DNA from: Candidatus Fokinia solitaria
Lineage (GTDB): Bacteria > Pseudomonadota > Alphaproteobacteria > Rickettsiales > Midichloriaceae
Assembly (NCBI RefSeq): GCF_003072485.1
Contig: NZ_CP025989.1
Location: forward strand, 540,001 to 572,000
DNA length: 32,000 nt
Direction of reading: 5' to 3'
In this document: in pieces, positions 1 through 32,000 of the stretch
Position numbering within the stretch: position 1 is the stretch's first letter
Layout of the letters: each line of letters starts with the position of its first letter
The notes under the pieces: model-generated
Database searches by the model: none
Seen by the model: the letters and a program-made list of their open reading frames with translations, nothing else
What the model was told of the DNA's origin: nothing
Translations under genes and position numbers: made by a program

Positions 1-3000
1 GATTGTTCCATTCCACTAATATCTTTCTCACGCATCTTATACTTAGATGGCATGGTAATCCTCTGTTCTGTAAAGTGACGAACATCACTTAGACAACTTT
101 GAACATTGAATTCCATACTTTTTCTAAATCCATCTCGTACTATGAGCCATATATCATTTTTAACATTCTCATCTTGTCTAAACTCTTTGTTTTGCGCATC
201 AAATATTACATATTTACTAAGTGAAACATATTCTCTTCTCATTACAAAGTTATTATTTATTTGCTCTATCGCTTTCGATTTAGCTACAGCAAATTTCGAC
301 TGCAGCTCTAATAAGAGGATTTTATGCAACTCAAGATTATTAGAGTTAGTAACAGCTCTACCATAAGAAATTTCATTAATGCTATTAATACTGCTATCCA
401 ATTCATCCTCCGCACTTCGTATATCTTTCTCTTCTAGCATTGTCAATTTTCCAATCCTCTGCGCTACAAGTTCTGTTTCAGTGCTTAATTTTTTTAACGC
501 TTCTGCATACTCACTTCCTACTACCATTGCTACGCTGCGCAAATCTCCAATTATACTTGCACCGAAATTAGACACTCTATTATCTACTTCATCACAATCA
601 TCACTATAGCGATTATGGCATAATTCTTTCATCACAGCATATTCAGCGCTGTTCTTTACATCATCTCTAGCAGCAGCAACATAAGATTCGTAAACAGCAA
701 TATCAATTGCATTATTTATAATAAGAGGCGTAATTTTCAAAATCTTCTCATTCAAAGCTTTTGTACTTTTCTCTAATAAACGTTCAACATTATCAAGCGC
801 CTCCATATGCTCTCTATGCGCGAGATATGTCTGCATCTCTCTCACTTTATTGCTAAGTAGCGTATGTATAGTTTGCTTTTTGCTTTCAATTTTTCGAGCA
901 TTCTCTTGCAAAATAAACTGTAGCACCTTTGAATAATTCATAACGCGCTCATCATTAAAAGGTACTACTTTTTCACAAGAATTACCGCTTGGCAGTGTAT
1001 TACCTAAGCTTTCAATCTCTCTCGAGAAAGCAATATACTCGTTCTTTTTGCCACTCCATCCTTTATTTTGACCAATTTCTTCTCTAATAGTCTCCTCTTT
1101 TTTAGAGAGCTGACTCGCTTTCTGCTCTAAATTCTCCAACTTGCGCAACATACTACCACACTGCGCTATAGCACTATCATATTCTCTTACAGCAGAGTAG
1201 TTTACAGTACTCTCATAATTAGATATCGGCTTTAAAAGTCCATCTTGCAATTTTTGCTGATTCTTTGCAATCAGTTCATATTTGTCCTTCACATCATTAT
1301 ACCTCTCAACTTCGACAAGAGACTTTTTATGCCCTTCTAATACCTTCATAATATCAGTAAGGTAAAACTTCTCTAAACGAGATGCTTCAGCAGCAGCACT
1401 TTGTTTTAAAACATTCATATAATACGAAGTACGCAAGTCACTATGCTCAGCTTTAAGTTCAAATTTATAAGACGTAACGTACTCAGTTAGACTTTTAGCT
1501 ACAAGTGCATAAGCCTTCTCCATCTCTTTCCTAAAATAAGATATGTCATCATTGTACATCGATGTAACAAGTTGCCTAATTTTTTGCATACTAATATCTA
1601 ACTCTCCACTCGCTAAATTTCTACCTGCTATAAATTTATTCATATTAGCGTTGGACTTACTGATCATATCTTCCTTCTGCTTTGCGGTCCAATCTCCACT
1701 ACTAGTACGATAAGCTCTATAATCAACGTTATAATAAGAATATACCCAAGAAACAGCTTGTATCATTTCTAAAGAATGCATTCCTATCCCATTCTTCTTT
1801 GCAAAATTAGAAAGTTGTATATAATTATATCTATCAGTCTTAGCCGTCTCTACATCTTCCTTTAACTTTTCACGAAGTTCGGAATCAACTCCTGTAACGC
1901 TATCACTACCTCCTAACGAACTATCAGCATTCAAACTCAAAGGTGCTAACTTTTGTGATAATAGTTCTGTAAACTCTTTCTGCTGAGAAACAACAGTATC
2001 TCTCATCTGCTTAGTATGATACGAGTAATAGTACTCTCTTGCATCTTGCATGTGCTGATACTCCGTTCTAAATGATGAAAGAATATCATCTATTTTAGAT
2101 GAGAACGTCACGTCATTAACTTTATCGATACTCTTCAACTCCTTCTCTAAGTATTCAATCTCTGCCCTTCTCTGTACTATGTGACTTTGTTCGTAATACT
2201 TGATAGCTTCCATCTCACTCTTCTCACTAAGTCTATGCTGTAGCAGCTCATTCAACAAACTGCGATACTTATCTATAGTTTCATGATTCGATGGATCTGC
2301 TTTTTGCATTTCAAAAAGCTTCATTTCTGAAGATAATCTCCATTTTTCTTGTTCGATAAGAACTTTAAATGCTCGCTCTATTACAGAAACTCTTTGTAAG
2401 AGTTCTTGTTCTATACCATCACTAAAGTCTTTCTCATGCGCTCTACATAATTTCATCAAATGATCATTTAAAGCATTTGCTATCGAGATCGCTCTTGCAT
2501 GCTCATTAAAGGCAAGCAAAGGTGCGCTATCGATATTAGCTATAATGCCATTTACATCCAGCGTTCTGCAAGAAATCGTAGCATACTCGCAATCTCCATT
2601 AATTTTACTTATAAGCTGTTGAATGCTAGGGGAATATTTCTCATCCTTTGCAACAAGAGATTGCACGTCTTCATATGATTTAATATTTCCATCTTGCAGC
2701 TCTTTCTTTATATAATTTACAAGCTGTCCCGATAAATTTTGAAGATTTTTAATATCTACGCTCAGTTTTGCAGAGCTCTCATCTTCTGTACGTTGCAATC
2801 TTTTAAAATACTCGTTATCTGCTCCATGTTGCGCTTTATCATCTCTATCCTTGTCGCGCGGAAATGTCTTTTCACAAACAAGTTTCAAAAAGTCTGGAAT
2901 CTTATCGATACCACATTCCTTAGCTTTTTCCTCGGACATCTTTGTGTTCATATCAGCTAATAAGTACTCAACATTATAGCTATTACTGCTTTTCTGTAAC

Positions 3001-6000
3001 TCAATACTAAACGGATATTGTCTTTCTGCAATATTTGCAAAGCCATGAGTACCTTCTACTGGACATGATAAGAAAGCACTATATCCAAACGCCATACTAT
3101 TTTCATTTTTCAAGAATGCAAAAATCGTAGCGTCTGTAGCAGCAAACTCACTCAGTGGAATTGAAGCAGTTTTCAAAGTTCTCAATTCTGCAGCGCCGTC
3201 AGATACAATATCCTTAATTTGTTGCAATTTGCTAATAAGTGCACTCTGTAAGCTTTGTAGTGCTTTATCTGTTTTTCCACCTTCATCAGAGATTAATTGA
3301 ATATTTGATAAATCTAATTTTGCTATAAGCTTCGCTACTGAATCTATGTCATCGAACTTCAGAATATCAACATTAAAGATCTCGTACTTAGACAACGAAG
3401 CAATCATCTTACATACCTTCAAAAATGCACTTAGCGCATCTTCCATTTTTTTAATGTAGTTTATAGAATTCTCTTTCTTATTTGTTTTATAAAGTAATAC
3501 GTTATCTAAAAATTTAATAAAATGAGGATAACTCGCTATCATTTTAGCATCACTAAGTATATTAGCAAAATCCTTGTCAGCTAAAACATCCTTCAAATTT
3601 CCATATATTAGCTCTTCAGCTCGTATATTTATGTGAGTAGTATTAAAATTATTGATATTCTGCGTTACAATCTCCTCTGATAACTGCTCATTCAGCACTT
3701 TTAATTTTTCTTGTCTCTCTGCAATTTGTTTGTCTAAATCTTCTATGATACTGCTATTCTCAGCAGCTTCTGCAGCGGTAATGATATTGCCGTTATTTTC
3801 GCTATACCATTTATCATACACTGCTATCGCTTCATCTATTACTTCTGCGCGCTGCTGAACGGAAAACAGCTCTTCTATCATAGCGTCTCCAATCATCATT
3901 TTAGGATTATATGACGGCTCATTATCCTCTATAATCTTATGTATTGCACTTACCAAACGCGAATCAGCGTTAAACAATTTCAAGAAACTAAATACCTGAC
4001 GCAATACAGTCGTACCTGCTATATCTGAATTTTCTTCTTCTCTTTCTGCAATATACTCAGCAATGCTCTTATCGCGCTGCTCTATATCAAGCTGCAAAAA
4101 TCTTTGAGGAATAACATCAAATTGCTCCAATAATCTTACAAACATCTCTTTTATATCGAGTGCTTTATTATTAGACTCAATGAACATTCTCTCTGCTGAA
4201 GCTGATTGATGCAGGTAGTTCTTCATCTCGGAGTATATAGTGCTCATAAGGCTCACTGGCTCATCGTCTCTTAGATACGACCATATAGTTTTTACTTTGA
4301 ACGATACTGTTTCTAATTTCTTTAACGAATCTGCAGCATCATGTATTTCTTTAGAAAAGTCAGATGAAATAGCTTCATGTGCTATAAGAGATTTCTCCAT
4401 TATATCTACTAACGAGAAAAGATCTTGCGCATTGACCATATCATTATCACCATCAAGATGTTTTGCCATCTCAACCACTAATGAAAATAACTTCTCTACC
4501 TGAGTCTCTATAAAGCGTGAAATATCGCGCTTCATATTTTTTTCAGATTCTTCGCTCTTATATTGTATATTACTTAATCTCTTTTGTAGTGCCGCTCTAT
4601 GAATTGCATTCTCTTCTGAAGGATCGATAAAATAGCTACTAAGATAGTTACTAATACGGCCTATTACCCCAATAGTATCACCTATCTTTGAATCAGTAGC
4701 TTCATAAGAAGCAACTACAGCACGTATTAGCTTTTCTTTCTCTTTATTATTGAGATTGTCATTCAACCACTCGATAGCATCATTATCTTCTTTTGCAACT
4801 ATAGACAAAAGATCTGCAAGACGATACTGCGTATCTCCTAGCGACTTGAGGAAAGCTTCATCATCAATGTCTAGGATATTTACGTCTATATTAGGATTTC
4901 TAATCACATCATCACCTCGTACTTGCGCTTTTTCTAAAGCATCTTTAATTTTATCGAACTCTTCTGCCGTTAGCACGAAATCTTCAAGAAAATCTTCTCC
5001 ATTCGCAACAATTTTCTCTGCGAAAGCACGTAAGAAGCTATAAATATCAGGCATAACTTGATTACGAGCACTAATTCCTATTCGATCTGCGATATCACAT
5101 AACTCATAAGTACTGAGGGATTTGAGAGCACCGATCATCTTCTCCGCAGAAGGAGCTTTGTACGACTGATAACTGTTAAAAATCGCACTGCCAAGAATAT
5201 TCCATTGTTGTTCTGTGACCTTCTGACGTAAGGACGTTATAGCTGCTTTAAATTCCTCTGGTTCTTTCGCTGTCAACGTACCAAGTGAATAATCCACTTC
5301 TTCGGTAACAGATTGCGTTTCTTTATTAAAACGCTTTTGCACTTGCGCTTTGAATGAAGAAGAATCTTTTATAGAAAAATCACCAAGACCAAGCTCTTTA
5401 AATAAAGTAGCAATATCCTTATTAGCACGAACTACACCTAGATGTATTACAGTTCTCAGATTTTTTAATATCTCAGCAGTATTTTCATCGAAATGCTTTT
5501 TATAGTTATTTAATTCACTTTTCGCTTCTGAATACTCGCTCACAGTAGCATATATTCCTCCAAGCGACTGCTGCACTTTTTCGAAATCCTTCACACTTTT
5601 TGATAAAGAATCTCTACGCTTTGTTATTACCTCTACTTCTTTCTCTATTTTCTCTTTTTCTACTTTCGGTATAGCTACTGATTTCTTTAATTTTGCCGCA
5701 AATGAGCGAACAAAGTTATTTTCTACTGTACCTAAAGCATATTTCTCAAAATCTAAAACACCGTCGCGGAAAACATACTCTTTTATATCTTGTATAATTT
5801 GCGCATTATAAACTCCTCCAATTAACGCATCTACTCCAATATCTTCTCTAATGCGATAAATAGCACTCGAGAAAAGGCTTACTACTTCTGTATAATCATC
5901 AGGATTTTTACCTTCATTTCTTAAGAGATTATTACAATAATTACGTACCGCTACTTCATTTTCACTTTTCCAAGATGAACTGATGAATGAAGCTTCTGTA

Positions 6001-9000
6001 TGCGCAAGACATTTAGGGAAAAGTTCAGAGTAATAAAAATATTTTTCAGCAAAATCCTCCATGCTCTTCATATCGTATCTTTCGCTGATCGCTGCAAATG
6101 CAATAGTTTGCAACGGTATATACTCAGGAACGATCTCATTCGCACCTTCTAACAAATTAGATTCTTTTGCACTAACTATAAAGCGTGCATATTGCTCTTT
6201 CAAAAGCGCGACAAACATTTCTGCAATATCGGCTTGCTTCATATCTAATTTTTGCGTTACGTACTCTTTAAATTCATCGAAAATACCTTGTAAAGCTCCT
6301 AATCCAAATACTTGACTTAGCACTTGATCTTTTACTAAGAAAGCATGCATAGAAGATATATCACCAAACTGCTCAGCTGAAATATTACTTAATTTCTCGC
6401 TCAGATAATCATGAATACGTTTTACACTAGATTTAGATAATTTCTCTGGTACAAAAATTTCATTCCATTCAACACACTGCATTTCAGCAAGTAACGCTTC
6501 AATACGCTGCATTTCGTTACTATTCGCTCTGTCTTGATATTTCATAATATTACCATTTCTCAAAGAGCAAGATACGAAATTGGTCAATACTTGAGCAGCA
6601 AGCTGTTGAGAAAGTGAAATTTCTACATCCACTTCCAATAGTGGCGCCATAAACGCCTTATTGATATCACTGACATGTAAAGATACAGCATTTGAGAATA
6701 AACGCGCTGACGAATGATGTTGTATCACTGTATCAGTAAAAGCATTCTTAATAGCACTAAGATCGTTTACGATACTAGATAATTTCTCTTCTAAAATTTG
6801 AAGTGATAGCTTGCCTCCATGTGCTTCTTGCAGTGCATTGATACTTATACCTTCTCTACCTGTAGCAGCAATAGATAACTGATTAACGACAACAATGAAA
6901 AGATCTATCTTCTCTCTTGTCGTAGCATCAGAACGCGAATATGTGGAGAATATAGTATGCGCAAATTCCGAAATTACATCTTTCATTCCGAAGTGAGACG
7001 GAATCATCTTTCCTAATCTTTCTCTGAAAGACTCTGTATTAGGAAACTCCTCTGCACCTAGCTTATGCACTACATCTGCAATATTTTGCCAGAAAGCTTC
7101 TACGATAGAATTGGAATTTCTTTCGATCGCTTCTTCAAGTTTTACATCACTATCATCGCTAAAATCACTGCTATTCTTCAGAGCATTGAGAACACCATCA
7201 AAATCATGATGCCATTTACCATACGTTTTCTTCAACTCATTTCCATATTTCTCATACTCTTTACTGTTCACCATGCTTAAGTATGCCATTTTTACTATCT
7301 CACTAAATGACATATACTTTCCTGCTGCGTACGAATCCGATATCGTACGGTATTGCTTCGTAAAAGTATTCCACCAATGTTCTCTATCTAGCGTAGGCTT
7401 ATTAAACCAATTATTTCGCAAGTAGTTATCTTTGATATTTTTAAGAGTTTTAAAATTCTGCAGCTTATCATTTTCTGACAAAGTGCTATTTTCACTATCA
7501 TATTTCAACAAGTATCCTACTAAGACTTTCAACTCATTAGCTATTTGATGAGTATTTTCTATTTCTCGTACTACAACTCCTTGGTGGATCAAATCTGTAA
7601 TTTTCTTTTGTACTTCAGTTCTTATGCTAATTAAAAAGTCATTCTCAGTAATATAATCTTTACCAAAAACCTCTTTTACTATGCTAGATATCTTATCTTT
7701 ACTTTCATTCGCGAAGGATACGCTACCTCTTGCTGCAGTTTCTACCTCTCTTATGTCCAAATAACGAAATGCATCTGTCATAAATTTTAGAGCTTGGCGC
7801 ATGATTTCGCTGTAATATTTTCCTGGCAAAGCAAGTTTTTTGAGAGCTGTTGCTAAGTTTATATAATCTACAAATCTATTTTGGAAAACAGTTTTGCTTT
7901 CTTTTGACGTAACATTCAAACCAAACATTCCAGCAGTATGAATACTTAAAGCACGAAATTCTGCTGCATCTTCTACTAATAATCTGGCATTTTTCTCAAA
8001 ATTCGCCAATTCCTTATATATTTCATCTCTTGCGCCAATGAAGAAACGTTTCATTTCTGCCTCACTTAGTGAAGCTCCACCTAATGTTTTCTTCCATTCA
8101 TCTAAGGTATTATAAGTCGCACTTACTTTCGAAGTTAAGGCATTTCCCGCTAAATCTTCTATAGTGCTATCATAAATTTTACTGATATTATCCATCGCAT
8201 CGCTGATGAAATTTCGTACTCCAACATTTGTGCTGGTAGTAGATAATAGAACAGCTTCTACGATAGAAGGAGAATCTTTAGCAGGTACCGCAAAGAAGGA
8301 CGTTAAAGCTTTAGCAAAAAGCTTATCTGCTGGAGTTCTATTTTTATCGTCTTGTAAAAGAGGAAACGATGCACTATGAGATAACTGCGACGTAACGCCA
8401 AAGATTGATAAATCTGTATCTGACATCGTAGCTGACGCTCTATAGCCTGTTAAAGCACGAGGAAGCTCTTCTAAGAAAAGCACATCATTAGCTTTATCGT
8501 TTATCACTTCCATAAATTCTGCTTTCGTATTCCTTCTTCCTTGCCCCGATTCAAGTGCATTAAAAGCATCATAAGCAGATAATTGCATCAACTCTTTGTT
8601 GTATAAAAACTGATATTGCAAGGCTTCGTAAGCATCATAAAACGATAAAGACTTTATCTCTTTAAAAAGCGGATATTTTAAAAGCTCTTCCTGTGATTGG
8701 ATAAAATTCTTACCATTTACAGCATCTCTGTAAGATATGAGACTTTGAAGCATCTCTCTTTCTTTCACTAAAGCAGGGTTAAGCTCTTGCAATAAAGATT
8801 CAATTAGCTCATTAGCGCTATTCGCATATTTGCGATGCTCTTCCGTAATAGGAGATAACTTTTTCATAGTCCCCTTTATATCTTTTAGATATCTTGCTAC
8901 AAAAACGTTGCCTCGAGAAAGATTCTGAGAAAGATCTTTCCAGAATTTAGTAACTTGCTCTTCGAATTGCTGTAAATCAACATTAAAGATCGTAACAAGC

Positions 9001-12000
9001 GCTTCTAGCTCTTTTAATAATCTTGACTCACTATACTGCTCACCATCAGCAATAAGTTCTCGTACACCTTTCAACAACTCTGTAGCGCCAGCCTGATTAT
9101 CTTTCGCGACATATGTACTATCAACAAATTTTCGTAAATCTTCAAGCAATCCTTCACTATTACTTTTCCTACCATTTGCAATAATTTGTTTCAAATTCTG
9201 CAGAAACTCTGCAGCTTCATTCCAGTTATTATTAACTGCATTAATATCGATAGACGATTGCAAAGTATTTAATAATATCTTCGCATTTTCTTGTCTATCT
9301 TCTAATACACTTATATAGCTATTAAGCAATTTACTTCTCTCTTGAAAGCTGAAGATTTCATTTGATATAGAGTCTAAATATGAATTAATTATACTTTTAC
9401 CTTCTGCTAATTTTCCTAAATCTACTACACTTTTATCAGTAGTAAGAGCGTCACGTATTGCTTCGAAACGCATATTGAATGACGGATTTGTCTTATCGTT
9501 TGATATCTCCTTTAAAACAGTAGAAGTAGAATTAAGAATTGAACCATCATCCGCAACAGCTGCTTTCAAAAATGGTACCGCTTCATTTATAATATCGCTT
9601 TTCTTCGCTTGTAGCACTTGTTCAAATTCTTTAATAACCCTCTCTATTGTAGCTCTATTACTTTTATTAACTAAAATCATCAATTCTGATTCTTTATATC
9701 TGTCTACTATACCATGGTAAATATCAGAGATAGTAGCAACTCCTCCACTGATATATAAATCTACTTGATTGATAAATGCTTTCACAGAACTGCTATCTTC
9801 CGCAGTAGTAAATTGAATAACATGCTTCATAATCTGCAATATCTTTTCCAATTGCTCCTTCTCTTTGATCATTTTCATCACTTTCTCCGGCAAAGTATGA
9901 ATGAGCTTATCTTCTAAAGCACTAAACTCACTTCTCATATTCGCTACATCTGTGTCAGACAATATCGCTTTACTAGCAGCTAATTTATCAGCAAAATTCA
10001 AATCCGTCAAAAGAGCAGCTCTACTTACATTCGATGCTATTGTTGAGAATAATGGATCATTCCATAGAGTATCATCAACCTTTACTGAGTTACCTTTCCA
10101 TGCCTTATAACTATTTTGTAAACTAGTAACTTTTTCACTAATTTTAACGCACATCCATTTCTCTTCAGGTGAAATAGAATCATACTTATACTGTATCTCT
10201 TTCTTCGATGCCTCTTTTTTTGAAGTTGCACTCTGAGACTGTTTTATAGCTTTGAAAGCTTTATCCTTTACCAGCTCTACCACTGCTGAATTACCGCTAT
10301 AAACTTTCTTCACATATCTCTCAACTAAGTCCATTTCCGCTTGTATTATATACTCACGATATCTGTCTCCACTATCTATAGATGCCCATAATACAAGGAA
10401 TAATTTATCAAGAGCGACTTGCTTCCGATCGCTACTAAACCAATTTGTAAGCGCTTCTTTTACTACTAAATTTTTGTTTTCCGATAATCCCAATTTTCCA
10501 AGGTACTGTATAATTGCATCAGATGTCTCCTCTTTATCTCGAAGCGCTAATAACAGACGCTCACAGATTTCTTGATCAGACTTATACGGCCAAACATGAG
10601 AAGATGCAGAATCACCTTCTTTTAGATAAGAATACAGAGATTCTACCTCTTTTCTTAGAATTAAACCATCTTTTGAGTAACTACTATCTTTCCAAGCATT
10701 TTCAAGCTTCTGTACACTCTCATCAAAGATCGCTTTCTCTTTCTCATAAGAAGGATGAGATGTAAATAACAGCGAATAATTTTGAATTAGCTTATTAATA
10801 TCTTCAACGCTTCTACTTAGTCTGTCATATAAAACTCTTTGCGCCATACTCAGCACAAAAGTTATATCAAATACGGAATACCGTTCCGCTGCTTTATCCA
10901 CAATTCCTATAATTACTTCATATGCTTCACTCTCATTTATCTCTTTTTTCAGTAAAAGATCTTTCAATGCAGCAGGAGTGATAATATCAGCATTACTTTT
11001 ATCAAATAAATTACTTAACACTGAATCAATATTATCTTTTCTTTGTATAAAAGAATTTACTACCTTTTGCATCTCTTTTGCATAGTGCAAACGATATCCA
11101 GTATAATCATAAAGCGCTAGCTCGCTACTATCAAATTTTACATCAGAAACGTCACATACTGCACCATTATCGTACTTCTTAAATTGTGAAAAATTGAATA
11201 TAGTTTTAGAAATACATTTTTGACGAATATAATCAGCAAATGACTCACGATCATTTCCAGAGCACCTCCTTCCTTCATCTAAGATTTGCTGCCGTAACTC
11301 CGCAAATATGAGATTATGTGATAATTGTAAAGGTAGATTTTGTTCCTGTTCCAATAGTTCATTCTTCAACTCCACTGCAATCTGTTCAGAAATCAGTACA
11401 TCTTCTCTAGCTAATGATATAATAGCGTCATTTACATCAAATTTTTGATATAACGCAGAATCAGGCAGCATATTACCAACGCTTTTCAAATTCTTTTCAA
11501 ATTGCGCTTGAATATTCTGTACTTTTTCTAAGACCAAGACGTATTCATTATGTATTGTTGTATAAATGTTTTTCTCTCCGCTGCGCACACCATCTAAGAT
11601 TAGCTTAGCTTTTTTCTTTTGATATTCATTTAATAATACACGCGCTTCATTTTTTAACTGCAGATGAGATAACTTCGTATAAGAATGCTCTAAATTATCG
11701 ATAAGAGAACCGATAGATAAATCATCAATCTTCGCTTTTAATATATTACTATATGCCGTAATTAATTCTTTAATAGAATCTGACATATCTTCATTATAAG
11801 CAACTTCATTAACATATCTTTTATAATTAATTTCCTCTATCTCATCTTTGATTTTTCCTAAAAGAGCTGTGAATCGTTCTTTATTACTATTAAAAGCTGA
11901 AGCTATCTTATTTTGTTCTTTATTCACCAACTCTATGATATCACCTCGCTCCATTAATAATACGTCCTGATCATACTTTTCAAGCGAAGCTAAAAGAGCA

Positions 12001-15000
12001 CTTCTTATACTATTTGCTTCAAGTATAAGCGCAGCTTCTACAGCATCGTAATTTCTCTTAATATTACCTATCGCTATCTTCATCTGATTCTCTTGAGTAG
12101 AAATAAAACTATTCATCTCCACTTTTAAAGCTTCCATTTCCTTTAGCGCTTCCTTAGTTTCGAAAGCTTCATACTCACTAAATTCCTTCATCTTTGAAAC
12201 ATAATTTTCAAAAGGTTCAAGGGCAAGCTTCACGCTATTAGATTCTGTTAAAGGAGCAAAGTTGAAATTTTGAAATTTCAAGCTTTTGAAAAGCTCTTTC
12301 ATAGATATATCAGTTATCGCTTTCTGAAATTCAGCATAAATCTTCACAACATTCTCTCTCCATTCACGAATCTCAACTTTTATATAAAGATTTTTGAGTT
12401 TTACATCAATTGCGGTAGTAGCCTTATCCAATGCATCTCTGGAAAGTGCAATTTTAGACGACAAATCTTCGATTTTCGCTTCTGATGAGAATTTATGTAA
12501 TTTTCGCTCTATAGCTTCAACTTTTCTTTTAAATACAGCATCCCATTTGCTTATAGCGCTCTTTTCAGCTTCTAAAACTTTAATATGAACTTTATGATTC
12601 CTTACATGCTCAGAAGTGATTCTTAAGTTAGTACTGATAACTTCACGCAAGTTGAAGCCTTTCGTATCTTCTGCTACATCTCTTCCATCGTCAATATAAC
12701 GTAATAACGCATATAGCTCTTTTCCAATTTCATGAAGTTCAGTGGTAGCAAAACCAAAAATATCTAAATTTTTGTAATACTTCTCAGATAATTCGTATAC
12801 ATCTGCAATTTTAGAATCACATCCTAAGCTTTCATTATTCGAAAAACATGATATTTGACGTAATTCTTGTGCACTTTTAAGTTTATTATCTGCAATAAAT
12901 TTCTCTCTGACTTGCTTCACTCTACCCTTTGCTTGTTGAAACCACATAGCGATCATAGAGGTAGCGCTAAAATCTTTGATTAATGTTTTCTTAAAAAGAT
13001 CGAGTTCTTGCGCTAACTTACCACTATCCTGTAACTCTATTATGTATGAAGCATACTGCGCAACCTCTAATTCTCCTCTACTCTTTTCTATTACTACTTC
13101 GATAGGTGCGTATAATTTATCTTTCATCCCAGCTTTATAAGATGAAATACTCTTATGCAATTCTTCTAATGATTTTCTGTGCAATATACTTCCTCCTATT
13201 GAAGATGGCTTTAGTATCGATGATAAAACACCTCCTTCGTTATCGCTTTGCGATTGCTCAGATGCTCCTAATTGCCCATTCAAGAGTCTGACATGAGCTT
13301 CTATTTTCTCCAATAGAGTATCCGCCTGCTCTTGAGAATTAAGACTATCTTCTTGCAAAATATCTCTTAATGTATCATCTCCACTTTGAACTCTCTCTTC
13401 AAGAATAGAATACCAGCGCGCTTTTTTATCCATAACAATAGAAAGAGCATCACTGCGTGAAAGAACCTCTTCAAGCGTCTCTTCAAATTCCTTTAATACC
13501 GCAATTTTATCTCCTAATTCTCGTTTTTTGCTTTCATAATCTTCTACTTTATGTGCTGTAGCTTTTTGCTCTTCCAAATAATTTTTCAGTCTCTCATCTG
13601 TTATCAAAAGCGCATCTTTAGTGATATTTGCAAAAAATACATCATTCATCAAAGAAGATAAACTAGCCTCTGCTTCCTTTAATTTGATATCAAATTGTTC
13701 TTGGGTATTTTCTAGCAATTTACTGAGAGCTGCTATCTCTTTTTCTTTTTCATGTAACTCACTCGATGAATACGGAATAACTGCTAAAAGTCTTAACGAT
13801 TCAACTTTATCTCTCTGAGAAATTAATTCTTTCTGCGTATCTTCGATTGCTTTCTTAAAGTCTTCAACAACTCTATCGCGCACTTCTCCCAGAGCACTCA
13901 TGCACACATTGAAGTTATTGATAACAGATAACCCTAAATCAGCAGCTGCAACACTGCCATATATCATCTGTGCTCTATGAATTTGCTCAACATTATCGAC
14001 TCTAAGTTCAATATCACCAAGTACATCCATATTATAAGATTTCCACTTTTTAATACTCTGCAAAAGCTCTTTTTCTCTCTCTACCAAGTTATATTGCGCA
14101 ATTAAAGATGTTCGTTCATCTGCAAGTGTCTTAGCTATTCTATCTGCGTCATGCTGATCTTCCACTCCTTTTGAAAGAGATTCATCCTGTTTAATCAACT
14201 CATAAGCTTCCTTGATTAATAAAGCATTCACCTGTATTGCATCCTTCCGATATTCAAAGATTTCTTCTTCTATAGAAATGAAATCTCCAAACTGCTCTAC
14301 ATGCAATTTTTCATTTAATAATGCATCTTGCACACTTTGCCACATAGTGCCATTTATCGCTGCTTTTTCGAGATTTGACATCTCTATGTTGAATTTCTCA
14401 GCTTCTACGGGATAGCGCAATACATGTTGCCACAATTTCTCTCCTATCTCTTTTTTATTACTTATGCCACTAATTATCTTCTTTATTCTATGGAATTTTT
14501 CACTTTCTTCATTAGTGAAGAATTCTTGTATAACGTCTATCATCGATCTCGTTATATAGCCGGTAGCACTGAATGACATTACGCCTTCTTCAGTAACAAG
14601 ATCGCCTAATGCTGCATTTATATCCTCTTTTGAACATCTACTCTGTTCATCTTTACATTCGATAAACAACGCTTCTAATTTCTCCGTAGCTTTAATTCTC
14701 TTACTTTTCTCAGCATCTATTGCTTTATCAAAAATAGCTATAGCTTTTGGCTGAAGTGTATATACTAGTTCATCAAATTCATCATGTAATCCTATAATAT
14801 CGTCAACGTTTGTTTTATGTAAAAGTGCTATCAATTTATTATAGAGTTCCTTACTTTCTTTATTTGCTTTCCACCAATTTCCCTCTAAAAGCGACTTTAC
14901 TTTATTATCTACATTAGCTAAATAACCATAAAAATGCGTACGAACTACATCAGAGAATGAGTTACCTATAGCAGCCTCTTTCGAATGAGATACTGTATAT

Positions 15001-16499
15001 TTAATGCCATGCCTTTTGTCATGATTTTTGATCTTATTAAAGAACTCTTCTTCAGTAGTAGTAAATTGCTCTTGTAGATCTTCGAAAATCTTCTTAGCTT
15101 CTATGTATTGAACCTGTTCATCAATATTCTCTTTCATTTTTACGAATTCGTCACTTTTCTTACTCCAAGTTATAATAATATCCTGAAGCTTCTTTATCAT
15201 TATCGATAAATATTCCTCTTTTACTTTTACAAAATATCCATCAAACGTAATATCAGAAGTAGCGTCATTCCAAGATATGCACTGTTCATCTTTCACAAAT
15301 ATATTAGAGTTCGCTAAATGATTTATTCTCTGCCCAACTTCTATTATAAATTGACATTTTGCTTTTAATTCACTTTCTCCAGCTTTCAATAAGCTATCTA
15401 CTTTTTTTCTTAATTGCTCATCTTTCTCATAACTACTATGCGAAAGATCTTGAATCGCTTGAATTCCTTTATAACTAGGAAATTCAGCTTCTTTAAAAAA
15501 TTCTTCAAGACGTTTAAATTCATAAACTTCCATAGTAAATTTTTCTACTATCTTCAGCACCTCTTGCCTTACAGACGATATTTTTGATGTTGTATAACCA
15601 GCAATAGCTTTACAGAAAGTTTCTGCATCTGCAGCCCATTGTAATATCTCGCCAATTAGTGCTTTTCGCGGAAAAGTTGAAGATAACATCTCTTTTTTAC
15701 CACTTCTCTCTACGATCACAATTCCATTTAATGCTGTTCTCGAGATAGTCTTCAATAACGTTTCTAAGTCAAGTATTTTTTGTTCAGATTGCTCCTCGAG
15801 TACGTTCACAAGATCTCTCAAAGCAACACTATTACGTTCATTCTCTATATTTGCACTACCTGTAAAATAACCATTTAGCGCAAACTCAAGATTTACCTTT
15901 AGAGAAGTAGATTGTACGAATGATGCATCTTTCCGATTCTTTCCAAAAAGTGCTATCAATTCTTTTAATGATTCTTCAGAAACATCATAGAGATTCACTG
16001 CATCAGAAGAAACAAAAGATGAATCTTGCAGTGTTGAAAATTTCTTCTCTAAAGCTATACGCTTATTTAGATATTCATCATATTGTGAGAAGCTGGTAAT
16101 TTTATCGAATAATTTCGCAAATAATGCAGCATTTTCACGATATACGCTACCCGATAAAGTACCTTTAAAAGAAATTCCTTTGTTTAATGTGCTATAAAAT
16201 TCACTAAATGAATCTGACACAGTCTGTATCATTGCAAGATTCGCCTTACTCGCTTTTTCTAATTCAGAAGAAGCTAATTTTACTTTATGATACACGTACA
16301 TCTCTATATCTAGAGCTGCTTTTAAAAATTGTAGTAATTGTGCCAAAAGTACAATTTCAAATTCTGATGCGCCTTCTTTCGCTTTTTCTTTTTTTATTAG
16401 ATTTCCAAAAGTCACTTCGGCAGAACTTAACGCGTCGAATAAAGAAGCTCTTGCGCTTTTCATTTCAGCGGAAAATTCTTCACTTTCCATAATATATTG
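1..16499 (-). other. Giant protein aa ~1518 to beyond 7016: very long Glu/Lys/Leu/Ser/Ile/Asn-rich region, apparently alpha-helical or coiled-coil
   Basis: My running hand translation shows few Pro, Gly, Trp or Cys residues and many heptad-like Leu/Ile spacings. One checked example is RLLLALRDKEETSDAIIQYL at 10500-10559. The plus strand is dominated by ttc, ctt, tct, atc and agc triplets, which are the complements of Glu, Lys, Arg, Asp and Ala codons. The secondary-structure assignment is by eye only. Confidence 0.4.
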
Positions 16500-19400
16500 C
16501 TCCAACTCAGAATTCATTACATCGCTTCCTCTTGATAGCTCTTTTCCTGTAGCGATTTCTATCAATTTACTCTTATAAAGATATCCACTGCCATTATCAT
16601 TAGGAAATTTCACCTTTCCAAAATATTTCTTCGTATCTTCGATCTCAATATTAGAAGGCACTACTGAAGTATTGTATCGTGTATATAACTGCGTTACGAC
16701 ATCATCATCTACTGAGAACAGTTGTATATTTTTTTGCTCCATTACAAATAAGAGATGTTTCACTCTACCACTGTCTTTCAGATGAGATACAAAAACATCA
16801 TACTCGGCATCACCTATAACGAGTTTTACTCGCTTATACTGCAACAGTGCAGCACTAATATCTAATGTAGTACTTTCAGTAATAATACTGTCAAGTATTT
16901 TATAGAAATCATCATGCTGTACACTAAAATCTCTGCTGCTAAAACGACTATCACCAATAATTACTGTACCTCGCGTAACATTACTCTCAAATAAATTAGA
17001 CTTAACGTATTCTTCATCGCCTACAACGACAATAGCATCTTCGATATTGAAAAGACCGTCCTTTCTGTAATACGTATTACGCGAAGAAATCTCTAATCCA
17101 AGAAATTTTTTCACACCACCTTTTACAATGCCGTTCAAATCGCCTAGCACTGCATAAGCACTGCTTGCTAAAGCCTTATCTGATACTTTTTTCACTTCTC
17201 TTCTATTGGCAACATCAGAAAATACTACATAAAAGTCCTCTTCATTATTTTCAAAAACCAAATACACATTTCTTTCGTCTTTTTCATATTCATTAAGCGA
17301 AAATTTCAATGCAAGTTGCTTATTAGAAACAGCATAACATACGACGTCTTTGATATTATGCAAAATAAAAGCACCTCCAATACCTTTTAGTATTTCTGCT
17401 ATTTCTTTACTTAATACGTGAACATTTGGTTTTCTATCCATTAGCCACTCTAAATCCATAGCAGAAAGCTGTCCATCTGCGACTTTAGCAAAGCCCATAA
17501 TAACATCATCACTAAAGTCGTCTACTTTACCAGATAATGCATTAACTTCATTGGTAAATGCTAAATTTTCAGAATATTGAACTTTAGCTCCTTTCTCTAC
17601 TTTACCATTATTAATGATATAACAATCTACATCCTGTGACTCTCTGAAAAGCATCACTGCATGCTCAACACTATCAGCATTGATAACAATTACATAAGAA
17701 TCTTTGTTATCCACAGTATTAGTATATTTGAGCACTTTATAAGCTCCTACAGTAATTCCGAATTTTTTACTGAAAACATCTACTATGAAATGATTCATAT
17801 CTTCTAAAAATTTTTCCTTTTCTATCTCACTAATCTTATCATCAAGATCGCTTTGCCTAAATTCTGAATATACCATACCGTTAATAAGGCTTATTATTGC
17901 ATCATTTGTCGCAAAAGAACGCGGTATGTTTAGCACGTGATCTGGTTCTCCGATAAATTGAACCATCTTGCTGGAAATAACATCATCTACATAATGCTGC
18001 ACTTTTCCAGCGTCATCGATATAATATAAACCTCTACCACCTTCCTCATCTGATATATGCATGATTGATTCATTTTGAGTCATTCCGCTCTCACTTCCAG
18101 AATGAGATATTACAATAATACGCACAGTACCGCTTTCGATAATAAGATGCGCAAAGCTTTCTCCCTCAAATTTTCCAAATTTGCCATTCTCCTTACTTCT
18201 GTCTACTATTTCTGATAAAATACGCTCATTGTCAGACTTTTGCACAAAAATAAGATCTTCTTGAGTATCTTGAGAAATACCGTTATCCGCAGCATCTTCA
18301 AATTCAGAAGGATTTTCATCTCCTCCTACTTCTGATGTAGTATGATTGTAATTAGACTCTTGCTCGAAAGTAGGTTTTTGCTCAGTATCTTGGAAAGTAC
18401 CGTTATTCGCAGCATCTTCAAATTTAGAAGGATTTTCATCTCCCCCTACTTCTGATGTAATATTGTAATTAGACTCTTGCTCGAAAGTAGGTTTTTGCTC
18501 AGTATCTTGGAAAGTATCGTTATTCGCAGCATTTTCAAATTCAGAAGAATTCTTATATCTTCCTACTTCTGATGTAATATTGTAATTAGACTCTTGCTCG
18601 AAAGTAGGTTTTTGCTCAGTATCTTGGAAAGTACCGTTATTCGCAGCATCTTCAAATTCAGAAGAATTCTTATATCTTCCTACTTCTGATGTAATATTGT
18701 AATTAGACTCTTGCTCGAAAGTAGGTTTTTGCTCAGTATCTTGGAAAGTACCGTTATTCGCAGCATCTTCAAATTCAGAAGAATTCTTATATCTTCCTAC
18801 TTCTGATGTAATATTGTAATTAGACTCTTCCTCAGAAATAAATTCTTCTTCAGTACCTTGGAACTCTTCCTCAGGAATAAATTTTTCTTCAGCACCTTGA
18901 GAAATACCGTTATTCGCAGCATTTTCAAATTCAGAAGAATTCTTATCTCCTCCTACTTCTGATGTAATATTGTAATTAGACTCTTGCTCGAAAGTAGGTT
19001 TTTGCTCAGTACCTTGGAACTCTTCCTCAGAAATAAATTCTTCTTCAGTACCTTGGAACTCTTCCTCAGAAATAAATTCTTCTTCAGTACCTTGAAAAAT
19101 ACCGTTATTCGCAGCATCTTCAAATTCAGAAGGATCAATACTACCAATTGATTGCGTCTCCTCTAAATCCAGGTGTCCAATAGCAAAATTTATCACTGCT
19201 CTTCTACCATCATCAGTACTCATCATGTCGTACTCTGTAGGAAGATCTTTAGATTCAACACAAAAAGAACGTAGATTGAATGTAAGTTCTACAGCGCCTA
19301 CTAACTGCACTGCATTATCATCAGCATGATATAACGTATACCCTGACGCATCTTTAGAAATTAAGAATAAATCATCAATTACATATAACTGAGTAGTAGT

Positions 19401-21050
19401 CTTCGAATGAGAAGCAGTATTCTTAATAAATACACATCGTAATTCTGCATTAAAAACTTCTATACCAGCCTTCTCACATAATTGACGATAGAAATCTCTA
19501 TAACGCTCTTCATCACCTTCCTTCCTATTACTAACCTCTCTTTCATCTTCAGTAATATAATGAATAAGCTCTTCATCACTTTGCTTTTTACTCTCAACAT
19601 CCTCTCTCCTACCAACATTCTCTCTTCTTTTATTATCAGCACTTTCATTAGTAATATCTAATTCAAATAAACTTGTAATAAAGCTCTCAGACATTAGCGA
19701 TATTTCTTCTGTTTTCGCAGTAAAGAAAGGAATTTTTGAATGAGGCGATTTAGAGGAATAACATCCATCACCACAGTGAGTACTAGCGCTCTTAAGCTCT
19801 ATAACAGGCTGACCATTATTCTCTGTAACATAATACGCAGTATAATGATCATCTTTAGTAAACATGATAATCAACTTGCTATCATTACCTACATTGATAT
19901 TTAAAGTCCAAGCAATAGCGGTATGATCACTTTGCTCTACCACTTTAACAATATAGTAATCGCTTAATTTTACAGAACTATCCTTTTTAAAATCTTCAAG
20001 TGCACTTTTTATAAATTCTCGATATTCAATATCTTGAAAATATAATTCAATTGAAGCACCTTTTCTCTTCAGCCGAGGTAATGACAATAATTGAGAAGGT
20101 TTAAAATCATGAGTAGTAAAATCTAATTTTTCATCAACAAAATACACGTCGGACAAAGAGATATTATAGCCAAAGAATTCTTGATCCTTTCCTTTTTTTA
20201 TCGCCTCCCAAAAAGCAAAATTCCACAAATTTTCTACATCATCCTTGAAACTTCCTAAAGAATCATATTCTCGATCATATGCTGTTATAACTTCATCATC
20301 TTTTATTGAAGTTGCTACTATCGTAAACTTCTCTTTATCGTTTCGAGAAAAGATTAAATACAAATCCTTCGAAATTTCTGTGCTAAGTCTAACTGCTATA
20401 AAATTAGCTTCAATACTTGAAAATATATAATGCGATACAGATTTGAGCGACTTCTTAATATCTAATTCTTTAGCAATTTCAGTAATAATATCATTTTTTG
20501 GCAGTGGCTCTTTCTGCATATTCCCTCCTTCTATCATATTTACATCTAAAGCCTCTGCTTCTACATATTTAAGCGAAACACCTTCAAAAACCATCTTAGG
20601 AAGATAAGAAGGGATTCGGCCAATATCGCCTTTTCCTCTTACTTCTAAGAGCTCCTGCTGATTAAATTCTTTTATCAATTCCGCGTATGTAGCGTCAAAA
20701 TCTTTTGCATATTTTAGCAAGAACGCCTGTTCGATCTTCTCTTCACTCGCATAGTACGGTGCAATATTCTTTTTTCCGATTTCTACTATAAAGTACCCAT
20801 GCTCATCACGAGCAATCGCGTAGTACGATTCTTTAAATCCGCTACTAGTCTTATTTTCATCTTTAGATTTGCTACTCTCATCTATATATTTCACAAACTT
20901 CACATCTTCTTCCGGAAGAGAATCCATCGTAAAATTCACCCCTCTTTCTTCATATCGCTCTTTAAGTTTCTTCAAAAGCGAATCACTAAAAGGTAATTTT
21001 CTCAAATGTTCATCACCAAAAGAAGAGTCATTCTTCGTATGCTGTGTCAT
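1..21050 (-). CDS. Giant protein of unrecognised family, with at least 7,016 codons inside the window; its C-terminus lies beyond the left edge
   Basis: The start is ATG at 21050-21048 (reverse complement), with an in-frame upstream TGA at 21101-21099. Hand translation begins MTQHTKNDSSFGDEHLR. Minus-strand codons occupy plus positions 3n..3n+2. I checked this frame by hand and found it stop-free at 3-59, 5040-5081, 10500-10559, 15000-15041, 17571-17639, 18000-18191, 18600-18719, 19008-19046, 19302-19349, 19740-19928 and 21000-21050. Any in-frame stop inside the window would create a complete ORF of 60 aa or more starting at 21050. The track would list such an ORF, and it does not. The only minus-strand ORFs listed in this span (18953..19147, 19460..19648) are in a different frame. 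Confidence 0.88.
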   Translation of the reverse strand, partial: MTQHTKNDSSFGDEHLRKLPFSDSLLKKLKERYEERGVNFTMDSLPEEDVKFVKYIDESSKSKDENKTSSGFKESYYAIARDEHGYFIVEIGKKNIAPYYASEEKIEQAFLLKYAKDFDATYAELIKEFNQQELLEVRGKGDIGRIPSYLPKMVFEGVSLKYVEAEALDVNMIEGGNMQKEPLPKNDIITEIAKELDIKKSLKSVSHYIFSSIEANFIAVRLSTEISKDLYLIFSRNDKEKFTIVATSIKDDEVITAYDREYDSLGSFKDDVENLWNFAFWEAIKKGKDQEFFGYNISLSDVYFVDEKLDFTTHDFKPSQLLSLPRLKRKGASIELYFQDIEYREFIKSALEDFKKDSSVKLSDYYIVKVVEQSDHTAIAWTLNINVGNDSKLIIMFTKDDHYTAYYVTENNGQPVIELKSASTHCGDGCYSSKSPHSKIPFFTAKTEEISLMSESFITSLFELDITNESADNKRRENVGRREDVESKKQSDEELIHYITEDEREVSNRKEGDEERYRDFYRQLCEKAGIEVFNAELRCVFIKNTASHSKTTTQLYVIDDLFLISKDASGYTLYHADDNAVQLVGAVELTFNLRSFCVESKDLPTEYDMMSTDDGRRAVINFAIGHLDLEETQSIGSIDPSEFEDAANNGIFQGTEEEFISEEEFQGTEEEFISEEEFQGTEQKPTFEQESNYNITSEVGGDKNSSEFENAANNGISQGAEEKFIPEEEFQGTEEEFISEEESNYNITSEVGRYKNSSEFEDAANNGTFQDTEQKPTFEQESNYNITSEVGRYKNSSEFEDAANNGTFQDTEQKPTFEQESNYNITSEVGRYKNSSEFENAANNDTFQDTEQKPTFEQESNYNITSEVGGDENPSKFEDAANNGTFQDTEQKPTFEQESNYNHTTSEVGGDENPSEFEDAADNGISQDTQEDLIFVQKSDNERILSEIVDRSKENGKFGKFEGESFAHLIIESGTVRIIVISHSGSESGMTQNESIMHISDEEGGRGLYYIDDAGKVQHYVDDVISSKMVQFIGEPDHVLNIPRSFATNDAIISLINGMVYSEFRQSDLDDKISEIEKEKFLEDMNHFIVDVFSKKFGITVGAYKVLKYTNTVDNKDSYVIVINADSVEHAVMLFRESQDVDCYIINNGKVEKGAKVQYSENLAFTNEVNALSGKVDDFSDDVIMGFAKVADGQLSAMDLEWLMDRKPNVHVLSKEIAEILKGIGGAFILHNIKDVVCYAVSNKQLALKFSLNEYEKDERNVYLVFENNEEDFYVVFSDVANRREVKKVSDKALASSAYAVLGDLNGIVKGGVKKFLGLEISSRNTYYRKDGLFNIEDAIVVVGDEEYVKSNLFESNVTRGTVIIGDSRFSSRDFSVQHDDFYKILDSIITESTTLDISAALLQYKRVKLVIGDAEYDVFVSHLKDSGRVKHLLFVMEQKNIQLFSVDDDVVTQLYTRYNTSVVPSNIEIEDTKKYFGKVKFPNDNGSGYLYKSKLIEIATGKELSRGSDVMNSELEQYIMESEEFSAEMKSARASLFDALSSAEVTFGNLIKKEKAKEGASEFEIVLLAQLLQFLKAALDIEMYVYHKVKLASSELEKASKANLAMIQTVSDSFSEFYSTLNKGISFKGTLSGSVYRENAALFAKLFDKITSFSQYDEYLNKRIALEKKFSTLQDSSFVSSDAVNLYDVSEESLKELIALFGKNRKDASFVQSTSLKVNLEFALNGYFTGSANIENERNSVALRDLVNVLEEQSEQKILDLETLLKTISRTALNGIVIVERSGKKEMLSSTFPRKALIGEILQWAADAETFCKAIAGYTTSKISSVRQEVLKIVEKFTMEVYEFKRLEEFFKEAEFPSYKGIQAIQDLSHSSYEKDEQLRKKVDSLLKAGESELKAKCQFIIEVGQRINHLANSNIFVKDEQCISWNDATSDITFDGYFVKVKEEYLSIMIKKLQDIIITWSKKSDEFVKMKENIDEQVQYIEAKKIFEDLQEQFTTTEEEFFNKIKNHDKRHGIKYTVSHSKEAAIGNSFSDVVRTHFYGYLANVDNKVKSLLEGNWWKANKESKELYNKLIALLHKTNVDDIIGLHDEFDELVYTLQPKAIAIFDKAIDAEKSKRIKATEKLEALFIECKDEQSRCSKEDINAALGDLVTEEGVMSFSATGYITRSMIDVIQEFFTNEESEKFHRIKKIISGISNKKEIGEKLWQHVLRYPVEAEKFNIEMSNLEKAAINGTMWQSVQDALLNEKLHVEQFGDFISIEEEIFEYRKDAIQVNALLIKEAYELIKQDESLSKGVEDQHDADRIAKTLADERTSLIAQYNLVEREKELLQSIKKWKSYNMDVLGDIELRVDNVEQIHRAQMIYGSVAAADLGLSVINNFNVCMSALGEVRDRVVEDFKKAIEDTQKELISQRDKVESLRLLAVIPYSSSELHEKEKEIAALSKLLENTQEQFDIKLKEAEASLSSLMNDVFFANITKDALLITDERLKNYLEEQKATAHKVEDYESKKRELGDKIAVLKEFEETLEEVLSRSDALSIVMDKKARWYSILEERVQSGDDTLRDILQEDSLNSQEQADTLLEKIEAHVRLLNGQLGASEQSQSDNEGGVLSSILKPSSIGGSILHRKSLEELHKSISSYKAGMKDKLYAPIEVVIEKSRGELEVAQYASYIIELQDSGKLAQELDLFKKTLIKDFSATSMIAMWFQQAKGRVKQVREKFIADNKLKSAQELRQISCFSNNESLGCDSKIADVYELSEKYYKNLDIFGFATTELHEIGKELYALLRYIDDGRDVAEDTKGFNLREVISTNLRITSEHVRNHKVHIKVLEAEKSAISKWDAVFKRKVEAIERKLHKFSSEAKIEDLSSKIALSRDALDKATTAIDVKLKNLYIKVEIREWRENVVKIYAEFQKAITDISMKELFKSLKFQNFNFAPLTESNSVKLALEPFENYVSKMKEFSEYEAFETKEALKEMEALKVEMNSFISTQENQMKIAIGNIKRNYDAVEAALILEANSIRSALLASLEKYDQDVLLMERGDIIELVNKEQNKIASAFNSNKERFTALLGKIKDEIEEINYKRYVNEVAYNEDMSDSIKELITAYSNILKAKIDDLSIGSLIDNLEHSYTKLSHLQLKNEARVLLNEYQKKKAKLILDGVRSGEKNIYTTIHNEYVLVLEKVQNIQAQFEKNLKSVGNMLPDSALYQKFDVNDAIISLAREDVLISEQIAVELKNELLEQEQNLPLQLSHNLIFAELRQQILDEGRRCSGNDRESFADYIRQKCISKTIFNFSQFKKYDNGAVCDVSDVKFDSSELALYDYTGYRLHYAKEMQKVVNSFIQRKDNIDSVLSNLFDKSNADIITPAALKDLLLKKEINESEAYEVIIGIVDKAAERYSVFDITFVLSMAQRVLYDRLSRSVEDINKLIQNYSLLFTSHPSYEKEKAIFDESVQKLENAWKDSSYSKDGLILRKEVESLYSYLKEGDSASSHVWPYKSDQEICERLLLALRDKEETSDAIIQYLGKLGLSENKNLVVKEALTNWFSSDRKQVALDKLFLVLWASIDSGDRYREYIIQAEMDLVERYVKKVYSGNSAVVELVKDKAFKAIKQSQSATSKKEASKKEIQYKYDSISPEEKWMCVKISEKVTSLQNSYKAWKGNSVKVDDTLWNDPLFSTIASNVSRAALLTDLNFADKLAASKAILSDTDVANMRSEFSALEDKLIHTLPEKVMKMIKEKEQLEKILQIMKHVIQFTTAEDSSSVKAFINQVDLYISGGVATISDIYHGIVDRYKESELMILVNKSNRATIERVIKEFEQVLQAKKSDIINEAVPFLKAAVADDGSILNSTSTVLKEISNDKTNPSFNMRFEAIRDALTTDKSVVDLGKLAEGKSIINSYLDSISNEIFSFQERSKLLNSYISVLEDRQENAKILLNTLQSSIDINAVNNNWNEAAEFLQNLKQIIANGRKSNSEGLLEDLRKFVDSTYVAKDNQAGATELLKGVRELIADGEQYSESRLLKELEALVTIFNVDLQQFEEQVTKFWKDLSQNLSRGNVFVARYLKDIKGTMKKLSPITEEHRKYANSANELIESLLQELNPALVKEREMLQSLISYRDAVNGKNFIQSQEELLKYPLFKEIKSLSFYDAYEALQYQFLYNKELMQLSAYDAFNALESGQGRRNTKAEFMEVINDKANDVLFLEELPRALTGYRASATMSDTDLSIFGVTSQLSHSASFPLLQDDKNRTPADKLFAKALTSFFAVPAKDSPSIVEAVLLSTTSTNVGVRNFISDAMDNISKIYDSTIEDLAGNALTSKVSATYNTLDEWKKTLGGASLSEAEMKRFFIGARDEIYKELANFEKNARLLVEDAAEFRALSIHTAGMFGLNVTSKESKTVFQNRFVDYINLATALKKLALPGKYYSEIMRQALKFMTDAFRYLDIREVETAARGSVSFANESKDKISSIVKEVFGKDYITENDFLISIRTEVQKKITDLIHQGVVVREIENTHQIANELKVLVGYLLKYDSENSTLSENDKLQNFKTLKNIKDNYLRNNWFNKPTLDREHWWNTFTKQYRTISDSYAAGKYMSFSEIVKMAYLSMVNSKEYEKYGNELKKTYGKWHHDFDGVLNALKNSSDFSDDSDVKLEEAIERNSNSIVEAFWQNIADVVHKLGAEEFPNTESFRERLGKMIPSHFGMKDVISEFAHTIFSTYSRSDATTREKIDLFIVVVNQLSIAATGREGISINALQEAHGGKLSLQILEEKLSSIVNDLSAIKNAFTDTVIQHHSSARLFSNAVSLHVSDINKAFMAPLLEVDVEISLSQQLAAQVLTNFVSCSLRNGNIMKYQDRANSNEMQRIEALLAEMQCVEWNEIFVPEKLSKSSVKRIHDYLSEKLSNISAEQFGDISSMHAFLVKDQVLSQVFGLGALQGIFDEFKEYVTQKLDMKQADIAEMFVALLKEQYARFIVSAKESNLLEGANEIVPEYIPLQTIAFAAISERYDMKSMEDFAEKYFYYSELFPKCLAHTEASFISSSWKSENEVAVRNYCNNLLRNEGKNPDDYTEVVSLFSSAIYRIREDIGVDALIGGVYNAQIIQDIKEYVFRDGVLDFEKYALGTVENNFVRSFAAKLKKSVAIPKVEKEKIEKEVEVITKRRDSLSKSVKDFEKVQQSLGGIYATVSEYSEAKSELNNYKKHFDENTAEILKNLRTVIHLGVVRANKDIATLFKELGLGDFSIKDSSSFKAQVQKRFNKETQSVTEEVDYSLGTLTAKEPEEFKAAITSLRQKVTEQQWNILGSAIFNSYQSYKAPSAEKMIGALKSLSTYELCDIADRIGISARNQVMPDIYSFLRAFAEKIVANGEDFLEDFVLTAEEFDKIKDALEKAQVRGDDVIRNPNIDVNILDIDDEAFLKSLGDTQYRLADLLSIVAKEDNDAIEWLNDNLNNKEKEKLIRAVVASYEATDSKIGDTIGVIGRISNYLSSYFIDPSEENAIHRAALQKRLSNIQYKSEESEKNMKRDISRFIETQVEKLFSLVVEMAKHLDGDNDMVNAQDLFSLVDIMEKSLIAHEAISSDFSKEIHDAADSLKKLETVSFKVKTIWSYLRDDEPVSLMSTIYSEMKNYLHQSASAERMFIESNNKALDIKEMFVRLLEQFDVIPQRFLQLDIEQRDKSIAEYIAEREEENSDIAGTTVLRQVFSFLKLFNADSRLVSAIHKIIEDNEPSYNPKMMIGDAMIEELFSVQQRAEVIDEAIAVYDKWYSENNGNIITAAEAAENSSIIEDLDKQIAERQEKLKVLNEQLSEEIVTQNINNFNTTHINIRAEELIYGNLKDVLADKDFANILSDAKMIASYPHFIKFLDNVLLYKTNKKENSINYIKKMEDALSAFLKVCKMIASLSKYEIFNVDILKFDDIDSVAKLIAKLDLSNIQLISDEGGKTDKALQSLQSALISKLQQIKDIVSDGAAELRTLKTASIPLSEFAATDATIFAFLKNENSMAFGYSAFLSCPVEGTHGFANIAERQYPFSIELQKSSNSYNVEYLLADMNTKMSEEKAKECGIDKIPDFLKLVCEKTFPRDKDRDDKAQHGADNEYFKRLQRTEDESSAKLSVDIKNLQNLSGQLVNYIKKELQDGNIKSYEDVQSLVAKDEKYSPSIQQLISKINGDCEYATISCRTLDVNGIIANIDSAPLLAFNEHARAISIANALNDHLMKLCRAHEKDFSDGIEQELLQRVSVIERAFKVLIEQEKWRLSSEMKLFEMQKADPSNHETIDKYRSLLNELLQHRLSEKSEMEAIKYYEQSHIVQRRAEIEYLEKELKSIDKVNDVTFSSKIDDILSSFRTEYQHMQDAREYYYSYHTKQMRDTVVSQQKEFTELLSQKLAPLSLNADSSLGGSDSVTGVDSELREKLKEDVETAKTDRYNYIQLSNFAKKNGIGMHSLEMIQAVSWVYSYYNVDYRAYRTSSGDWTAKQKEDMISKSNANMNKFIAGRNLASGELDISMQKIRQLVTSMYNDDISYFRKEMEKAYALVAKSLTEYVTSYKFELKAEHSDLRTSYYMNVLKQSAAAEASRLEKFYLTDIMKVLEGHKKSLVEVERYNDVKDKYELIAKNQQKLQDGLLKPISNYESTVNYSAVREYDSAIAQCGSMLRKLENLEQKASQLSKKEETIREEIGQNKGWSGKKNEYIAFSREIESLGNTLPSGNSCEKVVPFNDERVMNYSKVLQFILQENARKIESKKQTIHTLLSNKVREMQTYLAHREHMEALDNVERLLEKSTKALNEKILKITPLIINNAIDIAVYESYVAAARDDVKNSAEYAVMKELCHNRYSDDCDEVDNRVSNFGASIIGDLRSVAMVVGSEYAEALKKLSTETELVAQRIGKLTMLEEKDIRSAEDELDSSINSINEISYGRAVTNSNNLELHKILLLELQSKFAVAKSKAIEQINNNFVMRREYVSLSKYVIFDAQNKEFRQDENVKNDIWLIVRDGFRKSMEFNVQSCLSDVRHFTEQRITMPSKYKMREKDISGMEQ
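16500..18263 (-). other. Giant protein aa ~930-1517: second block of beta-hairpin-like modules (head, part 2)
   Basis: Three stretches were translated by hand. ENGKFGKFEGESFAHLIIESGTVRIIVISHSGSESGMTQNESIM lies at 18060-18191, MHISDEEGGRGLYYIDDAGKV at 18000-18062 and SQDVDCYIINNGKVEKGAKVQYS at 17571-17639. They share the motif of an aromatic strand followed by an Asp/Asn-Gly turn seen in head part 1. Confidence 0.45.
18264..19135 (-). repeat. In-frame nested tandem-repeat array inside the giant CDS: five 117-bp units, one 120-bp variant and three 39-bp units, encoding acidic 39-aa and 13-aa repeats
   Basis: The anchor motif ag(t/c)a(t/c)ctt recurs at plus positions 18264, 18384, 18501, 18618, 18735, 18852, 18891, 19008, 19047 and 19086. 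The spacings are 120, 117, 117, 117, 117, 39, 117, 39 and 39 bp. The 39-aa unit, translated from 18600-18719, is EQESNYNITSEVGRYKNSSEFEDAANNGTFQDTEQKPTF. The 13-aa unit, from 19008-19046, is EEEFISEEEFQGT. Units 18501-18617 and 18618-18734 differ at only 2 of 117 nt. Confidence 0.92.
19136..21050 (-). other. Giant protein aa ~1-638: hydrophilic N-terminus with no Sec signal or TM segment, followed by beta-strand-like modules (head, part 1)
   Basis: Two stretches were translated by hand. DHTAIAWTLNINVGNDSKLIIMFTKDDHYTAYYVTENNGQPVI lies at 19800-19928 and ASGYTLYHADDNAVQL at 19302-19349. Both show alternating hydrophobic strands followed by Asp/Asn/Gly turns. The first 17 residues are charged or polar. 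Confidence 0.45.
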
Positions 21051-21354
21051 TGCTTTTTGCAAATGTGTATCAAAAGTATCAAGAGGATAGTACCATAATC
21101 ACCGATCTAACACATTACATTTTTTCACATTTTTCTTTACTAAAGTGCAGGTAGTGTTAATTTTAGAATAAATCGCAACTATCTAATGCATTATTTCGCT
21201 ATATAATTCGACTTCATACTTTATTCGAGCCATTAAGAAGTAGTATTTATATCACTCTCTTATCTTTCAAAAATCTCTCTATTTCAAACAAAGCAAGTTA
21301 AAAAGCATTCTGATTATGAACATCTTTTCGCATCCATATTCTTAGTATATATCA

Positions 21355-23985
21355 TTAATACGCAGCACTACCATATATGAAGAAGCGTTGCTCTAAGTCT
21401 CCAGTTTGCGGATTAATAGGAATTGCATAATCAAAGGAGATTGTACCTAAAAACGGTAACTTTATGCTTAATCCTACACCGATACCACCTCTTACTGCTT
21501 CAAAGTTATAATATCCATTATATGGATTTAATCCTTGTACAAAGTAAGGATTCTTTAGACTTTCTATGCACTCAGGAGACAATTGTGCTGCGTTACACGT
21601 CTGTGCTTCTTCTGCTGCTTTTTTTAATGCCAATGGCCCTCCTCTACATGGCTGTTCTGCTGCTTTTTCTTTTGCTTTTTTAAATGTCGATAGTTCCTTT
21701 CCACATCCTTGCACTTCTTCTCTCATTTGCGCTTCATCTGGCACTTTTCCATTATATGGATAATAGCCCATTTTCTCCCAAGTTTTCTTTGGTATGTCTA
21801 TATCCCAACAAGTACCAAAATCCACAAATCCTCTCACATCGATATCCAATTCTTTCGCTATTTTCAGAGGATATATCAACTCTACCGAGGTAGTGAAGTA
21901 CTTTTTAGCACCTAGGGAATCAGAATATAACTTATCTCTAGGACCAATACCATTTGGCTGGAAGCCGCGTACTTTAGGCGCACCAAGCATAAATCCATTC
22001 ACAACACTTACTTTATTATCTCCAAAGCCTTCAATGAGCCCTCCATTTAGTTTTGTATAAATGAGAAGACTTCTATCAGCAGTTGGTAAGTAGAAATTAG
22101 CACTGACATCGTACTTCTGATAGTATCCATTTCCACCTAATCCAGCGAATTCCGGGAAAAGACCTATAGAATAGCCATTTGGCAATTTTCCTCTATAAAA
22201 AACCTTGTTATACGTTATAGATGATGTTACGGCTGATATCACATACGGAGACTGTTCTGCTCTGATATACGCTGATACGTCACTTTTTTTATTATTTATA
22301 TCATCACCTCTTACAGTATATCCTAAGCCTACGTCACAATTTTTCGTCATAGGGAAAATAAATTTTGTGAACAGCCCCTTTCTCACTATATCGTACTGTG
22401 CCTGTTTAGTATTAGCATTCTCAGTATAATACGGAGTGGTATTATAAAAAGCTCCAAATTGCCACTTTAAATCACGCTCAAGAAAATACGGATCGGTATA
22501 TGTAAAGTCAGTAGCAAAAGATGGCGCTACGTTCGCCGTATTATTCATCATACCAGGCGCTGGTCCTGCTGAAAATCTTACATCAACTATCTTTCCAGTA
22601 CCGAGGAAATTTCTTTCCACAAGTTCAAGTAATCCAGAAAATTTAGATTTACCTGTAGAATCCATGCCACCATAAGCTACTTGCAACTGCACTTTTGCAG
22701 TACTTTTTTCTTTCACCGTAAGCTTTAGATCTGCTCTATCATTTTGCTGTGGCACAACACTAACATTGATATCATCGAATATATCAAGTGCTCTGATATT
22801 AGAAAGAGATGCATTAACGTATTCCATCTTAAAAGGATCTCCTTCCATTATTTCTAACTCTTTTCTCACGACAAAATCTTTAGTCTTTGAATTGCCATCT
22901 ATCACGATATTGTCCACGTAAACATAGCTGCTTTCTGTGATATTGAAACGCACATCTACTTCATAGCCATCTTTAGTTATTTCGTACGATACCTTACTAA
23001 AGGCATATCCTGCTTCATGCATCTTCTCTTTCAGCGCTTCTTGTAATCCTTTTATCTTTCCGATGGAAACTGGATCTCCTCTTCTGATATTAATCTTTTT
23101 TATCACATCTGAAAAATTCACTTTTTTCTCTAGATTGACAGTCATATTTCTTATGATATATCTCGCTCCTTCATCTACTACATATGTCACAAGTGCACCT
23201 TTTTTCTCTGGTAGAATTGCAACTTCGCCATTACTTACCTCGCAATCTATATATCCTGCGTCTTCATAAAACTCCTTCAGTCTCTGTATATCTGAAACCA
23301 TTGTACTGTGCTTCACTATATGACTGCTACCAAGCGCACGATACCAAGTCTTCTCTTTCATCGATAACACATCTTTCAATTTAGCATCTGAAAATGCTTT
23401 ATTTTCAACAAAATTTATCGCAACTACAGAAGGCGCATTACCTTCGTATATGTAGTATATTACATTCACTCTCACATCATCAAGCATCACAAATTTCGGA
23501 GTAATTGTAGCTTCAAAATACCCTTTTTCTCTGAACACTTGCTTTAATACTTGTGAATCCATCCAGCTTTTTTGATAACCATACAGCGTACCAGGCTTCA
23601 TCTTCACAAAATTCTGCAATGTAGAGTCACTGATATTTTTATTCCCGCGAAAGAACACAGCATTAACTATGGGCACTTCTTTTACCTTGATGGATATTGA
23701 GTGCTCTTTTTCATCAAATTCGGCTCTTACTTCTTTGAAGAAGCCAGTACCATACAACTTCTTAATAGAGTTATTTATTAGCTGTTCCGTAATTTCCTTA
23801 CGCTTTGGTAATGCAAAGTAATGTATAATAGCGCTCGAAGATAGCATCTTATTACCTGCAACAGTCAGCTTTACGTCTTCAGTGAAAATCACAGTACCTC
23901 CTGTTGCAGCATCGGCATCATAACAAACGCCAAGAAAAAGAAATAACAGAAGCAAAAGAGTAAATCTTTTAAAGTATCTCATCAA
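21355..23985 (-). CDS. bamA: Outer membrane protein assembly factor BamA (Omp85 family)
   Basis: The ORF is 876 aa. It has a signal peptide (MMRYFKRFTLLLLLFLFLGVCYDADA), a POTRA-like N-terminal half, the conserved barrel loop motif KVRGF and a C-terminal beta-barrel ending RFFIYGSAAY. The first codon of the track ORF is TTG (23985-23983). The adjacent ATG at 23982-23980 is the more likely start. Confidence 0.9.
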   Translation of the reverse strand: MMRYFKRFTLLLLLFLFLGVCYDADAATGGTVIFTEDVKLTVAGNKMLSSSAIIHYFALPKRKEITEQLINNSIKKLYGTGFFKEVRAEFDEKEHSISIKVKEVPIVNAVFFRGNKNISDSTLQNFVKMKPGTLYGYQKSWMDSQVLKQVFREKGYFEATITPKFVMLDDVRVNVIYYIYEGNAPSVVAINFVENKAFSDAKLKDVLSMKEKTWYRALGSSHIVKHSTMVSDIQRLKEFYEDAGYIDCEVSNGEVAILPEKKGALVTYVVDEGARYIIRNMTVNLEKKVNFSDVIKKINIRRGDPVSIGKIKGLQEALKEKMHEAGYAFSKVSYEITKDGYEVDVRFNITESSYVYVDNIVIDGNSKTKDFVVRKELEIMEGDPFKMEYVNASLSNIRALDIFDDINVSVVPQQNDRADLKLTVKEKSTAKVQLQVAYGGMDSTGKSKFSGLLELVERNFLGTGKIVDVRFSAGPAPGMMNNTANVAPSFATDFTYTDPYFLERDLKWQFGAFYNTTPYYTENANTKQAQYDIVRKGLFTKFIFPMTKNCDVGLGYTVRGDDINNKKSDVSAYIRAEQSPYVISAVTSSITYNKVFYRGKLPNGYSIGLFPEFAGLGGNGYYQKYDVSANFYLPTADRSLLIYTKLNGGLIEGFGDNKVSVVNGFMLGAPKVRGFQPNGIGPRDKLYSDSLGAKKYFTTSVELIYPLKIAKELDIDVRGFVDFGTCWDIDIPKKTWEKMGYYPYNGKVPDEAQMREEVQGCGKELSTFKKAKEKAAEQPCRGGPLALKKAAEEAQTCNAAQLSPECIESLKNPYFVQGLNPYNGYYNFEAVRGGIGVGLSIKLPFLGTISFDYAIPINPQTGDLEQRFFIYGSAAY

Positions 23986-24291
23986 AAATATACCAATACC
24001 TAGATTTTCCAGTCATCGGTAGAGGATATACATTTTTACAAAATAATCAAATCCAAGACTCCATTCGATACCTTAATATCGATATGAAAAATAACATTTC
24101 GGCAAATTACTTAAAAATTTAATGCTAAAAATCAAAACTTATATGAAACGCATACGCGAAAAGTATCGCAAATATCATGCGATGATATAATAAAATAAAG
24201 AGAAAATAACGCTTAGGTATCCTTGCGCGAAAACGATACAGATAAATAAAAGTATACTAAGAAGATAAGAACATGAAGGAGAAGATGTTCA

Positions 24292-25296
24292 TTATTTCAA
24301 ATTCTTCACATCGCTTACTGATACCGATATAAGGATTGCTATAATAAACACAAAGCCGAGGAAGAATAGAATTTTTTGGACATTTTGCGGGATTCTCTTC
24401 TTAAATAGTAAGAGGGTGATAAAATCTAAGAGACATATTACAATATTTCCTCCATCTAAGCCTGGAATAGGAAGTAAATTAAAGACACCTAGATTAATAG
24501 AAAGCACCGCCATGAAGAATAGTAGCGCTGGAAAGCCTTTCTGTAAGATAGAATGAACTAAATTCGCAACGCCAATTGGCCCTACAATTTCTGCCTTCTC
24601 ATCCTTGTTGAATGCAGTTTTTAGTAACATAGGTATACCTGAGAATACTTGCTTGCACATTATAACTGTATCATTAAGACCGCTTTCGATAGAGCTGAGT
24701 AAACTTCTTTTCACGGTAATATTTACTCCAAGTTCTGTCAAATGATTGACTGTTGTAGAAAGTACCACATTATTATCTCCTCTCTTTACCAAGATTACGA
24801 GATCCTGATTATCTTTGCCGTAGAATGCGCTAATCTCAGACATACTTTTTCCATTCACTGTTAATATCACGTCACCTTTTATAATGCCAACTTTCTCAGC
24901 TACAGATTCGTGTTGCACTCCTAAAACAATTCCTTCTTCGTAGTAATTCGATATGTATATCGAAGTAAATACCAAGATTACGCAGGAAAGCAGAAAATTT
25001 GCTAACGGCCCACCTATGCATATAAAAGCTCTTATAAGAGGAGATTTGTTTTCGTATGAATGTGGATCACTCAAACCGTCTTGCATTTTCACATACCCTC
25101 CTAATGGAAAAAGAGCTATTTGCCATAATACTCCTGCAGAATCTTTGTATCCGAACAATTTACGGCCAAATCCGAAAGATACAACATTTACTTTTACTCC
25201 AGATATTTTCGCGGCAACAAAGTGTCCTAATTCGTGCAACATCACAATAGGAAACAGGAAAAGCAGCAATTCTACAAACATCCACAGTGCTTCCAT
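24292..25296 (-). CDS. rseP: RIP site-2 zinc metalloprotease RseP (M50 family, single PDZ domain)
   Basis: The ORF is 334 aa. It carries the HELGH zinc motif in the first TM helix, a PDZ-like segment (GIIKGDVILTVNGKS) and the NLLPIPGLDGG motif. It sits directly upstream of bamA, which is the canonical arrangement. Confidence 0.85.
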   Translation of the reverse strand: MEALWMFVELLLFLFPIVMLHELGHFVAAKISGVKVNVVSFGFGRKLFGYKDSAGVLWQIALFPLGGYVKMQDGLSDPHSYENKSPLIRAFICIGGPLANFLLSCVILVFTSIYISNYYEEGIVLGVQHESVAEKVGIIKGDVILTVNGKSMSEISAFYGKDNQDLVILVKRGDNNVVLSTTVNHLTELGVNITVKRSLLSSIESGLNDTVIMCKQVFSGIPMLLKTAFNKDEKAEIVGPIGVANLVHSILQKGFPALLFFMAVLSINLGVFNLLPIPGLDGGNIVICLLDFITLLLFKKRIPQNVQKILFFLGFVFIIAILISVSVSDVKNLK

Positions 25297-25568
25297 TTTT
25301 CTTTTTATCTTTGAATCATAATGATGATGCTATCATACACTAGTAACAAAATAAAGTCATTTCAATGAAAGAGGCTCATAGCTTCTCCCTACATTTCGCG
25401 TTTTCTCGTCAATTACCTCTTCATCTTTCATAAAACATTATATCGTATCTTTCCACTCTTATAGCAGCATCTAGCATTCACTATCACACAAGTTATTACG
25501 TCGCACTAAGTAGCGTTAAGTACTGTAAATTTAATGGTACTCATATCAATTTTTAGTCCTATATATTG

Positions 25569-26702
25569 CTATTCGATAATAGTTTGAAATATAGATAAAT
25601 TACTATCACTATTTATAGAATTATCATTCTGATAAATTACACTACTGACATCACTTTTCTCAAAATTCTTAGGAGTAAAACCTAAGTCAGAAGGAAGATT
25701 ATGAAAACGTGCGGATACTTCTTCGTAATCTATGCTAAATGAAGTACTATCGTAAATAGTAAACATAATGGACGATATAAAACCATCTACTTTTGCAATA
25801 ATCGTGCAATTTTCAGTACCATCTAATATCTTAAAACTACGAGATTCTACGCATTCTATAGATAATTTATCTCCACGCTTGCAAACGTCAGGAGAGTTTA
25901 TATTAGAAAAGGTATATACCGAACATTGCGACTTTATAATATCTGCAGTTGGTACATAGCAAAATTCCTCCGTAATACTTCTCTTCATCACAAGCATATT
26001 GGTCTTCTCTACATCAACGTTATATGTTACAGAAAGCAACTTTAGAACCATAGTATTTACTATATTTACACAAATAGCGTTATCAAAATGCTTACACAAA
26101 TAACCTCCAATACTATTATGGATATCAGTATATTTTTTAAGTCCTTCTGCTGCCATATTATAACCTATATGCGAAATGCCACATCCAACTATTTTCTCTA
26201 AAATAGACACTTCTGTAGCATGTACACTTTTCTTAGCAACGCAGGAAACGGCGCCATGAATACTTGGAATTGCTTCTCTGAGAAAATGCCATTTTTGAAA
26301 AATTTCAAAATCTATTAAAAAAGACAAATCGATTGCAAATTTCGAAACAGTACTCGCGACATCTACTTTTCCTACATAAGTCACTCCTACCATCCCACCA
26401 GACGATGATCCAATGACTGTACTTAGTACACTATAGGTAGCTTTTGCGACAGCGCCTATCAAGAAATGTTTCTTTGCAATTTCCGCAGGTGTATAGATAT
26501 TCTTGTACGCTAGTACACACTCTGTCATAGTAGTAGCTAATCCGACAGCAGCACCTTCTACAAAAGCAGCTGGTAATGAGATTAGAGAGTGTAAATGCAA
26601 GGAAGTTATCATTGGATGCTCAAGATTCCAAGAGTATGCGATAAATCCTACATGTAGAGTTTTAAGAAAATAAGCTGCTGCAGCATTATGCCGTCTATGC
26701 AT
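25569..26702 (-). CDS. Hypothetical protein with hydrophobic, Gly-rich N-terminal segments and a C-terminal half containing most of its 10 cysteines
   Basis: This is an intact 377-aa ORF with an ATG start, on the same strand as its neighbours. I recognised no family. Hydrophobic stretches include LISLPAAFVEGAAVGLATTMTECVLAY and LIGAVAKATYSVLSTVIGSSSGGMVGV. Confidence 0.6.
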   Translation of the reverse strand: MHRRHNAAAAYFLKTLHVGFIAYSWNLEHPMITSLHLHSLISLPAAFVEGAAVGLATTMTECVLAYKNIYTPAEIAKKHFLIGAVAKATYSVLSTVIGSSSGGMVGVTYVGKVDVASTVSKFAIDLSFLIDFEIFQKWHFLREAIPSIHGAVSCVAKKSVHATEVSILEKIVGCGISHIGYNMAAEGLKKYTDIHNSIGGYLCKHFDNAICVNIVNTMVLKLLSVTYNVDVEKTNMLVMKRSITEEFCYVPTADIIKSQCSVYTFSNINSPDVCKRGDKLSIECVESRSFKILDGTENCTIIAKVDGFISSIMFTIYDSTSFSIDYEEVSARFHNLPSDLGFTPKNFEKSDVSSVIYQNDNSINSDSNLSIFQTIIE

Positions 26703-26789
26703 AATAATAAAATGAATTTTTTGTATGACATATATAATACTAACTCTGCATACAAAATAATAACAACAGAATTCTTTCTGATATCTAAT

Positions 26790-27218
26790 CTATAGCATCG
26801 CTATCCGATTGCAGTGCTTAGGTTCATTGGAAAAATCTGTTGCAATAAATACGTTGAGTATATTTTTAGCTTCATCAAACGCTAAAAAATCCCCTCCTAA
26901 TACTAGTATGTTTGCATTGTTATGTGCTCTTGAGATACGCGCATACTCTTCGTTATGACATAGAGCAGCTCTCACTTGCTGATATCTATTTGCTGCAATA
27001 CTCATTCCTATACCGCTGCCACATATCAGAATTCCAATCACTCCATTAGCAGATACTTGCATTGCAACTTTTTTCGCAATTAATGGATAATCCACAATCT
27101 CTTTTTCATCGCATCCAGCATCAAAAATTTCTGAATCAATATAGTGCTGTAGCATAAAGGCAAATAGCTTCTGCTTCATCCAGTATCCTCTATGATCTGC
27201 ACCTATTACAATACGCAT
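26790..27218 (-). CDS. rpiB: Ribose-5-phosphate isomerase B (RpiB/LacA/LacB family)
   Basis: The ORF is 142 aa. It has MRIVIGADHRG, DYP and GILICGSGIGMSIAANR...RAALC...ARISRAHNNANILVLGG, which align with the conserved blocks of E. coli RpiB. Confidence 0.9.
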   Translation of the reverse strand: MRIVIGADHRGYWMKQKLFAFMLQHYIDSEIFDAGCDEKEIVDYPLIAKKVAMQVSANGVIGILICGSGIGMSIAANRYQQVRAALCHNEEYARISRAHNNANILVLGGDFLAFDEAKNILNVFIATDFSNEPKHCNRIAML

Positions 27219-27360
27219 AATAGCTTTGCACTCGATTGTTTACTTATATCATTCATTAGTTAACATAAAATATTGCAATAAGACTAAGTAATCACTAGAA
27301 TCGATCATAGTCGTATGGAGTCTCGTATCAACTCCATCTAACATTACTTTGTTTTTCAAC

Positions 27361-27603
27361 ATGACACAGTACTTAAAATATGCGTTCATTGCATCATTTT
27401 TCTCTCTTTCATTGGCTTCATCAATAGCTAATGCAGCTGATCAAACTCAAGATGCAAATAGCGCTACTACAACGGATAGTACTACAACGGACACTGATAG
27501 TCAGAAAAAAAATACTAAGCCGTCTACTACCACTCAGGCGCCTGCAGCAAATGCTACAAGTAGCACTAGTAATTCTGCTTCAAGTACTACAACTACAAAA
27601 TAA
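27361..27603 (+). CDS. Small secreted Thr/Ser-rich protein (hypothetical)
   Basis: The ATG at 27361 gives MTQYLKYAFIASFFSLSLASSIANA|ADQTQ..., a classical signal peptide with an A-x-A cleavage site. The mature part of about 55 aa is roughly half Thr/Ser. The track ORF starts at TTG 27349. A strong intrinsic terminator follows immediately. Confidence 0.55.
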   Translation: MTQYLKYAFIASFFSLSLASSIANAADQTQDANSATTTDSTTTDTDSQKKNTKPSTTTQAPAANATSSTSNSASSTTTTK

Positions 27604-27608
27604 ATTGA

Positions 27609-27654
27609 TAGAGAGTGTAAATTGGCAATTTAATTTTACACTCTCTACTTTTTT
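27609..27654 (+). terminator. Rho-independent terminator
   Basis: A perfect 13-bp stem pairs 27609-27621 (tagagagtgtaaa) with 27635-27647 (tttacactctcta). The loop is 13 nt and is followed by a T6 run at 27649-27654. The structure begins 6 bp after the stop codon of the Thr-rich ORF. Confidence 0.8.
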
Positions 27655-28021
27655 ACTTACTTCTTCCAAGCTTTCTCTCCGCTTCCTACTTTGAAGCTTT
27701 TCGCGCTGTAACTTAGTATCTTAAAAAAAACGTCAGCGTTTCTAGTATGACTTTGATATCTAATATGTCTTCTTGAGGGATATATTCCGTATTTCTTTTC
27801 GGTAGTAAATTTTCTAAAAAATGCTACTTACATCGCATAAAATCATATTCGTAAAGTTCTTCCTAAATGAGAATATGTATTATTTATTAAATCGATAAAG
27901 ATATAATAGCAATGTTATTGCAATGTCAATTTTAAACATATAGAATAAAACTATATTAAAAAATAAGACGTTTTGAATTATTTTTTATCTCATTGTTTTT
28001 TTAACATTTTTTTCTACTGTC

Positions 28022-28378
28022 ATGAAACATATAAAAAAATTATCGAAATACTTATTCTTCATAGTAATGCTAATTTTTCCTGCGATTGCGTTTGCTGATA
28101 GTACTACTCCAGATGTAACCCCTCTTGAGCAGGTATTATGCAACATTTTTGAAATAATAAGTGGTCCGATAGTAACTGCCGTCATTACAGTTACCATTAT
28201 CTCGACTGGTCTTGGCGGACTATTTGGCAAAGTATCATGGACAACAGTTGTAGTAATATTCATAGCAGGAGCTGTTATAGTAGGAGCACCACAAATGGCT
28301 GCCGTATTTACGAGTGTCGATAGCAGCACCAGTTCATCACTACAGCCATTCACATGTGGCAGTTCAACATCAAGTTAG
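28022..28378 (+). CDS. virB2: TrbC/VirB2-family type IV secretion pilin-like protein
   Basis: The ORF is 118 aa. It has a signal peptide (MKHIKKLSKYLFFIVMLIFPAIAFA|DS) and two hydrophobic helices separated by a short loop containing Gly, Lys and Trp (GPIVTAVITVTIISTGLGGLFGKVSWTTVVVIFIAGAVIVGAPQMA). This is the typical VirB2/TrbC topology. The C-terminal tail is Ser/Thr-rich. The assignment rests on pattern only, with no search run. Confidence 0.55.
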   Translation: MKHIKKLSKYLFFIVMLIFPAIAFADSTTPDVTPLEQVLCNIFEIISGPIVTAVITVTIISTGLGGLFGKVSWTTVVVIFIAGAVIVGAPQMAAVFTSVDSSTSSSLQPFTCGSSTSS

Positions 28379-29518
28379 AGATGAGAACTTAAAATGCTTT
28401 AAGCATGTAATTAAAACGCTTATATAGAATATAAATATCCTAAAATGATAGTACTTTCCGTGCATGATAACGCTTAATAAGGTAAGTACTATCAAATTAG
28501 GATATATCATTTCCAGAATCGGATTTAAAAAATTGCTTATTCCTTCAAAATTCATTTGAGAGAATGCAAATGATGTAAAAGTCGTAAAAAATAACACACC
28601 GTGAAAACTTTTTGCTATTTTCAATATTGAGGATAAGTATCTGGCGTATATGCTATTTAGAGCCACAGCTGTAGTGAAACAAGATAAAGTCACTATTACT
28701 CCAACTACTACCTTACCATAATCTGGTACTATATAATTTACTACAGTAGCTAGTAAGAATTCCGGCGCTACATCTTGAACTACGTTAGAATATTTCGCAC
28801 CAAGAAAAACGAGACCTATATATACAAATGATAATATCATAGCGCCACATAGCATCGGAAAGATCGCAATTCTGATAATTTCCTTTGCACCTGCTAACGG
28901 AGGAATAGTATCTTTTATTTGATTAAAAATTAACGTAGAAAAGAAAAATGCAGCTAATAAATCCATCGTATGGTATCCAATTATAAATCCTTGATTAAAG
29001 GCATCAGGATATACATCTGATAATACTATATCTTCTTCTTTCATTAGTCCTATTAGAATCACACTCGCAAGCAGCACAAATAACATAGGACTCATCCATT
29101 TACCAAGCATCGAAAGAAGCCATCTTTCCTTAATGCAAAATAAAAACATCAAGATGCAAAATATTGCGCTGAAGGATGATAATTCGATATCAGAAAACGC
29201 GTATTTCATTGCGCCATGTGCCACTGCCACACATCTAGGCACTACACCTATTGATCCAAGTAACGATAAGGTAATTAATGGAAGAACTTTCCTTGCTATC
29301 TTGCCCCCTTCTCCAAAAAATGACTCATAACTCCCCTTATGCATTTTCACTGCAAACATACCTAGAAACGGCAACAACACTCCTGTAATAAGCAATCCAA
29401 AAGCTCCAAATAACCACTCTCCTTTTAATAAAATACCTACCTGAAGCGGAAATATAATATTACCTGATCCGAAGAACATTGCAAAAATTGCAAATCCATA
29501 AAATAGTGCCGACTTCAT
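28370..29518 (-). CDS. brnQ: Branched-chain amino acid transport system II carrier protein (LIVCS family)
   Basis: The ORF is 382 aa and polytopic. Its N-terminus, FAIFAMFFGSGNIIFPLQVG...FGLLITGVLLPFLG, matches the BrnQ signature (F.GAGNIIFPP.VG). An AGGAG Shine-Dalgarno sequence lies 7 nt upstream of the ATG. Confidence 0.85.
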   Translation of the reverse strand: MKSALFYGFAIFAMFFGSGNIIFPLQVGILLKGEWLFGAFGLLITGVLLPFLGMFAVKMHKGSYESFFGEGGKIARKVLPLITLSLLGSIGVVPRCVAVAHGAMKYAFSDIELSSFSAIFCILMFLFCIKERWLLSMLGKWMSPMLFVLLASVILIGLMKEEDIVLSDVYPDAFNQGFIIGYHTMDLLAAFFFSTLIFNQIKDTIPPLAGAKEIIRIAIFPMLCGAMILSFVYIGLVFLGAKYSNVVQDVAPEFLLATVVNYIVPDYGKVVVGVIVTLSCFTTAVALNSIYARYLSSILKIAKSFHGVLFFTTFTSFAFSQMNFEGISNFLNPILEMIYPNLIVLTLLSVIMHGKYYHFRIFIFYISVLITCLKHFKFSSLT

Positions 29519-29525
29519 AGCAAAT

Positions 29526-29530
29526 CTCCT
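29526..29530 (-). promoter_or_regulatory. Shine-Dalgarno sequence (AGGAG) for brnQ
   Basis: Plus-strand ctcct at 29526-29530 reads AGGAG on the minus strand. It is separated by 7 nt from the ATG at 29518. Confidence 0.6.
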
Positions 29531-29588
29531 TTCAATAAGTCAGGATGCTACATATTATACAAATGGTAGTAAAGTTAAAATGAAGAAT

Positions 29589-30314
29589 TTAGAAAAAGCT
29601 CATTACTTTATTTGAAAGATGCCTACCTCCGCCTAAATGGATAATTTCTCCGGTAATGGATCCGCTATTGATAAGAAAATTTAGCGCTGCTAATACCTCG
29701 CTAACTTCATTACTATAATTTAGTGGTGCAGCTTCACTAATTTTTTTAAAATGCTCTTCCGATTGATTTTCATTTCTTATGGTAGGGCCTAAAGCAACTC
29801 CATTAACTCTTACATGCGGCGCAAAACACAATGCAGCTTCCAAAGTATAACGATACAGCGCATGTTTTGTCACATAGTACTCAGTCAATGTATCTGACGT
29901 AAAGCATAATTCCGAATCTAATATGTTAATTACATGAAATGTACGCATATTATTATGCTGGATAGAGTGCTCATATATCGCTTTTGTCAATGCACATGCT
30001 GCAACATAATTTACGTTTAACACATCGACGAATTTTTTGTCAATTTTCTTCTTTTCTGCACTATATAATATGCTGACATTGTTAATGAGTAAATTGATGT
30101 CGCTTTTATGTATCAGTTCTGATAGCATATTAATATCTTTGTGCTTTCTGAGATCGCCGCGTATTAAGCGTGTGTTAGAGTTCGACAGGTAAGTGTCTAG
30201 GTTCTTCGGAGAGCTGTGGTAGTGCATCGTCACATTCCATGCATTCTTTACAAAGAAATCCGCAATACTCGTACCTAATTTACTGGTACTACCAGTAATA
30301 CATACATGCCGCAT
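29589..30314 (-). CDS. Short-chain dehydrogenase/reductase (SDR) family oxidoreductase, possibly pteridine reductase/FolM-like
   Basis: The ORF is 241 aa. It has an N-terminal Rossmann motif (ITGSTSKLG), the catalytic YxxxK motif (YYVTKHA) and VRVNGVALGPT. The specific substrate is not determinable by eye. Confidence 0.75.
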   Translation of the reverse strand: MRHVCITGSTSKLGTSIADFFVKNAWNVTMHYHSSPKNLDTYLSNSNTRLIRGDLRKHKDINMLSELIHKSDINLLINNVSILYSAEKKKIDKKFVDVLNVNYVAACALTKAIYEHSIQHNNMRTFHVINILDSELCFTSDTLTEYYVTKHALYRYTLEAALCFAPHVRVNGVALGPTIRNENQSEEHFKKISEAAPLNYSNEVSEVLAALNFLINSGSITGEIIHLGGGRHLSNKVMSFF

Positions 30315-30411
30315 ATCATTTTTTTTCTTTACTTGAAGTTACCGCTCAAGTATGTATTCATGATAATCGCAAAGCAATCACAGAAAAGCGTAAAATACAA
30401 TTATAAACAAC

Positions 30412-31677
30412 ATGTCAAGCCAAAAAATAAGCTGTCAGTTTTGTGGTCGAAGCGGCAGTGTGCTGAAGAAGGTCATTATAGGAAAAGAAGCAATGATATG
30501 CGGCAGCTGCGTAGAACTTTGTAATCTTATTTTGAAGGGAGATAGAGGAAATACTTATAATTCTCCAGAAGCGCTAGAATGCCCTCTTCCAAAGGATATA
30601 ACAGAAAAATTAGACGTACATATAGTAGGTCAACAGAATGCTAAGCGTATTCTTGCCGTAGCGGTGTATAATCACTTCTGCAGAATCAAAAATCGCGAAA
30701 ACTCTCCGCATGATGAACAAGAGGAAAATATACGAAAGATACGAGAAGAATTAAAAGATGTTGAAGTCGCTAAAAGTAATATATTATTAATAGGTCCTTC
30801 TGGATGCGGTAAAACTCTTATTGCCGAAACTTTAGCAAAAATCTTCTCACTTCCATTTGCAATAGCAGATGCAACTACATTAACAGAAACAGGTTATGTC
30901 GGAGAAGACGTAGAAAATGTCATCATGAGATTACTTGTTAACTGCGATTATAACGTAGAAGCAGCACAAAAAGGGATAGTATATATAGATGAGATAGATA
31001 AATTAGCAAAGAAGAAGCATGGCGGTTCTACTGCACGTGATATATCTGGAGAAGGAGTGCAGCAAGGACTTTTAAAGTTGATAGAAGGTACTGTTGTTAA
31101 TGTCAGCAGACATAGAGGAAGCGAGCCGATACAGGTCAATACTAAGAATATATTATTTGTCGTAGGCGGTGCATTTGAAGGTCTTGATAAGATTATCAGC
31201 TCTCGCGTAATAGACTCTGGCATAGGATTTTTATCAACTAGCGCCAAAAATAAGCAGAATCACGTTGAATTATCTGCGATTTTAAGAAAAGTAGAGCATG
31301 AAGATCTTTTAGATTATGGATTAATCCCGGAATTCATAGGTAGATTACCTGTAATTGTCACTCTTGATGCTTTAACTGAAGACGATCTTGTATCTATACT
31401 TGTATCTCCTAGAAATGCATTGATCAAACAGTACAAAAAAGTTCTTCTACAGAACAATATAGAGTTAGAATTTGAGCACGATGCACTTATAGAGATAGCG
31501 CGACTTAGTATAAGAAAAAAGACTGGCGCACGTGGATTACGCTCCATTTTAGAGCATTTATTGATAGAATGCATGTTTGAAGCGCCGCATAATCAATCTT
31601 ACAGAAAGATTATAATTACGAAAAATAACGTATTGGACTTTTTTTCTGAATCTAGAGTAGCTAACTTCGTAGCGTAA
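30412..31677 (+). CDS. clpX: ATP-dependent Clp protease ATP-binding subunit ClpX
   Basis: The ORF is 421 aa. It has an N-terminal C4 zinc finger (CQFCGRSG...CGSC), Walker A (GPSGCGKT), the pore-1 loop GYVGEDV, Walker B (IVYIDEIDK) and an IGF ClpP-docking loop (GIGF). Confidence 0.95.
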
Positions 31678-31699
31678 AAAATTTTTATTAGAGAGTAGT

Positions 31700-32000
31700 A
31701 TGGAACTTTTAATTGTAGAATCTCCCTCTAAAGCAAAGTCTATAAGCGGTTACCTCGGTAAAGGATTTAGTGTGATATCTTCATATGGACATGTACGTTC
31801 CATACCATCTAAATCTGGCATGATAGACTACAATAATCAGTTTCGTCCAACTTATTCTTTATCCGAAAAAGCTTCGCAAATCGTGGATCAAATTGCAGAA
31901 AAAGCAAAAAAAGCCACTAACATATACTTGGCTACCGATCCTGATAGAGAAGGAGAGGCAATAGCTTGGCACATAGCAGAAATACTGAGAGAGAGAAACG
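31700..32000 (+). CDS. topA: DNA topoisomerase I, N-terminal Toprim domain; 3' end truncated by the window edge
   Basis: The ATG at 31700 gives MELLIVESPSKAKSISGYLGKGFSVISSYGHVRSIPSKSG...ATDPDREGEAIAWHIAE. These are the ESPxKA and DxDREGE Toprim motifs. The ORF is not in the track because it runs off the right edge. It starts 22 bp after the clpX stop. Confidence 0.9.
   Translation, partial: MELLIVESPSKAKSISGYLGKGFSVISSYGHVRSIPSKSGMIDYNNQFRPTYSLSEKASQIVDQIAEKAKKATNIYLATDPDREGEAIAWHIAEILRERN

Follow-up and report, generated by a model that had tools for sequence, protein, structure and literature searches.

A 7,555-residue protein of predicted helical architecture shared by two Fokinia endosymbionts

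The Paramecium endosymbiont Candidatus Fokinia solitaria codes for a giant protein of 7,555 aa (Fsol_00512; 862 kDa, pI 5.1, net charge -299), which is specified by one intact protein-coding gene under selection. The gene spans 22,668 nt, or 2.7% of a genome of 837,348 bp with 35.8% GC, in keeping with the small AT-rich genome surmised in the initial annotation, and its first 93% (positions 3-21050, minus strand) fills two thirds of the 32,000-nt stretch of DNA analyzed here (hereafter the window). Comparison with its single relative indicates a real, selected and fast-evolving gene that appears genus-restricted as far as could be searched. Our best guess, to which we give a probability of roughly 0.45, is that the product has a structural or scaffolding rather than an enzymatic role, is exported and would act at the host interface. 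The open reading frame (ORF) itself is not a discovery, being already annotated in GenBank as a "hypothetical protein" under the above name. Of the novelty first claimed for it, the lack of a description stands, as we found no literature on Fsol_00512; the existing GenBank entry and a full-length ortholog in Ca. Fokinia crypta (cryptica) qualify the rest.

The reading frame, its ortholog and the locus

Translation of the reverse complement with tables 11 and 4 yields a minus-strand frame running from the ATG at 21050 to position 3 through 7,016 codons with zero TAA, TAG or TGA, exactly the count that had been predicted from the letters; the nearest in-frame stop upstream is a TGA at 21101-21099. 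At a stop probability of 0.085 per codon, derived from the base composition of the strand, 7,016 stop-free codons have a probability of ~1e-269, and the remaining five frames across 1-21050 each contain 235-941 stops, their longest open runs being 50-124 codons. All 22 ORFs listed by program over this span are short (61-97 aa); the giant frame is absent from the list because the lister leaves out ORFs that extend past the window edge, as had been argued from its open end. The 7,016 translated residues match residues 1-7016 of the database protein without a single difference, which agrees with the earlier view of one gene rather than several and places the true stop, sought to the left of the window, 539 codons (1,617 nt plus the stop codon) past the edge. 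The GC content by codon position (GC1>GC2>GC3, 0.457/0.304/0.263) resembles that of the neighboring genes, and the relative synonymous codon usage correlates with theirs at r=0.89. We also weighed an origin by transfer from the ciliate host and dismissed it: Paramecium reads TAA and TAG as Gln, while the giant frame has no in-frame TAA or TAG and its codon usage is native.

Table 1. Coordinates of the giant gene, its predicted regions and its leader within the window
Feature	Position	Strand	Basis or remark
Fsol_00512 CDS, codons 1-7016 of 7,555	3..21050	-	stop-free; identical to database protein; colinear with F. crypta ortholog
Conserved 5' leader, promoter-proximal block	21051..21145	-	adjoins ATG; direct repeat TTGATAC-N4-TGATAC
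N-terminal head unit, alpha/beta modules, aa 1-435	19746..21050	-	blastp, three-sequence alignment
Acidic tandem-repeat linker, aa 636-948	18207..19145	-	TRF, self-blastp
Second alpha/beta module block, aa 949-1500, modules D-G	16551..18206	-	39-54% identity with F. crypta
Non-repetitive, predicted alpha-helical body, aa 1501-7016 in the window, continuing to ~aa 7470	3..16550	-	periodicity, composition, self-comparison
Most conserved core, aa 4101-5100	5751..8750	-	43-61% identity per 100 aa

An exhaustive HMMER search with the N-terminal 635 aa recovered a single relative, the 7,997-aa protein WPX98059.1/WP_323722035.1 of the sister species Ca. Fokinia crypta. This protein is a true ortholog, specified at the matching locus after bamA and colinear from residue 2 to the C-terminus. 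It is labeled "synaptonemal complex protein 1" in GenBank and "hypothetical protein" in RefSeq. The former label is unsupported: the Pfam SCP-1 family gives no match at E<=1 in the F. solitaria protein and none at E<=0.01 in that of F. crypta. A MAFFT alignment of the two shows 37.2% identity across 7,260 columns, and the colinear blastp segments cover F. solitaria residues 2-487, 955-3939 (38%), 4033-5209 (46%) and 5307-7548 (31%). Between the same two species the neighboring genes are 74-92% identical. By the NG86 method the giant gene has a dN of 0.555 and an omega of ~0.4, with a dS of ~1.35 that is near saturation, and its dN exceeds that of the neighboring housekeeping genes by a factor of 3-5. 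Identity by codon position follows the order 2nd>1st>3rd (0.646/0.547/0.492), and conservation reaches 0.54-0.76 for W, C, Y, F and L versus 0.21-0.38 for polar residues, a pattern of substitution by codon position and residue type that is characteristic of purifying selection. The most conserved core, with peak motifs NFVSCSLRxGNIMKYQD...RIEALLxEMxCVEW, has the lowest dN (0.365) and an omega of about 0.28.

The window and Ca. Fokinia crypta share the gene order clpX-sdr-brnQ-trbC-orf-rpiB-orf-rseP-bamA-giant, and in both species the same-strand gene 304 nt upstream of the giant gene specifies an Omp85-family protein. This neighbor displays five POTRA stretches and an Omp85 barrel, and we identify it as BamA, rather than TpsB or TamA, because of these five POTRA units, its position after rseP as in the canonical bamA cluster and its 79% conservation between the species. 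The window further holds a TrbC/VirB2 gene (Pfam/NCBIfam), which shows that a type IV secretion system (T4SS) exists. Downstream of the giant gene in F. crypta there are only unannotated ORFs of 51-76 aa. Upstream, the last ~95 nt before the ATG are 85% identical to the F. crypta sequence, with 92% in the best 60-nt window, versus 56% in the rest of the intergenic region. This leader contains no strong match to the sigma-70 consensus and no clear -35/-10 pair, no Shine-Dalgarno sequence was resolved upstream of the ATG, and a promoter scan returned no more sites than in shuffled sequence.

Predicted architecture and database searches

The protein is laid out as a beta-rich modular head of ~1,500 aa, followed by ~6,000 aa of non-repetitive amphipathic alpha-helix and a conserved beta-rich C-terminus of ~80 aa, with a disordered, low-complexity and lineage-specific tandem-repeat linker interrupting the head. 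F. solitaria has a single head unit, while F. crypta has two and part of a third, as seen in blastp matches of F. solitaria residues 2-487 to F. crypta residues 22-526, of 7-428 to 673-1097 and, for the partial copy, of 365-659 to 1161-1436 (25%). Within this unit conservation has a periodicity of 2.3-2.5 residues, and a low-confidence AF2 model built from the three-sequence alignment (pLDDT 48.7) depicts helix and beta-meander subdomains. The linker is built of a 39-aa (117-nt) unit (NSSEFEDAANNGTFQDTEQKPTFEQESNYNITSEVGRYK) together with 13-aa EEFQGTEEEFISE sub-repeats; TRF places the array at 18264-19097 (period 117, 5.1 copies, 94% matches), in agreement with self-blastp, and successive 150-aa bins over aa 601-900 have net charges of -37 and -21. 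At the corresponding position F. crypta has an unrelated Ser/Thr/Asn-rich array, and its giant protein also contains an additional 28-aa perfect duplication. The repeat arrays are lineage-specific and, with copies 94% identical at the DNA level, recently expanded. Modules D-G of the second block show weak reciprocal similarity to one another, with strands and helices mixed in a low-confidence AF2 model.

In the long body that follows, hydrophobicity peaks spectrally at 3.64 residues and between-species conservation at 3.57, the autocorrelation has negative values at lag 2 but positive ones at lags 3, 4 and 7, and Gly and Pro together make up 4.4%. Profile self-comparison of tiles against the full length detected no internal repeat in the body at above 5% probability, and together with self-blastp it found none beyond ~aa 1400. 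A strong heptad register is seen in ~5% of 35-aa windows, versus 1.8% in the shuffled control, and a single segment (aa 7209-7250) passes a strict heptad score. This periodicity and the scarcity of heptads would fit helical bundles.

No family in Pfam or NCBIfam (overlapping 1,000-aa tiles), PADLOC or PHROGs reaches its cut-off on the giant protein, and sequence and profile searches of the PDB gave no credible match. The initial annotation had reported neither a signal peptide nor a transmembrane (TM) segment, and rightly so: the N-terminus MTQHTKNDSSFGDEHLRK is hydrophilic, no window is TM-like and the maximum KD19 is 1.53. It had likewise seen no trace of NRPS/PKS, RTX, ankyrin or autotransporter families, and the same tiles agree, with no condensation, adenylation, KS, AT or carrier domain in Pfam and NCBIfam; the RTX nonapeptide (GGxGxDxUx) has no match in either ortholog and the Pfam HemolysinCabind family is absent. 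Both orthologs also lack a LapG-type TAAG retention site, any array of Ig-like, cadherin-like or other beta tandem domains in Pfam, and any toxin, RHS, FHA, RTX, CPD or other effector domain in Pfam/NCBIfam. The haemagglutination activity (TPS) domain has no Pfam match on aa 1-1000 at E<=1, DUF490/AsmA is missing in Pfam and NCBIfam, and neither an N-terminal membrane anchor nor an LPxTG anchor is present. At aligned positions of the two orthologs there is no Walker A, HExxH, CxxC or similar motif, and we found no nucleotide-binding or catalytic motif conserved between the species. The AF2 predictions are unusable as models (pLDDT 48.7 for the head and 33.5 for aa 940-2139 predicted without homologs); Foldseek with predicted models, a check suggested at the outset, returned nothing from the PDB better than E=0.03, with a TM of about 0.1, and we assign no fold.

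The exhaustive homolog search covered the N-terminal 635 aa, for which no homolog is detectable in other Rickettsiales, and the remainder rests on curated libraries; restriction to the genus, as judged by homology searching, is thus firm for these 635 aa only. A word-indexed protein search with aa 1000-5999 returned Fsol_00512 alone and is an uninformative negative, since the F. crypta ortholog, 38-46% identical over this region, belongs to the collection searched and went undetected. Scans for related loci in genome and metagenome contigs gave no match and carry little weight, given that neither Fokinia genome was recovered. A tblastn search against plasmids and phages had no match either.

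Possible roles and export

The combination of no family or PDB match, no conserved motif and a helical periodicity of 3.6 suggests that the protein is structural and non-enzymatic in nature. The elevated dN, the lineage-specific arrays and the duplication of the head in one species point to a host-facing location, in favor of which we also count the acidic, TM-free character of the protein and the T4SS gene in the window. Quick turnover of sequence combined with a strictly kept full-length frame and buried aromatic and hydrophobic positions would fit a host-facing structural protein. Evolutionary rate alone is no proof of export, because coiled-coil-type structural proteins also evolve fast inside cells. 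Of the giant effector, scaffold or fiber protein proposed in the initial annotation, the data favor the non-enzymatic structural alternatives, while export and location are what we infer. Under such a scheme the protein would leave the cell without a Sec signal, most plausibly C-terminus-first via a type I system and less plausibly via the rvh type IV system, and could act as a coat, tether or spacer between bacterium and host, with the variable head and repeat region contacting host components and the helical body supplying length or surface. Type I systems export the largest of the secreted bacterial proteins as well as the acidic tandem-repeat effectors of the Anaplasmataceae, and we know of no precedent for a T4SS substrate of 862 kDa, which counts against the type IV route. 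No secretion signal is identifiable in the giant protein; LDAVTSIF residues make up 56% of its C-terminal 50 aa versus 54% protein-wide, so that this composition test does not discriminate a type I signal.

Known systems offer partial parallels. The giant type I-secreted adhesins and toxins (LapA, SiiE, MpIBP, MARTX), which range from hundreds of kDa to >1 MDa, combine a folded N-terminal region with a long extender. Fsol_00512 matches them in size class, acidity, few Cys, lack of a Sec signal and this general layout, including a C-terminal segment that could carry a signal (a candidate one in Fsol_00512). They differ in having many recognizable beta-rich tandem domains (BIg, cadherin-like) and Ca-binding RTX nonapeptides, whereas Fsol_00512 has no RTX motif, Ig-like repeats or TAAG site, and a non-repetitive helical body. 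TRP32/47/120 of Ehrlichia, from the sister family Anaplasmataceae of the Midichloriaceae, bear acidic Ser/Thr/Glu-rich, species-specific tandem repeats in near-identical copies, reminiscent of the acidic species-specific array of 39-aa units seen here; however, they are only ~200-550 aa long and consist mostly of repeats, whereas in Fsol_00512 the repeats form a linker of ~4% without sequence similarity to them. Staphylococcal Ebh/GSSP and spectrin/plakin-type rods are very long and made of alpha-helical bundles rather than continuous coiled coil, which the periodicity and heptad scarcity of Fsol_00512 would fit. Nevertheless, their obvious arrays of ~100-126-aa domains are detectable by profile, while Fsol_00512 has none over 6,000 aa, nor an LPxTG or TM anchor. 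HMW2, Scy/FilP, Ccrp and eukaryotic SCP1 are similarly helix-rich, acidic and fast-evolving without enzymatic motifs, but they are 5-20 times smaller, and regular heptads dominate their sequences, in contrast to ~5% of windows here. The closest counterpart is the F. crypta ortholog, which shares the head, linker, helical body and C-terminal module but diverges to 37% identity, with a duplicated and partly triplicated head unit and Ser/Thr/Asn-rich instead of acidic repeats.

The main rival to an exported structural protein is a cytoplasmic one, such as a cytoskeleton-like filament, a ruler of cell shape or length, or a nucleoid or division scaffold, whose body would form bundles or rods within the 1.2 x 0.3 um cell. 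We consider this possible if on balance doubtful. It would account for the missing signal peptide, TM segment and recognizable secretion signal, for the conserved buried face of ~6,000 aa of amphipathic helix, for upstream conservation equal to that of housekeeping genes, and for the retention of the gene in two similar tiny rods that differ in niche, F. solitaria being naked in its host and F. cryptica vacuolar (PMC4701390, PMC5118934), as befits a cell-autonomous role. It sits less well with the high dN and the lineage-specific head copy number and arrays, which are more typical of interface proteins, with the rarity of the regular long heptads of filament-forming coiled coils, and with the absence of a homolog of the N-terminal 635 aa in other Rickettsiales, which would make the role genus-specific. 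A secreted enzyme-carrying effector or toxin of the polymorphic-toxin or MARTX type, with a divergent catalytic module and the helical body as its delivery or translocation apparatus, strikes us as distinctly unlikely. The conserved C-terminal module, the invariant Cys, His and Trp of the 1,000-aa core and the small ORFs downstream in F. crypta are compatible with it, as is a sub-threshold similarity of the F. crypta ortholog to the heat-labile enterotoxin IIB B subunit (23.9 bits versus a cut-off of 25; PDB profile E=0.78). This LT-IIB signal, however, is missing from the F. solitaria tile at E<=1; neither ortholog has an effector domain or catalytic motifs at aligned positions, and the downstream ORFs provide no evidence of an immunity gene.

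The proximity of an Omp85-family gene in both species raises the prospect of a TpsA-like exoprotein or a TamB-like partner, which is extremely improbable: the neighbor is BamA and not a two-POTRA TpsB or TamA, and the giant protein is helical rather than beta-helical and devoid of a Sec signal, TPS domain, DUF490/AsmA domain and N-terminal TM anchor. The lack of any functional annotation and the very high rate of protein evolution might evoke a relic without function, an artefact of assembly or the misreading of several genes as one, but this is effectively refuted by frames of 7,555 and 7,997 codons that stay open in two independently assembled genomes with 63% of aligned residues differing, by the signature of purifying selection, by the conserved start context and by the quick deletion of unused DNA in reduced genomes. 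Rather unlikely, in turn, is that Fsol_00512 represents a new class of bacterial giant, an essentially non-repetitive, helical and non-enzymatic protein of ~0.86 MDa that builds a dedicated macromolecular structure, for the sake of which it would have been retained through the divergence of two species whose genomes are among the smallest of the Rickettsiales. Candidates for this structure are the fibrillar, ribosome-excluding coat and tail of F. solitaria and an internal cell ruler or skeleton; to our knowledge no comparable protein exists in other bacteria.

For the exported structural protein that we prefer, the cell ultrastructure offers a tempting correlate, as TEM of F. solitaria reveals a rim of fine fibrils that is free of ribosomes, along with a tail of unknown composition (PMC4701390). 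F. cryptica, which lives in a symbiontophorous vacuole, has no halo (PMC5118934) yet keeps the gene, so that the gene does not track the rim, and linking the two is speculation. The Fokinia genome paper found no adhesins or pili and left the mode of symbiont-host interaction open. Fsol_00512 is the obvious candidate for this interaction or for the fibrillar rim.

For protein evolution, ~6,000 helical residues without a detectable internal repeat are unusual, as nearly all giant bacterial proteins known to us are repeat arrays or megasynthases. Reduced endosymbiont genomes lose whatever is not needed, and the persistence of an intact frame through 63% amino-acid divergence in such genomes, that of F. 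solitaria being among the smallest of the Rickettsiales, suggests that the giant protein is central to Fokinia biology. The two genomes (~0.82-0.84 Mb each) devote 2.7-2.9% of their DNA to this single orphan gene, and one copy of its product costs as much as ~25 average proteins.

Extent and identity of the giant gene

The minus-strand frame that opens at ATG 21050 contains no stop in 7,016 sense codons (reverse complement of window 1-21050) under translation table 11 or 4, as the initial annotation had maintained; the closest in-frame stop upstream is the TGA at 21101. Given a stop probability of 0.085 per random codon at the composition of that strand, an open run of 7,016 codons has a probability of ~1e-269. 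The remaining five frames of the same span carry 235-941 stops, with longest open runs of 50-124 codons. The ORF listing shows just 22 ORFs of 61-97 aa over window 1-21050, and by design leaves out ORFs running off the window edge, which is the explanation that had been offered for its silence. The 7,016 residues are identical to residues 1-7016 of the 7,555-aa database protein [quoted passage not shown] (100% match with residues 1000-5999 as query); hence, a further 539 codons lie past the left window edge. The one-gene reading was right, and the whole gene spans 22,668 nt or 2.7% of the 837,348-bp genome. Its position-specific GC (0.457/0.304/0.263) and its relative synonymous codon usage, which correlates with that of the other genes in the window at r=0.89, identify native coding sequence over its whole length.

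F. solitaria, a member of the Midichloriaceae (Rickettsiales), lives as an endosymbiont in Paramecium, and its genome, with 35.8% GC, was the smallest in the Rickettsiales when published (PMC5905368). The text of that paper, which reports that neither pili nor adhesins were found, does not mention the giant gene (PMC5905368), and a search of further literature recovered no discussion of it. The novelty claimed earlier holds for the protein, which is undescribed, uncharacterised and outside all known families, but not for the ORF, which GenBank already lists as a hypothetical protein; the ORF itself is therefore no discovery.

Orthology and selection

Fsol_00512 is a selected, fast-evolving, non-enzymatic-looking structural protein. 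An exhaustive phmmer search with residues 1-635 against 1.84 billion representative proteins recovers exactly two proteins at E<=1e-3, namely the query's own protein and a 7,997-aa protein (E=1e-90; WPX98059.1 / WP_323722035.1) of Candidatus Fokinia crypta (cryptica), whose gene accounts for 2.9% of the 815,586-bp chromosome. The latter is labeled “hypothetical protein” in RefSeq and “synaptonemal complex protein 1” in GenBank, a label that is unsupported. Gene order at the F. crypta locus (L001) matches the window all the way from clpX via rseP-bamA to the giant; tsaD, nusB and rpmB come next. In blastp comparisons, both proteins prove colinear over their whole length, with identities of 32% over 2-487, 38% over 955-3939, 46% over 4033-5209 and 31% over 5307-7548; a MAFFT alignment gives 37.2% across 7,260 aligned columns. 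Within the reach of the searches, which were exhaustive for residues 1-635, the giant appears confined to Fokinia, and tblastn against plasmids and phages returned no matches.

Two open frames of 7,500-8,000 codons with 63% of residues differing are neither relics nor artefacts, and a pseudogene, relic or artefact is therefore effectively excluded. Proteins encoded by the neighboring genes share 74-92% identity across the species pair, and among them only orf377 (33.5%) diverges as much as the giant. By the Nei-Gojobori method, the giant has dN=0.555, dS ~1.35 and omega ~0.41, and its most conserved region (aa 4101-5100) dN=0.365 and omega ~0.28, against a dN of 0.10-0.19 for the neighbors; as dS is near saturation in all genes, these omega values are rough and probably overestimates. 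Identity by codon position follows the order second, first, third (0.646/0.547/0.492), and W (0.76), C (0.70), Y, F and L are conserved far above polar residues (0.21-0.38), which is the pattern of structural constraint acting on a folded protein. The 95 nt 5' of the ATG are 85% identical (best 60 nt, 92%; remaining intergenic region, 56%), a conservation level equal to that of the promoter-proximal regions of the housekeeping neighbors. Because it is conserved across two extremely reduced genomes, the giant is a strong candidate for the key factor, structural or host-interacting, of the genus.

Architecture and possible role

Features of Fsol_00512, its F. crypta ortholog and the gene neighborhood (window coordinates unless stated)
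Feature	Location	Strand	Remarks
Head unit	residues 1-435		alpha/beta modules
Acidic tandem-repeat linker	residues 636-948; 18207-19145		mainly 39-aa / 117-nt unit
Second module block	residues 949-1500		four further alpha/beta modules; 39-54% conserved
Helical body	residues ~1500 to 7470
LT-IIB-like segment	~2451-2633, aa ~6140-6200; L001 ~29650-29854	-
F. crypta duplicated head and repeats, with 84-nt duplication	L001 10001-14300, 11575-11999, 26864-27035
bamA	21355-23985	-	five POTRA repeats
rseP	24292-25296
orf377	25569-26702	-	orphan, between rpiB and rseP
rpiB	26790-27218
Small conserved ORF	27349-27603	+	84 aa, upstream of pilin gene
TrbC/VirB2 pilin	28022-28378	+	Pfam E=2e-16
brnQ-like transporter	28370-29518		convergent with pilin gene
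SDR	29589-30314
clpX	30412-31677	+
Conserved start-adjacent blocks	21051-21145, 23986-24291, 27219-27348, 30315-30411		intergenic

The giant (862 kDa, pI 5.06, net charge -299) has a hydrophilic N-terminus and, in agreement with the initial annotation, no TM-like segment (maximum 19-residue Kyte-Doolittle mean 1.53). Its architecture is unusual among giant bacterial proteins. In F. crypta, the ~430-aa N-terminal unit occurs as two full copies (aa 22-526 and 673-1097) and a partial third (1161-1436); between the copies lie Ser/Thr/Asn-rich repeats whose periods are 27, 54 and 174 nt. The 117-nt linker repeats are 94% identical at the DNA level, and the same position in F. crypta holds an unrelated Ser/Thr/Asn-rich array; hence, the linker is a rapidly turning-over, presumably disordered spacer. 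Along the helical body, hydrophobicity shows a negative autocorrelation at lag 2 but positive ones at lags 3, 4 and 7. Averaged power spectra of hydrophobicity and of conservation between the species both have their maximum there at 3.6 residues, the conservation peak in the head being at 2.3-2.5. Long regular heptads are scarce, and profile self-comparison found no internal repeats above 5% probability past ~residue 1400. We therefore predict that the body comprises ~6,000 residues of amphipathic helix, free of repeats and with one face conserved, in an arrangement closer to packed bundles or a solenoid than to a single long coiled coil. At the C-terminus, ~80 conserved residues are rich in beta structure. 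In F. crypta, the variable region of the body contains an 84-nt (28-aa) segment duplicated perfectly in tandem.

Searches of overlapping tiles of both orthologs with Pfam, NCBIfam, PADLOC and PHROGs gave nothing above cut-offs, and PDB sequence and profile searches nothing credible. AF2 models (pLDDT 33.5 and 48.7) were too low in confidence for fold assignment, and Foldseek returned no match with them. A sub-threshold likeness to the heat-labile enterotoxin IIB B subunit (LT-IIB), seen by Pfam in the F. crypta ortholog only (23.9 bits; cut-off 25) and at E=0.78 in the PDB profile search, is probably due to chance; the segment includes three invariant Cys.

We tentatively favor, at a probability of about 0.45, an exported protein working at the bacterium-host interface, on account of the giant's evolutionary rate relative to its neighbors, its lineage-specific repeats and duplicated head, its acidity without a membrane anchor, and the precedents from type I secretion. 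This is the route of the largest secreted bacterial proteins, and through it the Anaplasmataceae, the sister family, secrete proteins with acidic tandem repeats. The variable head and repeat linker would be directed toward host components, with the helical body supplying reach or surface. No secretion signal could be demonstrated in the giant, and RTX nonapeptides are absent from it, as noted initially. The main rival, a structural protein that stays inside the bacterial cell, is somewhat less likely. A cryptic toxin or enzyme effector is less likely still. TAAG, LPxTG, Walker A, HExxH and CxxC are nowhere conserved at aligned positions of both orthologs. Electron micrographs of F. solitaria show an unexplained rim of fine fibrils devoid of ribosomes, together with a trailing tail (PMC4701390). 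This is suggestive for an exported giant, but F. cryptica, which inhabits a vacuole without a halo (PMC5118934), keeps the gene.

Gene neighborhood and conserved upstream blocks

The upstream Omp85 protein is BamA, as its five POTRA repeats indicate, which rules out a TpsB or TamA partner role; a TPS or TamB-type role for the giant is likewise effectively excluded. BamA has 876 aa in F. solitaria and 845 in F. crypta, the two proteins being 79% identical. The second fast-evolving orphan, orf377, matches no Pfam family; its positional counterpart in F. crypta is an ORF of 381 aa (dN 0.72). The TrbC/VirB2 pilin gene represents an isolated component of the rvh type IV secretion system, and its 3' end overlaps the brnQ-like gene by 9 nt. 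The 84-aa ORF is 68% identical in F. crypta, with a signal-peptide-like N-terminus and a Thr/Ser-rich tail. No tRNA genes or Rfam families were found across the window.

The 60-95 nt adjoining most start codons are 87-95% identical between the species despite near-saturated synonymous sites. They resemble conserved promoters or leaders and might be mined for Fokinia regulatory motifs; the region upstream of orf377 is conserved less (best 60-nt window 0.63). The giant's leader (21051-21145) contains the direct repeat TTGATAC-N4-TGATAC. Plus-strand GC skew is strongly negative from 1 to ~30 kb and positive over 30-32 kb, the change coinciding with the switch from minus-strand genes to plus-strand clpX.

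Follow-up and report, generated by a model that had tools for sequence, protein, structure and literature searches.

Type I-secreted adhesins such as LapA, SiiE and MpIBP exceed 5,000 aa and are made up of many small tandem domains; they lack an N-terminal Sec signal and have a specialised N-terminal region. Within the Rickettsiales, Ehrlichia TRP32, TRP47 and TRP120 are acidic tandem-repeat effectors. On a smaller scale, PepSY and cystatin folds consist of one helix and, after it, four to five antiparallel strands in a sheet that closes with a polar hairpin. Giant1–5 of Apilactobacillus kunkeei, extracellular surface proteins of 3,000–8,000 aa, occupy several percent of the small genome of this symbiont; an N-terminal domain predicted to bind ligands sits on an elongated remainder, and this head, a beta-solenoid, is related to serine-rich-repeat adhesins (PMC12863079).

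Candidatus Fokinia solitaria is an endosymbiont of Paramecium and its 837-kb genome contains a 22.7-kb gene, Fsol_00512, which accounts for 2.7% of the total. The product is annotated as a hypothetical protein of 7,555 aa (AWD33306.1/WP_108673324.1) and is unmentioned in the published Fokinia species descriptions and genome paper. The window, which is the whole stretch of 32,000 nucleotides analysed here, holds the 5′ 21 kb of this gene. On the minus strand, one uninterrupted reading frame extends from 21098 to the left window edge; its annotated ATG lies at 21050, and the window translation is 100% identical to the database protein (P0001) over all 7,016 residues encoded. Rfam, tRNA and promoter/terminator scans returned no relevant feature.

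The Fokinia giant differs from LapA, SiiE and MpIBP in that it has no BIg, cadherin or RTX domains and its repeats are confined to the N-terminal fifth. Like the Ehrlichia TRPs, it is a Rickettsiales protein with a strongly acidic, rapidly evolving tandem repeat, but the likeness is limited to this spacer: there is no sequence similarity, the Fokinia protein is 10–30 times larger and its modules have no counterpart in the TRPs. It resembles Giant1–5 in size, in genome share and in having a distinct N-terminal domain on a long remainder (PMC12863079), but its head is a predicted alpha+beta array of no known family and an export signal was not detected.

We propose that the head would be a string of eight units of 125–175 aa, each around a small alpha+beta module of ~75–85 aa (Table 1). 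In the module, one amphipathic helix would precede an antiparallel beta-meander of five strands (only four in M1), and a fast-evolving acidic spacer divides units 4 and 5. The units would most likely stem from old internal duplications and have now diverged almost past sequence recognition, with traces of unit or block duplication persisting in the sister species, whose head has twelve units. Taken as a whole, this explanation is the one we favour, with some reserve; its structural part is likely to be correct. That one fold and one ancestry extend to all eight units, M5, M7 and M8 included, is what we infer from the sequence pattern and weak similarity.

Table 1. Features of the giant gene and its N-terminal head. 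Positions are those of the window; DSSP denotes secondary structure assigned from the AlphaFold2 (AF2) models.
Feature	Residues (aa)	Window position	Strand	Description and basis
Fsol_00512, giant gene of Ca. Fokinia solitaria		3..21050	(-)	5′ part, 7,016/7,555 codons; runs off left window end
N-terminal head	1–~1520	16491..21050	(-)	predicted: eight alpha+beta modules, conserved linkers, one acidic repeat
M1	23–99	20754..20984	(-)	helix 23–35; strands 50–57, 73–82, 85–91, 96–99 (four); AF2 DSSP
M2	187–261	20268..20492	(-)	helix 187–195; strands 204–210, 217–223, 228–235, 241–248, 254–261; AF2 DSSP
M3	342–425	19776..20027	(-)	helix 342–354; strands 362–368, 381–387, 391–398, 402–411, 414–425; AF2 DSSP
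KLIIMFTKDD		19848–19877	(-)	beta3 of M3
AYYVTENNGQPV	405–416	19803–19838	(-)	beta4-turn-beta5 of M3
M4	513–588	19287..19514	(-)	helix 513–528; strands 539–545, 552–558, 561–565, 570–576, 581–588; AF2 DSSP
GYTLYHADDNAVQL	570–583	19302–19343	(-)	beta4-turn-beta5 of M4
Acidic tandem-repeat spacer	~641–934	18249..19130	(-)	TRF, self-blast, composition
M5	~941–1022	17985..18230	(-)	inferred; hydrophobic pattern and alignments
TVRIIVISHSG		18096–18128	(-)	in M5
LYYIDDAGKV	1008–1017	18000–18029	(-)	in M5
M6	1079–1158	17577..17816	(-)	helix 1079–1097; strands 1101–1111, 1116–1125, 1130–1135, 1140–1147, 1150–1158; AF2
CYIINNGKVEKG	1143–1154	17589–17624	(-)	beta4-turn-beta5 of M6
M7	~1211–1290	17181..17420	(-)	inferred; orthologue resembles modelled M2
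M8	~1381–1458	16677..16910	(-)	inferred; sequence pattern, orthologue alignment
Strongly conserved stretch KKYFGKVKFPNDNGSGYLYKSKL	1474–1496	16563..16631	(-)	head/body junction; two-species alignment

Each of the six peptides quoted in the original prediction was recovered at its position, and its estimate of about eight modules agrees with the eight delimited here, which flank the acidic tandem repeat on both sides. The N-terminal ~1,520 aa do appear to form a modular, predicted-folded head, ending near aa 1520 (window 16491). The module had been taken for a two-strand hairpin, which is replaced here by the larger helix and four- or five-stranded meander; the hydrophobic strand, aromatic strand and Asp/Asn-Gly turn then described correspond to beta3, beta4 and the beta4–beta5 turn, and are only a piece of it. 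Thus, the observation is partly confirmed, and its interpretation as a modular globular head on a very long helical body is partly supported.

AlphaFold2 placed a helix and then four or five strands in all five modules modelled (M1–M4 and M6), as expected if the segments are ordered and share an order of elements. The six-element order is common to M2, M3, M4 and M6, and M1 has the helix and four strands; here, "same fold" refers to shared element order in models that were not superposed. M6 was modelled as an 88-aa piece using a 20-module alignment, which presupposes that the modules are related, and gave a pLDDT of 83.7, a pTM of 0.69 and the order H-E-E-E-E-E. M1–M4 were modelled together as aa 1–640 from orthologous rows only, with no cross-module alignment. 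This model is of low to moderate confidence (mean pLDDT 50, pTM 0.30): pLDDT is ~40–70 in the M1 block, 64–77 in the M2 strands, 57–82 in M4 and lowest, ~40–50, in M3. The recurrence of the module is supported by these predicted structures. The spacer consists of 39-aa units (TRF periods of 117, 156 and 39 nt at 18264–19097), contains 78 D/E against 16 K/R over aa 641–945 and is probably disordered.

The sole homologue among 1.84 billion representatives is a syntenic protein of 7,997 aa from Ca. Fokinia crypta (WPX98059.1). The two giants share collinear blocks at 25–46% identity over head and body, and their neighbourhoods match: in F. solitaria, as at locus L001 of F. crypta, the genes are arranged ClpX ... 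BrnQ-TrbC ... RpiB-unknown-RseP-BamA-giant, with the giant gene downstream of rseP-bamA. By full-length collinearity and genomic position, Fsol_00512 and WPX98059.1 are assigned to one Fokinia giant-protein family, and on present sequence searches Fsol_00512 is a genus-restricted orphan giant. Strand positions are conserved between the species, including those of M5, at 29–55% module identity; M7 is best conserved, at 55%. M1 is conserved in both F. crypta copies and the acidic spacer is missing from the corresponding F. crypta position. The F. crypta head has twelve modules rather than eight through block duplication: the M1–M3 block is present twice (37% over 445 aa), and copies M3b and M3c of the third module are 40% identical over 124 aa.

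These duplications bear on whether the meanders belong instead to a small number of larger composite domains, such as an M1-M2-M3 super-unit of ~450–480 aa, so that an array of small modules would be an over-segmentation. Such domains would explain why the M1–M3 block was copied as one piece, why the linkers, in which helices and short strands are predicted in the aa 1–640 model, are as conserved between species as the modules (30–44% versus 29–55%), and why the similarity of M2 to M7 continues ~45 residues beyond beta5, into helices and an "SxxDVYF/Y" hairpin. However, M3 was also duplicated singly, as a unit of ~125 aa, M6 is predicted to fold confidently alone as its 88-aa piece, and the pTM of 0.30 gives no support for fixed inter-module packing. 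We therefore regard composite domains as rather unlikely, and retain the string of small modules.

The head modules belong to no known family. Pfam and NCBIfam gave no match on head, body or C-terminus, no Pfam family being found in any of four segments of the window or in the final 655 aa, and PDB sequence profiles gave none. An exhaustive phmmer search with aa 951–1560 returned, apart from the query protein and its F. crypta orthologue, a single FN3-repeat protein (P0003), whose 39-residue local match was summed over seven near-identical copies and is spurious. A fibronectin type III or Ig-like array was rejected, as M6 has a predicted 19-residue N-terminal helix before its five-strand meander and no Pfam match. 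Neither the head nor BamA found anything in scans of GTDB genomes, and nothing came from a JGI metagenome scan with the two-species alignment or from tblastn against phages and plasmids. Word-indexed searches (whole head, aa 1–625 and the 20-module profile) were also empty, but these negatives are weak because the index failed to return the protein itself.

The modules could be very divergent PepSY-like or cystatin-like members, in which case they would be regulators or inhibitors of proteases or other enzymes, like tandem PepSY/cystatin arrays. Their predicted topology resembles these folds, and the head shares with tandem PepSY proteins (Bacillus YpeB and YpmB; PF03413) small tandem units with a helix before an antiparallel sheet and a last hairpin with an Asp/Gly-type turn. 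In Foldseek, the aa 1–640 model weakly matched YpmB (9a5z_A, E 0.035), the YpeB C-terminal domain (5boi, E 0.057) and fetuin-B (7uai, E 0.25), and M6 matched the Affimer 6stj at E 0.65–0.73 and TM 0.28–0.32, which falls short of a cystatin-like structure; over all four, probability was 0.06–0.23, TM 0.06–0.32 and rmsd above 12 Å. By contrast, no match to PDB or BFVD reached E ≤0.001, and the top match of M6 was instead the KhtT N-domain (E 0.16, TMq 0.47, ~60 residues covered), the literature on which gave no usable lead. PepSY PF03413 was absent from the 1,517-aa head (E up to 0.1), cystatin Pfam families were absent from the head, and the 20 isolated modules gave no Pfam match to either at E up to 10. 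The head modules also have five strands rather than the four of PepSY, and they begin a 7,555-aa protein with no detected signal peptide or membrane anchor. A PepSY- or cystatin-like origin is accordingly judged improbable, and an array outside known families is preferred.

At the level of sequence the repeat is faint, and the HMM tests are partly circular because the modules were initially chosen by eye. Leave-one-out HMMs recovered four of the eight modules with ≤3/300 decoys and missed two entirely. M5 was recovered neither here nor when whole groups were left out, a test with 20 modules in which recovery was weaker; M8 scored above 300/300 decoys in the first test and was missed in the second. 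Internal similarity, which the original prediction expected repeat-detection tools to find, is clear for one pair: in profile–profile comparison (hhalign), units 2 and 7 (G2-G7, E 4.3e-5) and also units 3 and 4 (G3-G4, E 1.7e-3) beat all 468 control pairs, and most pairs are non-significant. M2 and F. crypta unit 7 are 26% identical over 122 columns, with E 2e-7 pairwise, 1.25e-5 in the unit database and 2e-4 in head-versus-head blast. Reversed-sequence decoys reach blastp E values of 1e-4 to 0.03, and weaker blastp matches between modules are therefore meaningless. A regex fitted post hoc to the motif gave 4 matches against 0.14 expected, with 0 in the body and 0 in the head of the F. crypta orthologue, which shows that conservation does not extend to the Asp/Asn-Gly turn itself. 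The module HMM had no match beyond aa 1560 (~6,000 residues of body), and by this measure the modules are confined to the head, which makes up the N-terminal fifth of the sequence. The body has about double the head's frequency of helix-periodic windows, which is a weak difference, and Chou-Fasman and hydrophobic-moment profiles gave no convincing head/body separation.

That there is no true repeat, the strand-like strings and Asn/Asp turns reflecting the I/Y/N/K/F-rich composition of an AT-rich genome and the similar secondary structure reflecting convergence or predictor habit, would fit the mostly non-significant leave-one-out tests, the decoys at E 1e-4, the unconserved turn and the ease of aligning beta-meander strings seen in the spurious FN3 match, but is very improbable in view of 0 HMM and 0 regex matches in a 6,000-residue body of the same composition, the element order predicted in M2, M3, M4, M6 and (with four strands) M1, an M2/M7 similarity above all controls and strand positions kept at 29–55% identity across species.

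The giant protein is predicted to be soluble: neither a signal peptide nor a membrane segment nor a secretion motif was detected, no 19-residue stretch exceeds a Kyte-Doolittle value of 1.64 and the N-terminus (MTQHTKNDSSFGDEHLRK) has no hydrophobic core. An autotransporter of the Sca type was rejected, there being no Sec signal peptide (maximum 19-residue hydropathy 1.53) and no Pfam match (PF03797 barrel) in the C-terminal 655 aa. A type I-secreted RTX giant adhesin was likewise rejected: BIg, cadherin and VCBS Pfam matches are lacking and no GGxGxD runs were seen in the C-terminal sequence. Because such signals were not detected, binding is a function that we can only infer for the array. 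Tentatively, the head array might form one end of a long, soluble, non-Sec protein and bind proteins or ligands there in a multivalent fashion.

In the Paramecium cortex, Ca. Fokinia solitaria is seen by electron microscopy to be surrounded by a fibrillar rim and "tail" free of ribosomes (PMC4701390). The units might be an undescribed domain family, forming the multivalent host-facing binding end of a giant fibril protein that is exported by a non-Sec route and makes up this rim and "tail", with the acidic repeat as a flexible or entropic spacer. This is a long shot. The idea that the rim is made of the giant is weakened because F. cryptica, which is described as having no halo and as living in a vacuole, has an orthologue.

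The predicted eight-module head is a real structural annotation without a function. Here, a bacterium with an 837-kb genome and no TCA cycle, LPS or flagella keeps a 22.7-kb gene open, and its product is almost certainly used, since a 24-kb counterpart persists in synteny in the sister species although identity is only 25–46%. Should the head turn out to be no more than a divergent array of the PepSY or cystatin type, the result would be an ordinary improvement in annotation. Since a modular architecture is recognisable in the head alone, the search for whatever the giant binds would naturally start there. If the module is an autonomous new domain, the units would be tractable fragments of 10–15 kDa through which the biology of this opaque orphan could be approached.

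The open frame of the giant gene lies on the minus strand and runs from 21098 to the left window edge (7,032 codons), with an ATG start at 21050 and the N-terminus MTQHTKNDSS. When aa 951–1560 were searched exhaustively with phmmer against 1.84 billion representative proteins, an entry of 7,555 aa (P0001) was recovered that is 100% identical to the query and whose residues 1–7,016 are the window translation. This is Fsol_00512 of Candidatus Fokinia solitaria (AWD33306.1 / WP_108673324.1), annotated as a "hypothetical protein", and its 22.7 kb gene occupies 2.7% of the genome. The organism is a Paramecium endosymbiont of the Midichloriaceae (Rickettsiales) with a genome of 837,348 bp (PMC5905368).

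The first approximately 1520 residues of Fsol_00512 (window 16491–21050, minus strand) are called the head, and the remainder is the body. When the head is read by eye, one pattern occurs eight times: an amphipathic helix followed by short hydrophobic strands with polar turns between them. The eight modules delimited in this way (M1–M8) agree with the original prediction, which had counted about eight, and all of the sequence strings it cited were present at their positions. A strongly acidic tandem repeat divides them into two sets of four; it is near-perfect (117-nt period, 94% matches), with 78 D/E vs 16 K/R over aa 641–945. The head ends near aa 1520, directly past the very conserved KKYFGKVKFPNDNGSGYLY stretch. 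The sequence KKYFGKVKFPNDNGSGYLYKSKL (aa 1474–1496), where head and body meet, is among the best-conserved stretches of this protein and its Ca. Fokinia crypta orthologue, with the consensus KKYxGKxKFPNDNxxGYLY.

Features of the giant protein, its neighbours and its orthologue (module cores from the sequence pattern by eye; elements from predicted structure)
Feature	Position	Strand	Elements or remarks
M1 core	aa 23–99		helix 23–35; strands 50–57, 73–82, 85–91, 96–99 (pLDDT about 40–70)
M2 core	aa 187–261		helix 187–195; strands 204–210, 217–223, 228–235, 241–248, 254–261 (pLDDT 64–77)
M3 core	aa 342–425		helix 342–354; strands 362–368, 381–387, 391–398, 402–411, 414–425 (pLDDT about 40–50)
M4 core	aa 513–588		helix 513–528; strands 539–545, 552–558, 561–565, 570–576, 581–588 (pLDDT 57–82)
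Acidic tandem repeat	aa 641–934, window 18249–19130	minus	TRF periods 117, 156, 39 nt at 18264–19097
M5 core	aa 941–1022		
M6 core	aa 1079–1158		helix 1079–1097; strands 1101–1111, 1116–1125, 1130–1135, 1140–1147, 1150–1158 (AlphaFold2)
M7 core	aa 1211–1290		
M8 core	aa 1381–1458		
Conserved stretch	aa 1474–1496, window 16563–16631	minus	head/body junction
bamA	21355–23985	minus	upstream of giant gene, same strand
rseP	24292–25296	minus	upstream of giant gene, same strand
Orthologue gene	L001 10001–33994		Ca. Fokinia crypta locus, CP110343.1

M6 was modelled with AlphaFold2 on aa 1078–1165 using a 20-module alignment (eight from F. solitaria, twelve from F. crypta), giving a mean pLDDT of 83.7 and a pTM of 0.69. 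A model of aa 1–640 used an alignment restricted to three orthologous blocks from F. crypta, in which module relatedness was not presupposed. Here, overall confidence was low (pLDDT 50.1, pTM 0.30) and the same element order was present four times. The linkers, whose conservation equals that of the modules, contain extra helices and short strands in this model. The modelled set comprises M1–M4 and M6, and "same fold" refers to element order only. The strings in the original prediction map onto these elements: KLIIMFTKDD is beta3 of M3, while AYYVTENNGQPV, GYTLYHADDNAVQL and CYIINNGKVEKG each correspond to beta4, a turn and the start of beta5. Therefore, what had been seen was the final third of a more extended module. 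The strands and turn of the proposed two-strand module are real at the cited positions, but the AlphaFold2 unit is larger, being a helix plus strands. The modular globular head that had been proposed is supported. Overall, the models give reasonable but incomplete support for a recurrent module.

The statistical support for the repeat from sequence alone is thin. In window-by-window blastp the acidic repeat was strong, and module–module matches reached only E 0.005–0.1. When leave-one-out HMMs were built from the eight modules and compared to 300 shuffled decoys each, M6 and M8 scored above 300/300; decoys exceeded M2 in 1/300, M3 in 3/300, M4 in 25/300 and M7 in 55/300 cases, and M1 and M5 were not recovered. 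Leave-one-group-out tests with the 12 orthologue modules added gave weak recovery, with only groups 1, 3 and 4 partly beating decoys. Comparison of orthologue-pair profiles, one per orthologous module group, matched G2 to G7 (E 4.3e-5, score 31.2) and G3 to G4 (E 1.7e-3, score 22.2), relative to a maximum score of 20.1 among 468 control pairs that included body segments; the remaining 26 module pairs fell inside the control range. Using units, that is, modules with their flanking linkers (125–175 aa), F. solitaria unit 2 matched F. crypta unit 7 with 26% identity over 122 columns (E 2e-7 pairwise, 1.25e-5 in the unit database), and this match runs beyond beta5 into the next helices and an "SxxDVYF/Y" hairpin. 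Reversed-sequence unit decoys (aa 20–1530) reached blastp E values of 1e-4 to 0.03, a comparison of unit 3 with its reversed self being one that came down to 1e-4, and the weaker internal matches were therefore disregarded. Because the hydrophobic pattern of these hairpin-rich units is quasi-palindromic, weak similarity scores within the head come out too high. A regex fitted to the originally predicted motif matched the head 4 times vs 0.14 expected and the body 0 times, a circular result; it had zero matches in the F. crypta head, and thus the Asp/Asn-Gly turn itself is not conserved. At this level, the head repeat appears to exceed chance only marginally.

By the tools used, the head unit matches no described family. 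There were zero Pfam/NCBIfam matches for head, body, C-terminus or any isolated module, and zero matches of PDB chains to sequence profiles. Foldseek of the M6 model against the PDB gave nothing at E <= 0.001, the best match being the KhtT N-domain (E 0.16, TMq 0.47, about 60 residues). In BFVD, an uncharacterised protein of a Fusobacterium phage had the highest TM (0.67, E 0.07). A phmmer match to an FN3-repeat protein (P0003) is not meaningful, as it is a 39-residue local match to M6 beta1–beta3 summed over seven near-identical copies.

The only homologue found is WPX98059.1 (P0002; 7,997 aa) of F. crypta, whose gene likewise follows rseP-bamA in a conserved gene order. Identity in blastp blocks is 25–42% in the head and 31–46% in the body. 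The label "synaptonemal complex protein 1" on the F. crypta record has no support from any result here. No further relatives were found in GTDB genomes, JGI metagenomes, phages or plasmids; a word-indexed search also found none, and this carries little weight as it missed the protein's own entry. The F. crypta head has twelve modules vs eight in F. solitaria. Its M1–M3 block occurs twice (37% over 445 aa, E 9e-73), and M3 has undergone a further duplication by itself (40% over 124 aa); therefore, the units behave as evolutionary modules. F. crypta lacks the acidic repeat at the F. solitaria position and has S/T/N-rich repeats elsewhere instead (its aa 505–685), so that the low-complexity spacers turn over quickly and independently of the folded units.

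In many alphaproteobacteria, bamA is followed by skp and lpxD-fabZ-lpxA. According to its genome paper, F. solitaria has lost LPS synthesis. The spacer between bamA and the giant gene (21051–21354, ~300 nt) yielded nothing convincing in a promoter/terminator scan. Farther upstream, beyond rseP, are rpiB, brnQ, a TrbC/VirB2 pilin gene and clpX. The pilin gene (118 aa, 28022–28378 plus; PF04956, E 2e-16) is antisense to brnQ, whose end it overlaps, and places type IV secretion components ~7 kb from the giant gene; a mechanical ORF overlapping it (27985–28353 minus) is probably not a gene. Between rpiB and rseP lies a 377-aa ORF (25569–26702 minus) without a Pfam or NCBIfam match. F. crypta has a 381-aa gene in the same place (L001 4451–5596), also without a Pfam match, and the pair is a second conserved orphan.

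The Fsol_00512 frame is long, maintained and syntenic. It lacks a signal peptide as well as RTX and autotransporter features, and no segment reaches the hydrophobicity of a membrane helix (maximum 19-residue Kyte–Doolittle mean 1.53 in F. solitaria, 1.64 in F. crypta). The head would consist of small folded units arranged like beads on a string and interrupted by a flexible acidic spacer. Such a predicted architecture is most economically read as a multivalent platform for interactions, placed at one end of a very long protein. A surface-fibril role is an attractive speculation, since fine fibrils in a ribosome-free rim and a fibrillar "tail" have been seen in electron micrographs of F. solitaria (PMC4701390). 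However, F. cryptica also has the gene, yet according to its description (PMC5118934) it has no halo and occupies a vacuole, which counts against a simple gene–fibril link. Giant bacterial proteins that carry tandem domains as an end-piece are a familiar theme. Fsol_00512 is a genus-specific variant of that theme, and its end-piece unit matches, by the tools used, no described family.

Follow-up and report, generated by a model that had tools for sequence, protein, structure and literature searches.

A giant orphan gene of Candidatus Fokinia solitaria with an acidic in-frame tandem-repeat array, probably expanded from a short linker

The window analyzed here, a 32,000-nt stretch of the genome of Candidatus Fokinia solitaria (Rickettsiales, Midichloriaceae), carries on its minus strand the giant gene Fsol_00512 (3..21050), which encodes a hypothetical protein of 7,555 aa and accounts for 2.7% of the 837-kb genome. 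Codons 1-7016 lie within the window and the C-terminal 539 aa extend past its start. The frame is free of stop codons from 21098 to 3, the ATG at 21050 corresponds to the start of the database protein (P0121/AWD33306.1), and the translation of the window was 100% identical to that entry. Upstream and co-oriented lie bamA (21355-23985), which directly precedes the giant gene and whose product matches the BamA protein of Ca. Fokinia solitaria at 100% identity, and rseP (24292-25296), both identified with NCBIfam in the block 21355..25296 on the minus strand. A promoter and terminator scan of the gap between bamA and the giant gene found no terminator-like site, and Rfam matched nothing in the window. 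The position directly after rseP-bamA is the one held in relatives by skp-lpxD-fabZ-lpxA, and LPS synthesis has been lost in F. solitaria. Furthermore, adhesins, pili and flagella were not found in the F. solitaria system. The giant gene is mentioned neither in the genome paper nor in any other searchable paper.

No significant match in Pfam, NCBIfam or PDB was obtained for the giant protein, its C-terminus, the array described below or the profiles of the two modules that flank it, and a full HMMER search with aa 941-2140 against 1.84 billion representatives returned only the protein itself, its F. crypta ortholog and one spurious match. The sole detectable relative is this ortholog of 7,997 aa in Ca. 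Fokinia crypta, and the family appears from these searches to be confined to the genus Fokinia, which are endosymbionts of Paramecium. Non-exhaustive scans of GTDB genomes gave no match to the giant N-terminus and, for ClpX, only 51-52% identity to Bdellovibrionota and others, which proved a misleading lead on taxonomy. JGI metagenome scans that used a profile of the two Fokinia sequences or a 29-nt repeat string matched exactly were likewise negative. A word-index protein search with aa 1-1500 and 4517-7016 found nothing either, but these negatives carry little weight because the protein's own database entry was missed as well. The two giant proteins are collinear at 31-46% identity as compared to 74-93% for the products of neighboring genes, which corresponds to about twice the neighbors' rate of evolution. 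Approximately 6,000 residues of the giant protein are amphipathic alpha-helix. Neither a hydrophobic N-terminus nor a signal peptide was present, the part encoded in the window contains no hydrophobic segment, the C-terminal 539 aa gave no Pfam match to an autotransporter domain, and the GGxGxD (RTX) motif is absent from both Fokinia proteins. The last 60 aa form an acidic stretch that is conserved in both Fokinia species.

Within this gene, Tandem Repeats Finder and manual parsing delimit an acidic tandem-repeat array at 18264..19130 (minus strand; 867 nt, 289 aa, residues 641-929, that is 3.8% of the protein). The first-pass annotation had placed it at 18264-19135; the start holds, whereas the end lies at 19130. 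Tandem Repeats Finder, which had been suggested there as a check, recovered an array of period 117 at 18264-18863 (5.1 copies, 94% matches, score 987), two 39-nt arrays at 18824-18899 (1.9 copies) and 19006-19094 (2.3 copies, 100% matches), and a higher-order period of 156 nt over 18707-19058. Parsed by hand on the coding (minus) strand from N- to C-terminus, the array consists of a leading partial unit, six long units of 117 or 120 nt and three short units of 39 nt, and the resulting spacings of 39, 39, 117, 39, 117, 117, 117, 117 and then 120 agree with the earlier statement that all are multiples of 39 bp except for one 120-bp variant. The leading partial unit (19086..19130), the tail of a long unit reading SEFEDAANNGIFQGT, is followed by two short units S (19047-19085 and 19008-19046, together 19008..19085) that read EEEFISEEEFQGT and are identical in DNA over their 39 nt each. 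Unit comparison then identifies an older variant of the long unit L (18891..19007; …GGDKNS…ISQGA), a short unit variant S' (18852..18890; EEKFIPEEEFQGT) with 2 mismatches from S, and a unit at 18735..18851 in which an S-type head of 27 nt is joined to a 90-nt L body identical to that of the next unit. Two central long units of the GRYKNS type (18618-18734 and 18501-18617, together 18501..18734), a long unit variant GGDENPSK (18384..18500) that differs by 7 nt from the central unit, and a degenerate terminal unit of 120 nt or 40 aa (18264..18383; NYNHTTSEVG…ISQDT) complete the array. No credible ORF in an alternative frame was found in it.

The first reading of this DNA had regarded the 39-nt units as nested in the 117-nt unit. 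This could not be upheld: identity at an offset of 39 is 0.26 within the long unit (codon-shuffle p = 0.94), and since the long unit has no internal 39-nt periodicity, 117 = 3 x 39 is a relation of length and not of nesting. The only real sub-repeat sits within S (EEEF-IS/EEEF-QGT, 9 of 12 nt identical). Instead, S corresponds to the head (27 nt) plus the tail (12 nt) of L, with 29 of 39 positions identical (codon-shuffle p < 0.0002), and thereby matches a long unit from which the inner 78 nt are missing, the head/tail junction being the same as in the hybrid unit. With up to 3 mismatches allowed, S occurs three times in the window, always within the array, as compared to 0 occurrences expected in shuffles. 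By contrast with the nesting, the proposed junction of long and short units at FQ(G/D)TE proved to be a boundary common to both unit types, and the proposed in-register recombination between them is shown directly by the unit at 18735-18851, whose composite sequence is a recombination footprint. The count of 2 differences in 117 nt between the central copies at 18618 and 18501 was likewise reproduced, and the units at 18735 and 18618 are identical across their last 90 nt. Identity between units peaks in the center of the array, where the three GRYKNS copies are most alike, and falls to its lowest at the edges; exact direct repeats reach a length of up to 179 nt. The unique changes among copies, 11 nonsynonymous and 3 synonymous, do not depart from the 80% nonsynonymous expected (p = 0.75; 14 events, hence of low power), so that the differences between copies fit neutral change and suggest weak constraint on the sequence.

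Repeats of this kind raise the question of the assembly, and a wrong copy number or unit order through collapse or expansion was considered. The 179-nt exact repeat common to the central units is longer than short-read k-mers, and in F. crypta a short-read contig (L082) is interrupted precisely where this species has its own array. However, the F. solitaria assembly is a PacBio Sequel and Illumina hybrid (PMC5905368), and PacBio reads easily span 867 nt. Moreover, private variants in most units anchor their order, and a frame of 22.7 kb is kept open across the array. We thus consider an assembly artefact extremely unlikely.

Comparison with F. crypta places the array between two conserved modules. 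The upstream module (aa 516-585; 19296..19505, minus strand) was aligned by jackhmmer with crypta residues 1292-1358 (E 8e-37) and the downstream one (aa 944-1020; 17991..18221, minus strand) with crypta residues 1449-1513 (E 2e-36), the BLAST block starting at residue 955 of F. solitaria. Residues 365-659 of F. solitaria align with 1161-1436 of F. crypta, and alignment resumes from 940/955 and 1437/1449, respectively; as the alignable blocks end and restart around these positions, residues 660-939 have no counterpart in F. crypta. The first of these alignments passes through the leading partial unit (19086-19130), which still aligns with the crypta linker: DIDSETFDTNSKTSNANSNSGSEEEL in F. crypta pairs with SIDPSEFE---DAANNGIFQGTEEEF in F. 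solitaria. The linker between the modules measures about 45 aa in F. crypta versus about 335 aa in F. solitaria and has the same ending motif in both, and the tail of the terminal unit together with the residues that follow (QEDL) mirrors the ancestral linker end. Because the crypta linker is short and carries the same end motif, the array probably represents a species-specific in-frame expansion of a short acidic linker between two small folded modules in the modular N-terminal part of the fast-evolving, Fokinia-only Fsol_00512, a reading in which we have good confidence. The earlier suggestion of recent expansion accords with the lack of an array at the corresponding site of the F. crypta ortholog and with the likeness of the central copies, and the expansion appears recent as judged from this one interspecies comparison and the identity within the array. 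A single genome is on record for each Fokinia species, and contig look-ups with the exact ClpX, BamA, RseP and RpiB proteins of F. solitaria returned nothing; the strain-to-strain variation in copy number put forward in the first-pass annotation is accordingly a prediction. The F. crypta ortholog, which also carries duplicated modules, has an array of its own in another linker (L081:14419-14840; 174 nt x 2.5, with a 27-nt sub-repeat x 10). The two arrays belong to the same protein family and to the same type of event, the conversion of a linker into near-identical in-frame repeats, but that of F. crypta is rich in Ser/Thr/Asn/Gly instead of acidic, has a different period and is unrelated in sequence. 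The linkers of the giant protein thus appear to be repeat-prone in general.

We infer from the unit sequences that ordinary DNA slippage or unequal recombination gave rise to the array; in line with such an origin, the central copies differ at 0-2 positions, a hybrid unit is present and long exact repeats persist. We propose an ancestral linker with an end motif resembling SEFED..NNG..Q(G/D)T-(E/Q)E(E/D)(F/L), from which a 117-nt segment bounded by this motif was duplicated through replication slippage or unequal recombination. The 39-nt short unit would then have arisen by loss of the inner 78 nt of a long unit, long and short units would have recombined in register at their common ends (at the boundary between …TTCCAAG[G/A]TACT and GA[A/G]…, and at …GAG.AAGAGT…), and the central GRYKNS variant may be the latest amplification. 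As previously stated, the array is in frame within the giant ORF: its units follow one another head to tail, and the frame survives because every unit length (39, 117, 120) is a multiple of three. For the same reason, the array alters the length of the protein but cannot act as an on/off switch, and phase variation was rejected. Horizontal acquisition was rejected as well, since array and flanks have the same G+C content and the first unit shows homology with the linker of F. crypta.

The array is composed of E 20.4%, N 11%, S 9.7% and D 5.2%, with a net charge of -60 and a pI of 4.05. In the charge-hydropathy plot, its mean hydropathy of 0.345 against a boundary of 0.488 places it within the Uversky disorder zone, and the array is probably disordered, as judged from composition only. 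With low hydropathy and high net charge, a position between conserved modules and poor conservation in the ortholog, it has the characteristics of an acidic disordered linker. Two single-sequence AlphaFold runs gave pLDDT values of 33.5 and 37.7. In the model of the array region (mean pLDDT 37.7), periodic beta-hairpins appear in the long units at pLDDT of about 50, with strand pairs in each long unit and local peaks of about 50-55. Together with the alternating hydrophobic and polar stretches of the long unit (NYNITSEV, TFQDT, PTFEQ) and the fine fibrils seen around the bacterium in electron micrographs (PMC4701390), these hairpins could be taken to stack into a rigid, beta-rich stalk by which a fibrous surface protein is extended, in the manner of the tandem domains of giant adhesins. 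Nevertheless, the model is below usable confidence, the mean hydropathy is very low and the net charge very high, the interleaved 13-aa EEEF units would break a regular solenoid, and no adhesin-type Pfam domain is present, so such a structured domain seems to us quite improbable. As the expansion of a linker, the array would add about 280 acidic residues of low hydropathy between the modules, a flexible and negatively charged spacer whose exact sequence may be under little constraint.

The TRP proteins of Ehrlichia, small to medium-sized and dominated by their repeats, are Anaplasmataceae proteins exported by type I secretion. The first-pass annotation had compared the array with the architecture of TRP32, TRP47 and TRP120 while claiming no homology. 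The likeness lies in acidic tandem repeats that are near-identical in DNA, with strongly acidic Ser/Glu/Asp-rich units, in obligate intracellular Rickettsiales, and the array could accordingly be imagined as a secreted, host-exposed region with multivalent binding to host proteins or DNA. Its Glu/Ser/Thr/Asn-rich sequence with many S/T-x-x-D/E sites, the faster evolution of the giant protein than of its neighbors, typical of host-interaction proteins, and a nearby gene for a VirB2-type T4SS pilin favor this view, as does the naked location of F. solitaria within the cytoplasm of its host (PMC4701390). Yet the disclaimer of homology was correct and the architectural comparison did not hold: there is no similarity to Pfam families, including the Ehrlichia repeat families, to PDB chains or to other database sequences, and local alignment to unverified TRP repeat sequences was no better than to shuffled ones. 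Unlike in the TRPs, the repeats are 289 of 7,555 residues and not the bulk of the protein, and the bearer is a Midichloriaceae symbiont of a ciliate rather than a member of the Anaplasmataceae. Moreover, since the ortholog of the sister species F. crypta lacks the array, the function conserved in the protein cannot reside there, the differences between copies look neutral, and neither a signal peptide, an RTX motif nor a basic C-terminal tail as in T4SS substrates is present. LC3-interaction-type motifs were not seen in the units by eye. Effector repeats of the TRP kind are hence quite improbable here, and a host-binding role for the array is speculative.

Rickettsia rOmpA (Sca0) and Anaplasma marginale Msp1a contain in-frame arrays of near-identical units whose variation stems from unequal recombination, with documented copy-number differences between strains, and in rOmpA two related kinds of unit that differ slightly in length are interspersed, as in the Fsol_00512 array. 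However, rOmpA and Msp1a belong to the outer-membrane or autotransporter proteins and their route of export is known, whereas Fsol_00512 has no recognisable export feature: the N-terminal signal peptide and C-terminal beta-barrel of Sca-type autotransporters are both lacking. Some giant bacterial genes (>5,000 codons) encode surface or fibrous proteins such as the type I-secreted RTX adhesins. Fsol_00512 resembles them in its extreme length, its modular and repeat-prone build and its location next to the envelope-biogenesis genes rseP-bamA, but differs from RTX- or BAP-type adhesins in the absence of Ig-like, cadherin-like or RTX repeats, in its predominantly helical make-up and in its restriction to one genus.

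Electron micrographs of F. solitaria show a fine fibrillar, ribosome-free rim and a 'tail' (PMC4701390). As Fsol_00512 is genus-specific, mostly amphipathic-helical and situated in the former LPS slot of an organism that has lost LPS synthesis, it could be a building block of these structures, a proteinaceous coat replacing the lost LPS surface, to which the acidic array would contribute a hydrated, charged brush or a region of host contact. We regard this possibility as rather unlikely; if it were true, array length would vary between symbiont lines. Independently of the coat, a genome that was then the smallest reported for Rickettsiales devotes 2.7% of its DNA to one orphan ORF, and this share, the evolutionary rate and the site of the former LPS cluster single out the giant gene as a leading candidate for the interface between host and symbiont. 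The unstudied gene is more interesting than the array, which as an ordinary product of slippage or recombination is itself of modest interest. The array nonetheless offers a clean example of the birth of a coding repeat, in which the ancestral motif, the putatively deletion-derived short unit, the hybrid and the amplified central variant are still readable and the F. crypta linker represents the 'before' state. Finally, Fokinia lines could conveniently be typed by the length of the array.

Tandem Repeats Finder, a check proposed in the first-pass annotation, recovered the acidic array in the giant gene Fsol_00512 (AWD33306.1, 7,555 aa) as the single repeat region of the whole window, with a 117-nt period at 18264-18863 (5.1 copies, 94% matches, score 987), a 39-nt period at 18824-18899 (1.9 copies) and again at 19006-19094 (2.3 copies, 100% matches), and a higher-order 156-nt period at 18707-19058. 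The array is part of a minus-strand frame of 7,032 codons that stays free of stops between 21098 and the start of the window. Parsing the coding strand by hand gave, from the N- to the C-terminus and all on the minus strand, a partial long-unit tail (SEFEDAANNGIFQGT, 19086-19130), two identical short units (EEEFISEEEFQGT, 19008-19085), a variant long unit (18891-19007), a short-unit variant (EEKFIPEEEFQGT, 18852-18890), a hybrid unit (18735-18851), two long units (18618-18734, EQKPTFEQESNYNITSEVGRYKNSSEFEDAANNGTFQDT, and 18501-18617), a further variant long unit (18384-18500) and a 120-nt, 40-aa variant (18264-18383). The unit-to-unit spacings in this order are 39, 39, 117, 39, 117, 117, 117, 117 and 120 nt, the same series as described in the first-pass annotation, which also placed the array start correctly at 18264, while its end is at 19130 rather than 19135. 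The central pair of long units differs at 2 of 117 nt, the hybrid unit shares 90 identical nt with the adjoining unit, and the longest exact direct repeat measures 179 nt. Matches to the short unit are confined to the array (0 expected by chance).

The earlier view that the 117-nt unit is itself three nested 39-nt repeats describes merely a relation of lengths: a 39-nt sub-period was absent from the 117-nt unit, where identity at an offset of 39 nt was 0.26 and codon shuffles did equally well (p = 0.94). By contrast, when the opening 27 nt and the closing 12 nt of the long unit are joined, the short unit is identical to them at 29 of 39 positions (codon-shuffle p < 0.0002), hence it corresponds to a long unit lacking the inner 78 nt, or the long unit to a short one with a 78-nt insertion. 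This breakpoint coincides with that of the hybrid unit, and the short unit carries a small duplication of its own (EEEF-IS / EEEF-QGT). The two related unit types have thus recombined in register, as had been proposed, and replication slippage or unequal recombination would be the cause of the expansion. The central copies were amplified recently, again in agreement with the initial reading: the outer long units carry GGD(K/E)N and the three central units, nearly identical to each other, carry GRYKNS, which marks the central variant as the last to be amplified. Two non-adjacent long units, at 18501-18617 and 18891-19007, share a G-to-A change at unit position 84 that replaces Asp by Asn (window positions ~18534 and 18924), which suggests either gene conversion between units or recurrent mutation. 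Among the long units, 11 of 14 unique substitutions were nonsynonymous and 3 synonymous (neutral expectation 80% nonsynonymous, p = 0.75), a low-power sample in which selection for particular residues was not apparent.

Comparison with Fokinia crypta showed that the expansion is in frame and species-specific. Gene order at the F. crypta locus (L081, from CP110343.1) is the same as in the window, and the giant proteins of both species are collinear along their full length at 31-46% identity, whereas the neighbouring proteins, except one of 377 aa (32%), are 74-93% identical; the giant protein is therefore kept as an open frame yet evolves fast. The array (residues 641-929) lies exactly at a gap in the alignment of the two: upstream, F. 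solitaria residues 365-659 align with F. crypta residues 1161-1436, and downstream, residue 940 onward aligns with 1437 onward in one alignment, another starting at 955 and 1449, respectively. The upstream block continues into the partial unit at the head of the array (SIDPSEFE---DAANNGIFQGTEEEF versus DIDSETFDTNSKTSNANSNSGSEEEL in F. crypta), and the motif recurs at the end of the last unit and in the residues that follow (SEFEDAADNGISQDT-QEDL). Conserved modules (aa 516-585 and aa 944-1020) flank the linker. Since the array fills the alignment gap and its first-unit and end motif matches the F. crypta linker, the alignments indicate that the two conserved modules were ancestrally joined by about 45 aa of linker, which tandem duplication has extended to about 335 aa in F. 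solitaria. The array does not differ from its flanks in G+C content. F. crypta has an array of its own in a different linker (L081, 14419-14840; 174-nt period, 2.5 copies, 93% matches), with a 27-nt sub-repeat present 10 times, rich in Ser, Thr, Asn and Gly and unrelated to that of F. solitaria; linkers of the giant protein are thus generally prone to repeats, which lie outside the conserved core. In the F. crypta protein, the N-terminal region is also duplicated (aa 22-526 and aa 673-1097), and a perfect 28-aa tandem duplication (KYEKHHSIFGDNVFYKSFDKLYNFNSDT twice, aa 5622-5677) is found in the helical part.

Gross misassembly is unlikely, given an array of just 867 nt and a published F. solitaria assembly built from PacBio and Illumina reads (PMC5905368); the copy count may be wrong by one central unit. 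A short-read F. crypta contig (Logan, SRR19308774) matched the finished genome without a difference along 14,459 nt and ends at position 14459, 40 nt into the F. crypta array, short-read assembly breaking at such repeats.

The array peptide consists of 20% Glu, 11% Asn, 10% Ser, 9% Thr and 8% Phe, has a net charge of -60 over 289 aa and a pI of 4.05, and falls well within the disorder zone of the charge-hydropathy plot. We propose that the product would be a flexible acidic spacer, of which the length and not the sequence may be tolerated or used by the protein. That the long units might instead form a beta-structured repeat is a minor alternative, kept because an AlphaFold single-sequence model hints at hairpins in them; this model is too poor for use (pLDDT 37.7), and the composition speaks for the disordered spacer. 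An on/off switch is excluded for the array, as all its units have lengths divisible by 3.

The array adds a new case to a familiar class of features. Rickettsia rOmpA contains a coding repeat array with two interleaved unit types and Anaplasma Msp1a a coding repeat array, and these are the closest mechanistic analogues. Neither autotransporter features nor the domains of giant RTX adhesins were found in Fsol_00512. The likeness to the Ehrlichia tandem-repeat proteins (TRPs) drawn in the first-pass annotation is limited to acidity and tandem structure, and membership of that group was rejected: Pfam gave no match and alignment to approximate TRP repeat sequences was likewise unsupportive, the array makes up 3.8% of the protein, the bacterium that carries it belongs to Ca. 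Midichloriaceae, and it is absent from the F. crypta ortholog.

Fsol_00512 spans 22.7 kb, or 2.7% of a genome (837,348 bp) that was the smallest reported in Rickettsiales at publication (PMC5905368). It is annotated as hypothetical protein; so is its F. crypta ortholog, except in one record that names it synaptonemal complex protein 1. Pfam, NCBIfam and PDB sequence searches with all parts of the protein were empty. A word-index protein search missed two parts of it, even its own database entry, which full HMMER recovered, and negatives of that search are therefore unreliable for this protein. With residues 941-2140, full HMMER against 1.84 billion representative proteins matched only three: the protein itself, the F. 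crypta ortholog (7,997 aa, 40% identity) and one rejected as spurious (E-value 9e-5, 15 short stretches). As far as these searches detect, Fsol_00512 is an orphan of the genus Fokinia. Small alpha/beta modules follow one another over the first ~1,500 residues; some are paralogs, such as the similar aa 195-258 and aa 1229-1281, and one module that is single in F. solitaria has three copies in F. crypta. For residues 1500-7555, the periodicity of hydrophobicity peaks at 100 degrees, where it reaches 1.75-1.8 times the value of shuffled sequences, which points to amphipathic alpha-helices. No hydrophobic segment was found in the residues within the window, and neither a signal-peptide-like N-terminus nor an RTX motif in the protein. 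Gene and repeats are unmentioned in the genome paper (PMC5905368), the species description and other searchable literature, and the genus-specific giant gene merits attention for itself.

Upstream of the giant ORF lies a set of housekeeping genes: bamA (21355-23985), rseP (24292-25296), rpiB, brnQ, a short-chain reductase gene and clpX, with the 377-aa gene (25569-26702, minus strand; no Pfam or NCBIfam match) and a pilin gene among them. BamA has 100% identity to the F. solitaria protein on record and 75% identity to its Ca. Fokinia crypta counterpart. On two contigs of other bacteria retrieved via BamA homologs (8800-17000), skp and fabZ come after rseP-bamA, one contig additionally carrying lpxD, lpxA, lpxI and lpxB; in both Fokinia species (window 21050-25296; L081 8759-22538), which lack LPS synthesis, the slot after rseP-bamA is taken by the co-oriented giant gene, and no terminator-like site was found between bamA and the giant gene. 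In electron micrographs, cells of F. solitaria, a member of Rickettsiales (Ca. Midichloriaceae), lie naked in the cytoplasm of the host; fine fibrils form a narrow rim around them that is free of ribosomes, and sometimes also a tail (PMC4701390); flagella, pili and adhesins were not found in its genome and LPS synthesis is lost (PMC5905368). Given the fibrillar rim, the loss of LPS synthesis, the absence of adhesins and the position after bamA, a putative surface or coat role for Fsol_00512 is an attractive guess.

By its divergence from the syntenic F. crypta counterpart, the 377-aa gene is the second in the window to evolve fast. A TrbC/VirB2-type type IV secretion pilin gene (28022-28378, plus strand; Pfam E 2e-16) overlaps the 3' end of brnQ with its own 3' end by 9 nt, as in F. 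crypta, and a 122-aa antisense ORF at 27985-28353 is probably spurious. ClpX (30412-31677, plus strand) is 93% identical to that of F. crypta and at best 51-52% identical to others in a non-exhaustive scan of GTDB representative genomes (neither Fokinia genome among the matches), in keeping with reports that sequences of this lineage evolve very fast.
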